A program made the translations under genes and the position numbers. A stretch of DNA of 64,000 nucleotides from a bacterium (GTDB lineage: Bacteria > Babelota > Babeliae > Babelales > UASB340): positions 67,932 to 131,931 of the forward strand of contig DAOVPV010000002.1 of the NCBI GenBank assembly GCA_030629005.1, given 5' to 3'. Shown here piece by piece: positions 1 through 64,000 of this stretch. Under the pieces are notes generated by a model. It did not search any database and was not told the origin of the DNA. It saw only the letters and a program-made list of their open reading frames with translations. The number at the start of each line of letters is the position of its first letter. Positions within the stretch are counted from its first letter, which is position 1.

Positions 1-1364
1 AACATGGAAAAATTGTTTTTTTAGACACTCCAGGGCATGAAGCTTTTGCGGCTATAAGGTCTCGAGGAACTAGTATTACTGATATTGCAGTTTTAATAAT
101 TTCAGCGGAAGATGGTATTAAGCCACAGACGGTTGAGGCTATAAAAATTGCAAAAAAATCTGAGGTTCCCGTCATTGTTGCTGTGAATAAAATAGATAAA
201 ATTTCTCCAGAACGATTAGATGTTGCTTTACAAACAATTAAGAGGGAGTTGTCGGAAAACGACTTGTTGGTTGAGGATTGGGGTGGTGATATTATTTGTG
301 TCCCTATATCAGCTCAGACTGGAGCAGGTGTTGATGAGTTGTTAGAAATGATTGTTTTACAATCTGATCTGATGGATTTAAAAGCAGAATTAGAAGTTCC
401 GGCAAAGGCTTTTATTATTGAGTCTAAGCTAGAGCGAGGTTTTGGTCCTGTTGCGACAGTTATTGTTTCAGAAGGTGTGTTAAAGGTTGGCGATTATTTT
501 ACCTGCGGATCATCTTCTGGGAAGGTTAAGTTGTTGATTAATAGTGTTGGTCAAAAAGTTACTCAAGCTTGTCCATCTATTCCTGTAACGGTTGTTGGTT
601 TTGATAAAGCTTTAGATATTGGCGGTTGGCTTAATGTTGTTTCCGCCAAAGAATATAAAAAAGTAAAAGGTTCTTTTGTTTCTTCTCGTTCGGCGATGAT
701 GCCCACTGCTTTTCCTATTGCATTTATAGATGAGGTCGATAAAAAATCTATAAATATTATTTTTAAAACTGATGCTCAAGGTTCCAAAGATGCTATTGAG
801 TTATCAATTGCTAAGCTTAGGAAATTAACAGAAGAGGATTGTGCTCGATTGAACGTTATTTCTAGCGGTATTGGTGAAGTTTCTGAATCAGATGTAAGTT
901 TTGCGGAAATAGCTGGCGCAATGATTTTAGTGTTACATTCAAAGGTTGATAGAAAAGCTGCTTCTTTGGCTTTGGAAAAAGGTATAAGTATAAAAAAATT
1001 TGATGTTATTTATCATTTGGTAGAATTTCTTGAAGATGAATTGAAGAAGACCCGAAAAATAAAAACCCATTGGGTTCCTAAAGCAAAACTTTTAGTCAAG
1101 AAAATTTTTGATATTAAGGGCATGGGTGTTATTGCTGGTTGTTCTGTTCAAGAAGGCGTTGTTGCTAATGGTAACAAGGTTGTTTGTATAAGAAATAATA
1201 AAACGATTGGTGAGGGCATTATAAAGAGCCTTCAACGAGAAAAAAAAGTTGTAAAAGAAGTTCATGCTGGATTTGAGTGTGGATTTGTTACAGATGCTTT
1301 TCACGATTGGCAGGAAGGTGATTTTGTAAGCGTTTTTGCAGAAGAAGAAATTACGAGTGAATAA
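1..1364 (+). CDS. infB: Translation initiation factor IF-2, C-terminal part (5' end lies outside the window)
   Basis: Frame 3 is open from the window edge: HGKIVFLDTPGHEAFAAIRSRG...VAVNKIDK (GTPase G3 DxxG and G4 NKxD), followed by an IF-2-like C-terminal region. The ORF track only starts at an internal GTG (183). Confidence 0.9.
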   Translation, partial: HGKIVFLDTPGHEAFAAIRSRGTSITDIAVLIISAEDGIKPQTVEAIKIAKKSEVPVIVAVNKIDKISPERLDVALQTIKRELSENDLLVEDWGGDIICVPISAQTGAGVDELLEMIVLQSDLMDLKAELEVPAKAFIIESKLERGFGPVATVIVSEGVLKVGDYFTCGSSSGKVKLLINSVGQKVTQACPSIPVTVVGFDKALDIGGWLNVVSAKEYKKVKGSFVSSRSAMMPTAFPIAFIDEVDKKSINIIFKTDAQGSKDAIELSIAKLRKLTEEDCARLNVISSGIGEVSESDVSFAEIAGAMILVLHSKVDRKAASLALEKGISIKKFDVIYHLVEFLEDELKKTRKIKTHWVPKAKLLVKKIFDIKGMGVIAGCSVQEGVVANGNKVVCIRNNKTIGEGIIKSLQREKKVVKEVHAGFECGFVTDAFHDWQEGDFVSVFAEEEITSE

Positions 1365-2472
1365 AGAATTTTTTAAAAATTTTTTAATAAACTATTGGGA
1401 AAGATCTTATGATTTTTCCCAATTTTGTTTTGTAGAAAAATTGTTTTTTTATTTTTTTATTTTTTTACAAAAAATATATTGTTTCTTTTTTGTCGTTGTT
1501 CTTTTTTATAAAAAAAGGTTTGTAAAAAAAAATAAATATAATTTTAAAGTAGTCTCTATTGGTAATATCTCTGTTGGCGGGACAGGCAAATCTGTTTTGG
1601 TTCAGTACTTAGTAAAAAAATGTTGCTTAAATAAAAAATGTGCGATTGTTTTGCGAGGCTATAAAAGTTTGGCTGAAAAAACAGGGAAAAGCTTCGTTGT
1701 TGTTGAAAAAAAATTAAAGGATACTCAGGCAGTTTTTTTTGGAGATGAAGCTGTTATGCTTTCACGTAACTTGAGTGTACCTGTTGTTGTTGGTAATAAT
1801 AGAGTTAGATCTTGTGATTTGTTGAAAGATGAAATTGACTTGGTATTTCTTGATGATGCATATCAAAATTTATCTATAAAAAAAGATTTTGAAATTTTAT
1901 TGCTAGATGCAAGGCATCCTTTTGAAAATGGATATTGCTTACCTGCGGGCAAGTTGCGAGAGAAGGATTGCTCTAGGGCTGATTGTATTATTTTAACTCA
2001 CACAGAGTCTTTAGATTTTGATAATATTGAAAAAATAAAGAAACAATTATATTTTAAAACTCAGCATAAAAATATTTATTGTGCGATGCATAATTTTGAT
2101 GGTTTATTTTTTAATGATAAAGATTTTATAGATTTAAAGTTACTTAAAAAGAATAAAAACATGGCCTTTGCCGGGATTGGTGATTTTGATTCCTTTAAAA
2201 ATTTTTTATTGGATATCGGTTTAAGAAATTGTGAGTTTAAATCTTACTCTGACCATTATGATTATGGCAAGGACGACATAGACGAACTTTTTTTAAATGC
2301 TAAAAGATTGGGGATTAATTCCATAATTACGACTCAAAAGGATTGGGTAAAAATTTCAAAATATTTATTACATAAAAATGATATTCCTGTTTATGTTGTA
2401 AGAATAAAATTTAAATTTTTTTTTAATGATGAAAAAAAATTTTTGGATCAATTAAAAATTAATATACAATAA
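1336..2472 (+). CDS. lpxK: Tetraacyldisaccharide 4'-kinase (lipid A biosynthesis)
   Basis: VVSIGNISVGGTGKSVLV matches the LpxK P-loop context (GNxxVGGTGK) after a hydrophobic N-terminus. The TTG start at 1336 overlaps the infB stop; GTG 1357 is an alternative start. Confidence 0.75.
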   Translation: MQKKKLRVNKEFFKNFLINYWERSYDFSQFCFVEKLFFYFFIFLQKIYCFFFVVVLFYKKRFVKKNKYNFKVVSIGNISVGGTGKSVLVQYLVKKCCLNKKCAIVLRGYKSLAEKTGKSFVVVEKKLKDTQAVFFGDEAVMLSRNLSVPVVVGNNRVRSCDLLKDEIDLVFLDDAYQNLSIKKDFEILLLDARHPFENGYCLPAGKLREKDCSRADCIILTHTESLDFDNIEKIKKQLYFKTQHKNIYCAMHNFDGLFFNDKDFIDLKLLKKNKNMAFAGIGDFDSFKNFLLDIGLRNCEFKSYSDHYDYGKDDIDELFLNAKRLGINSIITTQKDWVKISKYLLHKNDIPVYVVRIKFKFFFNDEKKFLDQLKINIQ

Positions 2473-2516
2473 AATTGTAGAGCGAAAATTGAGAATTATT
2501 TCTTGAGAGAGTTTAT

Positions 2517-3506
2517 ATGAAGGTTGTTGTTGCAAGACATTTGTTTTGTCTTGTTTTTCCCGCACTTTTTGCTTTGTATATATATCCACTTTTAATTCGT
2601 ATTGCAAAAAGTTTTAATATTTTAGATAATCCTGACGGTGGTGTTAAAAATCATAAACAGTCTGTTCCTTATTTAGGTGGATTTGGATTATATATACCAT
2701 TTATTGCTACACTTGCTATTGCTTATCCGTTTGAAAACCAGATTTTATGGCTTTTGTTGGGTGTTACTTTTTTGCTATTTGTTGGATTTGTTGACGATTT
2801 AAAGGCTCTTGTTCCTATACAAAAATTTGTGGGACAAATAATAGCTGTAATATGTTTTTTAAAGGGAGGTTATTCATTAAAAAATGTTTTTTTTAATGAT
2901 GTTTTTACAATTATAATTTCTGCCTTTTGGATGTTGTCTATTATAAATGCATTTAATCTTATAGATGTTATGGATGGTTTAACAGCTGTTGTTTCTATAA
3001 TGGCAGGGATTTCGTTTTTTTTTATATCGTTGTATTTAAAACAATATGCTATTTCTATATTGATATTGGCTTTTATTGTTCCCATTTTTATTTTCTTTTT
3101 TTATAATAAGTCTCCGGCAAAAATTTATTTGGGAGATTCGGGTTCTCTTTTTATAGGTGGTTTTTTTGCGGCAATTCCACAACTTATAAATTGGAGTTCT
3201 ATAGATCACTTTTCTTTTTTTGTAACATTTGTAATATTGGCAATTCCTATGCTAGAGATTTTTTTTTTAGTTATAATACGTACATATAAAGGAATACCGT
3301 TTTATAAACCAACTCCCGATCATTTTGCTTTATATTTAAAGAGAAAAGGATGGAGTGTTTCTAAGATATTAAAATTTGTGTTTTTTATATCATGTTTTTT
3401 ATCTTTAATTTCATTTTTATTTTTATTAAAAATAATATCTTTAAAAGTTTTATTTTTTGTTTGTTTTATCTTTTTTATATTTTGGATTTATATTATTTTT
3501 ATTTAA
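2517..3506 (+). CDS. Polyprenyl-phosphate sugar-1-phosphate transferase, WecA/MraY (glycosyltransferase 4) family
   Basis: Polytopic membrane protein with NPDGGVKNHKQSVPYLGG, VGFVDDL and NAFNLIDVMDGL motifs typical of the WecA/TagO/MraY superfamily. Confidence 0.75.
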   Translation: MKVVVARHLFCLVFPALFALYIYPLLIRIAKSFNILDNPDGGVKNHKQSVPYLGGFGLYIPFIATLAIAYPFENQILWLLLGVTFLLFVGFVDDLKALVPIQKFVGQIIAVICFLKGGYSLKNVFFNDVFTIIISAFWMLSIINAFNLIDVMDGLTAVVSIMAGISFFFISLYLKQYAISILILAFIVPIFIFFFYNKSPAKIYLGDSGSLFIGGFFAAIPQLINWSSIDHFSFFVTFVILAIPMLEIFFLVIIRTYKGIPFYKPTPDHFALYLKRKGWSVSKILKFVFFISCFLSLISFLFLLKIISLKVLFFVCFIFFIFWIYIIFI

Positions 3507-4353
3507 CCATATCTTTTAATAAATCGATTTCTACCTTGTGTTCATCAACTTTTTTAACAGGCGTTTCCAATATTTTGGGGATTTTTTTTAGTCTTTTATC
3601 ATTCATAATAAGTGAAAAAGTTTTTAGTGGAATATACCCTTTTCCTATATTTTCATGCTGATCTTTTCTTGAGTTTAAATTTGTTTTGGAGTCGTTTAGA
3701 TGTATAGCTTTTAGATTTTTTAAGCCAATGATTTTATCAAACGTTTGTATAACTTTTTTATACTCCGTAGGCGTAGAAATATCATATCCTGCTGAAAAGA
3801 TATGGCATGTGTCTAGACATGTACCTATTTTCTTTTTTTCTTTCGCCTTATCGCGAATTTCTTTTAAATGCTCAAATTTATATCCAACATTCGTTCCTTG
3901 TCCGGCTGTTGTTTCTAGTAAAATCATTGTCTTTCCAGAGGCGTTTTTTAGAACGAAATCTAGGTTTTTAGAGATTTGTTCTAAACATTTTTCTTCACCT
4001 GATTTTAGGTGTGCGCCCGGGTGTAATACTAAATACGGGATTTCTAAGTCTTGGCATCTTTCTAATTCTAGTTTTAAAGCATCTATTGATTTTTTTTCAG
4101 TATCTTTGTTTGGAGAACCTATGTTAATTAAATATGATGTATGTGCAATTATAGTTTTGATATTGGATTTTTTTTGGGTTTCTTTAAATTTTAGTATGTT
4201 TTCTTCTTTTAGTTTACTTGCATGCCAAGAACGACTACTTTTTGTAAAAATTTGTATTGTTGTGCATCCTAGTTTTTCGCCCTCTTCTATTGCCTTGTAT
4301 AGTCCGCCGCTTATTGATGTGTGAGCTCCTAAAAAGATTGTTTTTTTGCCCAT
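3499..4353 (-). CDS. nfo: Endonuclease IV (AP endonuclease)
   Basis: GAHTSISGG, HPGAH, LETTAGQGT, CLDTCHIFSAGYD and HLNDSK...RKDQHENIG motifs of the Nfo TIM-barrel family. Confidence 0.9.
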   Translation of the reverse strand: MGKKTIFLGAHTSISGGLYKAIEEGEKLGCTTIQIFTKSSRSWHASKLKEENILKFKETQKKSNIKTIIAHTSYLINIGSPNKDTEKKSIDALKLELERCQDLEIPYLVLHPGAHLKSGEEKCLEQISKNLDFVLKNASGKTMILLETTAGQGTNVGYKFEHLKEIRDKAKEKKKIGTCLDTCHIFSAGYDISTPTEYKKVIQTFDKIIGLKNLKAIHLNDSKTNLNSRKDQHENIGKGYIPLKTFSLIMNDKRLKKIPKILETPVKKVDEHKVEIDLLKDMVK

Positions 4354-4442
4354 TTCGAATTATCCTTGTTTTTTAGTTTTAATTATTTTAACTTTAGATT
4401 AAATCTTTTTTTTAATAACGAATAGTAATTTTTGAGGTAGCT

Positions 4443-4859
4443 ATGCAAGATGCTAATAAATCTATTGAAAAGATTCCTGTAGCTAAGTTAGACCAGTTAA
4501 TTAATTTTGTGACTAAAGCTTGGGGACATGAGGAGTGGATTGCTAATAATTCTAAATATTGTGGTAAAAAGTTGGTATTAAAAAAAGGTTTTCGTTGTTC
4601 TATGCACAAGCATAATATAAAAGATGAAACTTTTTATATTCAATCAGGTAAGGTTTTAATGGAATTTGAATACAATGGGGTTTTTGGTAAAAAGGTTTTG
4701 ACGTCCGGTGATGTTATGCATATAAAAATTGGTATGTGGCATAGGTTTACAGGTTTGCAAGATTCAGAAATATTTGAATTTTCGACATTTCATATGGAAG
4801 AAGATTCTATTCGACGAGAAGCAAGTGGTAAAATTGATTTAAAAGAAGTTGAATTTTAA
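4443..4859 (+). CDS. Cupin-domain protein (mannose-6-phosphate-isomerase-like small cupin)
   Basis: WGHEEWIANN...CSMHKHNIKDETFYIQSGK...GDVMHIKIGMWHRF fits the two cupin His-containing motifs. GAGGT Shine-Dalgarno lies 5 nt upstream of the ATG. Confidence 0.6.
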   Translation: MQDANKSIEKIPVAKLDQLINFVTKAWGHEEWIANNSKYCGKKLVLKKGFRCSMHKHNIKDETFYIQSGKVLMEFEYNGVFGKKVLTSGDVMHIKIGMWHRFTGLQDSEIFEFSTFHMEEDSIRREASGKIDLKEVEF

Positions 4860-4863
4860 ACGG

Positions 4864-5418
4864 ATGCTTAATTTTAAATCTTTTTATAAATATTCATTTT
4901 TGGGTCTTGTATTTTTAGCAGGGATTGTATTTTATCTTTTGCATAAAAATATGCTGATAGTTAAATTTTTACCAAGTTTAAAGTTTGATAAAAATGTTTT
5001 TGACAATTATAATACTTCTTTTAAAAAAGAGGTGGTTTTTTACTTTTGGAAAAATAATAAGTTTTATGAAGAAAAAAAAGATTTTGTTTTTTTTAAAAGT
5101 AAGTCTGAAAATGTAAAGCATTTTGTTAATGATTGGCTTTCTATATTACTTGCAGAAAGAGTATTGGCAATAGATGTATCAGTTTTATCTGCTAGTTTAG
5201 ATAAAAATGAAAATATTTTATTTTTGTCTTTTAATAAAAATATTTTGGATATTAGTTGGTCTATTTTTGAAAAATGGAATTGTATAGAAGCTTTATTTAA
5301 AAGTTTAAGAAAAGCTAATTTTAAAATTAGAGAGGTTGTTTTTTTGGTTAATAACAAAGTGATGCAAGATGATCATTTAGATTTTTCTAAAGAATGGAAT
5401 ATTTCGGGATTTCAATAA
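4864..5418 (+). CDS. Hypothetical membrane-anchored protein
   Basis: Long ORF with one N-terminal hydrophobic helix (FLGLVFLAGIVFYLL). ATG at 4864 is preferred over the TTG at 4849. No recognisable motif. Confidence 0.4.
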   Translation: MLNFKSFYKYSFLGLVFLAGIVFYLLHKNMLIVKFLPSLKFDKNVFDNYNTSFKKEVVFYFWKNNKFYEEKKDFVFFKSKSENVKHFVNDWLSILLAERVLAIDVSVLSASLDKNENILFLSFNKNILDISWSIFEKWNCIEALFKSLRKANFKIREVVFLVNNKVMQDDHLDFSKEWNISGFQ

Positions 5419-5436
5419 TAAAAAGGAATAAGTCGT

Positions 5437-6111
5437 ATGAAAAAGAATAATTTTTTATTGATGTTAATAATTACTTTTTTAAGTTTAAATTCTCAAGGTG
5501 TTACTGATTTTACAAGCGTCGAGATTATACCTAAAAATAAAGAAAAAATAATCTCTACAGAGAATTCTAATGTTGAAACAAAAGAAGAGGTTATTAATAG
5601 ATTAAGATTAAGTAAAAAAAGAAAAGAAAAAGTTGCGGCTGCATTTTGGGGATTAGTAAATGCATTTTCTGCTATTGCCCAAGCATCTACCGGTAATCCT
5701 CAAGAAGCGATTCCAAACTTTGTTGGTGCAGCTTTAAATACAGCTGCGCAAATTGCTCAAATAGAAGCTAATTATGCAAAGGCTCCAAATTTATTTTTTA
5801 ATTATGATAAACTTGTAGCTAATTTAATGGAAGATTTTGTAGAAATTATATATAATTTAATTTCTACAGATGACAGATTAATTACAGAATCTGATTTTAT
5901 TTTGTTAAGTGAATTAAAAAAAATAAAATTCCATGATGCTAGGTTAGAATGGCTTGCTGAGAAAATATTGGATGGCGAGTTTGTACAGGCTTTTTTGAAT
6001 GAAGCTTTAGATTATTTGAGTTTTTATTTACATAAAAAGATAGATAATCTTATTACTTATTTAAAGGAAACATTATTACTTCCAGGAAAGTTGGAGGAGG
6101 ATTTTAATTAG
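5437..6111 (+). CDS. Hypothetical secreted protein
   Basis: Signal-peptide-like N-terminus MKKNNFLLMLIITFLSLNS. AGGAA upstream of the ATG. No recognisable family. Confidence 0.45.
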   Translation: MKKNNFLLMLIITFLSLNSQGVTDFTSVEIIPKNKEKIISTENSNVETKEEVINRLRLSKKRKEKVAAAFWGLVNAFSAIAQASTGNPQEAIPNFVGAALNTAAQIAQIEANYAKAPNLFFNYDKLVANLMEDFVEIIYNLISTDDRLITESDFILLSELKKIKFHDARLEWLAEKILDGEFVQAFLNEALDYLSFYLHKKIDNLITYLKETLLLPGKLEEDFN

Positions 6112-6113
6112 AG

Positions 6114-7079
6114 ATGTTTTTTATAAAAAAAATAATTATATATAGTTTTGCATTGGTTTTTATTTTGTTTATAAGTCAAGTTTTTGGACATAAAAAAGCA
6201 AATGTTTATTATTTTAATTTAGATAATAAATTAGTTCGTGAAGATATTAATGCGGGAGCAGCTTTAAATTTTTTATATAATAATTTTTTGGGAAAAATTA
6301 TTCGGCCAGTTTTAACACAAAAAATTGTTTCTAAAATTCCGAATTTTTATAATAATTCTAGATTAAGCAAACATAAGATAAAACCTTTTATAAAAAAATA
6401 TAAGATAGATACTAGCGAGTTTTTAAAAAAAGGCTCAGACTTTAAATCATTTAATGATTTTTTTACAAGGAAACTAAAGCCGAATGTTCGCCCAATTGAT
6501 AGGAATCCTGAATTAGTTGTCTCTCCCGCAGATAGCAAGCTCTTTGTTATTCCGGATGTATCAAAGGAAGTTAAATTTTTTGTAAAAAATAAAAAATTTA
6601 ACTTAGAAAATTTTTTAAAAAATAAAGATTTGGCGAAAAAATATTCTGGTGGTGTAATGTTAATATTTAGATTAGCTCCACTAGATTATCATAGATATCA
6701 TTTTCCATTTGATTGCATTCCTGAAAAACCTGTAAAGATAAACGGTAAATTAGAGTCTGTTAATAGTCTTGTATATAAATCTGGAATTCAGCCTTTAACA
6801 GAAAACGAGCGCCAATTGATTAAGCTTAAGACCCAAAATTTTGGTTCTGCTTTGTTAGTAAGTGTTGGGGCGATGTTTGTTGGTAAAATAGTTCACACGT
6901 TTAAGCCTGAAAATCAGTATAAGAAAGGGAATGAAGTTGGCTATTTTGAATTTGGTGGTTCAACTTTAGTTTTATTATTTGAAAAAGATAAAATTAAAAT
7001 AAAAGATAAATTTTTAATAAATTCAAAAAAAGGTTATGAAACTCAAGTAAAAATGGGCCAGGTTGTAAATTGTTTATGA
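6114..7079 (+). CDS. psd: Phosphatidylserine decarboxylase proenzyme
   Basis: FFTRKLKP..RPID, SPADSK, LAPLDYHRYHFP and the self-cleavage-type FEFGGSTLV motif near the C-terminus. Confidence 0.85.
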   Translation: MFFIKKIIIYSFALVFILFISQVFGHKKANVYYFNLDNKLVREDINAGAALNFLYNNFLGKIIRPVLTQKIVSKIPNFYNNSRLSKHKIKPFIKKYKIDTSEFLKKGSDFKSFNDFFTRKLKPNVRPIDRNPELVVSPADSKLFVIPDVSKEVKFFVKNKKFNLENFLKNKDLAKKYSGGVMLIFRLAPLDYHRYHFPFDCIPEKPVKINGKLESVNSLVYKSGIQPLTENERQLIKLKTQNFGSALLVSVGAMFVGKIVHTFKPENQYKKGNEVGYFEFGGSTLVLLFEKDKIKIKDKFLINSKKGYETQVKMGQVVNCL

Positions 7080-7096
7080 AATAACAAGGAGAAGTT

Positions 7097-7747
7097 ATGG
7101 AAATTTTGCCATCTTTAATATCTGCGGATCTTTTAAATTTAGGTAAAGTTATAAAAGATTTAGATGATCATTGTGATGGATATCATCTTGATGTTATGGA
7201 TGATCATTTTGTTCCAAATTTAACCTGGGGACCGATGTTTGTTGAGCAAATTTTAAACTCAACAGAACTCCCCATACATTTACACTTAATGGTTCAAGAT
7301 CCTGAGAAATGGGTTAATAGAGTAAAATTAAGATCTAAAGATACTTTTATATTTCACTATGAAGCAACTAAAGAAAATGATAGAATTTTAAAGTTAATAG
7401 ATAGTGTGAAAGTTCAAGGTTACAAGATTGGAATTGCAATTAATCCTGAAACTGAGATAGAAACTATTTTTGATTATGTTGATAATTTAGATCACATTTT
7501 GATTATGTCTGTAAATCCAGGCTTTTCCGGACAAAAGTTTATTCCGGAGGTTCTGGAAAAAGTTGATTCTTTGATAAATCAAAGAGATAGCATGAATCTT
7601 AATTTTAAGATAGGTATGGATGGTGGTCTTGGAAAAGATAATATTAAGATGATTACTGAAACAGGTGTTGATCAAATTGGTGTCGCCTCTGCTATTTTTG
7701 GACCTGGTTCATCTGTAGATAATATTAAGAAATTATTTACATATTGA
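7097..7747 (+). CDS. rpe: Ribulose-phosphate 3-epimerase
   Basis: PSLISADLLNLG, HLDVMDDHFVPNLTWGP, MSVNPGFSGQKFIP and DGG motifs. Confidence 0.9.
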   Translation: MEILPSLISADLLNLGKVIKDLDDHCDGYHLDVMDDHFVPNLTWGPMFVEQILNSTELPIHLHLMVQDPEKWVNRVKLRSKDTFIFHYEATKENDRILKLIDSVKVQGYKIGIAINPETEIETIFDYVDNLDHILIMSVNPGFSGQKFIPEVLEKVDSLINQRDSMNLNFKIGMDGGLGKDNIKMITETGVDQIGVASAIFGPGSSVDNIKKLFTY

Positions 7748-7813
7748 TTAATAATATAATTTAAAACATTCACTTTTTAGTTTAATTTACTATATTAATA
7801 CTTATTAATTTAG

Positions 7814-10084
7814 TTGTTTTTAATAGTGTTAATAGGTGAACTTGTGATTTCGTCTAGTCTTTTAGATAAAATTCGTGTTGGAGTTTTAATGGGGGGACGT
7901 TCTATAGAGCGAGAAGTCTCTTTTAATTCTGGTAGAACTATTTGTGATCATTTGGATACACAAAAGTTTGATATAATTCCTATTTTTCAAAAAGATAATG
8001 GTCAACTTTATTTATTACCGTGGCATTTTTTGCATAGAGGTAAAATATCTGATTTTTATAATCGATTAGAAAATGAAGCAGAAAAAATAAATTGGGATGA
8101 TTTAAAAAAAACTGTAGATTTTGTTTATATTTCTTTACATGGGCGTTATGGGGAAGATGGTACTGTTCAAGGTGCTTTAGAGATTTTAGGAATTCCCTAT
8201 TTAGGCTCAAAAGTTTTTGGTAGTGCTTTAATAATGGATAAAATTGCTCAAAAGACATTGTTGCAGGCTAGTAGTATTAAGGTTGCAAAAGATATTATTA
8301 TAAATTCAAGTGACATTAAAAATATATCTTTAGATATTGTTTTAGAGAAATTGAAAGAAAAAAAAATAAATTTACCTGTAGTCATAAAACCTGTGCACGA
8401 AGGTTCAAGTTTTGGTGTCTCTGTTATTTCTAAAAAAGACGACTTATTACAGGCTATTAAAAATGCAGCGACTTGTACGTTCGGGATGGTGCAGTCGGTG
8501 CTTGTAGAAGAAAAACTGGAAGGGATGGAGTTTGTTGTTGTTTGTTTACAAAAACCAGACAAAACATGGTTTGGACTTTCTGTTACTGAAGTTATCATCG
8601 AGGATGGATATGATTTTTATGACTATGATCAAAAATACATGCCAGGAAGAGCTACCAAATTTACTCCTGCTCGAATTGATGAAAAGATACAAAAAAATAT
8701 TTTGGATACTTGTTTAAAGGTAACAAAATTATTAGATTTTAATGCAATTTCTCGTATAGATGGTTTTTTAACTAAAGATGGAAAAATTTATATAATAGAT
8801 CCAAATTCTTTAACTGGTATGAGCCCATCTTCTTTTTTGTTTAATCAGGCAGCAGAAGTTGACATGAATCATACGCAATTAATAAATTATTTAATAGATT
8901 CAGAGTTAAAACAATATGGAATTTCCAATACAAATTTAATTGTAGATAAAAATATGAATAAAATTGAAAATTTAAAAAAAAGAGTTGTTGTTCTTCTAGG
9001 CGGCAATACCAATGAAAGAGAAGTTTCTTTAGATTCTGGTAGAAATATTTGTTATAAATTATCACCTCATAAATATGAGGTTATTCCTGTTTTTGTGGAT
9101 AATAAAAAGGAACTTTATAAGATTAGTAATAAACTTTTGGTACAAAATTCAACTCGAGAAATTAATGATCTATTAACTCAAGATATGAAAACTAACTGGT
9201 CAGATTTGCCCAATATTTGTGATTTTGTGTTTATTGGGCTTCATGGTGGTATTGGGGAAGATGGATCGGTTCAAGGTATGCTAGAGATGTTAAATTTGCC
9301 ATATAATGGTTCTGGAGTGTTGGCGAGTTCGCTTTGCATGGATAAATTCAAAACAAACAAGTATTTAAAAACTAAAAAAATCGATGTTGCCGATTCTGTT
9401 GTTCTAGATATTAAAACATTTGAGACAAATAAGAACGAAGAGTTTTTAGGTAAATTAACTATAGATTTTAATTTTCCATTGATAATAAAGCCTCATGATG
9501 ACGGTTGTAGCTTTTTTGTTAAAAAAATAAAAGATAAAAAAGATTTGCTTAAAAATATAGGGACTTATTTTAAAGAATCTGGAAAAGATTCTGTTATGAT
9601 AGAAGAATTTATAATTGGAATGGAGCTTACTGGTGGTGTTTTTGGTAATGAGAATGTTGTTGCGATGCCTCCAAGTAAAGTTTTGGCGAGCAATGATATT
9701 TTATCTATAGAAGAAAAATTTTTACCAGGTGCTGGGGAAAATTTAACACCTGCTCCATTGCCGCAAAAAGCATTAACGTTTATTCAGAGTGAAATTGCCA
9801 AAACTTATAAAGCTTTAAATCTTTCTGGATATGCAAGAATAGATTGTTTTTATCAAGATGCAAAAATATCTCCGACTAAAAAACAAAGATTGGTTATCTT
9901 AGAAATTAATACGTTGCCAGGAATGACTCCTGCTACAGCAATCTTTCATGCCGCTTCAGAAATTGGGCTAAGGCCGATGGAGTTTGTAGACAAAATTGTT
10001 GAACTTGGTTTTGAGTTACACGAAAAGACTGATATTTTTTATATATTACCCGATAAAAAATTTAGAGCAGATCTAATTAATTGA
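7814..10084 (+). CDS. ddl: Tandem D-alanine--D-alanine ligase fusion (two complete Ddl/ATP-grasp modules in one 756-aa ORF)
   Basis: Module 1 starts RVGVLMGGRSIEREVSFNSGRTI and ends ...IDPNSLTGMSPSS. Module 2 starts RVVVLLGGNTNEREVSLDSGRNI and ends ...EINTLPGMTPATA. No stop codon between them. The exact start (TTG 7814 or GTG 7845) is uncertain. Confidence 0.8.
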   Translation: MFLIVLIGELVISSSLLDKIRVGVLMGGRSIEREVSFNSGRTICDHLDTQKFDIIPIFQKDNGQLYLLPWHFLHRGKISDFYNRLENEAEKINWDDLKKTVDFVYISLHGRYGEDGTVQGALEILGIPYLGSKVFGSALIMDKIAQKTLLQASSIKVAKDIIINSSDIKNISLDIVLEKLKEKKINLPVVIKPVHEGSSFGVSVISKKDDLLQAIKNAATCTFGMVQSVLVEEKLEGMEFVVVCLQKPDKTWFGLSVTEVIIEDGYDFYDYDQKYMPGRATKFTPARIDEKIQKNILDTCLKVTKLLDFNAISRIDGFLTKDGKIYIIDPNSLTGMSPSSFLFNQAAEVDMNHTQLINYLIDSELKQYGISNTNLIVDKNMNKIENLKKRVVVLLGGNTNEREVSLDSGRNICYKLSPHKYEVIPVFVDNKKELYKISNKLLVQNSTREINDLLTQDMKTNWSDLPNICDFVFIGLHGGIGEDGSVQGMLEMLNLPYNGSGVLASSLCMDKFKTNKYLKTKKIDVADSVVLDIKTFETNKNEEFLGKLTIDFNFPLIIKPHDDGCSFFVKKIKDKKDLLKNIGTYFKESGKDSVMIEEFIIGMELTGGVFGNENVVAMPPSKVLASNDILSIEEKFLPGAGENLTPAPLPQKALTFIQSEIAKTYKALNLSGYARIDCFYQDAKISPTKKQRLVILEINTLPGMTPATAIFHAASEIGLRPMEFVDKIVELGFELHEKTDIFYILPDKKFRADLIN

Positions 10085-10644
10085 TCGAGAGATATATTCT
10101 TCTCAGAGTGTTTTTCAGCTAAGAATTTTACAGTTTTTGATATTTCTTGTTTGGAATAATTTAATGAAGTTAGAACTTCTGTTATGTTTTGCCATTGAGT
10201 AAAGTCTTGTTGAGATTCTTCAACTTTTAATTTACCTGTAGATATTAGCTTAGATATTTTATGTTTTAAATGAACTATTATTTGTTCTGCTTTTTTTACT
10301 CCAATACCATTTATTTTACTTAAAGCTTTATCATTTTGTTGACTAATTATTTGTATAAATTCAGAGGTTGGGATTTGAGAGAGTATATTTGTAGCGATAT
10401 TTGGTCCAATTTTTGGACAGTCTATTATTAATAAAAAAATTGTTTTATCTAATTCTGTTGCAAACCCATATATTGTTGGTCCATTTTCTTGGTTCCAATG
10501 CATATGTGTGTATAATTCTATTTCTTGTTTTTCTGAAAAGTTTTGTATTTGCGGTGTAAATATTTCGAAACCTAATCCGTTTACTAATACAGTTAAACTT
10601 TTTTCTTTTATGTTTTTTATTTTTCCAGTTAAGTAATTAATCAT
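10039..10644 (-). CDS. ruvA: Holliday junction branch-migration complex subunit RuvA
   Basis: MINYLTGKI...LTVLVNGLGFEIFTP N-terminal OB-fold signature, then an HhH region (INGIGVKKAEQII). The 3' end overlaps the ddl 3' end by 46 nt (convergent). Confidence 0.85.
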   Translation of the reverse strand: MINYLTGKIKNIKEKSLTVLVNGLGFEIFTPQIQNFSEKQEIELYTHMHWNQENGPTIYGFATELDKTIFLLIIDCPKIGPNIATNILSQIPTSEFIQIISQQNDKALSKINGIGVKKAEQIIVHLKHKISKLISTGKLKVEESQQDFTQWQNITEVLTSLNYSKQEISKTVKFLAEKHSEKNISLDQLIRSALNFLSGNI

Positions 10645-10745
10645 TGATAAAGCTTTTCTTTATTAATTTATTATTTATTGAATTAAATATTTTTGGGCGA
10701 ATACACTCTTTAATAAAACATAATAATTTTATGGAGATATTACAA

Positions 10746-12053
10746 ATGAAAAAAATATTATTTTTACTTTTATTTTTTATAACAACTAACTCTTCTATTT
10801 ATTCAAAAAATAATTGGTCATTTTTAATTTATATGGAAGCAGACAGCCAACTTGCGCCGTGGGTATTAAAAAACTTAACAGATGTTATCAGTGCCAAATT
10901 TGACCGTGAATTTGTGGATATTTTTATTCAGTGCCATATTGTAAAAGATTTTGCTTATAGATATAAAGTTAGCAGTAATTCCTTGGTTTATGACAGTACA
11001 GTTAAATTGACATCAGATAATTCAAAAGATTTGGTTGATGCTTCTGAATGGGCTTTTAAAAATACAAATTATCAGCACTATGGAATTATTTTATGGAATC
11101 ATGGATTTGGTATTTTGGATCCTAATTATATGGAACATAGTTTAGAAGAGTTTAATTGGGAGGCAGAGCCAGATTTAGATAGTTTTGTTTGTCCCGATGG
11201 TTTATGTCCTTTAAAATTTGATTATGGATCAAAAACATTAAATGTTTCTTCCGATAATTTTCATGGGCTAAGTCATAAAGGAACTTTGTTTAGAGAACAT
11301 AATAAAACTTATTTAACAAATCAGGGTATGGTGCAAGCATTTAGATCAATAAAACAAGAAATTCTAAATAATAAAAAGATAGATATTTTAGGAACGGATT
11401 GTTGTAAAATGGCAATGTTGGAAGTGGGATATCAGATAAAAGATTCTGTAAATTATTTTATTGGTTCTCAAAATTGCGAGTTACAAGATGGTTGGAATTA
11501 CAATGATTTTTTTAGTGATTTTATTAAAAATTTAACACCAGAAGAAGTTTGCATTTCTATAGTTGATTCTTATGGACAGTATTATAAAGAGCATACAAGA
11601 GAAGAAGCGTATACACTTTCTGCCTTTGGCTTGAATAATATAGATTTATTGGTGAATAATATTAATAAGTTTGTTGATGTTTATAAAAAGTGTTTAGAAT
11701 ATAATTTTGAATTTTTTAAAAATGTTATAAAAAATGCTCGTTCAAAATCTTTGGCAATTTGCCAAGCGCCATTTTATACAGGTATAGATTCATTTTATAC
11801 CCAATTATTGTTGGAGTTAGATAGCAGTGTTAGTTATTATTATAGATTGAGAGAGTTAAGACAAATTTTAAATACAGGCAAAGAGATTGTAAAAAATATT
11901 GTTGTTGCCAATGTTACGGGAGAAAATAAAACCGAAGCAAAGGGTATATCTTTTTATTTTCCAAATAATCATATAGATAGTTCTTATTTAGAAACTCAAT
12001 TTGCAAAGGATACTTTGTGGATTGAGTTTCTAGAACAAGTTACAGCGGTGTAA
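10746..12053 (+). CDS. Secreted clostripain-like cysteine peptidase (C11-family-like)
   Basis: Signal peptide MKKILFLLLFFITTNSSIYS follows a GGAGA Shine-Dalgarno. WSFLIYMEADSQL, ILWNHGFG (candidate catalytic His) and LGTDCCKMAMLEV (candidate catalytic Cys) resemble the C11 His/Cys dyad context. The ORF-track start at 10644 is probably over-extended. Confidence 0.55.
   Translation: MKKILFLLLFFITTNSSIYSKNNWSFLIYMEADSQLAPWVLKNLTDVISAKFDREFVDIFIQCHIVKDFAYRYKVSSNSLVYDSTVKLTSDNSKDLVDASEWAFKNTNYQHYGIILWNHGFGILDPNYMEHSLEEFNWEAEPDLDSFVCPDGLCPLKFDYGSKTLNVSSDNFHGLSHKGTLFREHNKTYLTNQGMVQAFRSIKQEILNNKKIDILGTDCCKMAMLEVGYQIKDSVNYFIGSQNCELQDGWNYNDFFSDFIKNLTPEEVCISIVDSYGQYYKEHTREEAYTLSAFGLNNIDLLVNNINKFVDVYKKCLEYNFEFFKNVIKNARSKSLAICQAPFYTGIDSFYTQLLLELDSSVSYYYRLRELRQILNTGKEIVKNIVVANVTGENKTEAKGISFYFPNNHIDSSYLETQFAKDTLWIEFLEQVTAV
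11234..11255 (-). repeat. Dispersed motif copy 1 (exact), inside the C11-peptidase-like ORF
   Basis: AACATTAAATGTTTCTTCCGAT on the + strand, read in frame as TLNVSSD. The exact identity to copy 2 extends to 30 bp (to 11263). Confidence 0.9.
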
Positions 12054-12067
12054 AGTAAAAATTTGTA

Positions 12068-12664
12068 TTATAAATCGAACAGGACTCGTTTTTTAAGTTC
12101 TGGGCTTGTTAGTGTTATTTTGAGGTTGTCAGATGTATAATTTTCGTTAGGAATAAACATTACCTTATTTATAACACCATAAGGTCTGATTTTTATAACC
12201 TCATCAAGCCTGACTGTTTTTTCTCTAAAATCAGTGTTTATATTTCGGTTTGCTTCATAAGATGAAACACCTTCGATTGTTGCCCAAAGAGGACCGCCTA
12301 TAAAGAAATATTTTGCAGTTTTCCAACCGACATCTCGGTGTAATTTTCTTGCAACACTTGTTGATGGTTCTAATGGAGCTTGAATATCGTTTGGGTTTAG
12401 ATAATAAGTTTTGTTGCTTTTGTTTTTTACATAAATTTGAACAGGTGTATATCCACGTTCTATTATTTTTCTACCACCAAATATTTTACGAGCTTCTTCT
12501 TCTGTAAGAGTTTTTTTTGCAACAACTAGATTATCTTTTTCGTGAGTAGGTGCTTGTGGTGGGTACAGTTTTTTCGCTTTATATCTAGCACAGTTTGGTA
12601 GGATTGCTAACGCTACCAAGGTGAGTAATATTGATATATTTTTTTTAATTATATTTTTATTCAT
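12068..12664 (-). CDS. Hypothetical lipoprotein
   Basis: Signal peptide with lipobox-like LAILPNC. AAGGA Shine-Dalgarno. Motif copy 2 lies 9 nt upstream of the ATG. Confidence 0.5.
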   Translation of the reverse strand: MNKNIIKKNISILLTLVALAILPNCARYKAKKLYPPQAPTHEKDNLVVAKKTLTEEEARKIFGGRKIIERGYTPVQIYVKNKSNKTYYLNPNDIQAPLEPSTSVARKLHRDVGWKTAKYFFIGGPLWATIEGVSSYEANRNINTDFREKTVRLDEVIKIRPYGVINKVMFIPNENYTSDNLKITLTSPELKKRVLFDL

Positions 12665-12673
12665 GATTTCCTT

Positions 12674-12695
12674 AACATTAAATGTTTCTTCCGAT
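12674..12695 (-). repeat. Dispersed motif copy 2 (exact), 5' leader of lipoprotein gene 12068..12664
   Basis: The minus strand reads ATCGGAAGAAACATTTAATGTT-AAGGAAATC-ATG. Confidence 0.9.
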
Positions 12696-12809
12696 AATTT
12701 TCAACTGTATTGTTGCCATTTGTTTAATATTTTGGGTAGTATACTATACTAAAAAATATTGTAATACTAATTTATAGTAATATTTTTAAGTTTATAAGAT
12801 AGTTAAATT

Positions 12810-13802
12810 ATGAAAAAAATAATCATACCTTTTATTTGTTTTAGCCTATTGAATTCAAATGCTGTTTTGTGCTCTTCTACTTCGAGAAAAATTAAGGGTT
12901 TTTTTGGTGGCGGTATAATTGGTTTCGTATTTCGCGGAATAAGCCATAAATCCACGAGAAATCAGGATAATATACAAACTAAAACATTGCAACTGGATGG
13001 GCGATCTGTTTTTCTTAAAAATATGCCGGATGATATACAGGGTGTAAAATTTGATGATATTGCTGGTATAGATGATGTTATAGAAGAAGTTAAGACTGTT
13101 GTGGATTTTGTGAAAAATCCTGCAAAATATAAGGCCCTGGGTGCAAAATTTCCTAAAGGAATATTGCTGCAAGGTCCTCCTGGGAACGGCAAAACGCTTT
13201 TAGCTAGAGCAATAGCTAATGAATCGGGACTTAATTTCTTTTATGAGTCAGCTTCTTCATTTGTAGAGTTATATGTTGGTGTTGGAGCCAAAAGAATTAG
13301 AGATTTTTTTGAAAAAGCTAGAAATCATAAACCTTCTATTGTTTTTATAGATGAAATTGATGCTATTGGTGCTGCAAATAGAGGCGCTGGTGGAAACGAA
13401 GAATATAGACAAACTTTGAATGAACTTTTGTGTCAGCTTGATGGATTTAGCAAGGATGATTCTGTTATTGTTATAGCTGCTACAAATAATTCTGATGCGC
13501 TGGATCCGGCTTTGAAACGTCCTGGAAGATTTACAAAAATTATAGAAGTACCATTGCCAGACATGTCAGCAAGGTTTGAAATTTTTAATTTTTATATTAA
13601 TAAGTTGCCAAATGTCAAAATAAATAGAGATGTTTTTGATCAAATTGTTGCCAATACAAAAGGGTTTTCTGCTGCAGAATTAGAAAATCTTGTAAATGAG
13701 TCTGCTTTATATGCAGTTAGTCGCGGTGCTAGTATGATAACAGATGAGCATTTCGCTTTTGGTTATAAAAAAAGCGTTGAGCGTTTATTTAAAAATAATT
13801 AA
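12810..13802 (+). CDS. FtsH-like AAA+ ATPase module without an M41 protease domain
   Basis: GILLQGPPGNGKTLLARAIA (Walker A), IVFIDEIDAIG (Walker B) and ATNNSDALDPALKRPGRF (SRH) are FtsH-type. The ORF stops after the AAA lid at 330 aa, with no HExxH region. N-terminal signal/TM segment present. Confidence 0.8.
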   Translation: MKKIIIPFICFSLLNSNAVLCSSTSRKIKGFFGGGIIGFVFRGISHKSTRNQDNIQTKTLQLDGRSVFLKNMPDDIQGVKFDDIAGIDDVIEEVKTVVDFVKNPAKYKALGAKFPKGILLQGPPGNGKTLLARAIANESGLNFFYESASSFVELYVGVGAKRIRDFFEKARNHKPSIVFIDEIDAIGAANRGAGGNEEYRQTLNELLCQLDGFSKDDSVIVIAATNNSDALDPALKRPGRFTKIIEVPLPDMSARFEIFNFYINKLPNVKINRDVFDQIVANTKGFSAAELENLVNESALYAVSRGASMITDEHFAFGYKKSVERLFKNN

Positions 13803-13810
13803 TTAAATAT

Positions 13811-15283
13811 TTATTTTAAATGCTTTTTTAGTAGTTCTTGTAAAATCTTAGGATTGGCTTTTCCTTGAGTTTTTTTCATAGCTTGACCGATAAAGAATCC
13901 AAATAATCGATCTTTACCAGATAAATACGCGTCCACTTCTTTAGGATGAGCTTTTACAATATCAACAATTATTTTTTCAAGCTCTTTTGTATTTTCGATT
14001 TGCCCAAGATTTTTATCTTTTATTATAGAATTTGGTGATTTCCCAGTTGTTGCAGTTTCTAAGAAGACTTCTTGTGCTATCGAGCTATTTATTTTTTTTG
14101 TTTCTACAGCGAGAACTAGTTCAGCAAAATTTTGAACTGTTATGTTTGATTTTTCTAGATTAAGATTGTTTTCATTTAAAAAACCAAGGACATTTCTTAA
14201 AAACCAATTTGCTGTTTTTTGCGGTTTGTTTGTTATTTTACACGTATTTTCAAAAAATTCGGCAAAGATTATTTCACTGCTTAGTATTTCTGCTTCATAA
14301 CTTGATAAATTATATTCAGTTTTAAATCTCTTTATTTTTTTATGAGGGAGTTCTGGTAGATTTAATTTTATTTTGTTAAGCCATTCATTATCAATTAAAA
14401 TTATAGGTAAGTCAGGTTCTTTAAAATATTTATAATCTGCGGCTTCTTCTTTTGAACGCATTACAAATGATTTATTTTCTTTAGAATTCCAACCTCTTGT
14501 TTCTTGATTTATTTTTTCTCCATTTTTAATAGCTTTTATTTGTCTTTCTATTTCATATTCAATTGCATTCACTATAAATTTAAATGAGTTAATATTTTTT
14601 AGCTCTACCCTTGTTCCTAAAGCCGTTTCGTCGCTTCTTCTAACTGATATATTAACATCGCCACGGAAAGACCCTTCTTCCATATTAGCTTCACTAATAC
14701 CGAGATATTGAACAATTGACTTTAGTCTTGTTAAATATAATTTTGCTTCGCTACTATTAGATATATCGGGAAAACTTACGATTTCTATTAATGGTGTCCC
14801 TGCTCTGTTAAGGTCGACAAAGCTTTCATTATCTTTTCCATGTATGTTTTTTCCGGCATCTTCTTCTATATGTATTCTTGTTAAACGAATGTTTTTGTTA
14901 ATATTATCTGGTAGTTCTATTGGTATATGCCCGTTTGTACAAATTGGAGCTTGATCTTGTGTTATTTGGAAATTTTTAGGTAAATCCGGATACATGTAAT
15001 GTTTACGATCGAACCAGCTTTTTTTTGTAATTTTACAGTTTGTTGCAAGTCCTGCCATGATTGCAAAGTCAACAACCTTTTTGTTCAGTGTAGGTAAAAC
15101 TCCTGGGTATCCAGAGCAGATTGGACATATGTTCTGATTTGGTTTTTCTCCAAAAACATTTGGGCAAGAACAAAATATTTTTGATTTTGTTTTTAATTGA
15201 ACATGAATTTCTATTCCGATGTTTGCTTTAAAGTCTGGGAATTTATCCAAAATATTTTTTATTTTTTGTGTCATAATTAACAT
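13811..15283 (-). CDS. gatB: Asp-tRNA(Asn)/Glu-tRNA(Gln) amidotransferase subunit B
   Basis: IGIEIHVQLKT.SKIFCSC, CPICSGYPGVLP and RIHIEEDAGK are typical GatB motifs. The start may be the ATG at 15274. Confidence 0.9.
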   Translation of the reverse strand: MLIMTQKIKNILDKFPDFKANIGIEIHVQLKTKSKIFCSCPNVFGEKPNQNICPICSGYPGVLPTLNKKVVDFAIMAGLATNCKITKKSWFDRKHYMYPDLPKNFQITQDQAPICTNGHIPIELPDNINKNIRLTRIHIEEDAGKNIHGKDNESFVDLNRAGTPLIEIVSFPDISNSSEAKLYLTRLKSIVQYLGISEANMEEGSFRGDVNISVRRSDETALGTRVELKNINSFKFIVNAIEYEIERQIKAIKNGEKINQETRGWNSKENKSFVMRSKEEAADYKYFKEPDLPIILIDNEWLNKIKLNLPELPHKKIKRFKTEYNLSSYEAEILSSEIIFAEFFENTCKITNKPQKTANWFLRNVLGFLNENNLNLEKSNITVQNFAELVLAVETKKINSSIAQEVFLETATTGKSPNSIIKDKNLGQIENTKELEKIIVDIVKAHPKEVDAYLSGKDRLFGFFIGQAMKKTQGKANPKILQELLKKHLK

Positions 15284-15319
15284 TCGTTTTTTGTTTTTAG
15301 TTACAACGTATTCGTTTAG

Positions 15320-16834
15320 CTATTTAACGACTTCTATTTTATATTGATTTGCCTGTAGACTTTTGCTTCCTTCTAAAACGATCTTGCATCGGAGAGATTT
15401 TTCTAGTTCTATAATTGATTTAAATTCATTGTGAATTAGATAATTAAAAATTGATTCAGGAACAATTAGTGATATGTTCCTTTTTGTTTTTGCTTTTAAT
15501 ATATCGTTTTTGCAGTTTGCTAAGATTTCAAAGCTTCGTGCTTGTATAGATTTTGTAACCCCATATCCATTGCAACATTGACAAACGTTTGTTAATTGTT
15601 GAGAAAGAGTTTTTCCAGAACGTTTTCTTGTCATCTGGATTAAACCAAATTCAGAAACTTTTAATAGGACAGATTGATATTTGTCATTTTCTTTTAAGGT
15701 TTTTTCGAACAATTTAGAAAGCTTTTGTTTATTGGCAGAACTTGCCATATCTATAAAGTCTATAACAATAAGACCTCCAATATTTCTTAATCTTAATTGT
15801 CTAACTATTTCTTCTGCTGCCTCTAGATTTGTTTTTAAAATTGTATCTTCAAGATTATCTTTTCCTATAAATTTACCAGTGTTTACGTCTATTACTGTCA
15901 TTGCTTCTGTTGTTTCTATGATTAATGTTCCACCAGATTTCAGGGAAACTTTCTGTGATAGAGCTTTCTCTATTTGTTTATCTATTTCGTATTTTTCAAA
16001 AAGCTCTGGTGGACCTTGATATAATTTAATCTTATCTATGTGTTCTGGCACGAAGTTTTGTACAAATTTTTGGATTGAGTTTTTTTCGTATTTATCATCT
16101 ACGTATAAAGCTTCAACATCTTCATCAAAATGTTCTCTTATTGCTCGAAGAGTTAATCTGAGGTCTTCGTGTATTTTTTCTCCAATTTTGGCTTGATCTA
16201 ATTTCTTTAAAATTGATTTCCAAGAAGACACTAAGAATGATATATCTTTTTTTAAGTCCTTAGCCTTTCGTCCTTCCATTGTTGTTCTAATTATGGCCCC
16301 CATATTTTTAGGTAAACATTTTAAAAGAATTTCTTTGAGGCGAGCACGTTCTTCTCGGTCGCCTATTTTTTTAGAGATACCTATTTGAGGGATATTGGGC
16401 ATTAGCACGACAAATTTTCCGGGTAGGGTAAAACAGGTTGTTAATTTTGCACCTTTTTCATATATAGGTTCTTTTATAACCTGTACTAAAATTTCTTCAC
16501 CTTGTGTAAAAATTTTTTCTATGCTTATAGCCTTTTTAATTTTTTTGTTTATTATGTTTTGTTCAAAATCATCAACATGTAAAAATTCGGCAGTTTTTTC
16601 TGTAGCTAAAGCTCTGTCTATTTCTGAAATGTGTAAAAATCCGGCTTTTTTTTGTCCGATATCTACAAATGCAGTTTGTATTCCTGGTAGAATTTTAGAA
16701 ACTTTGCCTTTAAAGAAACATTTTTCCAATTCTTCTTTGGAATGTGTATCAAAATAAATATCTTGCAATTTATCGTTGCGTAATACCGCGACACGAGTTT
16801 GCCAAACATTTTTGTTTATTAAAATTTTTTTCAA
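15320..16834 (-). CDS. rng: Ribonuclease G/E family endoribonuclease
   Basis: S1 domain (GKVSKILPGIQTAFVDIGQKKAGFLHISE), the DNase-I-like region (IIETTEAMTVIDVNTGKF) and a CxxC zinc link (CQCCNGYG). Confidence 0.85.
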   Translation of the reverse strand: MKKILINKNVWQTRVAVLRNDKLQDIYFDTHSKEELEKCFFKGKVSKILPGIQTAFVDIGQKKAGFLHISEIDRALATEKTAEFLHVDDFEQNIINKKIKKAISIEKIFTQGEEILVQVIKEPIYEKGAKLTTCFTLPGKFVVLMPNIPQIGISKKIGDREERARLKEILLKCLPKNMGAIIRTTMEGRKAKDLKKDISFLVSSWKSILKKLDQAKIGEKIHEDLRLTLRAIREHFDEDVEALYVDDKYEKNSIQKFVQNFVPEHIDKIKLYQGPPELFEKYEIDKQIEKALSQKVSLKSGGTLIIETTEAMTVIDVNTGKFIGKDNLEDTILKTNLEAAEEIVRQLRLRNIGGLIVIDFIDMASSANKQKLSKLFEKTLKENDKYQSVLLKVSEFGLIQMTRKRSGKTLSQQLTNVCQCCNGYGVTKSIQARSFEILANCKNDILKAKTKRNISLIVPESIFNYLIHNEFKSIIELEKSLRCKIVLEGSKSLQANQYKIEVVK

Positions 16835-17035
16835 GCTATACTCCGTATATTGTTTGATTAATATGCTTATAATTTTTTATAATTTAAAGTTTAAATTATA
16901 GTTTATTAAATATTAATTATAAATATAATTATAAACAATATTCGTAATAATTAGTAGGAAAATAGAATAAATTATGTTAAGGTTTACCCTCTCGGGTGGT
17001 TTTGTTGTACTTTTTCACTTAGTGAAAGGAGTTTT

Positions 17036-17746
17036 ATGTTTAAAATTCGTGATCTTACAGTTTCTTGCGTGCTTGTTTTGGCTCTTTTACTATCAGGTTG
17101 TGGTAAAAAGAAAAATAAGAGTATAGAACAAAAGAAAGTTGCCCTTCGGTCTGATGATTCAAATATGATGTTAGCTTCACCTCATATACCTATTGCGGAA
17201 GAAGAAATAGATGTAGATGAATTTTTTATAGATGATATTGCAGAGTTTGCATTTGCAGGTGAAGATGATCTTGATAGTGAAGAAACATATAAATTTTCAG
17301 AAATGGATGCAGACGATTCTTTATTTAATGAAAATAATATAGAAGAAGATGAAAGTTTATTTGTTGCTTGGGATGAAGAAGTCGTTCAAGATTTAAATTT
17401 CCAAACAGTTCATTTTGATTTAAATAAAAATGAAATTAGAAATGATCAGTTAGAGTTTGTTAAACAAGATATTGATGCTGCAAAAAATGCTATAGCTGAT
17501 GGAAAATCTATAGTTGTTCAAGGGCATGCTTGTCAGATGGGTCCTCCAAGCTATAACTTATCTCTTTCAGAAAGAAGAGCTGATGTTATTAGAAAAGAGA
17601 TGGTTAAAAACGGAATACCAGAAGAGAAGGTTAAAATTATAGGTTGTGGTCAGGAAATTCCGGTTGTTTGGAGCGAGGAAATAGATAAACAAAAGCTTAT
17701 TAAAGAACTTGAACCAAATAGACGAGTAGAAATAACTGTTAGTTAA
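17036..17746 (+). CDS. pal: OmpA-domain peptidoglycan-associated lipoprotein (Pal-like)
   Basis: Lipobox LLLSGCG, an acidic linker, then an OmpA_C-like domain (VHFDLNKNEIR, GHACQMGPPSYNLSLSERRA, NRRVEITV). Confidence 0.8.
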   Translation: MFKIRDLTVSCVLVLALLLSGCGKKKNKSIEQKKVALRSDDSNMMLASPHIPIAEEEIDVDEFFIDDIAEFAFAGEDDLDSEETYKFSEMDADDSLFNENNIEEDESLFVAWDEEVVQDLNFQTVHFDLNKNEIRNDQLEFVKQDIDAAKNAIADGKSIVVQGHACQMGPPSYNLSLSERRADVIRKEMVKNGIPEEKVKIIGCGQEIPVVWSEEIDKQKLIKELEPNRRVEITVS

Positions 17747-17771
17747 TTTTGTGTTAATTTTGCATACTAAG

Positions 17772-17805
17772 AAAAAGGGATCTAAATTTAGATCCCTTTT
17801 TTTAG
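17772..17805 (+). terminator. Rho-independent terminator after pal
   Basis: AAAAAGGGATCTAAA/TTTAGATCCCTTTTT perfect inverted repeat followed by a T-run, 26 nt after the stop. Confidence 0.7.
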
Positions 17806-17867
17806 TATTATGATAAGTAAAAAAGAGTGTTTGTTATAAAAGTTAAATTTTTTTACGGAGAGATAAT

Positions 17868-18773
17868 ATGAATTTTAAAAAGTATTTGTTGATTGGAGGC
17901 GTTTTATTAGCTTATAGCAATTCTGTTTTTGCAATGACGACTTCTGAGGAGTTAAGTAGCTATGTAACTGATTCTGATAGCTATGTAATTGATTCTGATA
18001 GCTCAGAAGATGAATCTTTTGATTTAAGAGAAGGTCTTAAAGAATTAAGAGATGAAGAAAGAACGTGTCTTAAAAAGGCTAAGGCCGATTTGTTAAAAAA
18101 ATTGGAATGTGAGATTAAAAATATCAGAAAAATTAATATTAGTAGCTTTCGCGATGATAAAAAATTTAATTATTGTTGCCGTGCAATTAAACGATCTATT
18201 CTTTTATTTAAACATTCTCTAACATTAAATGTTTCTTCCTATTCAACAAGAGTAGAAATAGATAAAGACAAGAAATCTCTTGGAAAACTTTGTTTAGATT
18301 TGTTTTCTTTTATAATTAAAATAAACGAGAGTTATGCAAAGAATGCGGTTGAAGAGCAAAAAGATTTGATTGAAGATTTAATGAATGATTTTTTAAACGG
18401 CGATCTTCTTATGCAAGTATATGGATTACAATTATTATATTGTTTATTAAAAGTTGATCAATCTTATTATACGAATTTTTTTACAAAAAAATTAATTGAG
18501 GAAAAGAGTTTCTTTAAATTATTTTTAATTTCTAGAGGAATAAATTTAACATCGGAAAGAAAAAAAATTAATCTTATATGCTCTAGGTTTTATCGTGCAG
18601 TTATGTTGTTTGAAGTTTTAGATGAAAGTGTGTTTTCTGAGTATTGTGACTTTGCACGTAAAGGCTTAGATTTTTGGGGTGAAAAACTAGAAGAAAAAGG
18701 TGCGGTTGATTTTGATGAGCGCAAAAATCGTAGGGAAAAATTGGAATATATTTTAGGAAGAGTTGAATTGTAA
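17868..18773 (+). CDS. Hypothetical secreted protein
   Basis: Signal peptide MNFKKYLLIGGVLLAYSNSVFA. GGAGAG Shine-Dalgarno. Contains a 21-bp tandem duplication (17958-17999) and motif copy 3. Confidence 0.45.
   Translation: MNFKKYLLIGGVLLAYSNSVFAMTTSEELSSYVTDSDSYVIDSDSSEDESFDLREGLKELRDEERTCLKKAKADLLKKLECEIKNIRKINISSFRDDKKFNYCCRAIKRSILLFKHSLTLNVSSYSTRVEIDKDKKSLGKLCLDLFSFIIKINESYAKNAVEEQKDLIEDLMNDFLNGDLLMQVYGLQLLYCLLKVDQSYYTNFFTKKLIEEKSFFKLFLISRGINLTSERKKINLICSRFYRAVMLFEVLDESVFSEYCDFARKGLDFWGEKLEEKGAVDFDERKNRREKLEYILGRVEL
18221..18241 (-). repeat. Dispersed motif copy 3 (one mismatch), inside ORF 17868..18773
   Basis: AACATTAAATGTTTCTTCCTA, read in frame as TLNVSSY. Confidence 0.85.
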
Positions 18774-18802
18774 AATTACTTTATTTGTTGTTTTGATTTT
18801 TT

Positions 18803-18871
18803 AAAAATTCCTTCTTTTACTATAGATGAAATGTTTCTTGCAATTCTTCTATAGTAAAAGAAGGAATTTTT
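18803..18871. terminator. Perfect 22-bp inverted repeat between convergent genes (probable bidirectional terminator)
   Basis: AAAAATTCCTTCTTTTACTATA (18803-18824) and its exact reverse complement (18850-18871), with a 25-nt loop. The right arm lies in the last codons of the antiporter gene. T-runs on both sides. Confidence 0.6.
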
Positions 18872-20526
18872 TCTATATCTTGTATTAAATTATTTTTAAT
18901 ATCATTTAAAATCTTTTTAATTTTTTCTTCATCGCCTTTAAAAACTATATTTTTTTCAGCATTTAATATGATTTTTGTATTTTTACGTAGAGTAAGTATT
19001 TTGTTGCCTTCAGAAAGAGCAATAATAGGTTTAATAGGTTCTGTTTTTTCGACATATGATGAAATTACGTCAAAAAGGTTTCTCATCGATATACTATGAA
19101 ACGTTCCTATTTTTACTGTATATTCAGCTGGCCTTTGTTTTGCTTTTAATTGTTTAAATCCAGTTAAAAGTAATATTGGAGAAGCTATGGTTGTTAATAT
19201 TATTACAGCAACACATATAATATATTGTTCTGGTGTTAAGAGGTTTGTACCATTTAATATTGTTGCGATAACAAGACCGACTTCTCCTCGAGCGACCATT
19301 GATGAACCAAATAAAAAACTTTCCCAAAAAGACCATAACATTAAAGGTTTCTTTCGATTTTTATTTTTTCTTTTTATAAAAATATTTGTTATTGATGTAC
19401 TTATATAACATCCAACAAGCTTGGATAGAATGGCAACAATTAATATTACAATTACTTTTACCCAACCAAAATAGGTTAAGGATGTGATATTTACTTGCAT
19501 TCCTATTGAGCCTAAAAAGAGAGGTAAAAGTATTGCGTTAACAAATGGGGATATAGCTCTAACAGCCTTGTGTTTTTGATCTCCAGATTTGTGGAATAGT
19601 CCCGAGAAATACGCCCCTGTAATTCCAGCTAATCCACCAAATAGTTCTGCTAAAGAAAAATAAGAAAGCATCATTAATGTAGCAAATGAAGGTATTAGGT
19701 GAGAGAATTTATTTCTCCATAAAAATTTATTAACTGGTTTTATAAGGTAAGTGCCAATTAAAAACATGGCTAAAAATGATAAAACCATTTTTATTATAGC
19801 TATTGAAATATTTGTATTTTTACAACCAATTAAATTACAAATATTATTTCCGAATACTTTATTTTGCAAAAGAATTATGAATATGGAAAATAAAATTATA
19901 GCTAAAATATCATCTATAATTGCAGCGCCAATAGTTGCTTTGGAGGATCTGAGATCCATTTTACCGTAAGAAATGAGCATAGTAATAGGTATAGAAACGC
20001 TTGTAGCTGCAAACACTACTCCTTGGCCTATAGAAGACGCTAAATTGAAACAGTAACCATCCAAAAAATAAAAGGTTGCGGTTATCATAATTATTGGCAT
20101 TATTGCCGCAATCGCTCCAGAAAGGGTTGAAACTAACCCTACTTTAGCCATATCTTTGATATTTGTTTCGTGACCGGCTAGCCAAAGAAGATAGGAAACC
20201 GTTATCGCTGATGATATTAATAGTATAAAAAAGAGAAAAAAGTCGGTTGATGCTATATTACAAATATATTGTTTTGTTGTGTCTAAAAAACTTGTTGTAT
20301 GTTGGAAAATTTTAAGTTGTTGGATTTTTAGAAAAGATGGGCCAAGTATTATTCCTCCAATTATTTGTCCTGCAACAATTGGTAGTTTAAAAGACATTTT
20401 TAACAGTTTACCAATCATTATTGTCGTTAATAATATTATTGCTAAAAAAAGCGCAAATTTTGCTACGAATTCGGCATTTAGACCAGATTCTGTTGCCAAA
20501 GAAATACTAATAGTTTTAAGATCCAT
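18820..20526 (-). CDS. Cation:proton antiporter (Na+/H+ exchanger, CPA-type) with a C-terminal soluble domain
   Basis: About 12 hydrophobic segments. N-terminal LPIVAGQIIGGIILGPSFL is typical of the Na_H_Exchanger family. GGAGA Shine-Dalgarno. Motif copy 4 lies in the leader. Confidence 0.75.
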   Translation of the reverse strand: MDLKTISISLATESGLNAEFVAKFALFLAIILLTTIMIGKLLKMSFKLPIVAGQIIGGIILGPSFLKIQQLKIFQHTTSFLDTTKQYICNIASTDFFLFFILLISSAITVSYLLWLAGHETNIKDMAKVGLVSTLSGAIAAIMPIIMITATFYFLDGYCFNLASSIGQGVVFAATSVSIPITMLISYGKMDLRSSKATIGAAIIDDILAIILFSIFIILLQNKVFGNNICNLIGCKNTNISIAIIKMVLSFLAMFLIGTYLIKPVNKFLWRNKFSHLIPSFATLMMLSYFSLAELFGGLAGITGAYFSGLFHKSGDQKHKAVRAISPFVNAILLPLFLGSIGMQVNITSLTYFGWVKVIVILIVAILSKLVGCYISTSITNIFIKRKNKNRKKPLMLWSFWESFLFGSSMVARGEVGLVIATILNGTNLLTPEQYIICVAVIILTTIASPILLLTGFKQLKAKQRPAEYTVKIGTFHSISMRNLFDVISSYVEKTEPIKPIIALSEGNKILTLRKNTKIILNAEKNIVFKGDEEKIKKILNDIKNNLIQDIEKIPSFTIEELQETFHL

Positions 20527-20540
20527 TTGTTTTCTCCATA

Positions 20541-20561
20541 AACATTAAATGTTTTTTCCGA
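20541..20561 (-). repeat. Dispersed motif copy 4 (one mismatch), 5' leader of the antiporter gene
   Basis: AACATTAAATGTTTTTTCCGA. The minus strand continues TATGGAGAAAACAA-ATG. Fills most of the 40-nt gap after the rlmN stop. Confidence 0.85.
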
Positions 20562-20566
20562 ATTAT

Positions 20567-21604
20567 TTATTCTTTTAATGCAAATTGCCCACATGCCCCA
20601 CTAGACTCTAACCCTTTACTTCTTCTTACTGATACAAAAAAAGATTTTGATTTTAAATAATTTACAAAAATATTGATTTGTTTTTCTTCTGAAGGATGTT
20701 CTGGGAAACTTGCTATTGGATTATATGGTATAAGATTAATTTTTACTTTTAAACCAGATAGTATGCTAATAAGTTTCTTTGCATCTTTAAGGTCATCATT
20801 TATGTCTTTTATCATTATGTATTCTATTGTGATGTTATCGCGTTTGTTTAATTTAATTTGCTTTAGTTCTTCTAATAGATTTTTTAAAGAAAAAGTTTTA
20901 TTTATTGGCATAAATTCTGAGCGTTGTGCTTCTGTTGGAAAATGTAATGAAACTGCTAATTTTATACCATATTTGTTAATGAATTTTGCCAAATTGTTAT
21001 TTATTCCGACCGTAGACAAAGTAATCCGATTTTTTGATAGTCCAAATCCATTTTTATCGATTAGGACTTTGACTGTTTTTTCTACGTTTTTTAGATTTAA
21101 TAGGGGTTCCCCTATACCCATAAAAACAATATTTGTTATCTTGGCAGCTAGTTTATTTTCTACGGCATAATTTTGAATTTGGATGAATTGACCAATTATT
21201 TCTGATGCATTTAGATTTCGTTTGAAATTTAGTTCGCTTCCAGATGCACAAAACTTGCATTTTAATGGACATCCTATCATGCAAGAGAGGCACAGTGTTG
21301 CTCTCTTTTTTTCGAGCATTAATATTGCTTCTATTAGGTTATCATCTATTGTTTTGAGTAAAAATTTGTACGAATTATCTTGTTTAGAATGCTTGATTTT
21401 ATAAATAGATGGTAATTTTATTGTGTAATTTGTATTTAATTTTGTTTTTAATTGATCTGGGACATTGGACATTTGGTCAAAGCAAGTGATGTTTTTTTTA
21501 TATATCCAATTAAATAACTGTGTCGCTCTATATTTGGGTTCGTCTAGAGAACATAAGTTTTCTTCTAGTTCAGATTGGGATAAATCTAATATATTCATAC
21601 TCAT
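20567..21604 (-). CDS. rlmN: 23S rRNA/tRNA (adenine-C2)-methyltransferase, radical SAM
   Basis: YRATQLFNWIYKK, radical-SAM CPLKCKFCASG, IVFMGIGEPLLN and C-terminal ACGQ. Confidence 0.9.
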   Translation of the reverse strand: MSMNILDLSQSELEENLCSLDEPKYRATQLFNWIYKKNITCFDQMSNVPDQLKTKLNTNYTIKLPSIYKIKHSKQDNSYKFLLKTIDDNLIEAILMLEKKRATLCLSCMIGCPLKCKFCASGSELNFKRNLNASEIIGQFIQIQNYAVENKLAAKITNIVFMGIGEPLLNLKNVEKTVKVLIDKNGFGLSKNRITLSTVGINNNLAKFINKYGIKLAVSLHFPTEAQRSEFMPINKTFSLKNLLEELKQIKLNKRDNITIEYIMIKDINDDLKDAKKLISILSGLKVKINLIPYNPIASFPEHPSEEKQINIFVNYLKSKSFFVSVRRSKGLESSGACGQFALKE

Positions 21605-21712
21605 ACAAATTAAAAAAAATCCTTATATATTCTTTATATGTTGTTATTTTATGATAGTTTTACAGGTAATTTTAAAATTTACAAGCGTAGCCTTATAATG
21701 AGCTCTAATTTT

Positions 21713-22516
21713 TTACTTTTTGGCTGCTTCTTTTGCTTTTTTTAACACGTTTATAACATATGTATGCTTGTTCTTTTCAGCAATCATTAAAGCAGTCCAG
21801 CCGTCTCTCCTTTTTATGTCCAAGTCAGCTTTGCCAGCAATTAAGGCTTTTAATATATCCACATGCCCGTTCAGTGCAGCAATCATTAAAGCAGTCCAGC
21901 CGTCTTTCATTGTTGCGTCCAAGTCAGCTTTGCTTTCAATTAAGGCTATTACAACCTCCACATGCCCGTTCTGTGCAGCAAGCATTAAAGCAGTCCAGCC
22001 GTCAGAATTTTTTATGTCCAAGTCAGCTTTGCCAGCAATTAAGGCTTTTACAACCTCCACATGCCCATTGATTGCAGCAAGCCCTAAAGCAGTCCTGCCT
22101 CTGTTATCTTTTTTATTAATATTTTTTATATTAAACTTGTATGCCTCTAACCATTTATTAAAAATATCTTGCTTTAAGGCGTCAATATTTTTATAAACTC
22201 CATTTGTTAATAGTTGATTCTGCCAAATGGTTACGTTTTCAATAATAAAAGCCGAACATGAAGGTAGTGTTAAGCTACCAATAGAAAGAGAGCCATTAAT
22301 TTGAATATTCTTTAATTTTACAATAACTCTTTCAGCAATGTCACATTCAGAAAAGACCAATGGACCTTTTATAGGTAAATCGTTAATTTCAAATTTTTCA
22401 TAACTTTTCTTCGAAGATAAATCTATATTGTTAAATGATTTATTAACAAGTAAAATATTTAATATTAAGAAAGACAAAATTTTGTAATTTGTAGATTTAA
22501 ACATAAAAGACCTCAT
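21713..22516 (-). CDS. Secreted ankyrin-repeat protein (about 4 ANK repeats)
   Basis: N-terminal hydrophobic signal-like segment. Repeats of the form GWTALM.AA.NGHVEVV.ALI..KADLD. Confidence 0.9.
   Translation of the reverse strand: MRSFMFKSTNYKILSFLILNILLVNKSFNNIDLSSKKSYEKFEINDLPIKGPLVFSECDIAERVIVKLKNIQINGSLSIGSLTLPSCSAFIIENVTIWQNQLLTNGVYKNIDALKQDIFNKWLEAYKFNIKNINKKDNRGRTALGLAAINGHVEVVKALIAGKADLDIKNSDGWTALMLAAQNGHVEVVIALIESKADLDATMKDGWTALMIAALNGHVDILKALIAGKADLDIKRRDGWTALMIAEKNKHTYVINVLKKAKEAAKK
21752..22108 (-). repeat. 99-bp tandem coding repeats (ankyrin units)
   Basis: ATCATTAAAGCAGTCCAGCCGTC recurs at 21783, 21882 and (one mismatch) 21981, an exact 99-bp period. Confidence 0.9.
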
Positions 22517-22621
22517 TTTTTTATAAAAGAAGTAGAGCTATTTAAAATAATGATAATAATTAGACTTTAAAGTCAAGAAATTATCACTTTGTTCTAACAC
22601 TTGTCTTGAACCAGATACATG

Positions 22622-22649
22622 TTGACATAATTTGTTTTTAACTATAAAT
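22622..22649 (+). promoter_or_regulatory. Candidate sigma70-type promoter for tRNA-Gly
   Basis: Perfect TTGACA (22622-22627) followed after about 15-17 nt by TATAAAT, roughly 36 nt upstream of the tRNA 5' end. Confidence 0.4.
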
Positions 22650-22684
22650 TTTTAGCATATTAATTTGATATTTATATCGTTAAT

Positions 22685-22759
22685 GCGGGAGTAGCTCAGT
22701 GGTAGAGCATTGCCTTGCCAAGGCAAGGGTCGCGAGTTCAAATCTCGTCTCCCGCTCCA
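22685..22759 (+). tRNA. tRNA-Gly (anticodon GCC), CCA encoded
   Basis: Manual cloverleaf: acceptor GCGGGAG/CTCCCGC, D arm GCTC..GAGC, anticodon stem TTGCC/GGCAA with loop TTGCCAA, T arm GCGAG-TTCAAAT-CTCGT, 3' TCCA. Confidence 0.9.
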
Positions 22760-22925
22760 CCCTACGCATAAAGCTACGGGTGGCAGGCCATCCGCCTACG
22801 CTCTTTGAGCTCAATTTCCCCCTATTGTTTATTTTTTGTTCTAATTTAAACTATGTTTAAGAGTTTTTACTTAATATTGTTAGTAAAAATAGTTTATTTA
22901 TTTTATTCTCTAAAGGATTTATTTA

Positions 22926-23510
22926 ATGAAATCTATATTACAACAGGATTCTTCTGTTTTAAAGGCTATAGAAAAGGCTTGGAACTCTTGTGGTTGCCCT
23001 GCTGAGTTTTCAATTTGTATTTTGAGCACAGAAGAAAAGAATTTTTTTGGTATTGTAAAAAAACCTGCCGTTATTTCATTTAGTTTTTTACCAGAAAAAC
23101 GTACAAAAAAGATTTTATCTGATCAGAAAAAAGGATTTGATTACAAGGGTAAAAAGATAGATTTGTCTAATGCAAAAAATATTAAGACTAAAAAAGAATC
23201 TTATATAAAAGATCGAGATAAAAAAGAATTAGATCCTTCGTTCCATGTTTTCTGGAAAAAAGAATATGTTGATTTTGTAGAAGAAAGTCTTAAAGATATC
23301 TTCCGTATAATTGGTTTTGACTCAGATTTTAGTTTTACTGTTGATAATAAGATGCTTAATCTTTTCATTGATAAAAAAGTTTTGGGGGACTTTGAAGATG
23401 AAAAAATGTTTTTTATAAGCATGTCTAACTTATTAATACAGTTTTTAAGAAAAAAATTTAAAAAGAAATTTTCTAGTCATTATTTGATAATGCATTTTAA
23501 AAAAAGCTGA
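22926..23510 (+). CDS. Jag/KhpB-like RNA-binding protein (Jag_N plus KH-like region)
   Basis: N-terminus VLKAIEKAWNSCGCPAEFSICILSTEEKNFFGIVKKPAVISF resembles a Jag_N domain. It sits directly upstream of mnmE, as in the conserved jag-mnmE arrangement. Weak call. Confidence 0.5.
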   Translation: MKSILQQDSSVLKAIEKAWNSCGCPAEFSICILSTEEKNFFGIVKKPAVISFSFLPEKRTKKILSDQKKGFDYKGKKIDLSNAKNIKTKKESYIKDRDKKELDPSFHVFWKKEYVDFVEESLKDIFRIIGFDSDFSFTVDNKMLNLFIDKKVLGDFEDEKMFFISMSNLLIQFLRKKFKKKFSSHYLIMHFKKS

Positions 23511-23511
23511 A

Positions 23512-24933
23512 ATGAATTATTTGCATCAAAAAAAATTGACATTTGATCAAGATACGATAGTCGCTCTTTCTACTCCCAAAGGTAGTGGTGCTATTGCTAT
23601 TATAAGATTATCTGGACAAGATTCTTTAGATATTGCAGATAAAATCTCTAGATTATCTAATGGTGAAAAAATAGTTGATTGCAAAAGTCATACAATAAAG
23701 CATGGCTTTGTTGTAGATAAAAAAACAGAACAAGATATAGATGAAGTTTTGTTTTTTATAATGCGTCTACCTAGAACGTTTACTGGTCAAGATATTGTAG
23801 AAATAAGTTGTCATAATAACCAGTTTATTATTGAAAATATTGTTGCGTTATCTATATTTGCTGGAGCTCGTCTTGCAAAGCCGGGAGAATTTGCTCAAAG
23901 GGCATTTTTGAATGGCAAGATAGATTTGGTACAAGCTGAGTCTATTAACGATCTTATTGGTGCTCAGACTCAATTGGCAGTACAAAAATCCTTAAGTCAG
24001 GTTAAAGGTAGTCTATCTAATTTTATTTTAAAAATAGAAGAAAAATTATTATATATTCTCGCTTTGGTAGAAGGCAGTTTTGAATTTTTGGAAGAAGAAG
24101 CCAGAGATTTAGATATGGATAATCTTATTAGAAATAGCATTGATAATTTATTGAATGAGTTAAACCAGTTAAAAGATAGCTTTAATATTCAGCAACAAAT
24201 TAAAAATGGTATAAAGATAAGTCTTGTTGGTTATACAAATGTGGGCAAATCGACTCTTTTTAATGCTCTTTTGGGTAAGAATAGATCAATTGTAACCCAT
24301 ATAGAAGGAACAACTAGAGATGTTATAGAGTCTAACTTGTACAAAAATGGTAGTTTTTGGCAATTAACAGATACGGCTGGCTTAAGAGATACAACAGACT
24401 TTATGGAAAAAGAAGGTATTGAGCGTTCTTTAGAACAGATAAAAGTTTCTGATATTGTTGTATTAATTTTAGATTCTTCTAAGTCTTTGATCACTGATCA
24501 GATAAAATTGTATGATAATATAGTGAAATTTTACAGGGATAAAATTATTTTTGTTGCAAATAAATCTGATATAAAAGAATCTAAAAAAATATTATTAAAA
24601 TTAAATCAGATTTTTAATACAAAGTTTTTGGCAGTTTCTGGAAAAAACAAAATAGGTCTTGATTTGTTGGAAGCTGAGATAGAAAAAATGGTTCAAAAGA
24701 TGTTTAAGGAGTTTAAATCGCCTTTTTTGCTTAATAAAAGACAGATTAGTACACTTGTTGAATTAATTGGTGATTTGGAGTTTATAAAACAAAGTTTCTT
24801 GCAATCTTTAGAATATGAGCTTATAGCCCATCATATTAAAAATATACTTGGTAAGTTGACAGAGTTAACAGGAAAAAACATTAACGAAAAATTGTTAGAT
24901 AAAATTTTCAAAGATTTTTGTGTTGGTAAATAA
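23512..24933 (+). CDS. mnmE: tRNA modification GTPase MnmE
   Basis: DTIVALSTPKGSGAIAIIRLSG, G-domain GYTNVGKSTLFNAL / DTAGLR / NKSD, and the C-terminal FCVGK (CxGK) motif. Confidence 0.95.
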   Translation: MNYLHQKKLTFDQDTIVALSTPKGSGAIAIIRLSGQDSLDIADKISRLSNGEKIVDCKSHTIKHGFVVDKKTEQDIDEVLFFIMRLPRTFTGQDIVEISCHNNQFIIENIVALSIFAGARLAKPGEFAQRAFLNGKIDLVQAESINDLIGAQTQLAVQKSLSQVKGSLSNFILKIEEKLLYILALVEGSFEFLEEEARDLDMDNLIRNSIDNLLNELNQLKDSFNIQQQIKNGIKISLVGYTNVGKSTLFNALLGKNRSIVTHIEGTTRDVIESNLYKNGSFWQLTDTAGLRDTTDFMEKEGIERSLEQIKVSDIVVLILDSSKSLITDQIKLYDNIVKFYRDKIIFVANKSDIKESKKILLKLNQIFNTKFLAVSGKNKIGLDLLEAEIEKMVQKMFKEFKSPFLLNKRQISTLVELIGDLEFIKQSFLQSLEYELIAHHIKNILGKLTELTGKNINEKLLDKIFKDFCVGK

Positions 24934-25018
24934 ATCTTATTCTTTAATTAATCTTTTTATAATAATTTGCAAAACTTTTTGTTTGGATTAAATTTTTATC
25001 AGAGAGTTTAAAAATTAT

Positions 25019-25040
25019 ATCGGAAGAAACATTTAATGTT
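25019..25040 (+). repeat. Dispersed motif copy 5 (exact), 5' leader of ORF 25058..26029; the only copy in the opposite absolute orientation
   Basis: ATCGGAAGAAACATTTAATGTT-AAAGAGGAGATTTTTTA-ATG. Confidence 0.9.
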
Positions 25041-25057
25041 AAAGAGGAGATTTTTTA

Positions 25058-26029
25058 ATGAATAGTGTTCTTTTGTTTAGAAAAAGCTTATTAATATTGT
25101 TTATTGGGCTTTGTTCCAATGTTTATATTAGTGCTAGCCAGCAAAGTGGAAATTTGCAAAATTCGGTTTTACCTTTTTTAAGCAATATTGTTCAGGCAAT
25201 GAATTCTCAACAGCAAGCGCAAAAAATAGATGATAATCGTAAAGAGAATCTACCTAAAAAAGAAGTTATACATTTTATTTCCAGTGATAATATTTTGCCT
25301 AAAAATTATTTTATTCAAGGTAGAAGTTTTTATATTGATTTAGATATTTTAAAAAGTTCCGAAGAATCTCAAGTGAATGCTTGTTCTAATATCAGTTGTA
25401 TGAATGAAATATTTAATTTAGCAAGTAAATTAAAAGAAAATGGGACTATTGATAAAATTGTTGTTAATGCTTCCATGCCATTTTATACATACAATGAATA
25501 TAGGCAGCCTGGTTTATTTAATATAATAAATAAAGATATTTTATATAAAGCTGAAATAGAAAAAATAGATCCTATCTATGTGGAGTATTTGGGAAAAATT
25601 ACAAATTTAATTTTAGATTCATCTGTTGATGTTATTGTTTATAAAAATGAAGATGTTAAATATGAGCATAATGTTATTCAAGCTTCGGACAATCATATGT
25701 TGCATGTATTTATGGTGGAGTCAGAAGACGATTTCTTGAGTTTCAGTGAAGAATTAAATGTTGGGACAAGAGATTTAACAGAACTTACTGTATATCCATA
25801 TACATTCCGTATTAATCTTTTTCATTATTTTCCTCCTACAACTGATTACGAAACTGTTACTATAGAGACAAGTGCTGTGGCGGCAGATTTAACTTTGAAC
25901 AATGCATTAAATGTTGCTATAAATGATACTATTGATATAAAAACAGAGGGGATTGATTCTATAAGTGCTAAATTAGTATATCCAATAACAGGTGATCTTG
26001 TAAAATTACAAGTTCAAGGTGTAATGTAA
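25058..26029 (+). CDS. Hypothetical secreted protein
   Basis: Signal-peptide-like LLILFIGLCSNVYISA. AGAGGAGA Shine-Dalgarno. Motif copy 5 lies 17 nt upstream of the ATG. Confidence 0.5.
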   Translation: MNSVLLFRKSLLILFIGLCSNVYISASQQSGNLQNSVLPFLSNIVQAMNSQQQAQKIDDNRKENLPKKEVIHFISSDNILPKNYFIQGRSFYIDLDILKSSEESQVNACSNISCMNEIFNLASKLKENGTIDKIVVNASMPFYTYNEYRQPGLFNIINKDILYKAEIEKIDPIYVEYLGKITNLILDSSVDVIVYKNEDVKYEHNVIQASDNHMLHVFMVESEDDFLSFSEELNVGTRDLTELTVYPYTFRINLFHYFPPTTDYETVTIETSAVAADLTLNNALNVAINDTIDIKTEGIDSISAKLVYPITGDLVKLQVQGVM

Positions 26030-26048
26030 AAGAACGCACGCATACAAA

Positions 26049-26078
26049 AAAAGGGGCTGCATTTTGCAGCCCCTTTTT
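26049..26078. terminator. Bidirectional rho-independent terminator
   Basis: GGGGCTGC-ATTTT-GCAGCCCC hairpin flanked by an A-run and a T-run, between convergent genes ending at 26029 (+) and 26098 (-). Confidence 0.75.
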
Positions 26079-26097
26079 AGTTTAAATTGAAAAAAAA

Positions 26098-26421
26098 TTA
26101 ACCAAGAAGTTCTTCAATTTTAGCTTTTAATGTTTCTTTTTCTATAAAGCCAAGCTCTCTGCCAACAACGTTACTATCTTTTAAAAAAACAAATGTTGGA
26201 ATAGAAGAAACATTATATTTAACGGCTATATCTCTTTCCTCATCAACATTTACTTTTGCAAATTTATATTTATCACTCATTTCTTTGGATAACTCTTCAA
26301 AAATTGGGATCATATATTGACAAGGTCCACACCATACTGCAAAAACATCTATAATTACAGGTTTGTCAGAATTTGTTATTTCTTGTTCAAAGTTTTGTGA
26401 GTTTAAAGTGATAACTGCCAT
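26098..26421 (-). CDS. trxA: Thioredoxin
   Basis: 107 aa with a WCGPC active site and typical thioredoxin length and context. Confidence 0.9.
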   Translation of the reverse strand: MAVITLNSQNFEQEITNSDKPVIIDVFAVWCGPCQYMIPIFEELSKEMSDKYKFAKVNVDEERDIAVKYNVSSIPTFVFLKDSNVVGRELGFIEKETLKAKIEELLG

Positions 26422-26495
26422 TTTGGCTCCTATCTAATTTATAAATATTTATTTTTTTTGTTATAAATTAAATTTAACAGTTAGGTTTTTTTTGT

Positions 26496-28508
26496 CTAAT
26501 TCATAGATTTTATAAATTTAAAGAATTTTTCTTCATCCTTTGGAGTAAGTTTTGATTGTTCTACAGACATCCAGTCATTGTGTCTTTTTTCTGCAAATCT
26601 AGAGAATTTATTAAACCAAACACCGTGGTTATGTTCTAATTTTTTATTAATACGTTTAAAATTTTTTGGTGTTTTTATTTTGGAAAGCATTAGTGCTGAT
26701 AAATGATTAGCGTATATTTTTTTTGATAGAAGCCATTTTTGATGTATGTTAAATTCGGAGTTAAAGGTTAATAATTGTAATGGATTGTCTTTAGAGCTTA
26801 GCCCACTATAAAGTCCTGTATAAAACCAATTGGTAGATATATTTGGAGCGTAACATCCTATAATTCCATTTTCAATTTTATTATTAACTATATTTTTTAT
26901 TTTTTTACCAATATTAATAGCTTGATTTTTTAGAAATTTAAAATATAGGTTTGATTCTTTATTTTTTATTAGATCATTTATGTTTGTTCTTCCGAATTTT
27001 TTTATATTTTCTAAGTTAAAACCTGTGGTATCTAAAAAATTGCTGGAAGTTTTTCTGCAATACATTTCTAAATCTAGTACAATACCTGATATTTTTATAT
27101 TGTTGTTAACATTTGGTTCTTGCCATTTATCTAGGAATTTATTTAAAGGGTTTAAAACTTCTTGATTCCAAAAGCTATTATCTATTGGGTTTGGTATGTC
27201 TCTATATATATTTTTGTATATATCTACGGCATGTTTTTTAGGTAAATTTGGTTCATATAAGTTATTTGCGATTTCAAATCCAATTAAAATTTTAGGTCTT
27301 TTAATATTTAATTTTTGGCACGATTTGTTTAGTTTTTTTGTGAATAGGCTTATTGATTTTATAAATACATTTGTTTTTGATTTTTTCTTTGCTATTGGGC
27401 TATAGTACATCTGTGGATTTAATGTTATCCATAATGTTAATCCTGGGCTAGATTTCGTGATGCTATTTATAAGTTTATCTTGTGCATTTATGGCGGCAGA
27501 ATCTGTTTTTTCGAATATATTCATATCAAGCCAGGCTACTTTTTTAAGATGAGCTGCTTTTTTTGTTTCAATTTTGTTTCCCATATTTTTAATATGGCTT
27601 GGTAGTTTTGATATTTTGATATTTTTAAGTTTAGTGTAATCAATAACATTAAATGTTTCTTCCGATTTACTATTGTTATTATTAAAAATATATTTTAGTT
27701 CTGTTAGCATTATTAGCACATTTTTATGAATGTTTTTTCTTAATTCAAAATTTGTAGGGCAAAAATGAAAATTTTCTGATATTCCAGAAAATGATAGCAA
27801 AGAATTGCTTGTTATAAATATAGAATTATTATTTTTTAACCAATATATACCGTATGGGGTTAGTGAGTTAATGTTATCATGTTTTATAGAATTTATCGGT
27901 AAAGTTGTAAAAGAATTGGTGTTTATATTTTGAGTATTTTTGGTAATTTTATGAGTTGCTTCAGATAATGTTGTTTCGTAATTTCCTCTTTTTGATTCGA
28001 ATGGAACATTTAAATAATTATTAATAATTTTAAATTCCATTGAGTTTACTATGTTTCCTTTTTCAATAAAACCATTTACAGACATGTTTATATTTAGACA
28101 GTTGAATAATGGTGCAAATAATAAAAGCTTATTTTTTATATTATGATTGTTTATTGGTGGTAGCATAAAGCTAATTAATTTATTTTTATTTTGAGCAAAG
28201 TTTTTTAGTAATTTTAAAAATTTTATAGAGACTTGAGATCTTGTTGCGATTCCTTTTAAAAATTCGATTCCTGTAATAAAAAATATGCCATCATAGTCTG
28301 TACTATTTAAGTATTCTTCTTCATCTAAAATATCTGCAATAGATTTGTAATCTATTTTAAAACCGGCAGTATTTGCTAGTTCTACAAAACTATTATATTT
28401 GTATATTTCTGTATTATTTGTATCTATTAAAGCAATATTTATGGTTTTACAATTTGTTTTAACTGAGTATAAAAATACAAAAAATAGAAAAAATATGAAT
28501 TTTTTCAT
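26496..28508 (-). CDS. Large hypothetical secreted protein (670 aa)
   Basis: Signal peptide MKKFIFFLFFVFLYSV. No confident family assignment. Carries motif copy 6 in frame (SEETFNV). Confidence 0.5.
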   Translation of the reverse strand: MKKFIFFLFFVFLYSVKTNCKTINIALIDTNNTEIYKYNSFVELANTAGFKIDYKSIADILDEEEYLNSTDYDGIFFITGIEFLKGIATRSQVSIKFLKLLKNFAQNKNKLISFMLPPINNHNIKNKLLLFAPLFNCLNINMSVNGFIEKGNIVNSMEFKIINNYLNVPFESKRGNYETTLSEATHKITKNTQNINTNSFTTLPINSIKHDNINSLTPYGIYWLKNNNSIFITSNSLLSFSGISENFHFCPTNFELRKNIHKNVLIMLTELKYIFNNNNSKSEETFNVIDYTKLKNIKISKLPSHIKNMGNKIETKKAAHLKKVAWLDMNIFEKTDSAAINAQDKLINSITKSSPGLTLWITLNPQMYYSPIAKKKSKTNVFIKSISLFTKKLNKSCQKLNIKRPKILIGFEIANNLYEPNLPKKHAVDIYKNIYRDIPNPIDNSFWNQEVLNPLNKFLDKWQEPNVNNNIKISGIVLDLEMYCRKTSSNFLDTTGFNLENIKKFGRTNINDLIKNKESNLYFKFLKNQAINIGKKIKNIVNNKIENGIIGCYAPNISTNWFYTGLYSGLSSKDNPLQLLTFNSEFNIHQKWLLSKKIYANHLSALMLSKIKTPKNFKRINKKLEHNHGVWFNKFSRFAEKRHNDWMSVEQSKLTPKDEEKFFKFIKSMN
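27645..27666 (-). repeat. Dispersed motif copy 6 (exact), inside ORF 26496..28508
   Basis: Read in frame on the minus strand as SEETFNV at about residue 282. Confidence 0.9.
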
Positions 28509-28702
28509 GAATTCCCTTTCCCCTTCCCCAAGGTTTTTTATAGTTGTCGCAAGTTTTACCTATTGATCAACTATTAAGAGAATATGTTTTTTATATTCAG
28601 ATAGTCAATAATTACATAAATTGAAAGAATAAGACCTTAGATTTATTGTTTGTCTACTTTGACATTTATGAAATGTACTGTTTTTTTGCCGGTTAATTAT
28701 TA

Positions 28703-31303
28703 TTAAATCCTAGGATCTTTAGCGTTTAGAATTTTGTTTGTATGATTTTCTTTTTTTTCATTTTGATTCTTTTTAAACCTAGATTTTTTTGTATTGTTTG
28801 TTTCTGCTTTACCTTCAGTGTTTTTTGCACTAAGTGTTTTTTTTGCAAGTGTATGTTTTACAAATAAAGAATTTATGTTGCTATATTTATGTTCTAATAA
28901 TTTTTTATTAGTTGTTTTTTTTCTGTGATCTTTTTTTAAAATATTAGTAATATTTATATTTCGGTGTAGTTTTTTTCCTGGAGGTTCTATTTTTTCAGGT
29001 GATTTAATTATTTCTTCTTTTTTTATTTTGGGAACACGGTTTTTTGTATTGTTTTGTTTTATAATAATAGCATCTTTATGTGGAGTTCCCTTTATTTTAG
29101 ATTTATCTACTATTCTAAAGTATGGATCATATTTAATATTAACCTCTTTGGGTTGATTTTTACAAGATGAGTAGTCGTCTATTGGTCGGAGCATTCCTAT
29201 TTTTGCATCAGCAATTTTTTGTTTTACGGTTTGCTTACTTGGTCTAAAAAACCATCGTTGTATTGGGTCTTTATCTTTTATATAAGTATCACTATCTAGA
29301 ATTTGGTGTTTTGCAAAATCTAGTTTTAATTGAGTATATTCGTCTAATACGCCTTCAAATCTAGGTTTTATTATGCTTGGTCTTATAAAGATATAAAGAT
29401 TACTTTTTTCTTTTAAATTTTTTTTAGTTTTAAACAAATTTCCTATAATTGGTATATCTCCTAAAACAGGAACTTTATATACATCTTCAACATGTTTATT
29501 TTTAGTTAAACCGCCAAGAATTAAAACTTCTCCAGTTCCAACATTCACTTTTGTTTCTAATTTTCTTACTGTGGAATTTGGCGATGTTTGATCATCTTCT
29601 TGGAATTCTTCAACATCTACAAATATTCTTAGATCAACAGTTCCGTTTAAGTTTACCTTTGGTGTTAATCTAACAGATGTTGGAGCTTGTTTAGTCTCTT
29701 TGTCTCGTAAAAAGCCCGTAGCTGCAGATTTAGAAGACATTGAGCCTTTTACTTGTCTTTCTATTGTGAAGTCAACTTGGCATTCCTGGTTATTGTTTGT
29801 TGTTATATATGGTTGAATAATAACATTATAATTTTCTTGTTCTAATATTGCTTTTACAATACCCCAAAGATTTGTTGTATGTCCAAATGTTATATTTGTA
29901 CCTGTATTTGCATCTTTTCTTATTAGAGAGGTAGAATCAGCAGCTCCTGCTCCGATTAAATCAATTCGTGTGTCTGGGGCTGCAGATGGTGCAGTATTTA
30001 GTGCCGTCATAAATTGTATATCTGTATTTACGCCTAAATTACCTATTTTTTTAGGTTTAAACTGAGACCAAAGTTCATTATCATTTTTTGTTGTGATATC
30101 TACAACCATTATTTCAAAGGCTACTTGAGGCTGAGGTTTATCTATGTTGTCTATTAATCGTTCTAAACGTTTCCAGTCTTCATTACCGCAGGATATAATT
30201 AATCTATTTCCCCCTCCTCCACTTTCTGAAACTGTAGAGGAATCTATTTCTATTAATACATCTTCGAAAAATTTATATTCACCAACCTGTAATGCTTTAT
30301 TTATTCCTACAGGTGGTTGTATTATATTTTTGAGTAATGGTTTTAAGTTTTCTGCTTTTGCATATTTTAATTCTTTTATATGTATTCGTGACTTTGCTTT
30401 ATCAATTGGTATATCTACATATTTATGAATAAAATCTATTATTTTGGTTAGGTTTTTTTCTAAACCCAAAAGTATTAATGCATTACGTCTTGGTTCAGTA
30501 ATTATTTGGGTATCTTGAGAAAAATATGTGGCTTGTTTTTTATTGGCTTGAGCGAGCAAGAACCGTAAATCTTTTTGTTGTTCTGAGGGAACAATTTCTT
30601 TAAATATTTTTGCAACATCTTCGGCTATAGCATATTTTAAATGGATTATTTTTATAGATTCTCTAAGTCCGCCTTGATCTAATTCTGTAATTATTTTCAT
30701 TGCAGACTTTATAAATAAAGAACGCTCTGTAATTATAAGGGCATTTAAGCTAGGATTAGTTTGGACCTGGCCTTCTAGCATTTGAGATAAAAATTGTGCG
30801 ACTGTATCAGCTTTAATATTTTTTAAAAAATATATAAATCTTATAACTTCGTCATTTTTTGGAAGTTGTTCAGGTTCGATTCCAGAAAATATAGGTAAGG
30901 GTTCTTGTTTATTTTGTCCTTTTGCAACTATTCTGTATAAGCCATCAACATTTATTATTGTGTGCCCATTTACTTCTAACATTGTTAGAAGTAAATCCCA
31001 TGTTTTTGTTAGAGTTAATGGTTCTTTTGTTGTTAGAGATATTTTAATATTTTCTAAACTTTTGTTTGGGATAAAGTTTATTTTTTTTTCTTCACAGATA
31101 TAGTTTATTACACTAGATAAATTAGCATTTTCGAAGTTAAGATAAATATTAGCTTCTTCTTTGTGTGAGCTATTTATTGTATTTGAATGACTTTGTATAA
31201 AATTACTATCTTGGTTCCGAGTGTAAGTTTTTTTATCTATAAATAGAAAAATTGTAACTAATAAAAAATAGATTAAGTTATGTTTTTTTAGTTGTTTTAT
31301 CAT
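28703..31303 (-). CDS. Secretin, GspD/PilQ family (secretin 2), with a long lysine-rich C-terminal extension
   Basis: N0-like start YLNFENANLSSVINYICEEKKINFIP...IKISL. Secretin C-domain signature VPVLGDIPIIGNLFK...NLYIFIRPSII. 866 aa. Confidence 0.85.
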   Translation of the reverse strand: MIKQLKKHNLIYFLLVTIFLFIDKKTYTRNQDSNFIQSHSNTINSSHKEEANIYLNFENANLSSVINYICEEKKINFIPNKSLENIKISLTTKEPLTLTKTWDLLLTMLEVNGHTIINVDGLYRIVAKGQNKQEPLPIFSGIEPEQLPKNDEVIRFIYFLKNIKADTVAQFLSQMLEGQVQTNPSLNALIITERSLFIKSAMKIITELDQGGLRESIKIIHLKYAIAEDVAKIFKEIVPSEQQKDLRFLLAQANKKQATYFSQDTQIITEPRRNALILLGLEKNLTKIIDFIHKYVDIPIDKAKSRIHIKELKYAKAENLKPLLKNIIQPPVGINKALQVGEYKFFEDVLIEIDSSTVSESGGGGNRLIISCGNEDWKRLERLIDNIDKPQPQVAFEIMVVDITTKNDNELWSQFKPKKIGNLGVNTDIQFMTALNTAPSAAPDTRIDLIGAGAADSTSLIRKDANTGTNITFGHTTNLWGIVKAILEQENYNVIIQPYITTNNNQECQVDFTIERQVKGSMSSKSAATGFLRDKETKQAPTSVRLTPKVNLNGTVDLRIFVDVEEFQEDDQTSPNSTVRKLETKVNVGTGEVLILGGLTKNKHVEDVYKVPVLGDIPIIGNLFKTKKNLKEKSNLYIFIRPSIIKPRFEGVLDEYTQLKLDFAKHQILDSDTYIKDKDPIQRWFFRPSKQTVKQKIADAKIGMLRPIDDYSSCKNQPKEVNIKYDPYFRIVDKSKIKGTPHKDAIIIKQNNTKNRVPKIKKEEIIKSPEKIEPPGKKLHRNINITNILKKDHRKKTTNKKLLEHKYSNINSLFVKHTLAKKTLSAKNTEGKAETNNTKKSRFKKNQNEKKENHTNKILNAKDPRI

Positions 31304-31319
31304 TTATAGACTCCAACTG

Positions 31320-31865
31320 TTATTTTTTTAATCTTTTTGTTGCTAAATTAATATCAAACATTATTTTATTGTTTTCTTGTTTTTTTATAACAAGATCTTT
31401 TATATATACTATTTCTTTTGTACCTACTTCTTCCAGTATTTTTACAAGATTTTCTGTTGTTTGATCTTTAAATGTTGCTTTTAAAGTAACTTCGTCAAAT
31501 TTATTTGTACCACTAAGTTCTTGTATTACCGGTTCCCAATCAGGTTCTGGCGGAATAGATTGCTCTTTGCATAGTTGTTCAAAATATATATTAAGATCGA
31601 AATCTTTTTCTTGTTCAAGTAATTTTTGCAGTTTTTCTTCAGCTATTAACATTTTTTCATTTGTTTTAATAAGTTCAAATGTTTTTGCAGATAATGTTTT
31701 GGTGTTTTTTATTTGCATAATAAGGTCTTCGTTTTTGGAATAAAATAGAAAGCTAATTGAAAACGCAGCAATAACTATAAATAGAATTGTTAACTTTAAA
31801 TTTTTTTCGAATTCCTTTTTTGATAAACTTTCTATTTTATTGGTAAAATCGTATATTATTTTCAT
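31320..31865 (-). CDS. PilO/GspM-like bitopic inner-membrane assembly protein
   Basis: Single TM (LTILFIVIAAFSISFLFY), a coiled-coil segment, then a small alpha/beta C-domain. Its position between the pilMN-like gene and a secretin supports the call, which rests on context and architecture only. ATG 31865 is preferred over 31871. Confidence 0.45.
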   Translation of the reverse strand: MKIIYDFTNKIESLSKKEFEKNLKLTILFIVIAAFSISFLFYSKNEDLIMQIKNTKTLSAKTFELIKTNEKMLIAEEKLQKLLEQEKDFDLNIYFEQLCKEQSIPPEPDWEPVIQELSGTNKFDEVTLKATFKDQTTENLVKILEEVGTKEIVYIKDLVIKKQENNKIMFDINLATKRLKK

Positions 31866-31866
31866 A

Positions 31867-31888
31867 AACATTAAATGCTTCTTCCGAT
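31867..31888 (-). repeat. Dispersed motif copy 7 (one mismatch), in the intercistronic gap between the pilMN-like stop and the pilO-like start
   Basis: AACATTAAATGCTTCTTCCGAT occupies 22 nt between the stop at 31891 and ATG 31865. Confidence 0.85.
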
Positions 31889-31890
31889 TT

Positions 31891-33558
31891 TTATTCTTTT
31901 AATTTTAATTTGGCTGTAAATCTAATTCCTTGAAACCCTGTGTCTTCATATGGTTTTGGATCTAATCCAGTTTGTGGATCCCAAGGTTTTAATATTTTGG
32001 ATTCTTCAAATCTTTTTTCTAACTCTTTGAAATACGCGAAGTGATCATTTCCTGTTTTTGATCGAAATATTGCTTCGACTTCTATTTTTGCAATTTCATC
32101 TTCTTCGTATATAGAAATTTCTTCTACTGTTATGTCAAATTGACGTTTATCCATTATATTTGTTAATTCTTCTAATATTGTTAGAGCTTTAAATTTGGTA
32201 TTTTCAAATGTTCCCCACATTTCAAGTTTTTCAGATACTATTCGTCCGGCTTTATTTATTAAAGCTTTAAAAGTTAAATTTTTTGGCAATTTATATTCTT
32301 TTGGAAAGATTTTTAAAATTTTTTGTTTTTCAGTATTTTCAATTTCTTTTTTTTGATTTGATAGATTATATAATCGTATTGAGCCTATAATTAATATACT
32401 TAAGAATATAAAAGATGTAAGAATTATAGATGTTATTAATTGTTTCAATAGTATTTTATTTTGTTTTGACTCTAAAGCCTTTCTTCTTAAGTTGAAGCTA
32501 ATAAATGTTTCGGACTGTATTATGGAGGCTAATGGTACTATATATTTATTCCAATCTATTTTGTTTTTTTCAGTTTGATTAATAAAATAATTATTATTAA
32601 ATATTTTATTACAATCTAAGGTTTCACAATTAATTTGCAATAAATTTGTACCATAGTCATCTAAATTTTTTAAATGAGAATATCGTCCGGAAAAGACTAT
32701 TTTTCCTATAGCCCTTTTTTGACTAAGCTTTAGAGAAAATGAATTTAGTGTAAATTGTATATCATTAAAAAAGTCAAAAAAATATTTTTGTGAAATTTTA
32801 TTATAATTTTCATCTGTTGATTCAGATAAACCAAGTTTTAATATTTGTTCATTTATTTTTTCTGCAGAGGTATTCATATCTTTGGCGATATTTTTGATAA
32901 TATTTTGTAAACCCTTAGATAAAACTCTGGTGAACTTTATTACATTATTTTCTATTAATACGATTCTTGTGGATGTTAAACCGATATCTATGATAGCGCT
33001 TGGTTTTTTTATATTTTTATATTCTGCAATTTGATTATATAGGTCAAATATAGAAAAGAGGTCCAGAGTTATTTTTGTAGGGTCTATTCCTGCTTTTTCG
33101 TATATATTTAAAATAGGTTCGACATCTTTATTTCTTACAGCAGCAACCAAGATATTTGTTTTTTTTTCACTCTTATTTTGTGATGTTATAATAAAATCTA
33201 TAGTAGATTCTTGTAGTGAAAATGGTAATTGAGATTCTATTTCGTAATCAAGGACCATTTTAATTTTGTCTTCTTCTAAAAATGGTATTTCTATTTCTTT
33301 TAAAATTACATAGTTTGTAGGAATTGTGATGTAAGCTTGGTCAAATTTGCCGATTTCTGTTTTTAAATTTAAGAGAGTTTCTTGTTTACCTCCTAAAGGA
33401 AAAGGTCTTGTTATTGCTTTTTTTATTACAATTTGGTTTCTAGAAGCAAATGCCTTTATACAATAAATATTGTTTTCGTCAATATAAAAACTTGCTATTG
33501 TTTGAGAATAAAGTCTCTTTTTATTAATAAATTCTGGTAGGAAAATTTGTTTAATCAT
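31891..33558 (-). CDS. PilM-PilN fusion (GspL-like): cytoplasmic actin-like domain, TM segment, periplasmic domain
   Basis: PilM-like features (VLDYEIESQLPF, ILVAAV, IDIGLTSTRIVLIENN, GLQNI), a TM segment LITSIILTSFIFLSILIIGSI, and a C-terminal periplasmic domain. The ATGA overlap with the upstream secretin stop suggests translational coupling. Confidence 0.65.
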   Translation of the reverse strand: MIKQIFLPEFINKKRLYSQTIASFYIDENNIYCIKAFASRNQIVIKKAITRPFPLGGKQETLLNLKTEIGKFDQAYITIPTNYVILKEIEIPFLEEDKIKMVLDYEIESQLPFSLQESTIDFIITSQNKSEKKTNILVAAVRNKDVEPILNIYEKAGIDPTKITLDLFSIFDLYNQIAEYKNIKKPSAIIDIGLTSTRIVLIENNVIKFTRVLSKGLQNIIKNIAKDMNTSAEKINEQILKLGLSESTDENYNKISQKYFFDFFNDIQFTLNSFSLKLSQKRAIGKIVFSGRYSHLKNLDDYGTNLLQINCETLDCNKIFNNNYFINQTEKNKIDWNKYIVPLASIIQSETFISFNLRRKALESKQNKILLKQLITSIILTSFIFLSILIIGSIRLYNLSNQKKEIENTEKQKILKIFPKEYKLPKNLTFKALINKAGRIVSEKLEMWGTFENTKFKALTILEELTNIMDKRQFDITVEEISIYEEDEIAKIEVEAIFRSKTGNDHFAYFKELEKRFEESKILKPWDPQTGLDPKPYEDTGFQGIRFTAKLKLKE

Positions 33559-36377
33559 GACAGCCTCCTTCTAGATTTTAAATTTTTAAGGCTGTTCTTT
33601 ATATTATATTTTTTATTTATACTTGTTTTAGTGTCGTTTATTTTTTCTTTTGTTGGATTATCTTCTGGAAAATTTTCGATGTCATCATCTCTGTCTGTAT
33701 GAACTCTATAATAAGGATCATTTTTTATATCTACTGTTGTTGGTTGGAATTTAGCGCTAGCAAAATCAGTTATTTTTTTACTGTAATTTGAGCTTTTTAT
33801 ATCAAAGAACCAAGAATCGATAGGGTCTTTGATTTTTTGATAACTTCCTATTCTTTCCATTGTGTCTTTAGCTTTATGTAGTTTCATTCTTGTGTAAAGA
33901 TTTACACCGGGAGTTGTTCGTGGTTTTATTATTGTTGGAGATATAAATATAAAGATATAATTTTTTAGCACAGAGACTTGTTTTCTTTTAAAAAACCATC
34001 CTAGTAATGGTATATCCCCTAATATTGGAGTTTTTTGAAAATTTTCGGTTGTTGATGTTTTTACAAAACCTCCAAGGGCTATAACTTGTCCATCTGCAAC
34101 AGTTACATCTGTTTTTATTTTTTTAATCTCTTTACTACCTTTGGTTGCGTTTATGAATTCATCTATATTAATTTCCAGAGTTAGCCTTATTATGCCATCA
34201 ACATTTATTTGTGGCGTGATATCTAATGTTGTTAATGCTTTTACTTCTTTATATCCTTGAAACCCTGTTGGATCAAAAAGGCCTGTTGGAGCACCCTCTT
34301 CCATAACAACGTTTTGAGTATTACCGTATTCCAAGTGACCTTTTGTTTTATTTGCTACTGTCATAAATGGTTGTGCTAAGATACTTGTATGAGATTGAGT
34401 ATTAAGCGCTTTAAATACTCCCCAAAGATTGGAGTCTTTTCCAAATGATATTATTGTTGAACCAAGGCCGCCGCTTACAGCGTTAATCATATTTCCTAAA
34501 AGATTTCGAGGATCTTCTGTACTGTAAACTATTGGACCATCGCCAGTAGCAGATTGATAATTTATGTTGCTACCAATTTGGCCTGATTTTTTATTTCTAA
34601 TACTGCCACCCAATTCTTTTCTGTCGTCAATTGCGATTGTTACAAATAAACTTTCTAGAGCGACTTGGGGTTGAGGTTTGTCTAAATCTTTTATTGTTTT
34701 TTTTAATAAGTTCCAATCTTGTTTATCTGTGGAAGAAACAATTAATCTATTTCCGTCTTTATCTACTTCAAATTTCATTGCTTTAAAATATTTTACACCA
34801 TCCCTTACTGCACCATATTTTGCAACTTGTTCGCCTATTGCAGAAACATCGGTTACGCTTTCTAATATTGTTTTTATCTGTTCTGCATCTGTATGTTGTA
34901 ATTCATAGATATGTAATGGGGATATTGTTTCTTTTAACTCCGTATCTAGATGTTCTGTTATAAATTCTACAATTTTATCGATAGATTGTTTTGTGCCTAA
35001 TAGCACTAGGGAGTTAGATCGTTCTATGACTATCATTCTTGTTGTTGGAGAAAAGTATTGTAAGTTTGCTTCTGCTTGTTTTCCCATTAATCTCGCAAGA
35101 GGACTTTGGTTTTCGGTTTTATTCATTAAACTTTCAAAAAGTGCTTTTACATCAGTTGCATTTATTCTTTTAAGTTTTACAACGGTAACGGTTTCTTGTA
35201 AGCCTGTTTGGTCTAGAGCATGAATCACCTTCATTGCAGATTTTATATTATAAGATTTGTCTGTAATTATAAGTCCATTAACTTCTGGGTATGGTATTAT
35301 ATTATGTTCTGGGCTTAACATGCTATTTAAAATGGGCTGTATACTTGTAACATCGACATTTTCTAGAAATGTTACATATCTTATATTTTCATCGCTGTCT
35401 GGTAATGTTTCTGCTGGAACGTTTATATATGCGGGTAATGGTTGTTTTGTTTTATTTGTTTTTGGCATAACTACATAAACATCGCCTATTTTGATTATGC
35501 TAAATCCTGACATTTCTAATACAGTTAAAAATACATTCCAGGCTTGTTCTATACTTAAGGCCTCTCTAATATTGAGAGATATTTTTACACCTTCTATGGC
35601 TTTATCAGGAATAAGATTTAAGTTTTTTATATCAGCGATATAAGCTATAAAATTAGATAATTCTGCGTTTTCAAAGTTAAGGTAAATATCTTTTTTTTCT
35701 GTGGTTTCTTTGGTTGTTAAATCTTTTTCTTGAGAATCTATTTCATCTGGAATATTAGCTATTTGTTTTTTTATTGTTTGTATGGAATCTGCTTTTTCTT
35801 CGCCTATTGCTTCTTCGGCTATTTCTTCTTTGTCTTCAGCTATTTCTTCTTTGTCTGAGGCTGTTTCTTCTTCTTCGTCTGAGGCTGTTTCTTCTTTGTC
35901 TTCGGCTATTTCTTCTTCTTCGTCTGAGGTTATTTCTTCTTTGTCTTCGGCTATTTCTTCTTCTTCGTCTGAGGTTATTTCTTCTTCGGCTTCGTCTAAG
36001 GTTGTTTCTTCTTCGACTGTGGCCGTTTCTTCTTCGTCTTCAACATCATCTTTTTCAGCTTCTATTATTGGTTTTTCAGGTTCTTGTTTTTTTGTGGCTT
36101 CTTCTTTGTCTTTGTTGTTGTTAGATATTTTAGATTGTTTTGGGATTTTATTTTGATTTTTATTATTAGTTGTTTCTGTTTTTGTTATAGTTTTTTCTTT
36201 GTTCCTGTTTTCTTTGTTACCAGAGGGTGTTTTAGTTTCTAAAGATATTTTTTTATTTATATTTTCTTCTTTATTTGGTGGTATTGCTGTGGTTGCATTT
36301 TTTTTTATTAGCTCTTGAGAGAATGTTGTTCCTGAGGTTAAGAACAAAAATAAAATTAAAAAATTTTTTTTATTCAT
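33555..36377 (-). CDS. Secretin, GspD/PilQ family (secretin 1), with an N-terminal acidic repeat region
   Basis: Signal peptide, D/E-rich repeats, N0-like YLNFENAELSNFIAYIADIKNLNLIP...VKISL, and the secretin signature TPILGDIPLLGWFFKRK...NYIFIFISPTII. 940 aa. Confidence 0.85.
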   Translation of the reverse strand: MNKKNFLILFLFLTSGTTFSQELIKKNATTAIPPNKEENINKKISLETKTPSGNKENRNKEKTITKTETTNNKNQNKIPKQSKISNNNKDKEEATKKQEPEKPIIEAEKDDVEDEEETATVEEETTLDEAEEEITSDEEEEIAEDKEEITSDEEEEIAEDKEETASDEEEETASDKEEIAEDKEEIAEEAIGEEKADSIQTIKKQIANIPDEIDSQEKDLTTKETTEKKDIYLNFENAELSNFIAYIADIKNLNLIPDKAIEGVKISLNIREALSIEQAWNVFLTVLEMSGFSIIKIGDVYVVMPKTNKTKQPLPAYINVPAETLPDSDENIRYVTFLENVDVTSIQPILNSMLSPEHNIIPYPEVNGLIITDKSYNIKSAMKVIHALDQTGLQETVTVVKLKRINATDVKALFESLMNKTENQSPLARLMGKQAEANLQYFSPTTRMIVIERSNSLVLLGTKQSIDKIVEFITEHLDTELKETISPLHIYELQHTDAEQIKTILESVTDVSAIGEQVAKYGAVRDGVKYFKAMKFEVDKDGNRLIVSSTDKQDWNLLKKTIKDLDKPQPQVALESLFVTIAIDDRKELGGSIRNKKSGQIGSNINYQSATGDGPIVYSTEDPRNLLGNMINAVSGGLGSTIISFGKDSNLWGVFKALNTQSHTSILAQPFMTVANKTKGHLEYGNTQNVVMEEGAPTGLFDPTGFQGYKEVKALTTLDITPQINVDGIIRLTLEINIDEFINATKGSKEIKKIKTDVTVADGQVIALGGFVKTSTTENFQKTPILGDIPLLGWFFKRKQVSVLKNYIFIFISPTIIKPRTTPGVNLYTRMKLHKAKDTMERIGSYQKIKDPIDSWFFDIKSSNYSKKITDFASAKFQPTTVDIKNDPYYRVHTDRDDDIENFPEDNPTKEKINDTKTSINKKYNIKNSLKNLKSRRRLS
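35808..35987 (-). repeat. 45-bp tandem coding repeat (about 4 units) encoding EEITSDEEEEIAEDK-type acidic units
   Basis: Protein reads EEITSDEEEEIAEDK EEITSDEEEEIAEDK EETASDEEEETASDK EEIAEDKEEIAEE. The DNA shows the matching period-45 repetition. Confidence 0.85.
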
Positions 36378-36399
36378 ATTTATTCCATTTATTAATTAT

Positions 36400-37542
36400 T
36401 TACCGTATTCTTCGGTTCATGGATCTTGCATTCATGCTTTGTAATATTCGTTTTTTTATATCTGTAATTATGTCTTCTTGTTTTGGTGTTCTATGTTGTT
36501 TTTCAAATTTTTTTATTTGTTTTGCTCTCTCTTGTTCCTTGCTTTGTTTTAGCATTTCACTTGTTGATGGAGCTTGTTCTTCTGATTCTGGTTCAGCAGG
36601 GCTTAAGAATATTTTTTTTATGGGTTTTTCTATTTTTTCTAATTTATAGTTTATTGTTATAAGATTGTTATTTCTTTTAAGGACAAGTTTAATTGTATTT
36701 CCAATCTTTGATTTAGTTATTTTATCAAAAATTTTTATTCTATTTTTATCTTGAGTTGTTTTTATATCACATATGTTTGTAAAAATATCCCCTTTTTTTA
36801 ATCCGGTTATATTTACAATTTCACTGTCGCATGAATTTCCGATTTTAAGTCCAATGAGTTTTCCATTTTCGTAAGCAGGAATTAAGGAATATTTTTCTAG
36901 AGCTTGTCCTAGAGATTTTACTCTTTTTATAAAAGCATCTGGATCAACTATAAAATTAATGTTGTCTATTTTTTTTATGGTGTATTCCCAAAAATTTGGC
37001 GTGGTTCTTCTTGTTGCATTTTCTTCTCTTAACAAATAGATTTCTTGTTGACCATTTGCTCTTAAAACAATGACTCTGTTTTTAGATATTTTTATTATTT
37101 GTCCATCTTTAAATAAATTACCAAGACGATATATTGATTCTTTATTTGTTTCATCCAAAATTAAAGCAATACTTTTTTCTTCGTTTAGAGATGAAATTAT
37201 CCCACTTAACTTAAGATTTAGTGAATCTATAAATGTAGGTTTTGCTGGTTCTGGGGGTATTGCTATTTGATGTGGTTCATATTCTGGGATAGGTGTTATT
37301 AAATCTTTTTTTGTAGGCTTAATTTTTGGTGTTGCGACATAGGTGTCAAACAAATCCTGTGTGTATATTTTTTCGATATCTAAAGGTTTTTGTTGAATTT
37401 CTTTTTCTTCAGGTCGTTTTTTTTCTATTAATTGTTTTTTTAACAGAACTCTTTTTTTTTCTAATAAATAAATATTTAATACTAGTGTAGTAATAAATAT
37501 TACTAAAAGAGAACTATTTAAAAGCCATAAAGATTGTTTCAT
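36400..37542 (-). CDS. GspC-like protein (TM, HR/PilP-like domain, PDZ-like domain)
   Basis: N-terminal TM. LKLSGIISSLNEEKSIALILDE...YRLGNLFKDGQIIKISKNRVIVLRANGQQEIYL fits the secretin-binding HR domain pattern. A PDZ-like GLKIGN...ITGLKKGDIF follows. Located directly upstream of a secretin. Confidence 0.6.
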   Translation of the reverse strand: MKQSLWLLNSSLLVIFITTLVLNIYLLEKKRVLLKKQLIEKKRPEEKEIQQKPLDIEKIYTQDLFDTYVATPKIKPTKKDLITPIPEYEPHQIAIPPEPAKPTFIDSLNLKLSGIISSLNEEKSIALILDETNKESIYRLGNLFKDGQIIKISKNRVIVLRANGQQEIYLLREENATRRTTPNFWEYTIKKIDNINFIVDPDAFIKRVKSLGQALEKYSLIPAYENGKLIGLKIGNSCDSEIVNITGLKKGDIFTNICDIKTTQDKNRIKIFDKITKSKIGNTIKLVLKRNNNLITINYKLEKIEKPIKKIFLSPAEPESEEQAPSTSEMLKQSKEQERAKQIKKFEKQHRTPKQEDIITDIKKRILQSMNARSMNRRIR

Positions 37543-37644
37543 AACTAAATCACCCTTCTGCAGAGAATGAAGATAATTTTCTTAATAGAGTTTTGTCAAG
37601 TAAATGTTCAAGAATTACTTTTTACCAATACTTTCCTAGACGCT

Positions 37645-38943
37645 TTAATTTTTAATGTTTATATTTAATTTTAATAGTTTATCTTTTAGCTGTACAGAGG
37701 TTAAATTTAAGTTATTAGAAGCTTGTTTAATATCGTATTTGTTTTTTTTTAGAAAGTATAATAAAAATTTTTTTTCAAAGTTGTTCATAGCTTCTGTTAA
37801 TGATTTAAAACTCGTAAAAGATTGCTCTTCTATCATTTCTATTTGGTTTTCTTCTAAATATTCAAAAATTTCAGCTTCACTTATTATTCCATTTTCATTT
37901 TTAAATGTCTTAATTACATATTGTATTAGTTTTTTTAATTCGCGTATATTTCCAAACCAATTTTTATTTCTTAATATTCGAATTGCTCTTGAATCAAAAA
38001 TGATATTTTTTTTGAGTTTGATATTTTCTGTTTTAATAAAGCTTTCGCACATTAATGGAATATCATATCGCCTTTTGTTTAAGGATGGTATTTCTAGAGG
38101 GGTAACATTAATTGTATGAAAAAGGACGCTATTGAATTTTTGTTTTTTTACTAATGACAAAAGAGGTTCTGTGCTAGACACAATTAATCTTTTGTTTTTG
38201 TCTTGAATCTTTTCTATGTTTATTAACAAGTTGCGTTGGCACTCTTTTGATATTTTATTTATGTATTTTATATAAATAATACCATTTTGCTTAGAATAAA
38301 ATTTGTTTGTTTTTTTTATTATATCCTGATCTTTTAGTTTTAAGCAGTTTATTGTAATTAGTTCATATTTTTTTAGAGAACCTTTTTGATGTATATATTT
38401 TACAAATAAGCTTTTACCTGTGCCGTGTTCTCCATATATTATTAATGGATAATCTAAGTTTAATATAAGATTTACTTGTTGTAGTAGTTCAAGGAAAAGA
38501 TAGCTATTTCCAATAATTCCAAGTTTATTTAGTAAGAACTTATCGGACTCTTGTTTTGTTTTATTTTGGATTGCTTGTTTTTCATTTAAAAAATTTATTT
38601 TTTTTAAAATTACATTTAGATTTAATGGTTTTTCGATAAAATCTAAGGCGCCTTTTTTTAAAGATTCTATCGCTATTGGAATGTTGCCAAAACCAGAAAT
38701 CATAAAGACTTTTTGAGCTGGAAATTCTTTTTTTATTTGTTCTAGTAGAGCCATTCCATTACAATTAGGCATAAAGATGTCTAAAAAAACTAAATCTGGA
38801 ATAAGTTTTCCTATATAATCTATTGTTTTATTCCCATCGCTTAGTGTTTCTACCTGATAACCTTCATCTTCTAAAATTTCTTTAAGGGTTTTTAATATAA
38901 ATGTTTCATCATCAATAACTAAAATTAATGGTTTGTGTTTCAT
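37645..38943 (-). CDS. NtrC-family response regulator (REC, degenerate AAA+, Fis-type HTH)
   Basis: The REC domain is intact (LVIDDE, FLDIFMP, ISGFG, EKP). Walker A GEHGTGKS is present, but the ESELFGHEKGAFTGA segment is missing and IYIKYI replaces the Walker B LFLDEI. C-terminal HTH (IKQASNNLNLTSVQLKDKL). Confidence 0.75.
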   Translation of the reverse strand: MKHKPLILVIDDETFILKTLKEILEDEGYQVETLSDGNKTIDYIGKLIPDLVFLDIFMPNCNGMALLEQIKKEFPAQKVFMISGFGNIPIAIESLKKGALDFIEKPLNLNVILKKINFLNEKQAIQNKTKQESDKFLLNKLGIIGNSYLFLELLQQVNLILNLDYPLIIYGEHGTGKSLFVKYIHQKGSLKKYELITINCLKLKDQDIIKKTNKFYSKQNGIIYIKYINKISKECQRNLLINIEKIQDKNKRLIVSSTEPLLSLVKKQKFNSVLFHTINVTPLEIPSLNKRRYDIPLMCESFIKTENIKLKKNIIFDSRAIRILRNKNWFGNIRELKKLIQYVIKTFKNENGIISEAEIFEYLEENQIEMIEEQSFTSFKSLTEAMNNFEKKFLLYFLKKNKYDIKQASNNLNLTSVQLKDKLLKLNINIKN

Positions 38944-38957
38944 TAAAAAGTCTCTTT

Positions 38958-39719
38958 TTATTTAAGTTTATCTTCAGCTTTATTTGTAATTGGACCAGAT
39001 GCTAAACCTCTTATAAATTGGTAAATATATGGATTATCACATTCCCATATATCTTTTGTTGGGCCGGTATAAATTATTTTACCTTCATATAACATTGCTA
39101 CTGTATTTGCATATTTAAAGATTTCTATATCATGGGAAATGACTATTGTCGTTGCATTTAAATTCTCATGAGTCTTTTTAACAAGTTCATGTATTATTCT
39201 TGCTGTAATTGGATCTAGGCCTGTTGTTGGTTCGTCGTAAATTAATATTTTCGGACTCAGCATTAATGTTCTTGCTAGTCCTACTCTTTTTTTCATCCCT
39301 CCAGATAATTCACTTGGATATTTATATAATACATCTTCTTCTAGGCCAACACTTTTTATTCTTTCTGTTACTTTTATTTTTACATTTTCGATTGGCTCGT
39401 TGTTTTCTAACATAGTAATTCCAACATTTTCTAAAATATTTAATGAATCTAGTAGTGCTGCAAATTGGAATACATAGCCACATTTTTTGTATATGTTTTC
39501 TAAATCTTTTTTATCCAGTTCGGAAATATTTTGGCCGTCTATTATAATTTTACCAAGATCAGGTTTAATCAAGCCAATTATTTGTTTTAGAAGTACTGAT
39601 TTACCCTCACCAGAGCGACCTATAATTGCTAAAAAATCATTGTCTTTAATCGTTAAGTTTAACCCGCGGGTTATTTTTTTATCTCCAAATGATTTTACTA
39701 AGTTTATTATTTCTATCAT
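38958..39719 (-). CDS. mlaF: ABC transporter ATP-binding protein, MlaF-like
   Basis: Walker A GRSGEGKS, signature LSGGMKKRVGLAR, Walker B ILIYDEPT. Follows mlaE. ATG 39719 is preferred over the ORF-track start, which overlaps mlaE. Confidence 0.8.
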   Translation of the reverse strand: MIEIINLVKSFGDKKITRGLNLTIKDNDFLAIIGRSGEGKSVLLKQIIGLIKPDLGKIIIDGQNISELDKKDLENIYKKCGYVFQFAALLDSLNILENVGITMLENNEPIENVKIKVTERIKSVGLEEDVLYKYPSELSGGMKKRVGLARTLMLSPKILIYDEPTTGLDPITARIIHELVKKTHENLNATTIVISHDIEIFKYANTVAMLYEGKIIYTGPTKDIWECDNPYIYQFIRGLASGPITNKAEDKLK

Positions 39720-39729
39720 ATTTTTATCA

Positions 39730-40503
39730 CTAAAACATAAGAGTTGAAAGTATATAGTCTGCAATAAATATTATGACATTAGCTAAAACAACACTCTGTG
39801 TTGTTGCTATACCGACACCACGAGCTCCGCCCGTTGTAGTGTATCCCTTGTATGTACTAACAAGCGAAAGTAGTAATCCAAAAAATACTGCTTTAATTAG
39901 TCCATTTGTTATATCCGAAAATACAACACTTTCTCTTATGGCTTCAGTATACATTTCTGGATTTATATTAAGAACATAAACAGACATAAAATATCCTGCC
40001 ATGATTCCAAGAAGAGAACAAAATATAGAAAGAAATGGAAGTATTATAGTGGCAGCTAATATTTTAGGAACTATTAAATATTGTTTTACGTTTATACAAA
40101 GAGTTTGCAATGCATCTATTTGCTCGGTAATTCTCATGGTTCCAATTTCTGCTGTTATAGCAGAACCCGCTCGGCCTATAACCATTATAGCTGTAAATAC
40201 CGGACCGAATTCTCTAACCATAGAAATGAATACAATTGGTCCAATAAATTTTTCGGCTCCAAACTTGTGTAAGCCATAGTAAGCTTGAACCGCTAAAACA
40301 GCACCAACTGTAACTCCTATAAGAATAATAACCCATATGGATCCGACTCCAATATAGGACATTTGGAAAAAGAATTTTTTTGTTTTTAATCTTGTTGTGA
40401 ACAATGTTTCTAGAGTTTCATAAAAGAAGACACCCATTTTTCCGGCTCGATTGCAAATATCGATGACAATTTTTCCAATTAAATCGATAAATCGTAAAAG
40501 CAC
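39730..40503 (-). CDS. mlaE: ABC transporter permease, MlaE-like
   Basis: 257-aa polytopic protein with the MlaE-type layout (REFGPVFTAIMVIGRAGSAITAEIGTMRITEQIDAL). Confidence 0.8.
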   Translation of the reverse strand: MLLRFIDLIGKIVIDICNRAGKMGVFFYETLETLFTTRLKTKKFFFQMSYIGVGSIWVIILIGVTVGAVLAVQAYYGLHKFGAEKFIGPIVFISMVREFGPVFTAIMVIGRAGSAITAEIGTMRITEQIDALQTLCINVKQYLIVPKILAATIILPFLSIFCSLLGIMAGYFMSVYVLNINPEMYTEAIRESVVFSDITNGLIKAVFFGLLLSLVSTYKGYTTTGGARGVGIATTQSVVLANVIIFIADYILSTLMF

Positions 40504-40520
40504 ATTTGTTCCTTTTTATA

Positions 40521-40575
40521 TCAAAAACATTTTAAATAGATTTAGTTATTTTTTATTACTAAATCTATTTAAAAT
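40521..40575 (-). terminator. Perfect 18-bp inverted repeat downstream of secG (candidate terminator or attenuator ahead of mlaE)
   Basis: ATTTTAAATAGATTTAGT (40529-40546) and its exact reverse complement (40558-40575), with an 11-nt loop. On the minus strand it is followed by GTTTTTG. Confidence 0.5.
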
Positions 40576-40591
40576 CAATTAATTTAATATT

Positions 40592-40885
40592 TTATGATTT
40601 TTGGTTATTTCCAGATGAGTTTGTAGATGATGCTATTTTTTCTAATTTAGATTTAGACATCTCTTTTGTCTTTAAGATTGTAAGACCTAAAGCTCCAAAT
40701 ATAAAAAGAGCTCCCATAATCCATGTTGCTTTTTCAAAAAAATCTTGACCGCCTGAACCTCCAAAAAGTGCTTGCCCTCCGCCAAGGCTACCAAGACCCA
40801 TATCTCCTTTACCTTGCTGTATTAATATAAATAGAATTAAAAATAAACATAGTATTACAAAAAGAACTGTTAAAAATGTTACCAT
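40592..40885 (-). CDS. secG: Preprotein translocase subunit SecG
   Basis: Two TM segments with LIQQGKGDMG...GGSGG between them, the classic SecG pattern. Confidence 0.85.
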   Translation of the reverse strand: MVTFLTVLFVILCLFLILFILIQQGKGDMGLGSLGGGQALFGGSGGQDFFEKATWIMGALFIFGALGLTILKTKEMSKSKLEKIASSTNSSGNNQKS

Positions 40886-40933
40886 TTATGGCCTTTCATT
40901 TATTAATAAACTTATTGGTATTTACAATATAAT

Positions 40934-41701
40934 TTATGATTTTACTATTTTTTTAAATTCTTGGAAATCTAAACTTGATTTTCCTATTAAAAATCCATCT
41001 ATATTTTCTATATTTTTAAAAAAATTAATGTTTTTAGAGTTTACACTGCCTCCATATAGCAGTTCAAACTTTACTTTATAGGCTAATCCAGAAAAAGTTT
41101 TATGCAACCACATAAATATATTTTCTAGGTGGTTTTTGTCTGCAATTATGCCTGTTCCTATAGACCATATAGGTTCATAGGCTATATAAATTTTGAGATG
41201 ATTCAAATTTTTTATAGTGTTACAATTCAAAAGATCTAATATTTCAGATACTTGTTCTCTTAGGACTTTTAAGGTTATATTTTTTTCAAAGCATTCTAGA
41301 GCTTCTCCTATACACAGTATTGGTGAAATGTTGTTTTCGACAAGCCTTAAGAATTTGTGTTTTATATCAATATTTGTTTCGTTAAATTCTTTTTTGGCTT
41401 CTGAATGTCCAACTATACAGTGGCTAATATTTAATTTGTTTAAACTCTCTGCCGATATTTGTCCTGTAAAGCTTCCTCTAGAGTGAGATGAACAGTTTTG
41501 AGCACAGACTTTTATTTTTGTGGATCTAAAGATTTCAGATATCTGTCGTAAATTTAGGAAGGATGGACTTATTATTATATTAGAATCTATATTTTCACTT
41601 AATTTTATTAAGGCATCATAATTTTTTGATATATAGTTTATTTCTTCTATGGAGTTGAAGTGCATCTTCCAGTTAGATACGAACGTAAAATTAGTTTTCA
41701 T
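40934..41701 (-). CDS. tpiA: Triosephosphate isomerase
   Basis: SNWKMH, GSFTGQISAESL, IVGHSE, AYEPIWSIGTG and YGGSV motifs. Confidence 0.9.
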   Translation of the reverse strand: MKTNFTFVSNWKMHFNSIEEINYISKNYDALIKLSENIDSNIIISPSFLNLRQISEIFRSTKIKVCAQNCSSHSRGSFTGQISAESLNKLNISHCIVGHSEAKKEFNETNIDIKHKFLRLVENNISPILCIGEALECFEKNITLKVLREQVSEILDLLNCNTIKNLNHLKIYIAYEPIWSIGTGIIADKNHLENIFMWLHKTFSGLAYKVKFELLYGGSVNSKNINFFKNIENIDGFLIGKSSLDFQEFKKIVKS

Positions 41702-41857
41702 TTATTATAATATCTCCTTTTTTTTACAAGCAGTTTTTTTTATGATTTAATTTCATAATAACTTATTTAATGATTTTTCCAAGTTTATGTTGATTAAATC
41801 TTGACGAAATTTTAATTTAAAGTATGATCAGATCTTGCTTTAAATGGGATTTTAAAA

Positions 41858-43279
41858 ATGTGGTGTAGGTTGATGAGGTCTTCTGTGATATTAAAAAAAA
41901 TAGATAAAATTCTAATTATCTTTTTAGCCCAAATATTCTTTCTAAATTTAGATGCTTCTCATAATGCGAGCAGATATTTTCCATTTTTAGAGCGTCCTGC
42001 TGAGTATGTAACAAAAAATACATCACATGTTTCTCCATCTTTCTTTGTAACAGATGCATCGGTTGCTTTTGGTCGAGGTGGTGGAAATGCAGGTATACCT
42101 GAGCTATATGGGAGATATGATTTAAGAGATGTTATATCTAGTTTAAAAAAAGTTAAAGGTTCTGGTTATATAGATCCAATTGAAAAAGAACGAGGCCCTG
42201 CTGATGCATGGTTAGATAAGTCGATTATGTTTAAAGTGAATGGGAAGGTAAAATCGACAGGTTTATTATTAAATTATGAGCAATATGTTTCATTTAAAGG
42301 TTTTAATTATAAATTAAATGGTGTTCATTTACGTAATTTAAATTTAAAATTAAATGGAATTACCTTTGGATTGTCTGTACCATTTATGCGTGTGAATGCA
42401 GGTAACAATTTTGTTTTTATGCCTTCTACTTCAGACGTTGTTGTTCATAATTTAAGAAGCGGGGAGTTAGATCAGTTGAATAGAATTAGGCGTATTGTAA
42501 ATGATGATTTAGGCGTGCTTGGTGGAGATTGGGTAAAAGTTGGTCCCGGGGATTTGGATTTACATGCTGCTTTAAACTATAATTGGGATCATGAGTGGTT
42601 GATGAAATCGATAGATTTAAATTTTAGGTTGGGTTTAACTATTCCAACTGCTGTAAATTCAGATATTAATTATCCTTCATCCGTTTCTTTTATGGGCAAT
42701 GGACATTGGTCAATGTATTTGGATGTTGTTCCAGAGTTTGAGTTAAAGCAGGATTGGAAAGTTGGTCTGATGTTGAGTGCCATATATCAATTTGATAATT
42801 CTCGATCTTTCAGGGTTCCTGTGTATCAAGAACCTGCAATATTTAGTGCTCTAATTTTTGATTCAAAAACAAGTCCGGGAATGACGTTTAAATTTTCGCC
42901 GTATTTTATTGCTGAGAATTTAACCGATGGAATTGATTTTCAGGTGCGGTATACTTATTTAAGGCACAATAGTGATGAGCAGTATGATGACCGTACTGGT
43001 AGTTTTGTTAAAAGTTATTTGAATCAAACATCTGGTACTCAAATTTGGACGGATAAAAATTTAACTCAAGAGGACATTAATAAGAATATTGATGTAAAGT
43101 TTGATTTAACTAGATGGAGAATGCATTATATAACTCTTGAGCTTTTGTATGATTCAAAAGAAGCTGGAAATAATTGGATTTTAGATCCTAAATTTTTTAT
43201 GACTTTTGATTATCAATTTAGTGGAAATGGTTCTAGTAAAACACACCAATTAACTTTGGGTATACAGGCAGAATTTTGA
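41858..43279 (+). CDS. Putative outer-membrane beta-barrel protein
   Basis: Signal-like N-terminus, alternating amphipathic strands, C-terminal ...LTLGIQAEF ending in Phe. The start may be ATG 41873. Resembles the ORF at 59522..61000. Confidence 0.45.
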   Translation: MWCRLMRSSVILKKIDKILIIFLAQIFFLNLDASHNASRYFPFLERPAEYVTKNTSHVSPSFFVTDASVAFGRGGGNAGIPELYGRYDLRDVISSLKKVKGSGYIDPIEKERGPADAWLDKSIMFKVNGKVKSTGLLLNYEQYVSFKGFNYKLNGVHLRNLNLKLNGITFGLSVPFMRVNAGNNFVFMPSTSDVVVHNLRSGELDQLNRIRRIVNDDLGVLGGDWVKVGPGDLDLHAALNYNWDHEWLMKSIDLNFRLGLTIPTAVNSDINYPSSVSFMGNGHWSMYLDVVPEFELKQDWKVGLMLSAIYQFDNSRSFRVPVYQEPAIFSALIFDSKTSPGMTFKFSPYFIAENLTDGIDFQVRYTYLRHNSDEQYDDRTGSFVKSYLNQTSGTQIWTDKNLTQEDINKNIDVKFDLTRWRMHYITLELLYDSKEAGNNWILDPKFFMTFDYQFSGNGSSKTHQLTLGIQAEF

Positions 43280-43292
43280 TGGAGAAATTTTT

Positions 43293-44330
43293 ATGAAGTT
43301 TTGGCCAGCGACTAAATTATTTAGTTTATTTTCCAATGATCTTGCGATAGATCTTGGTACAGCAAATGTGGTAATATATGTTAAAAACCAGGGAGTTGTT
43401 TTAAATCAACCAGCTGTTGTTGCTGTAAAAGTATCAACAAGTGAAGTATTAGCGGCGGGGAATAAGGCGAAAAGAATGTTAGGTAAGACTCCCGAAAGTA
43501 TAGTTGCTTGTCGGCCTGTACGTGATGGTGTTATTGCTAATTATGAATTAACAGAAAGTATGCTACGTTATTTTATAAGTGAAGTGCATAATAATAGAAA
43601 GACTTTAGTAAGACCTAGAATGATTATCGGTGTTCCATCTGGAATTACACAAGTGGAAAAAAGAGCTGTAGAAGACTCTGCAAGGCAGGCTGGCGCTAGG
43701 GAGATTTACACCATAATGGAACCTATGGCTGCAGCTATTGGAGCGGGTCTTCCTGTTGAAGAGCCAATTGGTAATATGATTGTTGATATTGGTGGTGGAA
43801 CAACAGAAGTTGCTATAATTTCTTTAAAAGATGTTGTTTATTGTCGGTCTGTACGTGTTGGCGGCGATGAGATGGATCGTGCTATTGTTCAGTATGTAAA
43901 ACGAAAATATAACTTGTTAATAGGTGAAAGATCGGCAGAAGATATAAAAATAAAAATTGGAACAGCACTGCTTTCGGATGAAACGGCCAGAGAGACTGTT
44001 AAGGGACGAGACCTTGTAACGGGTGTTCCTAAGACAGTTCTTCTTACAGATGCAGAAGTTTTTGAAGCATTAACAGAGCCTATTTCTATAATAATAGATG
44101 CCGTGCACTCTGCTTTAGAAAATGCTCCCCCAGAATTATCTTCAGATTTAGTTGATAATGGAATTATGATGGCTGGAGGTGGCGCTTTACTTAAAAATTT
44201 AGATGTATTAATTTCTAAAGACACAGGTTTGCCGGTGAAAGTTGCAGAAAATCCGTTACTTTCGGTTGTTCTTGGTGCGGGTAAAGTTTTGGATGCTCTA
44301 GATTTTTATAAAGAAGCTCTTTTAAAATAG
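43293..44330 (+). CDS. mreB: Rod-shape-determining actin homologue MreB
   Basis: DLAIDLGTANVVIYV, IVDIGGGTTEVAIIS, GGDEMD and MAGGGALL motifs. Confidence 0.95.
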   Translation: MKFWPATKLFSLFSNDLAIDLGTANVVIYVKNQGVVLNQPAVVAVKVSTSEVLAAGNKAKRMLGKTPESIVACRPVRDGVIANYELTESMLRYFISEVHNNRKTLVRPRMIIGVPSGITQVEKRAVEDSARQAGAREIYTIMEPMAAAIGAGLPVEEPIGNMIVDIGGGTTEVAIISLKDVVYCRSVRVGGDEMDRAIVQYVKRKYNLLIGERSAEDIKIKIGTALLSDETARETVKGRDLVTGVPKTVLLTDAEVFEALTEPISIIIDAVHSALENAPPELSSDLVDNGIMMAGGGALLKNLDVLISKDTGLPVKVAENPLLSVVLGAGKVLDALDFYKEALLK

Positions 44331-44349
44331 AGTAAAGAAATTTTTATAA

Positions 44350-44428
44350 CTAGATTCTGGAACAAGTTTGGGATGACAAAGTGGAACGAACACTTGTCCT
44401 GTCATCCTAAATTTGTTTCAGGATCTAG
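44350..44428. repeat. Nested palindromic element, copy A (degenerate), about 79 bp
   Basis: Arms CTAGATTCTGGAACAAGTTTGGGATGACA (44350-44378) and TGTCATCCTAAATTTGTTTCAGGATCTAG (44400-44428) are imperfect reverse complements. Related to copies B and C. Confidence 0.75.
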
Positions 44429-44485
44429 TCCTAATTTTAACGTATAAATTTTTGCAGCTTATAATTAAACTCTAAGAGATTAAAT

Positions 44486-45316
44486 ATGAAGATAAAGGTT
44501 TTAATATTCTTTTTAGCAATATTTTCTTTTGGTTTTGCTTTTGCTAACAAAAAAAAATCGAGAATAACAGAAAATACCGTTGCAAACGCAGAAACTATTG
44601 ATAATCAAACAAAAAAAGATATTAGTTTAAAAACTGAAAACATAGAGTACAAATTTGTTGTGTTCGATATTAGTAATTGTTTTTGGCAAAAAACTTTATA
44701 TGAAATTTTTATGTCTTTAAAAAAGAGAATAAAGATACCAATTAAGGGTTATTTTGATCTTTTACAATGTGGTGTTTCTTATGCCTTAGGTAATTTGGAT
44801 GCAAAAAGAGGTTATCAGACTTTTTTTAAATATATGAATAATATGTCTAAAGATGAAATAAAGGACAAGTGTAGTTTTATTTGGGAACAAGATTGTAAAA
44901 ATTTTATTTATAAAGATGTTGCAGATTTGTTCAAAACATACAAAAAACAGGGGCTTAAGCTTATAATGGTAGATGCTGGTATTTCTGAATTGTATGAAGA
45001 TCTTTTAAACGTTTATGATTTTGATTATGTTTTTACAGCAAATTTAGAATATAAAGATGGCAAGTCTACTGGGAAACTTTTGGGAGAGCCTTGTTCTGGG
45101 ATTCATAAATATAATGTTATAAAAAAACTTATAGAAGAAGATTTGGGTGGATTTTTAAAAGAGACTATTTTTTATGCTAATAGCAATAACGATATTCCAT
45201 TATTAGAACATGTTGGAAAGCCGATTGCTGTAAATCCCAACAAAAAGTTAAAGCATAAAGCCTTAAGATCTAAATGGGAGATTTTAAATTTTACAGAAGT
45301 AATAAATGAAGAATAA
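44486..45316 (+). CDS. HAD-superfamily hydrolase, subfamily IB (SerB-like), with signal peptide
   Basis: FVVFDISNCFW (motif I-like region), a DAG region, and C-terminal YANSNNDIPLLEHVGKPIAVNPNKKL typical of HAD-IB. N-terminal signal-like MKIKVLIFFLAIFSFGFAFA. Confidence 0.6.
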   Translation: MKIKVLIFFLAIFSFGFAFANKKKSRITENTVANAETIDNQTKKDISLKTENIEYKFVVFDISNCFWQKTLYEIFMSLKKRIKIPIKGYFDLLQCGVSYALGNLDAKRGYQTFFKYMNNMSKDEIKDKCSFIWEQDCKNFIYKDVADLFKTYKKQGLKLIMVDAGISELYEDLLNVYDFDYVFTANLEYKDGKSTGKLLGEPCSGIHKYNVIKKLIEEDLGGFLKETIFYANSNNDIPLLEHVGKPIAVNPNKKLKHKALRSKWEILNFTEVINEE

Positions 45317-45351
45317 CTAGTTTTAGTCATACGATATAATTGAATTTTTAT

Positions 45352-45434
45352 TACTGGATCCTGAAACGAGTTCAGGATGACTGTGGGTATATAAATCATC
45401 TCATTTGTCGTCCTGAACTTGTTTCAGGATCCAG
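45352..45434. repeat. Nested palindromic element, copy B, 83 bp
   Basis: Arms ACTGGATCCTGAAACGAGTTCAGGATGAC (45352-45380) and GTCGTCCTGAACTTGTTTCAGGATCCAGT (45406-45434). Each arm contains its own ATCCTGAA-N5-TTCAGGAT hairpin. Confidence 0.85.
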
Positions 45435-45488
45435 TTTTATAAATCATATATCACGCTGTAAGCTGCGGGTAATCTAACCAAAATTGAA

Positions 45489-46037
45489 TTAAACAGTAGG
45501 ATTATCAGCTTTTTCTTTTTTTAATTTTTGTACTGTTTTTGTTGCAAATTTTTTAATTTTTTCTTTTTTTAATGTCCCTGTTATTAAAATTCCTGTGCTT
45601 GCAGCTATAATAGAAATTGTTTTTCCATTGTTTTTTACTGTTTTTAAAGACCAGTTAATTGCTTTTTCTAAATTAAGTTTTTGTTTTTGTATGAATTTTG
45701 AGAGTTTGTATTTTGCAAGTTTTTTAAAGAGATGGTATGTACTGATTGTAATACTTATTTTTTCATCTGTTTCTTTTGGCATATATCCATGAAGTTTAAG
45801 TTCATTTGCTACTTCTTCTGGTTTTTCATTTTGCAGAGGTTCTAATATATCTAGAGCTTTTGTTATTGCATCTTCATATCCAATTTTTTCTTGTGTTATC
45901 GTTTCTAAAATTGCTTTATTAAAATACTCTATTCTTGTTTTTACATCAACATTAAATGTTTCTTCCGATGTATTTTGAGCGTAGTTTGGATTGGTTGTTA
46001 ACGTTAATATTGTGATAAACATAAAAAAATTCTTCAT
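45489..46037 (-). CDS. Hypothetical secreted protein
   Basis: Signal peptide MKNFFMFITILTLTTNPNYA. Motif copy 8 sits in frame immediately after it (SEETFNV). Confidence 0.45.
   Translation of the reverse strand: MKNFFMFITILTLTTNPNYAQNTSEETFNVDVKTRIEYFNKAILETITQEKIGYEDAITKALDILEPLQNEKPEEVANELKLHGYMPKETDEKISITISTYHLFKKLAKYKLSKFIQKQKLNLEKAINWSLKTVKNNGKTISIIAASTGILITGTLKKEKIKKFATKTVQKLKKEKADNPTV
45948..45969 (-). repeat. Dispersed motif copy 8 (exact), inside ORF 45489..46037
   Basis: Read in frame as SEETFNV (residues 24-30), right after the predicted signal peptide. Confidence 0.9.
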
Positions 46038-46136
46038 ATTTTCTCCTTATTTTTTTAATAAATATTGTATTTGGTTTTAAAAACTATATTTAGAATATAA
46101 AAAATACTGCCAAAATTATAAAAGATTTTATTTTAA

Positions 46137-47486
46137 TTAGAATTTGCTTATTTCTTCAAAGTCATTGAAGTGATATTTTTTTTTACCGACTATGTGATAA
46201 TCTTCGTGCCCTTTTCCTAAAATTGCAATAATGCTTTTCTGTGTAGATATACTTGCAGCGTATTCAATCGCATCTTTTCTATTGTTTTTTACAGTTGTTT
46301 TGTTTGTTGCTTTGGATTCAATGCCATATAATATATTGTTTATTATTTGCTGAGAATTTTCTGTTCTCGGGTTGTCGTCTGTTATTATAACTTTGTCGGA
46401 GTATTTGGAAGCAATATTTCCCATGAGTGGGCGTTTTTCTTTATCTCTGTCTCCTCCGCAACCAAAAACAGTTATTAGATTTTTTGTTAGAGGGCGCAAT
46501 GTTTTTAATACTTCTTGTACAGATGATGGATTATGTGCGTAGTCCACAAAAGCTCGAGAGCCATTTTTTAGGGTATGTAACTGTAATCTACCAGGAATTC
46601 CTGGAAAGTTTTTAATGCCGTTGAATATACTTTCTTTTGGAATGCCTAAATTTTTACAAATTAGATATGCCATGGAGAAATTATATAAGTTAAATTCTCC
46701 CGGCATGTGTTTTGGTATAAGTTTTCTTGTCTGTTTAAACGTTTTTTTATTTAAGCTGATAGCACTTGTTTTATTTTTTATTTGTTCAAATGCTATTTTT
46801 CCCCAGTTATCGTCTGTATTTATTATAGCAATAGCTTTCTTTTTTAATTGTTTAAATATTTTTTGTTTGGCTTTAAAGTAATTTTTCATTGTTTTATAAA
46901 AGTCTAAATGTTCATGTGCTAAATTTGTGAATCCAACAGCATCAAATCTTAACTCATGTGTTCTGTATAGACTTAATGCATGTGATGATACTTCCATGAT
47001 TAAAAAGTCGATTTTATTTAATTCACATTCAGAGAGAAACATATGTAAGAAATCACTGTTTGGTGTCGTGTTGGTAACTTCAAATTTTTTGTCTAAAATT
47101 TTATTTATAATAGTTCCAATTAATGCTGTTTTAAAGCCTGCGTTTCTTAAAATATGTTCAATTATGTAAGTTGTGCTTGTTTTTCCCTTTGTGCCAGTAA
47201 CTCCAATTATTTTTGTTTTTATATTTTGAATATTTAAACTTTTTGCACTTAGTTCTGCCAAGGCTATTCTTGCATTTTTTACATGCAAAAATTTTACACT
47301 GTTTTGTTTGCATAAGGATAAAGTTTTTGGGTGTCGATCTTCGCAGACTATTTTTTTTGCCCCCAATTTTATTGCTTCTTTTATAAAATCGTTGCCATCA
47401 AAAGAAAAACCTTTAATTGCAACAAAGGTGCAATCCTTAGAAACGTTCTTTGTATTGCAGGTTACCGGATATTTTTTACTAAACAT
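46137..47486 (-). CDS. murE: UDP-N-acetylmuramoyl-L-alanyl-D-glutamate--2,6-diaminopimelate ligase
   Basis: Mur ligase P-loop GVTGTKGKTST, DYAHNP, and the DAP-specificity DNPR motif (ITDDNPRTE). Confidence 0.85.
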   Translation of the reverse strand: MFSKKYPVTCNTKNVSKDCTFVAIKGFSFDGNDFIKEAIKLGAKKIVCEDRHPKTLSLCKQNSVKFLHVKNARIALAELSAKSLNIQNIKTKIIGVTGTKGKTSTTYIIEHILRNAGFKTALIGTIINKILDKKFEVTNTTPNSDFLHMFLSECELNKIDFLIMEVSSHALSLYRTHELRFDAVGFTNLAHEHLDFYKTMKNYFKAKQKIFKQLKKKAIAIINTDDNWGKIAFEQIKNKTSAISLNKKTFKQTRKLIPKHMPGEFNLYNFSMAYLICKNLGIPKESIFNGIKNFPGIPGRLQLHTLKNGSRAFVDYAHNPSSVQEVLKTLRPLTKNLITVFGCGGDRDKEKRPLMGNIASKYSDKVIITDDNPRTENSQQIINNILYGIESKATNKTTVKNNRKDAIEYAASISTQKSIIAILGKGHEDYHIVGKKKYHFNDFEEISKF

Positions 47487-47570
47487 GCTAATATATTCCT
47501 ATATATGCCAATATAATTACATCTATTTATTGTGTTGAAAAGTTTATTTAAGAATAATTTATCAATTTTA

Positions 47571-47600
47571 TTGATTTTTAAAAACAAAATTTATTATACT
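47571..47600 (+). promoter_or_regulatory. Candidate sigma70-type promoter
   Basis: TTGATT (47571-47576), 18-nt spacer, TATACT (47595-47600). Lies 25 nt upstream of the small ORF. Confidence 0.35.
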
Positions 47601-47624
47601 TTAACATGTCGCGGTTCAGTTATT

Positions 47625-47723
47625 ATGTTAAGTCTATGGATAGGCTTACTGGTAGGGGGGATATTTATCTGTTTTAAAAAGATACATTTTGTTGAGAGTT
47701 CTTGCTATTCTTATTTTCCATAA
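47625..47723 (+). CDS. Candidate 32-aa hydrophobic peptide (MLSLWIGLLVGGIFICFKKIHFVESSCYSYFP)
   Basis: ATG-initiated internal part of ORF 47532..47723. One predicted TM helix followed by KK. Bracketed by the candidate promoter and a terminator hairpin. No clear Shine-Dalgarno. Confidence 0.3.
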   Translation: MLSLWIGLLVGGIFICFKKIHFVESSCYSYFP

Positions 47724-47734
47724 AAATGTAACCT

Positions 47735-47766
47735 AGTTACTAACAATATTGTTTGTAACTTTTTTT
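47735..47766 (+). terminator. Candidate rho-independent terminator
   Basis: AGTTACTAACA...TGTTTGTAACT imperfect hairpin followed by TTTTTT, 12 nt after the small-ORF stop. Confidence 0.45.
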
Positions 47767-48052
47767 GTGTGTCTAGAATTAGCCCTTCTAGGGTTTATTA
47801 TGTTTCTTTTTTTTATAAAATAACTTTACTATTTGAAGTTTTATGGCTGAGGGTTGTTGTTTGTGTGATATTTGAGGTTAGTCGGGGTTTTTTGCTTTTG
47901 GTCTATTTAAAAATATTCAGTGATAAATATTTTTTTAAGAATTATTTTCTAAGTTTGATAGATTTGGTTTTGATGTTTTTTTTAAAAAGTATAAAATTAA
48001 AGTCTCGAACACATATTTTTTGTTTATTTAATTATATTATTTTGGAAATTTC

Positions 48053-48715
48053 ATGGCAGAAGAAAAAGATTTAAAGACATTAGACATTGAAACTATAGAT
48101 ACTCAAGACGTTAACAAAGATGTTAAACAAGAAGAGCCAAAGCTAACAAAAGAAGAACAAGAGGAAAAACAAAAGGCTCTTATCGAAGAATTTATGAAAA
48201 AAAATACAAAGGAACTTGATGTTCCTGAATTATCTGAATCTTTTAAAAAAGATGCGATTCTCGTTTTAAAGGAATTGGACAAAGCTAAATTAGAAATAGA
48301 CGAAAAGATTTCCTCTTTTGTGGGTATGTATAGAACTATAGAAAAGAAATTGGAAAATTTAGTTACAGGAAAAAAAATTCAATTGAATGATCAAGATTAT
48401 CAAAAGGTTAAAGAGTCTTTTTTAAGGTATGAAAAATTTTTGAATCAAGTTTTGGCAGAAGTTGTAAAAGAATTAGGTTTTTATGCTGGAATTTTAGCCG
48501 AGAAACCGTTAGAAAAAATTGTTGTTTTTAAAGATGTTTCTGATGATGCTGTTAGTTTTTTGAATGATAAGCTTAAAACAACAAAGAGATATCTAAAAAA
48601 AATGTATAAAGATTTGAGAATAAGTTATTCTCGTTATTTTGTGGATCTTCAAGACCAAATTAGACGTTTGGATTATTTAGAACAGCATACCAAGGTTATT
48701 AAAAAAGATAAGTGA
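48053..48715 (+). CDS. Hypothetical acidic coiled-coil protein
   Basis: 220-aa ORF rich in E/K heptad-like sequence. No signal peptide and no recognisable family. Confidence 0.45.
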   Translation: MAEEKDLKTLDIETIDTQDVNKDVKQEEPKLTKEEQEEKQKALIEEFMKKNTKELDVPELSESFKKDAILVLKELDKAKLEIDEKISSFVGMYRTIEKKLENLVTGKKIQLNDQDYQKVKESFLRYEKFLNQVLAEVVKELGFYAGILAEKPLEKIVVFKDVSDDAVSFLNDKLKTTKRYLKKMYKDLRISYSRYFVDLQDQIRRLDYLEQHTKVIKKDK

Positions 48716-48722
48716 TAAATAA

Positions 48723-48755
48723 AAATAAATACTCCTCGAATAGGGGCATTTATTT
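48723..48755. terminator. Candidate bidirectional terminator between convergent genes
   Basis: AAATAAATACTCC-TCGAATA-GGGGCATTTATTT hairpin (one mismatch, one G-U) flanked by A/T runs. Overlaps the stop of the cyclase-family gene. Confidence 0.5.
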
Positions 48756-49370
48756 TATCAATATAGCTCTTGCAGGAGCTCCATCTGCATCTTTTATAAA
48801 TATTGGAAAGCAAGATAAAATATATTCTCCAGGTACAACATTTTTAAGTCTTAACCCTTCTATAATTGGAATGTTAGCTTCTAGTAGATATTTATGAGTT
48901 TCATGTTCTGGTTGATTCCTTTCTATTCCTAGATAATCAAAACCGAATGTTTTTATTTTTTTATCAGCAAGATATTTAGCTCCAGACTTTTCTAGATAGA
49001 CATAATCAAATGCAAAGTTTCCTGTTTCGTTAAGATTACTATTTTTAGTTTTTAGTAAAATTATGTCATTTTCTTGAATATCAACGTTTTCTAAATCTTG
49101 TGCTGTTATTTTTTCAGTTATGTGTGTTAGGTTGAGAATTTTGCATGGACCATAAAACTTATCTAAAGGTAATTTATCTAAAGTTTTTCCGTTTTCTGTA
49201 AAGTGAGCAGGAGCGTCGATGTGAGTTCCTGTATGAGAATTAAATGTTAATAATTTTTCACGAACTCCATTAGGATTATATTTTGAAACTTGTGTTATTT
49301 GTACAGTTTTTTTATTTTTATATTCAGTGATTTCATTTGTTATTAACCAGCTTATATCAATAAAAATCAT
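48750..49370 (-). CDS. Cyclase-family metal-dependent hydrolase (kynurenine formamidase-like fold)
   Basis: The HTGTHIDAPAHF motif and overall length fit the putative cyclase / arylformamidase family. Confidence 0.7.
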   Translation of the reverse strand: MIFIDISWLITNEITEYKNKKTVQITQVSKYNPNGVREKLLTFNSHTGTHIDAPAHFTENGKTLDKLPLDKFYGPCKILNLTHITEKITAQDLENVDIQENDIILLKTKNSNLNETGNFAFDYVYLEKSGAKYLADKKIKTFGFDYLGIERNQPEHETHKYLLEANIPIIEGLRLKNVVPGEYILSCFPIFIKDADGAPARAILIK

Positions 49371-49426
49371 TTCATCTCCTATTATAAAGCTCCATAAAGG
49401 GGCTTTATAACAATTAAAAACCTAAT

Positions 49427-50314
49427 TTATAACCCAATTTTATTTCTAAGATATTTTGGAATTACAGTAGAAGCAAAAAATACATCTTCATCTAAATACT
49501 TAAGTTCACCAAGTTTAGATAATTTATTTTTAACTTCTTCTTTTGTTATTTTAGTAAAATCATTTTTTCCTGCAATAGAAATACCGAAGACACTACCTTG
49601 GTATGTTGGAATACTTGCTGTATGTAGTTTAACAAAAGGAAAAACACTTCTAATGTTCTTTTGCATTATTTTTACAAGTGTTGGCTGATAGGTCAAAGAT
49701 TCACTTTGAATTGAAACGATTCCATTGTCTTTTAGTGCTTCGCTTACGCTTTTATAAAAACTTTCACTAATTAAACCTTCTGCGGGTCCTTCAGGATCGG
49801 AAAGATCTAGGATTATAACATCGAATTCATTTTTGTGATTTTCTATAAATTTTTTTCCATCACCTATAATGAGATTTGTTCTTGGGTTTTCAAATGCACC
49901 ATTTGGTATAGATGGAATATGTTCTTTACAAGAATCAACAACAGATTTGAAAATTTCTACCATTGTTACTTTGTCTGTATTATATTTTAAAACTTCTCTT
50001 AGTGATCCACCATCACCACCACCAACAATTAAGATGTTTTTAGGATTACTGTGGTATGTCATTGGTAGGTGAACGATTGAGTCATGATAAATAAATTCAT
50101 CAGCCTCAGAGGTTTGTACAATTCCATCGATGACTAACATTTTGCCGTAAGCATAGGTATCAAAAACTTCAACTTTTGACGTTCCAGAAATATTTCCAAC
50201 TGTGAATTTATCAATATTTGAGTACAACGTTTCTTTAATTCCAATTCCATGTTTAAGCTTAGATTCGTCTTTTGGGCAGGTTGCTTCAAAGAAATATTTA
50301 ATATTTTCTTCCAT
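49427..50314 (-). CDS. speE: Spermidine synthase (aminopropyltransferase)
   Basis: LVIDGIVQTSEADEFIYHDSIVHLPM, ILIVGGGDGGSLREVLKY and IILDLSDPEGPA motifs. Confidence 0.9.
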   Translation of the reverse strand: MEENIKYFFEATCPKDESKLKHGIGIKETLYSNIDKFTVGNISGTSKVEVFDTYAYGKMLVIDGIVQTSEADEFIYHDSIVHLPMTYHSNPKNILIVGGGDGGSLREVLKYNTDKVTMVEIFKSVVDSCKEHIPSIPNGAFENPRTNLIIGDGKKFIENHKNEFDVIILDLSDPEGPAEGLISESFYKSVSEALKDNGIVSIQSESLTYQPTLVKIMQKNIRSVFPFVKLHTASIPTYQGSVFGISIAGKNDFTKITKEEVKNKLSKLGELKYLDEDVFFASTVIPKYLRNKIGL

Positions 50315-50324
50315 GTTTAAAGCC

Positions 50325-50708
50325 TTAACGTTGTAAAATTTGTACGTTTACTTCTGTTGCTTCAAAAAAGTTTTTTGTAAATTCTATTGTTTTTTCAGCA
50401 TCAAAATTTTTACATGAAAAAATGTTGATGTATGCAGATTTTAGGTAATCAGAAAAGTGTCCACTAATAAGACTTGTTGTAATCATTTGTGCAACAGAAA
50501 AACCTGCTGTAATTTCAGAGTGCTCTGCAAAACGTTCTATAAATGGTTGGCCATATTTTTCCATATCAATAAATTCACAAAGTTCGTTAACATATCTTAA
50601 TATTTCTTCTTTTGTTGAAATTTTTTTTAAGTTGCAACCATAAAGATTTAAAACAAGTTCTTGACCAAACGTTTTGCTATTTTCAGATCTAATATTAGTT
50701 TGGTTCAT
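50325..50708 (-). CDS. AdoMetDC-fold (SpeH-like) paralogue of uncertain substrate
   Basis: Alignable to the adjacent SpeH: LVLNLYGC vs LLVEFWGA, and ITTSLISGHF vs LEESHITFHTW (the Ser is retained, the His after it is not). INIFSCKNFD matches the IDIFTCG motif. Confidence 0.6.
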   Translation of the reverse strand: MNQTNIRSENSKTFGQELVLNLYGCNLKKISTKEEILRYVNELCEFIDMEKYGQPFIERFAEHSEITAGFSVAQMITTSLISGHFSDYLKSAYINIFSCKNFDAEKTIEFTKNFFEATEVNVQILQR

Positions 50709-51070
50709 TATTTTTCTTTTCCTCTAATTATAAGTTCTGAAACAATTTTTTTCGGAGATAGTTGTTTTGCTAGATAATCCATGCCTGCTTGTGGGTCCGT
50801 ATGTTTTCCACATGTAAAAATGTCTAGAACGATATACTCTTTTTCTGGCCATGTATGGAAGGTTATATGAGATTCTTCCAAGATCACAGCTCCGGTTACA
50901 CCTTGAGGTTGAAATTTATATAATGCAATTTTTAAAGGGTTACTTTTTGCTGCTTTTGCAGCTTCCCATAATATTTTTTCCCAAATAGTGATGTCTTCTA
51001 TTGTTTTTGCACCCCAAAATTCAACTAATAAGTGTCTTCCCAATGGGTTATGTGTTTCATTATTGGCCAT
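50708..51070 (-). CDS. speH: S-adenosylmethionine decarboxylase proenzyme (small class 1 type)
   Basis: GRHLLVEFWG, self-processing site LEES/HITFHTWPE, and LDIFTCG. Confidence 0.9.
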   Translation of the reverse strand: MANNETHNPLGRHLLVEFWGAKTIEDITIWEKILWEAAKAAKSNPLKIALYKFQPQGVTGAVILEESHITFHTWPEKEYIVLDIFTCGKHTDPQAGMDYLAKQLSPKKIVSELIIRGKEK

Positions 51071-51282
51071 AATGAATCCTCAATTTCTATAAAATGTTTA
51101 TAAATAAAATAGACGTAAAAAGATTTTTGCTTAACTAAGCAAGTTGATATGTAATATTAAAATGCATTCTAAAGCACCAATGGTTATTATAATCCATTGT
51201 GGGCCCTTCCATTTTTAAGTACAAACCAAAAAAGAAACAAATCGTGAGAAAAGAATAACAGAAATAATTTAAATTTCAATGA

Positions 51283-52230
51283 TTAATTGATTTTTTTAAC
51301 ATTATGCCCACCGAACTGGTTTCTTAGCATGGCTACTACCTTTGTGCCATAGTTTCCACCAGTTTCTCGGGATTTTGTTCTAACATCTAGCGCGTTTTGT
51401 AACAATTGTATAGATATATTTTCTTTTTTTGCTTCATCCAGAGTCCAGCGTCCAGTCATATTTTCACCTATAGAGCCAGATATATTGTTCAATTCTTGAT
51501 CTTGAGAAAAGATATTTTCACACAATTCAAGTATCCACGATCTTATAACAGAGCCATGCAACCAAGTTTGGGTTATTTTTTCAAGGTCTAAATCTTTATA
51601 TACATTATTATTTTTTAAAAGATCAAAGCCTTCTGCATAACTTTGTAATAAACTATATTCTATTCCATTGTGGATCATTTTTACATAGTGGCCTGCTCCT
51701 GTTGGTCCCATATGGTCATATCCATTTGGTGTAGCTATTGCTTTGAAGATATTTTCTATTTTTTTGAATATATCTTTGTCTCCACCAATCATCAAAGAAT
51801 AACCTTCAAATTTTCCAGCAACACCCCCGGATGTTCCACAATCTAAAAGATATATATTTTTTGATTTTAGTTTTTTATAAAGTTCTTTTGTATTTTTAAA
51901 AAGACTATTTCCGCCATCTACAATAATACTTTCTGGTTTTAGAATTTCAGATAGTTTTGTTATTGTATTTGTTGTTATTTCTCCGGCTGGTGTCATTATC
52001 CACACAGTATTTACTTCAGTCGCCAATTCTTCTAGTGAATTTACAAATGTAATATTGTTTTTAAATTTTTCTTTATTTTCTAATTTTTGTTCAAAAATTA
52101 AATTTATAATTTCTTGTTTATTTATATTTGGATCAAATGCAAAAACTTTATGGTTATCTGTTAGTAACCTGTATGCTATTGCATTTCCCATTTTTCCTAG
52201 TCCGACTAGACCTATGTTCATGATCGCCAC
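51283..52230 (-). CDS. gnd: 6-phosphogluconate dehydrogenase, short (Gnd-like/YqeC-type) form
   Basis: NAD(P)-binding IGLVGLGKMGNAIAYRL, GAGHYVKMIHNGIEY. Overlaps the zwf stop by 13 nt. Confidence 0.85.
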   Translation of the reverse strand: MAIMNIGLVGLGKMGNAIAYRLLTDNHKVFAFDPNINKQEIINLIFEQKLENKEKFKNNITFVNSLEELATEVNTVWIMTPAGEITTNTITKLSEILKPESIIVDGGNSLFKNTKELYKKLKSKNIYLLDCGTSGGVAGKFEGYSLMIGGDKDIFKKIENIFKAIATPNGYDHMGPTGAGHYVKMIHNGIEYSLLQSYAEGFDLLKNNNVYKDLDLEKITQTWLHGSVIRSWILELCENIFSQDQELNNISGSIGENMTGRWTLDEAKKENISIQLLQNALDVRTKSRETGGNYGTKVVAMLRNQFGGHNVKKIN

Positions 52231-53627
52231 CTTATTCCTTTACCATTAAGTTTGTTTGCTTGTTCTGGACCAGATGAATTTTTTTCGTACTTAAATAATT
52301 TAAATTTACCTTTTTTTATTTGTTCTACAATTTTCCAAGAATGTTCTATTTCATCAGATCGTACAAATGCCGATTGATCTCCGTTTATAACATTCAATAA
52401 TAAATGTTCGTATGCCTCTGGAGTGTTTGGTCCAAAAAGGCAAGAGTGACAAAAGTTCATTTGTATTGGCATTATAGTGTTGATATTTTCTGGATCTTTA
52501 ATATTTAATTCTAGAAAAAAACCTTGGTCTGGGTTTATTTTTAATGTCAGATAATTAGAATCTGTTGGACATCCTTTTGTTAAAAGACACTTTACCATCT
52601 TAAATTTTATATGGACACTGGTGTCTTTTTTATCTAAATATTTACCTGTTTTTAAATAAAAAGGTACTCCTGCCCAACGTTTATTTTTTATTTCTAGATT
52701 TAACGCTGCAAATGTTTCAGTATTTGATTTGGGATCTACTCCCTTTTCTTTTGTAAATTCTTTATATTGTCCTAAAACAGCATCTTTAAATTTTACATTT
52801 TTTAGGACTTTTGCTTTTGCATTTCTTATATATTTAGCTTCTAGTTTTTTGGGTTGTTCCATTGCGATTAATGATAAAATTTGCAACATGTGATTTTGTA
52901 TAACATCTTTTATTGCACCATATTTATTATAAAAATTACCTCGCCCTTCTAATCCAATTTTTTCTTTTAAAATAATTTGTACAGATTCTATATTTTTATT
53001 ATTCCACAGTGGTTCAAAGATTCTATTGGTAAAGCGTACAAGGGAAATGTTGCTTACAAGTTCTTTGCCAAGATAGTGATCTATTCTGTATATTTGGTTT
53101 TCATGAAAAGATTTTTTTATACAATTATTTATTTGTTTGGCACTTGTAAAATCTGAGCCAAATGGTTTTTCATAAACGATTCTTGCCCATGGGTGTTTGC
53201 ACATGGAGCAGTTGCTTTCACTTTGGTGTTTAGAGATTATTTTATTTTCATTTAAGTTTTTTGTAATTTCTTTGAAGTGTTTTGGAATGGTTGCTAAATA
53301 AAAAATTCTGTTGCCATTTAGATTATGTTTTTTTTCTACATTAACTATAGAATCGTGAAGTGCTTTATAACCTTGTTTATTGTAAAAATCTAATTGGTGA
53401 TAGTAAGAGGCTTTTTCTAACTTATTCCAAAGTTTGTTATCTATTTTAGAAATAAATTTTTTAGAATTTTGTAAGATTTCTTCTGTATTTGTCTGATCAA
53501 AAGAAACGCCAATAAATGCAAATAGATCTAGTTTTTTATTTTCTATTAATTTGTAAATTGCTGGAATTAGTTTGCGTTTGCATAGGTCACCTGTTGCGCC
53601 TAGGACAATAAAAGTTACTTGGTTCAT
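52218..53627 (-). CDS. zwf: Glucose-6-phosphate 1-dehydrogenase
   Basis: LGATGDLCKRKLIPA, RIDHYLGKE and EKPFG motifs. Confidence 0.9.
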   Translation of the reverse strand: MNQVTFIVLGATGDLCKRKLIPAIYKLIENKKLDLFAFIGVSFDQTNTEEILQNSKKFISKIDNKLWNKLEKASYYHQLDFYNKQGYKALHDSIVNVEKKHNLNGNRIFYLATIPKHFKEITKNLNENKIISKHQSESNCSMCKHPWARIVYEKPFGSDFTSAKQINNCIKKSFHENQIYRIDHYLGKELVSNISLVRFTNRIFEPLWNNKNIESVQIILKEKIGLEGRGNFYNKYGAIKDVIQNHMLQILSLIAMEQPKKLEAKYIRNAKAKVLKNVKFKDAVLGQYKEFTKEKGVDPKSNTETFAALNLEIKNKRWAGVPFYLKTGKYLDKKDTSVHIKFKMVKCLLTKGCPTDSNYLTLKINPDQGFFLELNIKDPENINTIMPIQMNFCHSCLFGPNTPEAYEHLLLNVINGDQSAFVRSDEIEHSWKIVEQIKKGKFKLFKYEKNSSGPEQANKLNGKGIRWRS

Positions 53628-53745
53628 ATTAAAACCCTTTAAAAAACATTGTTTATTAAATAAACATTATATAAAATTGGTTAAATATTTAAAGGAGCCT
53701 GTCTTTATAAGAGTTTTTTGATTTTAATTAATGGTAGTTAGAAAA

Positions 53746-54138
53746 TTAAATTAAATTGCACCATTTAGTTCTTCTCGCTTCAGGATAGGGCCTAAATACA
53801 TCAGTATTTATATTTTCAATTTGCGCCCCTTCATCGTTTATTTGTTGTTGAATTTTTTCGCATATTAAAAGTCGATAAGCATTCATTTTTTTTAGTTTTC
53901 TAGATAAGTCTTTTTTTTTTGAGAGATTTGGTTCATCTTTATGTTTTGCTATTAATTTTTCAATTTTTACACATATATAAACAAATAAACTTTCTAAATA
54001 TTCTATTGATAATTCATAACTTAGATCTATAGTTTCAGACATTTTTGTTTTGGAACAACCAGAAGTCATGCAAAATATTACGTTTAAATTTATCAGATTA
54101 ATTATGAAAATTATTATAATTTTTGTAATTAAATTCAT
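53746..54138 (-). CDS. Small hypothetical secreted protein or lipoprotein (130 aa)
   Basis: Hydrophobic N-terminus ending ...FCMTSGC (lipobox-like), followed by a helical, charged body. Confidence 0.4.
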   Translation of the reverse strand: MNLITKIIIIFIINLINLNVIFCMTSGCSKTKMSETIDLSYELSIEYLESLFVYICVKIEKLIAKHKDEPNLSKKKDLSRKLKKMNAYRLLICEKIQQQINDEGAQIENINTDVFRPYPEARRTKWCNLI

Positions 54139-54143
54139 TTTAA

Positions 54144-54557
54144 TTAATCCAGTTTTAATAATTTCTCGATTTCTTCAAAATAATCGTTAGATTCACGTTT
54201 AAAGTTTTCTAACCAGTCTGAGAAGTAACGTAAAATTATTTCAGCAGGAATTGCAAAACATTTATTTCTTAATTCAAGTATACGTAATCTTAGAGATTCA
54301 AATGTTTCGTATTCTTCAAATTCTTTTTCGTTACCACGATATAATATTGAGCATACGTTAGATATTTCAATGCGCCTCACTATATTATCTTGAGTTGTTT
54401 GTTCAAGCTCTATTTCTAAGTTTATTAAAATTCTTTCAACTTCTTCTATTTTTGTAAAAATATTTTTGGGGATTCTTGATTTTTTAAATGCTTTTAAATT
54501 TACAAGATTTGATGAAAAAATTGTTAATAAAATGAATAATATAGAAATTTTTTTCAT
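54144..54557 (-). CDS. Small hypothetical secreted helical protein (137 aa)
   Basis: Signal peptide MKKISILFILLTIFSS when started at ATG 54557. LEIELEQT...C..LY resembles the next ORF. Confidence 0.4.
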   Translation of the reverse strand: MKKISILFILLTIFSSNLVNLKAFKKSRIPKNIFTKIEEVERILINLEIELEQTTQDNIVRRIEISNVCSILYRGNEKEFEEYETFESLRLRILELRNKCFAIPAEIILRYFSDWLENFKRESNDYFEEIEKLLKLD

Positions 54558-54564
54558 GTAAAAA

Positions 54565-54969
54565 TTAATTTTTAGGTTTTGATTGAACAAATTTTTTTAT
54601 TATTTTTAAAAAATTTTTCGATTGTCCGTTTATTTGTAAATCTAAAGTAAAAATCATACTACAAATACTTGCTTTTATGTTACTAGAGTAAGAACTTTTG
54701 TCGCGATCAAGTATATCTTTATATTTTTCGTATAGATCAACACATTTTTGGCGTAGTTTTTTGATGGCTTCTTTGTTGGTTGTATCTGTTCGTTCGTACT
54801 CAAGTTCGATTTCTGCTAATTTTGCATCGATTGAGTCTAATAATTCTAAATTGATTTTTGCAGACTCTTTTGCCGCTATTGTTTCTTCTTCTTGGGCCAT
54901 ACTTTTTAAAGTATTTGTATTAAATAAAAGTGTTGATGATAAAAATATAATTGTTATTAATTTTTTCAT
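54565..54969 (-). CDS. Small hypothetical secreted helical protein (134 aa)
   Basis: Signal peptide MKKLITIIFLSSTLLF. AEIELEYERT...CVDLY resembles ORF 54144..54557. Confidence 0.4.
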   Translation of the reverse strand: MKKLITIIFLSSTLLFNTNTLKSMAQEEETIAAKESAKINLELLDSIDAKLAEIELEYERTDTTNKEAIKKLRQKCVDLYEKYKDILDRDKSSYSSNIKASICSMIFTLDLQINGQSKNFLKIIKKFVQSKPKN

Positions 54970-55173
54970 ATTTTATCCCTTTTTTATTCTGTGTGTTTTT
55001 GATTGTTTGAGATGGTAGCAAAAACCTATTTTTAAGGCAAATTTGTTTTTATTTAGTTGTAATAAGACTCAATATTTGTAGTGTATAATTTTGAACAACA
55101 TCCTCTTTTAAGGTAAATTTTGTGTATTCTTGTAAAAAAATATAATATTTAGTAATACTCATCAGTGAATTAG

Positions 55174-55213
55174 CCGGCGCTAAATGTCGAGATAACCGGC
55201 ACCAAATGTCGAG
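55174..55213 (+). promoter_or_regulatory. GC-rich 18-bp direct repeat pair (period 22) upstream of the AAA ATPase gene
   Basis: CCGGCGCTAAATGTCGAG (55174-55191) and CCGGCACCAAATGTCGAG (55196-55213). A second pair follows: AATGGAGTTTT and AGTGGAGTTTT (55227-55257). Confidence 0.4.
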
Positions 55214-55259
55214 TTTGCCTGTAAATAATGGAGTTTTTTGCTAAAAAGTGGAGTTTTGT

Positions 55260-56435
55260 ATGTATATAAAAAGAATTATGGAAAAAGATGTAAAAGAAGG
55301 GTCTAAATATTTCCCGGTTGTTGCAATTTTGGGCCCAAGGCAATCCGGAAAAACAACTTTAGCTAAAAAAGTTTTTTCTAACCACAAATATATATCTCTA
55401 GAAGACACTGATATTCGAGAAGTAATAAAAAGAGATCCTCGATCATTTTTAAAACTTAATAAAAATGAACATGGAATTATCATAGATGAATTTCAACATG
55501 TACCAGATCTTTTATCTTACATTCAAACATTTGTAGATAAAGAAAAAAAAATGGGATATTTCATATTAACAGGATCGCAAAACTTTTTAATGAATCAGGC
55601 AATTTCACAAACACTAGCAGGAAGAATATCAATTCATACTCTATTGCCACTCTCTATAGAAGAATTAAAAACTCACAAATTATTATCTGAAGATGTAGAA
55701 TATTTTTTATCTAAAGGTTTTTATCCTGCAATATATGACAGAAACATTCCGCAAGACAAACTTTATAGCCAATATTTAAAAACTTATATAGAAAGAGATG
55801 TTAGACAATTAGCTCATGTTGGAGACCTTACAACATTTCAAACATTTTTAACACTTTGCGCTCAACGAGTTGGACAACTTCTAAATTATTCTGAATTAAG
55901 CCGAGCCTGTAGAATAAGCGATCAGACAGTAAGAAGATGGCTTTCTATTCTAGAAGCAAGTTATATAATTTTCCTATTGCATCCATACCATAAAAACATG
56001 GGAAAACGATTAATTAAAACACCAAAACTTCATTTTTACGATACAGGGCTAGTGTCTTTTTTATTAAAGATAAAGCAAGAAGATTTTTTATTACACAATA
56101 TGCGCGGAAATATTTTTGAATCATTTGTAATTTCAGAAATAATTAAAAACTTTTATAACAAAGGAAAAGATCCAAATATCTATTTCTGGAGAGATAGATA
56201 TGAACACGAAGTTGATTGTGTTATTGAATATGGAACAAAAGTAATAGCAATAGAGGTAAAAGCAAAAAGAACTTTTAATTCTAGAATTTTTCAGGGGTTA
56301 AGCTATTGGAATGAATTAAATCCCGAAACATACAAATCATATATTGTTCATGCTGCGAATAAAAATGAAGTGACAACTTCTCATAAAAACCTAATTAGCT
56401 GGCAAAACATAAATGAAATAATTGATTTTCTATAA
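55260..56435 (+). CDS. AAA+ ATPase of the AAA_14/DUF4143 type
   Basis: Walker A ILGPRQSGKTTLAK, Walker B IIIDEFQ, and a C-terminal region typical of DUF4143-containing ATPases. ATG 55260 has a GGAG 6 nt upstream. Confidence 0.75.
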   Translation: MYIKRIMEKDVKEGSKYFPVVAILGPRQSGKTTLAKKVFSNHKYISLEDTDIREVIKRDPRSFLKLNKNEHGIIIDEFQHVPDLLSYIQTFVDKEKKMGYFILTGSQNFLMNQAISQTLAGRISIHTLLPLSIEELKTHKLLSEDVEYFLSKGFYPAIYDRNIPQDKLYSQYLKTYIERDVRQLAHVGDLTTFQTFLTLCAQRVGQLLNYSELSRACRISDQTVRRWLSILEASYIIFLLHPYHKNMGKRLIKTPKLHFYDTGLVSFLLKIKQEDFLLHNMRGNIFESFVISEIIKNFYNKGKDPNIYFWRDRYEHEVDCVIEYGTKVIAIEVKAKRTFNSRIFQGLSYWNELNPETYKSYIVHAANKNEVTTSHKNLISWQNINEIIDFL

Positions 56436-56521
56436 CCACTGTTTTTGTGATTGTTTTTCTATTGTTGAAGCTTTTAGTAAAAAAAAATTTTAAAGCAAAT
56501 ATGTTTTATGTGAATGTTTTT

Positions 56522-58720
56522 TTATCTAGCCTCAAGATCTGTTGTTAAAAACTCTTTTAAAAACGTATTTCTTTTAATGCTCTTGTTATTTTTAATTGCC
56601 ATGGCAATAGCTCTAGGCTCGCCAATTAAAATACATAATTTTTTAGCTCTGGTAATTGCAGTGTATATTAAGTTTCTTTGTAATAATATAAAATGTTGCA
56701 TGAAAATAGGAATAATTACCGCATCAAACTCCGAGCCTTGGCTTTTATGTATAGAAACGGCATAAGACAATATTATTTCGCTTAATTCCGCAAAATCATA
56801 TTCCAGGTCGCGATTGCCAAAGTTTATAAAAAGAACTTGGTTTTCGTTATCTATTTGTTTTATTTGTCCGATATCGCCATTAAAAACAAATTTGTCGTAA
56901 TTATTTCTAATTTGCATCACCCTATCGCCTTCTCTGTAAATTTGTCCGAAGCGTTGGGTTTCTTTCAACTCAGAATTTTCAGGGTTTAAAATGAGTTGTA
57001 ATTCTTGATTTATTCTTTGGCTGCCAGCCGTGCCTCTGTTCATGGGAGTGAGTACTATGCTGTTTTCCAAAGATATAGAATGTTTTTTAAGAGTCGAGTT
57101 ATAAATTTTGTGTAATGTTGGAAATATATTTGCAGGATCTTTTTCTTTTATATAAAAAAAATCTTTTTTAGATCCAGGCATGGAACCTGTTGGAAATTCA
57201 CCATTATTAACTTTGTGTGCATTTACGATAATCATGCTATTTTGAGCTTGGCGAAAAATTTCTGTAAGTTTTATTGTTGTAACTTTGTTACTTTCAATTA
57301 AATCATTTAAAATATTGCCAGCTCCAACAGATGGTAATTGATCGATATCTCCAAGAAGTATTAGATGTGCATTTTCTGGCATTGCTCGTAAAACTGAATT
57401 CATTAAAAAGACGTCTATCATAGACGCTTCGTCTACAATTAAAAAATCTAGTTCTAAAGCATTTTGTTCATTGCGGGCAAAATTCATGATATTTGGTCTA
57501 AATTCTAGAAGTCGGTGCAATGTTTCTGCACTTCTGCCTGTGCCTTCGAACATGCGCTTAGATGCTCGGCCTGTAGGTGCTGCTAATTTAAATCTTATTT
57601 TATAAAAGTCTAAAATATCTAAAAGTTTTTTGAGCAATGTAGTTTTACCTGTACCAGGGCCACCTGTAATAATTGTTACTTTGTTTTGCAGTGCCGCGAT
57701 AATACCCTTTTGCTGATCTTCGTTTAGCTCTAAGCCTCTGTTGTCTTTTGATTTTGCTAAGTTGTAAACTTCATTAAAATTAAATTGATTGTTAGATTTT
57801 TTTATTATTAAGTTTTGAATTTTATTTGCAATACCTTTTTCGGAATAGTAATATTTGGGCAGTGTTATAAAATGCAGTTCCGTTTCATTTTCTAGGGATA
57901 ATAGTTTAATTTTGTCGTTTGAATATAATTGGTGTAAAGCCTTTTTAAGTAAGAGTTTGTTTTCTGGATTTTTTTCAAGATCTAATAGTTTTAAGCTTTT
58001 TTCTTTACACTCTTCTACTTCTATGTATAAGTGACCGTTACTTATATTTTCTGTAATGCAAAATAAGATACCAGAACAAATTCTTTTTTTTGCATTTTTT
58101 TCTAAGCCTAGTTTTAGAGCAAGTTGATCTGCTGATTTAAATCCTACACCCCAAATGTCTTCTACAAGTTTGTATGGATTTTCTTGTATTATTTCTAAAG
58201 AATCATTGCCATAAGTTTTATATATTTTTACAGCAAATGCTGTGGAGATATCTTTGTCTTTTAAAAAGACCATAACTTTAGAAATTTCTTTTTGATCGTG
58301 CCAAGCTTTTGTAATAGCTTCTACCTTTTTTTGTCCGACTCCATTTATAGATAAAAGTTTATCTGGATTTTTATCTATAATTTCTAAAGTTTTATCTCCA
58401 AAGGCACGAACAAGTCTTTCTGCAAATTTAGGTCCAATGCCTTTAATTAATCCAGAGGCTAAATACTTTTGAATTCCAGAGGTGCTAGATGGTAGTTGTG
58501 ATTTAGATTCACTAACTTCAAATTGGCGGCCAAACTTTTTATGGAAAACCCATTTGCCGATTAGTGTTACATTTTCACCTTGATGTAGTTGAGGCAGGTA
58601 GCCTTGAACTGTAATATTTTCTTTTGCGGTTACTTTTAATGTAAATATTGCAAAACCATTTTCTTTATTTTTGTATATTTCTTTTTCTAATGTGCCGCAA
58701 ACTTCTGTATTGTTTTCCAT
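56522..58720 (-). CDS. recD2: ATP-dependent RecD2-like SF1 DNA helicase
   Basis: N-terminal OB/HhH region (GIGPKFAERL, INGVGQKKVE). Helicase motifs ITGGPGTGKTT, LAAPTGRASKRM, LIVDEASMID, GDIDQLPSVGAGN, SIHKSQGSEF and YTAITRAKK. Confidence 0.9.
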   Translation of the reverse strand: MENNTEVCGTLEKEIYKNKENGFAIFTLKVTAKENITVQGYLPQLHQGENVTLIGKWVFHKKFGRQFEVSESKSQLPSSTSGIQKYLASGLIKGIGPKFAERLVRAFGDKTLEIIDKNPDKLLSINGVGQKKVEAITKAWHDQKEISKVMVFLKDKDISTAFAVKIYKTYGNDSLEIIQENPYKLVEDIWGVGFKSADQLALKLGLEKNAKKRICSGILFCITENISNGHLYIEVEECKEKSLKLLDLEKNPENKLLLKKALHQLYSNDKIKLLSLENETELHFITLPKYYYSEKGIANKIQNLIIKKSNNQFNFNEVYNLAKSKDNRGLELNEDQQKGIIAALQNKVTIITGGPGTGKTTLLKKLLDILDFYKIRFKLAAPTGRASKRMFEGTGRSAETLHRLLEFRPNIMNFARNEQNALELDFLIVDEASMIDVFLMNSVLRAMPENAHLILLGDIDQLPSVGAGNILNDLIESNKVTTIKLTEIFRQAQNSMIIVNAHKVNNGEFPTGSMPGSKKDFFYIKEKDPANIFPTLHKIYNSTLKKHSISLENSIVLTPMNRGTAGSQRINQELQLILNPENSELKETQRFGQIYREGDRVMQIRNNYDKFVFNGDIGQIKQIDNENQVLFINFGNRDLEYDFAELSEIILSYAVSIHKSQGSEFDAVIIPIFMQHFILLQRNLIYTAITRAKKLCILIGEPRAIAMAIKNNKSIKRNTFLKEFLTTDLEAR

Positions 58721-58729
58721 GATTGTTAT

Positions 58730-59491
58730 TTAGCTTATATTTATTTTGTGATTGTTTTTTTGTTTATTACTTTGTTCTATTAATTTTTTGTAAAACTCTT
58801 TAGCTCCATTTTTTGTTTCTTCTGTAAATGTTTTGTTTAAAGACCCAAAAAGTTGGATTAATTCTTCACATACTTTTAAAAGAGAGTCTTTGTCGTGTAT
58901 ATATTTTTCAAAAAAACCGTCTATTTCTCTTGCGTCTGTATTTAAAAAAATAAGACACGCTGGCATTTCTTCTTTATCTAAGTATTTTGAGGCATCTTCC
59001 AATTTTATATTTTCTATAATTATATTTTTATTTGCTGCGGTGTTTTTTATTTTATCTATTAAATTTTGACTTAATAAAGAGATAAACAAGGGTTCATTTA
59101 TAAATCGAAAAATCTTTTTATGCAAGAGGGGGAAAATATCTTTTACCGGTTTTAACATTTCTTGTTTAAATTTTTCTACTTCTGCTTCTTTAATATTATC
59201 TTTTTTTGTGAGAATAATTTTTGAATTTTTATATGAACTTTGAAGACGTAACATATATATGAGATTATCTTTGAATATTTTATTGATAAGTCTGGAGTGG
59301 GATTCTGGTATGGTGTAAATTAATTTTGATTTATTTTCTAAAATAGAATTAAAATCGTTGTTGGAAGAATTATTTTGTTGCGTATCTGTTGTTGAATTAT
59401 TTGTTTGTAAAATAGCTAATATGTCTGTTTGTGAAAAAAATAGAATAATAAATAATACTATTATTTGCCTGTTCTTTACTACATACTCCAT
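58730..59491 (-). CDS. Hypothetical secreted/membrane-anchored protein
   Basis: Hydrophobic N-terminus IIVLFIILFFSQTDILA. No recognisable family. Confidence 0.45.
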   Translation of the reverse strand: MEYVVKNRQIIVLFIILFFSQTDILAILQTNNSTTDTQQNNSSNNDFNSILENKSKLIYTIPESHSRLINKIFKDNLIYMLRLQSSYKNSKIILTKKDNIKEAEVEKFKQEMLKPVKDIFPLLHKKIFRFINEPLFISLLSQNLIDKIKNTAANKNIIIENIKLEDASKYLDKEEMPACLIFLNTDAREIDGFFEKYIHDKDSLLKVCEELIQLFGSLNKTFTEETKNGAKEFYKKLIEQSNKQKNNHKINIS

Positions 59492-59521
59492 TACTCCCTT
59501 TCTATTTAAAGATATGGTGTT

Positions 59522-61000
59522 TTAAAAAGAAGCTCCTATTTTTAAGAAAAGTGTCCAATCTCGACCAATATTTTTGGCTGAAATTGTGTAATCTCCTCCT
59601 AAACCGAAAACAAAATCCCATTTTTTATATTTTTTTATATGATCGGCATTAAAAAATAATTTATGTTGAATTGCTGCTGGAGCTATTGCAGATTTTATTT
59701 TAAGAGAAGAGGCATCTTCGGTTGTATATATCTTTTCGAATTTTTCTCTTTGTTGGTTGTAATAGTCATAACCAAAACCTAAATTCCAATTGTTGTTTGT
59801 GTTGTAAGTTATAGATGAAACAAAATTTATAATATCTCCAGGTTGTATTAAAACTTTATAAGCTGGTGGAAAAACGTATTCTTTAATAAATTTTGTTTCA
59901 TATTCAGGATTTTCTTTAAGTTCCTCAAGAGAAATTGGTTGGAAGATTGTTTGTTTGGATGGTATTAATCTGTATTCTTTCGCGGTAAATAAATTGTCAA
60001 AAGATATTCTATTAAAAAAATGTAAGTTATTGTTTAGTAAATCTATTTTTGATTCGAAGAAACATCCTAAGCCAAAGTGGCCATAATTTCCAAGTTGAGG
60101 TGTTATTAGATTATCTCTTATATTTCTTAACAAGTCTGGTATGTCATTTATGAAATTATTAAGATCGACCCTATGGTATTCTTGAAGTTTGGGGTCAGTT
60201 GATATTTTACTTGTTGGTATTATTCCTTCAAAACCAACATCAACTTGAAGGTTAGACATGTTTAATGTATTAAGACCCAATTTTACTCTAGTATCTCCAA
60301 AACCTAATTTTGTTTTACAAAGTTCTTTATTATCAAAAGTAGAATCAGAGTCTGAAAACATTTCTTGAATTCTAGCTTGATCATCTTTATTTAACCAGAA
60401 GTTGCGTTCAGAAAATTGTAATGAGGTGTTTATTTCGAATTTAAACATCGACTTTGTAAATGCAAGTTGCATCAATGCGCCAAGTTTACGCTCTTGTATT
60501 GTAAGTTTTTTAAACAGTGGAATTAAACTAGATGCTTCTTTTACACCAAGTTCTGTGATAAGTACACTTAATAATTGATCTAGAGCTAGTTTGTTTTCGT
60601 CGAATTTTAAAGTTTCATTTGTTGAAAAGTTCATAGCTTTTGTAGAATTAAAGAACAAATTGAGCATTAGCCCGCCATACTCTAGCGCTGATATCCTATG
60701 TGGCATTAAGTATAAAACATCACGTCCTTTTGGTGGTTTTGTAATTCCCCATAAGGGTGTATTTATGTCTAGTATTATATCTGCGAGTTCTTCAAATATA
60801 TTAGCATACGATCTTGTTGGTATTTGAGAATAATCAATGTCATCGAAAAAGTCTGCAGGTATATAAATATCATCAAAATCTATCGAATTAAAATTGTCAA
60901 AGTTAAAATCATCTTGTGAGTTTGGTTTTGTTAATTGGCTTGTAAACAAACCAATAGTTAGAATAATTATGGTAATAAAATTTTTTGTTTTTCTATTCAT
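59522..61000 (-). CDS. Putative outer-membrane beta-barrel protein
   Basis: Signal-like N-terminus, beta-strand periodicity, C-terminal ...FLKIGASF ending in Phe. Shares scattered motifs with ORF 41858..43279. Confidence 0.45.
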   Translation of the reverse strand: MNRKTKNFITIIILTIGLFTSQLTKPNSQDDFNFDNFNSIDFDDIYIPADFFDDIDYSQIPTRSYANIFEELADIILDINTPLWGITKPPKGRDVLYLMPHRISALEYGGLMLNLFFNSTKAMNFSTNETLKFDENKLALDQLLSVLITELGVKEASSLIPLFKKLTIQERKLGALMQLAFTKSMFKFEINTSLQFSERNFWLNKDDQARIQEMFSDSDSTFDNKELCKTKLGFGDTRVKLGLNTLNMSNLQVDVGFEGIIPTSKISTDPKLQEYHRVDLNNFINDIPDLLRNIRDNLITPQLGNYGHFGLGCFFESKIDLLNNNLHFFNRISFDNLFTAKEYRLIPSKQTIFQPISLEELKENPEYETKFIKEYVFPPAYKVLIQPGDIINFVSSITYNTNNNWNLGFGYDYYNQQREKFEKIYTTEDASSLKIKSAIAPAAIQHKLFFNADHIKKYKKWDFVFGLGGDYTISAKNIGRDWTLFLKIGASF

Positions 61001-61082
61001 ATAATAATCTTTTAATAATCTTTAATTTTCTTAGAGGTTAATTTTGTAAATTATTGAGCAATGTTTGTATGAAAATTTTAAG

Positions 61083-61163
61083 ACTGGATCCTGAAACAAG
61101 TTCAGGATGACAATGTGAAATTTGTGCTAGGTATGTCATCCTGAACTTGTTTTAGAATCCAGT
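61083..61163. repeat. Nested palindromic element, copy C, 81 bp
   Basis: Arms ACTGGATCCTGAAACAAGTTCAGGATGACA (61083-61112) and TGTCATCCTGAACTTGTTTTAGAATCCAGT (61134-61163). Confidence 0.85.
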
Positions 61164-61245
61164 TATAAAGTTTTTTGTTTTTTAAAGTATAACAAAGTAT
61201 TTCAAGGATAAATAATTTTTTCAAGTAACCCCGCTTTTTGCCTTT

Positions 61246-61282
61246 AAAAACCGAGAAAAAGGCCGCTTTTGCTCGGTTTTTT
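61246..61282. terminator. Strong hairpin with flanking A- and T-runs (orphan bidirectional terminator-like structure)
   Basis: CCGAGAAAAAG-GCCG-CTTTTGCTCGG (10 of 11 pairs, tetraloop), preceded by AAAAA and followed by TTTTTT. Lies in a divergent intergenic region with no annotated gene reading into it. Confidence 0.55.
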
Positions 61283-61386
61283 AAACGTAAACTCTAAAAA
61301 AAATAAAAAAAATTGTCTTGTGAGATTGTGAAATTATTAATAAACTTTTTGTTAAAATTTGTTAATTATAAAATTGGGAGAAACAG

Positions 61387-62124
61387 ATGCAGTCAAATAT
61401 AGAATCCGAAACGTCATTGTTTGTTATAGAGGGTAATATTGGAGCTGGCAAAACCACATTTTTAAGAATACTAAAAGAAAATTTGGCTGTTGATATAATC
61501 CACGAGCCTACTGACAAGTGGCAAAATGTTGCAGGTAGTGGAAATCTATTAGATCTTTTTTACAAAGAATCAAAACGTTGGGCTTATACATTTCAGTCTT
61601 TTGCATTTATCACCCGTGTTGAGGCTATCGTTGAAAAGTTGAAGATTGCAAATGCAAATGTTACTCAAATTTTAGAACGATCTGTTTATAGCGATAGATT
61701 TTGTTTTGCAAAAAATTGTTATGAATCTGGTACCATGACTGCCTTAGAATGGCAAATATATAAGGACTGGTTTAAGTGGCTTGTTGAAAGTTACACCCAA
61801 AAACCAACTGGTTTTATTTATTTAAAGACAGATCCAAAAGTTTGTTATGAACGTATGGTAAAAAGAGATCGCTCGGAAGAAAGTGCTGTTCCTTTAGATT
61901 ATTTAGAACTTCTGCACAAAAAGCATGAAGATTGGCTTATAAATAAAGTTGATGTGATTGATTATATAAAAGATGTTCCTGTTCTTTCTATAGATTGTAA
62001 TCTTGAATTTGAAAATGATATGGCAAGACAAAAGGAACTTATAAGTTTGATTTCTTCTTTTATTGAGAATGTTAAATATAAAAAAAATCCTGTTTTTACG
62101 AAACAAAATCAGGTTCAACTGTAA
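61387..62124 (+). CDS. Deoxynucleoside kinase (dCK/dGK/TK2 family)
   Basis: P-loop IEGNIGAGKTTF, an EP..KW motif and ERSVYSDRFCF (ERS motif). GGGAGA Shine-Dalgarno. Confidence 0.85.
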   Translation: MQSNIESETSLFVIEGNIGAGKTTFLRILKENLAVDIIHEPTDKWQNVAGSGNLLDLFYKESKRWAYTFQSFAFITRVEAIVEKLKIANANVTQILERSVYSDRFCFAKNCYESGTMTALEWQIYKDWFKWLVESYTQKPTGFIYLKTDPKVCYERMVKRDRSEESAVPLDYLELLHKKHEDWLINKVDVIDYIKDVPVLSIDCNLEFENDMARQKELISLISSFIENVKYKKNPVFTKQNQVQL

Positions 62125-62154
62125 TATATAAATTAAAACTATTTATTGATAAAG

Positions 62155-62186
62155 TTGACAAAATATTGTTGCCATCGTAATAATAT
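62155..62186 (+). promoter_or_regulatory. Candidate promoter for the atp operon
   Basis: Perfect TTGACA (62155-62160) followed 17-20 nt later by the TAATAATAT region. The -10 assignment is ambiguous. Confidence 0.35.
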
Positions 62187-62241
62187 AAGTCGCTAAAGAG
62201 TTGTTGAAATTAGATTTTTACAATTTTGTGAAAGGGTTTTT

Positions 62242-62490
62242 GTGGATAGCGTTAATTGGGTTAAAGTTGCTGCGTGTATTGGTGCTGGCATAGCTATAGG
62301 GCTTGGTTCTATGGGACCTGCTTTAGGGCAAGGTTTTGTTGGTGGAAAAGCTTGCGAAAGTATAGGTAAAAAACCAGAAAATGCAGGATTAATAACAAGA
62401 ACAATGATTGTTGCTCTGGCATTTGTAGAAAGTTCTGCAATATATGCACTTTTGGTTGCTTTAGTTTTAATGTTTGTGGTTGCTAGATAA
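62242..62490 (+). CDS. atpE: F-type ATP synthase subunit c
   Basis: Two-helix proteolipid with GLGSMGPALGQG and the essential carboxylate context ALAFVESSAIYAL. GTG start with an AAAGGG Shine-Dalgarno. Confidence 0.9.
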   Translation: MDSVNWVKVAACIGAGIAIGLGSMGPALGQGFVGGKACESIGKKPENAGLITRTMIVALAFVESSAIYALLVALVLMFVVAR

Positions 62491-62506
62491 TAGTTAAGTA
62501 TCTCTT

Positions 62507-62863
62507 ATGCAGCTTAATTTTACATTTTTTCTACAGATATTTAATTTCATTATTACGTATTGGTTTTTAAATAGGTTTATGTTTAAGCCTGTACTCGCTC
62601 ATATTTTAATGCAAAAAAAATCTGAAGATAAAATAAATTTAGAATTAAAACAGAAACAAGAATTTATTTATAATTTAGAAAAACAGAAACAAGAAGAACT
62701 ATTTGATTTTCAGGAAGAAGCGGGAGAAAAGTATAAAATAGATCAACCTGAAATTGTGGACATCCCAGCAGAAATAGAATGTGTTTTAGATAAACAAGAG
62801 GCAGAATATATAACAAAAATAGCTGCAGATATTCTCGTGAAGAGGGTTCCTCATGTTGATTGA
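62507..62863 (+). CDS. F-type ATP synthase subunit b' (b-like)
   Basis: N-terminal TM FLQIFNFIITYWFLNRFMFKPV followed by a charged helix. Positioned between c and b. Confidence 0.55.
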   Translation: MQLNFTFFLQIFNFIITYWFLNRFMFKPVLAHILMQKKSEDKINLELKQKQEFIYNLEKQKQEELFDFQEEAGEKYKIDQPEIVDIPAEIECVLDKQEAEYITKIAADILVKRVPHVD

Positions 62864-63341
62864 TTTTTCAAATATTTTGCATGTTTTTTTTGAATTAACA
62901 TTATTTTTTTTATTAGCAATACTTTTATTTAAAGGCATAAAACTTTATTTAATTCCGTATATTTATGGTGAAATTTTAAATATAAAAAAAAAGAAAGAAG
63001 ATCTATTAGCTCAAGATGATCTTTTAAGTAAAACTTCACAAACTGTTTCTACAAAAATAAAGGAACAACGAAAAGAGTTTGTTCTTTTGGAGGGGAAAAT
63101 AAATTCTTGGAGACGATATTTGTTGAATAAACAAATGGAAGAAAGTCGATCTGAAAAAACAAACTTAGATAAAATAAAAAAAAAGAGAGTAACTCAGAGT
63201 TATAATTTAAACATTTTAAAATTAGAAAAAGTGGTTATTCCCTCTTCTATTAAGTTAGCTTATGATAAAATTAAGTTAATGTACGCTGGGGATAAAGGAT
63301 TATTGTTGACCAAAGAGTTGATAAATAAAATAAAATCCTGA
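62853..63341 (+). CDS. atpF: F-type ATP synthase subunit b
   Basis: Single N-terminal TM plus a long charged helical region. Call rests on operon position. Confidence 0.5.
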   Translation: MLIDFSNILHVFFELTLFFLLAILLFKGIKLYLIPYIYGEILNIKKKKEDLLAQDDLLSKTSQTVSTKIKEQRKEFVLLEGKINSWRRYLLNKQMEESRSEKTNLDKIKKKRVTQSYNLNILKLEKVVIPSSIKLAYDKIKLMYAGDKGLLLTKELINKIKS

Positions 63342-63364
63342 TTTTTAAAATATGGGATTTGCAT

Positions 63365-63922
63365 ATGTTGTTGGAACTAAATTTTATTGCGAAAAGGTAT
63401 GCAGTTGCTTTTTTGAATATTTTTGAAAAAGAATTATCTGAGGATAATTTAAAAAAATGGCAGGCACTAGTGTGTTTTTTACAAAAAAATACACTCTTTT
63501 ATGTTTATTTAAGAATTCCTGTAATATCGCGTTTAACTAAACAGAAAGCATTAATTAGGGTTGCACAATCATTTGATCTGAAAAAGCCCATAGTTAAAAT
63601 GATAATGTTGTTATTAGATCATGGTAGAATAGAAATTCTTGATAAAGTATTAATGTATATAATTTTATTATATAGGCGTAGACTTAACACAAAGTTATTT
63701 AGGATTACAAGTTCCCATGGCTTAAATGAACAGGAAAAAAAGATTATTATTGATTTTACAAAGACTATTTCAAAATCTAACGTAGAAGCAGAATTTGTTG
63801 TAAATGAAAAATTGATTGTAGGATTAAGGATACAAAGTTTGACTTTTTTATGGGAGCGTTCTATTTCCAAGCAGCTTAGAGGTGTAAAACGTTCTGTTTT
63901 TAAACAGGTAGGATTATGGTAA
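63365..63922 (+). CDS. atpH: F-type ATP synthase subunit delta (OSCP)
   Basis: IAKRYAVAFLNIF N-terminus and the C-terminal LIVGLRIQ pattern typical of delta. ATG 63365 is preferred over TTG 63359. Confidence 0.65.
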   Translation: MLLELNFIAKRYAVAFLNIFEKELSEDNLKKWQALVCFLQKNTLFYVYLRIPVISRLTKQKALIRVAQSFDLKKPIVKMIMLLLDHGRIEILDKVLMYIILLYRRRLNTKLFRITSSHGLNEQEKKIIIDFTKTISKSNVEAEFVVNEKLIVGLRIQSLTFLWERSISKQLRGVKRSVFKQVGLW

Positions 63923-64000
63923 AAAGAGAAACTGATATTATTTCTTTGCTCGAAAGAGCTTTAGAAGAAAAACCTCAAGAAAGTTTAGAAGAGGTTGGGA
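63916..64000 (+). CDS. atpA: F-type ATP synthase subunit alpha, first 28 codons (3' end outside the window)
   Basis: The ATG overlaps the atpH stop (ATGGTAA). MVKRETDIISLLERALEEKPQESLEEVG resembles alpha N-termini, and the operon position fits. Confidence 0.5.
   Translation, partial: MVKRETDIISLLERALEEKPQESLEEVG

Follow-up and report, generated by a model that had tools for sequence, protein, structure and literature searches.

A 21-bp dispersed repeat in a Dependentiae genome is probably an ultra-small mobile insertion

What kind of sequence is a 21-bp motif that returns almost unchanged both in front of genes and in frame within them? The question is raised by the window, a 64,000-nt stretch of a Dependentiae/Babeliales MAG (uncultured intracellular Candidatus Dependentiae). 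A search for the 22-mer AACATTAAATGTTTCTTCCGAT with up to three mismatches recovered nine copies in the window, five of them exact, and none in 100 dinucleotide-preserving shuffles, which upholds the statement of the first-pass annotation that the motif recurs beyond chance. The eight coordinates given in that annotation were all correct, as were the distances of 1, 9, 14 and 17 nt to start codons and the in-frame readings SEETFNV and TLNVSS; a ninth copy, at 19337, had been overlooked. The copies are listed below, the strand being the one that reads AACATT...CGAT.

11234..11255, + strand: exact copy within the peptidase C11 gene (10746-12053, +), antisense, read as TLNVSSD; the protein is about 8 residues longer in this region than its three closest homologues
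12674..12695, + strand: exact copy 9 nt 5' of the start (12664) of a 198-aa lipoprotein-like gene (-), sense, with an AAGGA Shine-Dalgarno-like sequence directly after it
18221..18242, + strand: copy with one mismatch within the gene of a 301-aa signal-peptide protein (17868-18773, +), antisense, read as TLNVSSY
19337..19358, + strand: copy with two mismatches within the Na+/H+ exchanger gene (18820-20526, -), sense, read as RKKPLML; a 7-residue insertion missing from all 11 closest exchanger homologues
20541..20562, + strand: copy with two mismatches over 22 nt (one over 21 nt), 14 nt 5' of the Na+/H+ exchanger start (20526), sense, in the spacer behind the RlmN stop
25019..25040, - strand: exact copy 17 nt 5' of the start (25058) of a 323-aa secreted protein gene (+), sense, followed by GAGGAG
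27645..27666, + strand: exact copy within the gene of a 670-aa signal-peptide protein (26496-28508, -), sense, read as SEETFNV; a 7-residue insertion that relative L005 and 11 homologues lack, among them the closest, P0346 (64% identity)
31867..31888, + strand: copy with one mismatch that occupies the whole interval from the pilM-N stop to the pilO-like start (31865), sense
45948..45969, + strand: exact copy within the gene of a 182-aa signal-peptide protein (45489-46037, -), sense, read as SEETFNV at residues 24-30, right behind the signal peptide

Relaxing the search of the window to five mismatches revealed no intermediate degenerate copies and added only a doubtful site at 18823. The DNA adjacent to the window holds two exact copies 4.4-4.5 kb to its left (L003:2968 and 3111) and two copies 3.6-4.8 kb to its right (L002:6512 and 7723), so that at least 13 copies lie in about 77 kb, or 1 per 5.9 kb. 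Since four of these lie just outside the window, the apparent cluster at 11-46 kb is not a real domain. The reported absence of the motif from 1-11 kb and 46-64 kb holds inside the window and fails as a boundary, and a regulon reading built on restriction to 11-46 kb is unsupported. With 13 copies spread over 77 kb, a largest gap of 21.6 kb is unremarkable (P about 0.27). These copies diverge from each other at only 7 of 273 positions (2.6%), and the sequence flanking them is not conserved, with the exception of 8 further nucleotides common to 11234 and 12674. The same copies recur in an ENA scaffold with 14 SNPs relative to the window over 13.5 kb, and in Logan contigs; these probably derive from one and the same sample, and no presence/absence polymorphism between strains was seen in the material compared.

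The consensus of the 21-bp element is TCGGAAGAAACATTTAATGTT. In the target, the element usually stands behind an A, which makes up the 22nd conserved base (11 of 13 copies, P = 5e-4). The element holds a perfect 13-bp palindrome and an asymmetric tail that is conserved as strongly as the palindrome. Its two termini (TCGG... and ...TGTT) do not mirror each other, and terminal inverted repeats are thus lacking. The hairpin that it can form as DNA is weak (a 5-bp A/T-rich stem with a 3-nt loop, -1.6 to -1.9 kcal/mol), while the minimum free energy of the motif as RNA is about 0, in agreement with the earlier remark that the palindrome cannot fold at the RNA level; Rfam returned no match for it. 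Four of the six reading frames of the element are free of stops. Because the genic copies are read in three different frames (SEETFNV, RKKHLM and TLNVSSD), and in both orientations, the element must act at the nucleotide level.

On comparison with relatives, new copies show up as exact additions of 21 nt, with no flanking bases lost and no target-site duplication. Against two relatives, L005 and L101, the pilMN/pilO junction shows a clean insertion of 21 nt: the empty site in L101 reads GAATAAAAA directly followed by TATG, and the filled site of the window has TCGGAAGAAGCATTTAATGTT between these same two segments, with neither duplication nor deletion of the target relative to either genome. 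Wherever a comparison could be made (the pilMN/pilO junction, the Na+/H+ exchanger, the 670-aa secreted protein and the P-type ATPase, which carries a 7-residue insertion relative to Listeria LMCA1, 9euq_A), the relatives are without the motif. The insertion measures 21 nt, or 7 codons, except in peptidase C11, where about 8 codons are involved. Every testable site is a recent insertion that is missing from relatives with the same genes. Inside genes, the copies lengthen variable loops, or the stretch right behind a signal peptide, by seven residues.

The element is also found beyond this genome. SEETFNV or TLNVSSD form 7-residue insertions at other sites in two other Dependentiae lineages, where, known at the peptide level only, they are clean insertions in P0037, an RlmN protein (SEETFNV), and in P0358 (TLNVSSD). 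The RlmN that bears the element is a cytoplasmic enzyme. Relative L005, known from a separate sequencing run, has one copy with two mismatches at a non-orthologous site. The sequence of the element is conserved across lineages whose RlmN proteins are only 58-64% identical; such conservation is unusual for a purely selfish repeat and counts against a mobile origin.

We nevertheless regard the motif as probably a non-autonomous mobile insertion of 21 bp, with selection leaving copies in 5' leaders and tolerant loops. The first-pass annotation had offered four explanations without choosing among them, and it is the selfish element that the insertions missing from orthologues and the use of three reading frames favor. 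Copies would be pasted by a trans-acting enzyme that recognizes the hairpin-forming palindrome together with the 8-nt tail. If the element is indeed mobile, a single-strand-DNA mechanism of the HUH/Y1 type, by analogy with IS200/IS605 and REP/RAYT, is our best candidate, though less likely than not; the 77 kb examined contain no transposase, HUH, recombinase, reverse-transcriptase or RAYT gene. Survival in frame inside genes follows from a length that is a multiple of three and from the four stop-free frames. Harmful insertions would be purged by selection, leaving survivors enriched in intergenic leaders and in fast-evolving envelope and secreted proteins, and an orientation bias could result from a strand-specific step (insertion into non-template or lagging-strand-template DNA) or from selection at the mRNA level.

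The placement of the copies is far from uniform. Six of 13 are non-coding, though only 8.7% of the sequence is (P = 4e-4), and all six lie upstream of starts within about 110 nt, four of them directly before a Shine-Dalgarno sequence. Overall, 8 of 13 copies have a start codon within 110 nt (P = 1e-3). Orientation is with the sense of the gene in 11 of 13 cases (P = 0.022) and on one absolute strand in 10 of 13, and the unambiguous intergenic copies, including that of L005, are all in sense (5/5). The genes associated with the motif belong to the signal-peptide or membrane class in 10 of 10 cases versus 36 of 68 overall (P about 9e-4 in a crude test), which bears out the link with envelope genes noted earlier, a link that tolerance to insertion can explain. 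One upstream and one internal copy each are present in peptidase C11b, the Na+/H+ exchanger and the P-type ATPase, and P0037 likewise has such a pair. No inverted pairs occur among the 13 copies, and the motif forms no consistent promoter. The sense bias, the closeness to start codons and the envelope link could instead indicate function, and several functional readings have to be weighed.

A cis-regulatory operator for a dimeric regulator of an envelope/secretome regulon, maybe carried on or co-opted from the 21-mer, would draw on the perfect palindrome, the leader copies next to Shine-Dalgarno sequences and the uniform gene class, and the pairs of upstream and internal copies could be taken as support for DNA looping. 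We find it improbable, given that 7 of the 13 copies are coding, in either orientation and at distances from the start that reach 1.2 kb, that the tail is as conserved as the palindrome, and that sites are all-or-none and not graded. The absence of testable sites from relatives with the same genes, the RlmN copy of another lineage and the lack of a consistent promoter point the same way. DNA uptake sequences such as Neisseria DUS and Pasteurellaceae USS occur at about 1 per kb, have a 9-12-nt core and arise by mutation and biased uptake. A role of this kind, with enrichment through nearby pilus/secretin and ComEC machinery, is highly improbable here, even though the motif is short, exact, scattered over genes and spacers with several frames tolerated, and carried by related lineages. 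The DNA does encode ComEC (L003:1791-2924), two secretins and PilM/N/O-like proteins, which shows only that machinery exists. Known uptake sequences have roughly five times the density of the 21-mer and do not enter DNA as a unit; the copies described here originate as 21-nt insertions and not by point mutation of existing sequence, are conserved over all 21 nt, are biased in orientation, form no inverted pairs that could serve as terminators, and belong to an obligately intracellular lineage. Both the operator and the uptake sequence leave unexplained why identical 21-mers arise as insertions; they are less likely than mobile insertion, and conceivable as secondary roles.

At the RNA level, the transcribed element AUCGGAAGAAACAUUUAAUGUU could be a target, either for a small RNA or for an RNase, or could act as a translation module in which the Shine-Dalgarno-like GGAAG and the element's own AUG create a short upstream ORF that runs across the main start. 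The sense bias, complete among the unambiguous intergenic copies, agrees with such a leader, and in five of seven leader copies (the six described above and L005:778) the ATG of the element begins a short ORF whose end coincides with the main start or lies just past it, or which is in frame with that start. However, at such distances an upstream ORF can hardly avoid overlapping the main start, GGAAG is a weak Shine-Dalgarno sequence, the motif has neither a stable RNA structure nor an Rfam match, and internal copies occupy arbitrary positions, two of them antisense. We consider this reading very unlikely in itself and less likely than mobile insertion. Finally, the reverse complement of the motif includes ATCGGAAGA, which resembles part of the Illumina adapter GATCGGAAGAGC. 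That the motif stems from an adapter or linker, or from faulty assembly, is nonetheless a negligible prospect: copies are in frame and deep in long contigs of three assemblies, the related copy of L005 comes from a separate run, peptides encoded by the element occur in proteins of other lineages, and the remainder of the motif is unlike the adapter.

Mobile insertion places the 21-mer beside several known classes of small repeats. Hardly any mobile DNA of such small size is on record, and small dispersed repeats (SDRs), from cyanobacteria, are the only comparable case that we know of. SDRs of Nostocaceae were reportedly described by Elhai et al. in 2008, a study to which PMC3116915, PMC5861425 and PMC3733652 refer. 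They are said to be 21-27 nt long and inserted relative to orthologous sequence, and we know of no solution to how they are mobilized. The 21-mer resembles them in unit length, in copy number (13 in 77 kb), in being inserted relative to orthologues and in being far smaller than MITEs; it differs in phylum and sequence, in its frequent occurrence in frame within protein genes and in 5' leaders, and in its conservation across diverged lineages. It is thus at most an analogue of SDRs and not a member, given that its host belongs to Dependentiae and the SDR families to Nostocaceae.

REP/REPIN elements are mobilized by RAYT (TnpA-REP) HUH transposases (PMC3116915, PMC3733652, PMC6006769) and offer, by analogy, a plausible model for single-strand mobilization of the 21-mer. 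Both are short (20-40 bp in REPs), combine a small palindrome with a one-sided conserved tail, and lack terminal inverted repeats and target duplication, and REPs inside ORFs are also known (PMC3733652). Yet the REP stem-loop carries a GTAG or CGTC tag at one of its ends (PMC3733652), and the 21-mer has neither tag, a stem of only 5 A/T-rich bp, no inverted doublets like those of REPINs, and no RAYT gene in the 77 kb around its copies. REPs are moreover mostly extragenic and downstream of genes, whereas the 21-mer is coding in more than half of its copies and its intergenic copies are exclusively upstream. Rickettsia palindromic elements (RPEs) are selfish repeats that likewise insert in frame into protein genes of an obligate intracellular bacterium (PMC10969869, PMC3733652), adding a peptide segment to functional genes, and small variable in-frame segments are enriched in membrane-protein genes (PMC2884548). 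RPEs, however, are long palindromic structures of about 100-150 bp in Rickettsia, as opposed to 21 bp and 7 residues in Dependentiae. MITEs such as the Correia/NEMIS elements of Neisseria have regulatory side-effects (PMC10969869); they too are non-autonomous insertions beside genes and can alter expression of their neighbors, but they measure 50-500 bp and possess the terminal inverted repeats and target-site duplications that the 21-mer lacks.

A bolder proposal, which we hold to be unlikely, is a dedicated writing system across Dependentiae that takes an invariant 21-nt unit from a conserved master copy and pastes it into single-stranded DNA. Its enzyme would be of the HUH type or RNA-templated, and its target would lie exposed at the transcribed 5' ends of genes or at the replication fork. 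If true, it would jointly cover the sense-strand bias, the clustering near starts, the pairs of upstream and internal copies, and a near-identical sequence across lineages with RlmN about 60% identical. Some leader copies may also have been co-opted by envelope genes as a plug-in leader module with a Shine-Dalgarno-like sequence and an AUG that opens an upstream ORF.

The 21-mer is one of the smallest mobile-looking repeats seen in bacteria, and the evidence for its insertion is unusually clean, with empty and filled sites known exactly and without target duplication. It sits in the small and reduced genome of a member of an obligate intracellular phylum, with the 21-nt unit present in several lineages, and these properties should bring the responsible enzyme within reach of comparative genomics. 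The element also shows one way in which loop segments of 7 residues are added to proteins, and new leader sequence to genes. For the annotation of Dependentiae MAGs, note that recurrent SEETFNV, RKKHLM and TLNVSSD peptides are not protein motifs.

Nine matches to the 22-mer AACATTAAATGTTTCTTCCGAT, which joins the 21-mer to an adjoining conserved A, were found in the window at up to 3 mismatches, against none in 100 dinucleotide-preserving shuffles. The scan confirmed the coordinates of all eight copies that the first-pass annotation had placed between 11234 and 45969, and recovered a ninth at 19337, with 2 mismatches, that had been overlooked. Copies are all-or-none, since window searches relaxed to 5 mismatches, or made with the palindrome alone or the tail alone, gained nothing convincing. 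The sequence of the window (G+C about 28%; source contig 175 kb) is shared with an ENA scaffold and with Logan contigs, which extend it by 7.5 kb on the left (L003) and 5.3 kb on the right (L002). Homologues of RlmN place the host in Candidatus Dependentiae/Babeliales (TM6). Four further copies occur in the extensions, giving 13 in about 77 kb:

Copies of the element in the extensions of the window
L003:2968-2989, 35 nt upstream of a second peptidase C11 gene
L003:3111-3132, within the second peptidase C11 gene
L002:6512, within a P-type ATPase gene
L002:7723, about 108 nt upstream of the P-type ATPase gene

Copies average about one per 5.9 kb, and even the widest interval between them is unexceptional. 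The absence of copies from 1-11 kb and 46-64 kb, on which the first-pass annotation had remarked, consequently marks no domain boundary, as copies recur just outside the window. Five of the 12 gaps between copies measure just 0.14-1.44 kb, which would agree with local hopping, although such spacing alone does not reach significance. The flanks of the copies are mutually unrelated, save for 8 extra bases common to 11234 and 12674; the possibility of a longer shared element around every copy, named as one that would refute the initial proposal, is contradicted, as no copy lies in one. Copies 11234 and 12674 both continue into AATTTTCA (11256-11263 and 12696-12703), forming a 30-nt direct repeat with units 1,440 bp apart; one copy could have acquired flanking bases of the other, or the repeat could be a longer sub-variant of the element.

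Comparison with relatives defines the unit. In L101, the closest relative, the pilM-N/pilO site reads GAATAAAAA joined directly to TATGAAAATAATATA, while in the window the same two sequences are separated by TCGGAAGAAGCATTTAATGTT, and the element is therefore the 21-mer TCGGAAGAAACATTTAATGTT. It is an exact 21-nt insertion with neither target-site duplication nor terminal inverted repeats, and no flanking base was lost. The same junction compared with L005, a locus syntenic with the window (RlmN 64% identical), shows exactly 21 added bases in the window between otherwise conserved flanks. L005 has a 7-codon gap opposite the motif in both the 670-aa secreted protein and the Na+/H+ exchanger. 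Furthermore, RKKPLML is missing from 11 of the 11 closest exchanger homologues and SEETFNV from each of the 670-aa protein's 11 homologues, including the closest (64% identity). At the motif, peptidase C11 exceeds its three closest homologues by about 8 residues, and alignment of the ATPase with the Listeria Ca2+-ATPase structure 9euq_A opens a 7-residue gap exactly at IRKKHLM. Since outgroup homologues lack the motif, these alignments indicate insertion in the window's lineage. A candidate decayed orthologous copy in the RlmN/exchanger spacer of L005 was unsupported by alignment. Note that the peptidase C11 gene holding copy 11234 (10746-12053) lies between RuvA and a 198-aa gene here, is absent at that position in L005 (L005:17848-17946), and has its closest homologues flanked by an OPT transporter gene and topA in the relatives' loci L098 and L099; the gene has therefore moved.

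Intragenic copies are read in three frames, as SEETFNV (three times), RKKHLM-like peptides (twice) and TLNVSSD (twice). This rules out a protein-level motif and makes the element a nucleotide-level unit. The conserved 22nd base is an A directly before the element in 11 of the 13 copies (P = 5e-4). Divergence from consensus amounts to 7 of 273 positions, all within positions 2-12; TTTAATGTT does not vary. As DNA, the element gives a hairpin with a 5-bp stem and a 3-nt loop (-1.6 to -1.9 kcal/mol). Folding of the motif as RNA produced no structure, and an Rfam search returned no match to it, a tRNA at 22685-22756 being the sole hit. A promoter and terminator scan revealed no consistent promoter across copies, and a promoter role was rejected. 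Copy 25019 with its flanks (25014-25042, minus strand) provides the strongest sigma-70-like match between 11 and 31 kb (TTAACA, 17 nt, TATAAT; 11/12), directed away from the downstream gene; no other copy forms one.

The element extends beyond this genome. A copy in L005 (2 mismatches) occupies a non-orthologous site 24 nt upstream of a secretin gene, and another in L081, a locus of a Dependentiae MAG, has 1 mismatch and is read as TLNVSSD within a 969-aa ORF. Among 495 collected homologues, two proteins of other lineages carry element peptides as clean 7-residue insertions, each missing from 11 relatives. One, P0358, belongs to the 670-aa family (40% identity) and has TLNVSSD at residue 110. 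The other, P0037, is an RlmN 58% identical to that of the window, with SEETFNV at residue 171 and, at residue 8 in an N-terminal extension, RKKCLML, which probably reads through an upstream copy. This repeats a pattern seen in the second peptidase C11, the Na+/H+ exchanger (19337, 20541) and the P-type ATPase, each of which has a leader and an internal copy, both sense. Such pairs could reflect local hopping or a functional pair, and are not significant on these numbers. Neither a copy nor any other over-represented 12-mer or 14-mer occurs in the loci of four relatives, L006, L098, L099 and L101, which span 6.5-21 kb each. Because copies and peptides appear in some relatives and are missing from others, the element family is patchy across diverged Dependentiae, at differing sites, and a cytoplasmic housekeeping gene can receive the element. 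The exact 22-mer had no match in genome, JGI metagenome and viral collections. L081 was the sole Dependentiae match among those listed in an 18-mer genome scan, the remaining listed matches being chance singletons in unrelated taxa; six singletons from a degenerate 22-mer metagenome scan were set aside. KKHLK at the C-terminus of GatB was rejected as a copy, being conserved protein sequence instead.

The placement of copies is biased. Non-coding DNA, 8.7% of the sequence, holds 6 of 13 copies (P = 4e-4), 8 of 13 lie within 110 nt of a start codon (P = 1e-3), and in 11 of 13 TCGG...GTT reads in the sense of the associated gene (P = 0.022). Intergenic copies between co-directional genes are all sense (5/5, counting that of L005). 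Third-codon GC skew in the window and its extensions is +0.31 for plus-strand and -0.29 for minus-strand genes; the plus strand is therefore leading across the whole 77 kb, with one replication direction. Despite this single direction, the lagging strand carries 56% of coding sequence. AACATT...CGA lies on the leading strand in 10 of 13 copies. With this count and the 11 of 13 for gene sense, replication and transcription cannot be separated as the source of bias. By a crude hydrophobicity test, associated genes scored as envelope or membrane in 10 of 10 cases, compared with 36 of 68 overall (P = 9e-4). Much of this link can be explained by insertion tolerance. Membrane-protein genes are enriched in in-frame small variable segments (PMC2884548), and REPs and RPEs within genes have been described (PMC3733652, PMC10969869).

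Several functional readings must be weighed against mobility. A regulator binding site defining a regulon would agree with the palindrome, the copies in leaders and the type of gene involved. However, internal copies occur in both orientations, all-or-none conservation includes the asymmetric tail, and the origin is recent and insertional. Some MITEs carry binding sites, and by analogy the element could carry one even so. Nearby ComEC and secretin genes invite interpretation as a DNA uptake signal, with which insertional origin, density and orientation bias do not fit. The sense bias hints at a role in transcripts, as does the Shine-Dalgarno-like GGAAG of the sense element (GGAGG in L002:7723), followed by its own ATG 9 nt downstream. 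In 5 of 7 leader copies (six here and L005:778) this ATG opens a short ORF of 5-9 codons that either terminates at or just past the main start or shares its frame (12664-12695, 20526-20562, 25019-25060, 31865-31888 and L005:778-826). The stop falls on the main start at 12664 (ATGA) and in L005 (TAATG) and a few bases later in others, and at the pilO leader the upstream ORF is in frame with pilO. Against such a role, the RNA is unstructured and unmatched in Rfam, and overlap of upstream ORF and start is almost unavoidable at such distances. A technical artefact is excluded: internal copies keep the reading frame, several assemblies recover them, and other runs and lineages carry copies as well.

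We consequently regard the element as probably a mobile insertion, which a trans-acting enzyme would copy and paste. In behaviour it comes nearest to REPs, to Rickettsia palindromic elements and to the small dispersed repeats known from Nostocaceae, but it is a member of none. The Nostocaceae repeats, attributed to Elhai in 2008 (cited in PMC3116915 and PMC5861425), are reportedly 21-27 nt long. The element belongs to another phylum, has neither inverted ends nor target duplication, is 21 bp long rather than the 100-150 bp of Rickettsia palindromic elements and, in contrast to REPs, lacks a GTAG or CGTC tag. If it is mobile, an HUH-type mechanism is the best guess by analogy, though less likely than not. 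The absence of inverted ends and target duplication, the small hairpin beside a conserved tail, the minimal target preference and the strand bias recall single-strand HUH/Y1 systems (IS200/IS605, REP/RAYT; PMC6006769, PMC3116915), although the REP-defining tag is missing here and the stem is weak. Pfam searches of window ORFs and precomputed annotations identified no transposase or HUH/Y1-type gene in about 77 kb. Full-text literature searches turned up no account of a repeat of this kind in Dependentiae. For the approximately 77 kb of genome examined, the element is notable for its clean insertion evidence, extremely small unit and conservation across lineages.

The locus has other features. 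A minus-strand cluster (28703-38943) comprises genes for two secretins (866 and 940 aa) and for a PilM-PilN-like fusion of 555 aa, one PilO-like and one T2SS-C-like gene, and a gene for a response regulator bearing a sigma-54 activator domain; a ComEC gene (L003:1791-2924) lies 5 kb left of the window. Three in-frame tandem repeats are all unrelated to the 21-mer:

In-frame tandem repeats in the window
35812-36041, 21/24/45-nt array, N-terminal region of the 940-aa secretin
21778-22099, three 99-nt ankyrin repeat units
17957-18003, 21-nt unit, 2.2 copies, 96% identity, in a 301-aa protein also holding copy 18221

Finally, between the convergent 323-aa and thioredoxin genes, runs of A and T flank a strong GC-rich hairpin of 14 bp (26048-26078), which looks like a bidirectional terminator.

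Follow-up and report, generated by a model that had tools for sequence, protein, structure and literature searches.

Why would a bacterium keep two paralogous secretins in one operon when that operon holds only one gspC-like, one gspL-like and one gspM-like gene? The question is raised by positions 28703-37542 of the window (the whole 64,000-nt stretch of DNA that was analysed) from a Dependentiae (TM6/Babeliales) bacterium, an intracellular parasite. Previous work by Yeoh et al. (2016) reported two gspD copies and no pilQ in all TM6 genomes, left the second gspD as an open question, and proposed that a gspD substitutes for the absent pilQ (PMC4776705). Parts of T2SS and T4P machines have been reported to belong to the TM6 core genome, and type IV pilus assembly genes are mentioned both by Yeoh et al. 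(PMC4776705) and by Deeg et al. (PMC6561590). The dual gspD has thus been known since 2016, and the two-secretin arrangement is mentioned in the literature and never explained; the operon layout, the shared motif and the fusions appear to be undescribed. The minus strand of this region carries five co-directional genes:

36400..37542, minus strand: gspC-like gene, 380 aa, which opens the operon at every locus
33555..36377, minus strand: secretin 1 ("U" type, upstream), 940 aa
31891..33558, minus strand: GspL-architecture gene, 555 aa, a PilM-type domain fused to a transmembrane segment
31320..31871, minus strand: PilO/GspM-like bitopic protein, 183 aa, probable true start 31865
28703..31303, minus strand: secretin 2 ("D" type, downstream), 866 aa

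All five ORFs lie where an earlier note, made from the sequence alone, had placed them, and each of its gene identifications was upheld, including the pilO/gspM-like call on the unannotated 183-aa protein. The ATGA overlap that it described at 33555-33558, where the start of the GspL-architecture gene overlaps the secretin 1 stop, was confirmed, as were the tiny gaps at the other junctions (22, 19 and 16 nt). Translation of the 183-aa gene probably begins at its third codon (31865), as M3 is nearly invariant in its orthologues. No terminator-like sites were found on the minus strand inside the operon. The best sigma-70-like promoter match, a match to consensus only, lies upstream of gspC, and promoter-like sites showed no enrichment over shuffled sequence:

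37570..37599, minus strand: TTGACA-18-TATCTT

Both large proteins had been read as carrying N0 and secretin domains, and a Pfam profile search for either one lacking the secretin domain found it in both, with N0, Secretin_N and Secretin above curated cut-offs in each. The Secretin domain (PF00263, cut-off 27.5) scored 108.3 bits (E = 4e-31) in secretin 1 and 120 bits (1e-34) in secretin 2. Secretin 1 consists of a signal peptide, a low-complexity N-terminus of ~200 aa, N0 (233-301), Secretin_N in three stretches, the secretin domain (657-818) and a C-terminal extension, while secretin 2 runs from N0 (55-125) through N1-N3 (Secretin_N), the secretin domain (488-646) and an S-helix to a C-terminal extension and a K-rich disordered tail. 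The domain set of a GspD-type secretin, namely N0, three Secretin_N, the secretin domain and the S-domain helix, was found. TIGR02517 (GspD) was the best-scoring NCBIfam family for both, at 7.8e-83 over 233-819 (278.9 bits) for secretin 1 and 2.9e-84 (283.7 bits) for secretin 2; neither reached its equivalog cut-off of 351.35, so both are divergent relatives of GspD and not equivalogs. Residues 49-663 of secretin 2 align to the solved GspD structures 5zdh (1.4e-42) and 5wq7, an AF2 model supplied its domain map, and its best Foldseek match was PulD 6hcg (2.6e-37), with PulD, GspD, ExeD and EpsD as the top matches. The two secretins share 35% identity over 725 aa, in an alignment running through the C-terminal extension. 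Neither protein classes as a PilQ-type (T4aP) secretin, with scores of 140.6 (secretin 1) and 131.4 (secretin 2) against the TIGR02515 cut-off of 284.35, and with no AMIN or any other Pfam domain ahead of N0.

The GspC-like protein has an N-terminal membrane anchor, an HR-type T2SSC domain (Pfam 1.2e-8; 35.3 bits, cut-off 27), a PDZ-like region and a charged C-terminal tail, so that the HR domain passes the Pfam threshold and is followed by the type of C-terminal domain that marks GspC (PDZ or coiled coil). A weak HtrA-type PDZ match was seen at 244-303, and a weak PDZ_6 was recorded on one orthologue. GspC_delta (1.9e-19 over 39-301) and TIGR01713 (4.5e-16) both matched below the NCBIfam GspC equivalog cut-offs (70.5 vs 150). 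The 555-aa protein was previously called a pilM-pilN fusion. Its PilM part holds, in that residues ~18-354 match PilM, by Pfam PilM_2 (2.5e-23 over 72-321; 83 bits against a cut-off of 27), NCBIfam pilM (1.7e-28) and profile comparison with the PDB (PilM 3jc8_Ma 1.4e-28; PilM-PilN 5eou 3e-19); T2SSL (1.5e-4) and Amuc_1101_fam (3.7e-18) also matched. This actin-like cytoplasmic domain is followed by one hydrophobic segment (~aa 373-395) and a predicted periplasmic region of ~160 aa for which searches matched neither PilN nor the periplasmic domain of GspL, and the "PilN" half is suggested by architecture only. The 183-aa protein has no Pfam match and no PDB sequence match. Its AF2 model (pLDDT 86.8) has a long N-terminal helix and then a ferredoxin-like domain, for which the best Foldseek match was PilO (3jc8_Oa 2.6e-5; 2rjz_A 3.7e-4, TMt 0.65), with Amuc_1100 (6kny) and, weakly, EpsM 1uv7 (TMt 0.68, E about 0.04) also found. 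The modelled fold bears out the pilO/gspM-like reading, and it is by fold only that the protein is a member of this class.

The C-terminal extension noted earlier as shared and non-canonical is present in both secretins, and the acidic repeat and K-rich tail attributed to them were also found:

33702..33830, minus strand: secretin 1 C-terminal extension, aa 850-892, KDPIDSWFF ... DIKNDPYYRV, aligning with the secretin 2 extension
29114..29275, minus strand: secretin 2 C-terminal extension, aa 677-730, KDKDPIQRWFF ... NIKYDPYFRI, which forms short helices in the model (pLDDT 65-83)
35812..36041, minus strand: acidic 15-aa tandem repeat within the low-complexity N-terminus of secretin 1 (TRF period 45 nt, 5.1 copies, 84% matches)
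28706..29113, minus strand: K-rich disordered tail of secretin 2 (pLDDT below 50 from 751 to 866)

The claim could be extended, as motif 1 (RDPIxRWFF) is kept in both paralogs phylum-wide, in the main and divergent clades, while motif 2 is confined to the main clade. D851, P852 and F858 of secretin 1 are at least 90% conserved in both paralog families. D679, P680, R683, W684, F685 and F686 of secretin 2 are invariant in 15 orthologues, and across 80 orthologues P680 and F686 are invariant and the other four at least 90% conserved. A motif common to both paralogs may reflect a partner or a route of targeting that the two share. The acidic repeat and K-rich tail, judged from orthologue sequences, are lineage-specific decorations and not conserved features: in orthologues of secretin 1 the stretch before N0 measures 44-230 aa, and the tail of D-type orthologues 0-179 aa.

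The gene order C-D-L-(M)-D was found in 37/37 species-level Dependentiae genomes whose contigs span the region, and also in L001 and L003. The secretin 1/gspL junction overlaps in 44/53 loci, and the other junctions are tiny or overlapping. The earlier note had allowed that this might prove a common and already characterised arrangement, such as adjacent independent systems; common it is, but it is neither characterised nor a pair of independent systems. U-type secretins form one clade in an NJ tree across the main and divergent clades, and in 98.5-100% of column bootstraps the identity between U-type secretins of different clades is higher than that between U and D; for the D type, orthology between clades has weak statistical support. 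The secretin duplication is very old, dating from about the time of the deepest split in the genome sample. Domain by domain, orthologue identity runs at 0.42-0.57 in U and 0.39-0.53 in D, showing similar conservation of the two and indicating purifying selection in every genome examined, from which both copies are taken to be functional. Between the paralogs, N0 is the most similar domain (0.42) and the S-helix the most diverged region (0.23).

Gene order is typically pilMNO(P)Q in T4P systems and gspC-gspD in T2SS. The canonical T2SS (E. coli, Klebsiella Pul, Vibrio Eps) resembles this operon in having a GspC with HR and PDZ domains, a GspD of N0-N1-N2-N3-secretin-S layout whose solved structures (GspD/PulD) align full length, and a bitopic GspL-architecture protein with a small bitopic protein of GspM/PilO fold; in E. 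coli K-12, gspC likewise lies directly 5' of gspD. Unlike the canonical system, two paralogous gspD genes (three or four in some lineages) flank gspL/M in one operon, gspE, F, G-K and O are unlinked to it, the GspL-like cytoplasmic domain is closer to PilM than to GspL, the secretins bear an RDPIxRWFF that is not in E. coli GspD, and NCBIfam equivalog cut-offs are missed. The pilMNOPQ clusters of Pseudomonas and Myxococcus share the PilM-type actin-like domain, the PilO-like fold, the 3' secretin and the order M-N-O-...-Q; here, however, PilM is fused to the PilN equivalent, a GspC with PDZ takes the place of the PilP lipoprotein, and the secretin is GspD-type without AMIN and has a second one upstream. 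The Amuc_1098-Amuc_1102 cluster of Akkermansia muciniphila also encodes a long fused PilM-like protein, a small PilO-like protein and a large secretin (Amuc_1098_fam 1e-12 to 1e-17, C-terminal part), although scores here fall far below the cut-offs of these families. That cluster has one secretin and, to our knowledge, no annotated GspC. Several secretin paralogs per genome are also found in P. aeruginosa (XcpQ, PscC, PilQ; PMC3230066) and in E. coli (GspD-alpha/GspD-beta; PMC10329019). In such bacteria the paralogs belong to separate clusters with their own targeting factors, thought to prevent mixed multimers (PMC3230066), whereas here there is one operon, one adaptor set and a C-terminal motif common to both secretins.

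We consider it probable, with some reserve, that the operon encodes the outer-membrane channel and the inner-membrane alignment subcomplex of a type II secretion / type IV filament machine, both secretins being served by one GspC/L/M platform in one machine. By homology to T2SS and T4P parts, the GspC-like (HR and PDZ), PilM-type/GspL-architecture and PilO/GspM-like proteins would form a single inner-membrane platform, and the HR domain of GspC would dock it onto the N0 domains that the GspD-type secretins carry; the greater similarity of N0 between the paralogs fits one common GspC partner. Both secretins would be required and non-redundant, and because they would use a single GspC/L/M set the result would be a single type of machine and not a pair of independent systems. 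One mixed ring and two ring populations on this platform seem about equally plausible. A second, separate type IV pilus machine may borrow one of the secretins. In solved GspD rings the S-helix touches the adjacent subunit, and its divergence here could mean that the paralogs are insulated from each other as separate channels that do different jobs. That U and D subunits instead co-assemble in a single hetero-oligomeric channel, a sub-case of the shared platform, is a tentative proposal. Duplicated subunits of homo-oligomers commonly turn hetero-oligomeric, and the two genes co-occur strictly, in one operon and tightly coupled, in 37/37 genomes; their common architecture and RDPIxRWFF leave no obvious separate targeting determinant. 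The number of secretin modules varies from 2 to 4 (L064, L073), and L073 has a natural 1491-aa tandem fusion of two complete secretin modules with a signal peptide on the first only, so that two different modules must be adjacent. However, the fused modules are both D-type rather than U with D, and come from one contig of one sample, the S-helix diverges strongly between U and D, solved secretins are all homo-oligomers (the matched T2SS structures have 15 chains), and mixed multimers "would likely be nonfunctional" in the view of the field (PMC3230066).

The hypothesis of Yeoh et al. that a gspD copy replaces pilQ seems unlikely to us, though it accounts for TM6 genomes that all have two gspD copies and no pilQ (PMC4776705), and the pilM/N-like, pilO-like and secretin genes of the downstream half do mimic pilMNO(P)Q, as the upstream half of the operon mimics gspC-gspD. 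Against it, there are two secretins but one adaptor gene set, with no PilP and no second GspC; both secretins are GspD-type (279 and 284 bits for TIGR02517 against 141 and 131 for the PilQ model, and no AMIN before N0) and are each other's paralogs with a private common motif; and in Babela, micrographs are without pili according to Yeoh et al. (PMC4776705) and only a single secretion system has been detected. It is very improbable that one of the copies is redundant or decaying, or that the pair stems from neighbouring independent systems or from faulty assembly. Secretins split into two ORFs in L017, L043 and L044 could be frameshifts or pseudogenes, but the reduced genomes of the phylum keep the two copies intact and conserve them to a similar degree, the secretins are interleaved with single-copy gspL/M-like genes instead of forming two complete clusters, and the arrangement recurs in independent NCBI, JGI, ENA and Logan assemblies.

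The single-platform machine would draw its ATPase, platform protein and (pseudo)pilins from elsewhere in the genome. As noted earlier, the window has no such genes: GspE, GspF and GspG homologues were absent among its ORFs of at least 60 aa (phmmer with E. coli K-12 Gsp queries; Pfam on 20 large ORFs), and in 68 related loci GspE, GspF and pilin (G) genes are all missing from the sequence within 10 kb of the operon. The GspO peptidase gene is likewise missing from the window and from that distance around the operon in those loci. The cargo that the machine moves across the outer membrane is probably made up of Sec-dependent proteins for interaction with the host, ankyrin proteins with signal peptides among them; in Chromulinavorax, signal peptides occur on 44% of CDS and 78% of ankyrin proteins (PMC6561590). 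The ankyrin protein encoded in the window begins with a sequence resembling a signal peptide.

Two further features adjoin or interrupt the operon:

37645..38943, minus strand: sigma-54-type response regulator (NtrC/PilR class; Pfam Response_reg, Sigma54_activat and AAA_lid_14)
31867..31887, minus strand: 21-nt dispersed motif TCGGAAGAAGCATTTAATGTT, in the gap that separates the stop codon of the gspL-like gene from the start of the 183-aa gene

The response regulator, found upstream of gspC in 20/26 loci with enough flank, is a candidate regulator of the operon; a sigma-54 -24/-12 consensus precedes gspC in only 2/44 loci. The 21-nt motif is the "motif copy 7" said earlier to sit inside the operon; it is specific to this genome, being absent from all 73 related loci. 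The window contains 9 copies where 0.01 would be expected. The copy at 31867-31887 is a possible internal regulatory site.

The operon at 28703-37542 of the window lies on the minus strand and comprises five genes, given here in their 5' to 3' order:

36400-37542, minus strand: gspC-like ORF, 380 aa
33555-36377, minus strand: secretin 1 ORF (upstream type), 940 aa
31891-33558, minus strand: gspL-like ORF, 555 aa
31320-31871, minus strand: PilO/GspM-like ORF, 183 aa
28703-31303, minus strand: secretin 2 ORF (downstream type), 866 aa

The junctions between these ORFs measure, in order, 22 nt, a 4-nt ATGA overlap that can be seen directly in the sequence, 19 nt and 16 nt. Pfam searches returned matches above curated thresholds to T2SSC for the 380-aa protein, to type_II_gspD_N0, Secretin_N and Secretin for both large proteins, and to PilM_2 for the 555-aa protein. 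The T2SS secretin model TIGR02517 was the top NCBIfam model for both large proteins at 279 and 284 bits, scores that fall below its equivalog cut-off of 351; the PilQ model was far behind (141 and 131 bits), as were SctC, MshL and HofQ. The two secretins are 35% identical across 725 residues, in an alignment that continues past the secretin domain. An earlier note on this DNA had proposed a T2SS/T4P-like operon with two paralogous secretins, and the ORF coordinates, junctions, Pfam and NCBIfam domain matches and paralog identity through the post-secretin region bear this out in all checkable details; the gene annotation is correct and the finding is real.

The Dependentiae are a widespread phylum of obligate protist parasites with reduced genomes, whose cultivable members are Babela, Vermiphilus and Chromulinavorax. 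The top homologues of secretin 2 all belong to Candidatus Dependentiae / TM6 / Babeliales, and the G+C content of the window is 28.6%. Scanning a single genome from each GTDB species yielded 68 loci, all from records that are either titled as Dependentiae/Babeliales MAGs or titled generically ('uncultured Pseudomonadota', 'bacterium') yet carry the same operon. The order gspC - secretin - gspL-like - (gspM-like) - secretin on one strand was found in each of the 37 loci in which the region is covered completely. The junction between the upstream secretin and the gspL-like gene has a median of −4 nt, with an overlap in 44 of 53 loci, and the median gap at the remaining operon junctions is 2 to 13 nt. 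Protein look-ups identified two further loci with the same operon, and a search of representatives returned, among the top 150 matches listed, Dependentiae-type secretins only. The dual-secretin arrangement is universal and old within Dependentiae, being present in every genome examined. Many operon-bearing GTDB-representative MAGs (comparison loci L008, L010, L012-L015 and others) carry the record title 'uncultured Pseudomonadota bacterium'; this label is probably generic or wrong.

The 183-aa protein has no meaningful match in Pfam or NCBIfam, its best hit in a profile search against PDB sequences was PilN at E = 0.2, and hhalign found no match to E. coli GspM. A confident AlphaFold2 model built with an alignment of 18 homologues (pLDDT 86.8) has a long N-terminal helix, which contains the hydrophobic segment, and after it an alpha/beta domain of ferredoxin-like type. 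Foldseek searches of the PDB with this model detected PilO of the Myxococcus T4aP model (E = 2.6e-5), Pseudomonas PilO (2rjz; E = 3.7e-4, TM 0.65), the periplasmic domain of Vibrio EpsM/GspM (a weak match; TM 0.68, E about 0.04) and Akkermansia Amuc_1100, and on these matches the predicted fold places the protein in the PilO/GspM class. The conserved start of its gene is the third codon. In the 555-aa protein, a PDB profile search detected PilM at residues about 18-354 (1.4e-28), beyond which lie a hydrophobic segment and about 160 more residues. Such a layout would fit GspL or a PilM-PilN fusion, with the C-terminal part putative. In hhalign, the gspL-like family matched E. coli GspL only weakly, and only at the N-terminus (probability 9%), and neither PDB profile search nor hhalign confirmed a fold for the C-terminal part.

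The AlphaFold2 model of secretin 2 contains canonical N0 and N1-N3 domains, a beta-barrel and an S-helix, followed by several short helices of moderate confidence over residues 673-712 and a disordered tail; solved GspD sequences align with secretin 2 only to about residue 663-666. The first of two motifs in this extension, (R/K)DP(I/V)xxWFF, is invariant or nearly so among secretin 2 orthologues, reaches at least 90% conservation in each of the two paralog families, and is also found in both paralogs of the divergent clade (loci L062-L071 of the secretin tree). E. coli GspD, in contrast to both Dependentiae secretins, has no counterpart of it. The second motif (DPYYR) is confined to the main clade. 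Several features differ greatly from genome to genome and are lineage-specific: the acidic tandem repeat in secretin 1, the K-rich tail in secretin 2 and the length of every low-complexity end.

In a neighbor-joining tree of 107 Dependentiae secretins, with E. coli GspD as the sole outgroup, the upstream-position secretins formed one clade that included the deeply divergent lineage (loci L062-L071), and the downstream-position secretins fell outside it in two groups. In column-bootstrapped identity contrasts, cross-clade orthology of the upstream type received 98.5-100% support, and that of the downstream type was weaker or ambiguous (97.5% and 57%). The tree and the contrasts thus date the duplication to roughly the time of the deepest split among the sampled genomes, and the paralogs show no sign of concerted evolution. 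Both paralogs are similarly conserved among orthologues in every domain, so neither copy is decaying, and both are under constraint. When the two paralogs are compared domain by domain, similarity peaks in N0 (0.42) and is lowest in the S-helix (0.23), although the S-helix is conserved among secretins of the same type (0.42 and 0.53).

Some lineages carry additional secretin modules. A Babeliales MAG locus (L064:2738-12196) has three secretin genes in the operon, with two upstream-type secretins preceding the gspL-like gene and the extra copy lacking RDPIxRWFF. In L073, a 41% G+C contig (JGI sample 2140918012, contig00016), the order gspC, upstream-type secretin, gspL-like, gspM-like and downstream-type secretin is followed by a 1491-aa ORF (L073:10001-14476) with two complete GspD-type units in tandem, joined by a Pro/Ala/Gln-rich linker of about 70 aa, for a total of four secretin modules. 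The presence of a signal peptide on the first unit only argues for a genuine fusion and not a missed stop codon in this ORF, which is represented by a single contig from a single sample.

When twelve E. coli K-12 Gsp proteins were used as phmmer queries against all ORFs of the window and the 68 loci, only GspD and weak GspC matches were returned. Neither these searches nor regular expressions, used for prepilins among others, detected an ATPase (gspE), platform protein (gspF), pseudopilin (gspG) or prepilin, or prepilin peptidase near the operon in the window or the 68 loci; it follows that, as a rule in this phylum, genes for the motor and the filament lie elsewhere in the genome. Pfam searches of twenty large ORFs of the window returned housekeeping functions only. 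The one match to a Walker-A pattern proved to be the sigma-54 regulator.

In the proposed mechanism, the GspC, GspL-like and GspM-like proteins would form one inner-membrane platform, and the HR domain of its GspC would contact the secretin N0 domains, by analogy with the known GspC-GspD interaction seen, e.g., in the PulD-PulS-PulC HR complex (6hcg), which is also the top structural match of secretin 2. Both secretins would be served by this single platform, and the machine would export Sec-dependent effectors. The operon interleaves two GspD-type paralogs with one gene each for GspC, a protein of GspL architecture and one of PilO/GspM fold. This single adaptor set, the fact that the paralogs resemble each other most in N0 and the shared C-terminal motif lead us to favor one machine type with two secretins over two independent machines, one per secretin, which we consider unlikely.

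If there is one machine, its secretins may assemble into mixed or separate rings with about equal likelihood. To our knowledge, the well-studied secretin channels are all homo-oligomers of one gene product, and the mingling of paralogs is considered detrimental. A mixed ring, in which the two GspD paralogs (joined in some lineages by a third or fourth module or a fused tandem pair) would share a single GspC/L/M platform, is consistent with the strict coupling of the two genes, with the natural fusion of two secretin modules and with the fact that no separate targeting signal is evident for either paralog; we regard it as a tentative but serious candidate. Separate rings, about as likely, are in keeping with the homomeric state of all solved secretins and with the divergence of the S-helix between the paralogs. 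Hoang et al. 2011 (PMC3230066) voiced the expectation in the field that multimers of mixed secretins 'would likely be nonfunctional', with separate targeting routes in place to prevent them. A mixed ring, if true, would be the first natural heteromeric secretin and would overturn the view of such multimers as non-functional accidents to be avoided.

Two gspD genes have been in the literature since 2016, so the phenomenon itself is not newly discovered here; the operon is an uncharacterised form of a known system. Yeoh et al. 2016 (PMC4776705) raised the possibility that one gspD copy may have replaced pilQ, which they termed 'an open question'. The searchable literature contains no description of two gspD genes in one operon around gspL/M-like genes, of the shared C-terminal motif, of the three- and four-module variants or of the tandem fusion. 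Conserved gene order, the motif common to both secretins and the tandem fusion sharpen the 2016 question of why there are two gspD genes and make it directly testable. With two interleaved secretin paralogs kept in every examined genome, and modules added or fused in some lineages, the Dependentiae are a natural test case for heteromeric secretin rings, or for one inner-membrane platform serving two different pores. Pagnier et al. 2015 detected a type II system as the sole secretion system of any type in Babela, and Deeg et al. (PMC6561590) reported signal peptides on 44% of CDS and 78% of ankyrin proteins of Chromulinavorax. The T2SS-type machine, reported in the literature as the only recognisable secretion system of Dependentiae, is the likely exit route for their many Sec-dependent host-manipulating proteins.

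A scan of the minus strand found no terminator-like hairpin within the operon block, and an Rfam scan of the operon gave no match. The best promoter-like match in a sigma-70 scan is at 37599-37570, upstream of the first gene, gspC, with sigma-70 and terminator matches no better in frequency than in shuffled sequence. A sigma-54-type response regulator of the NtrC/PilR class is encoded at 37645-38943 (minus strand); in 20 of 26 loci such a gene precedes gspC, mostly at a distance of about 1.1 kb. Loci of the L003 type have a MoxR-like AAA gene directly 5' of gspC. A conserved sigma-54 promoter immediately 5' of gspC was rejected because a −24/−12 site is present there in just 2 of 44 loci.

Two kinds of dispersed element were observed in the window:

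11234, 12674, 18221, 19337, 20541, 27645, 31867 and 45948, minus strand, and 25020, plus strand: copies of the 21-nt motif TCGGAAGAAACATTTAATGTT
44339-44433, 45343-45444 and 61072-61174, intergenic, after genes: copies of a palindromic element of ~100 nt

The 21-nt motif, which contains the palindrome AACAT-N3-ATGTT, occurs nine times against 0.01 expected, with 8 of 9 copies on the minus strand. Four copies lie 1-17 nt 5' of start codons and the others in or beside ORFs; one sits between the stop codon of the gspL-like gene and the gene for the 183-aa protein. It was absent from all 73 related loci, which makes it specific to this genome and led us to reject it as a conserved internal promoter of the operon; it may serve as a promoter element or as a binding site for a regulator. 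The palindromic elements have arms of about 38-41 nt, 87-88% complementary, and a loop of about 21-25 nt; they have no Rfam match and could be REP/MITE-like elements or terminators.

Immediately 3' of the operon is a gene for a 670-aa protein (26496-28508, minus strand), in which the 21-nt motif reads SEETFNV, and also just downstream is one for a 323-aa protein (25058-26029, plus strand). Both proteins have a signal-peptide-like N-terminus and no Pfam family, and the closest relative (locus L001) shares the 670-aa protein, which is not generally conserved. An ankyrin-repeat protein encoded at 21713-22516 (minus strand), with three 99-nt DNA repeats and a signal-peptide-like N-terminus, is a candidate for the type of Sec-dependent secreted effector that a T2SS-like machine would export.
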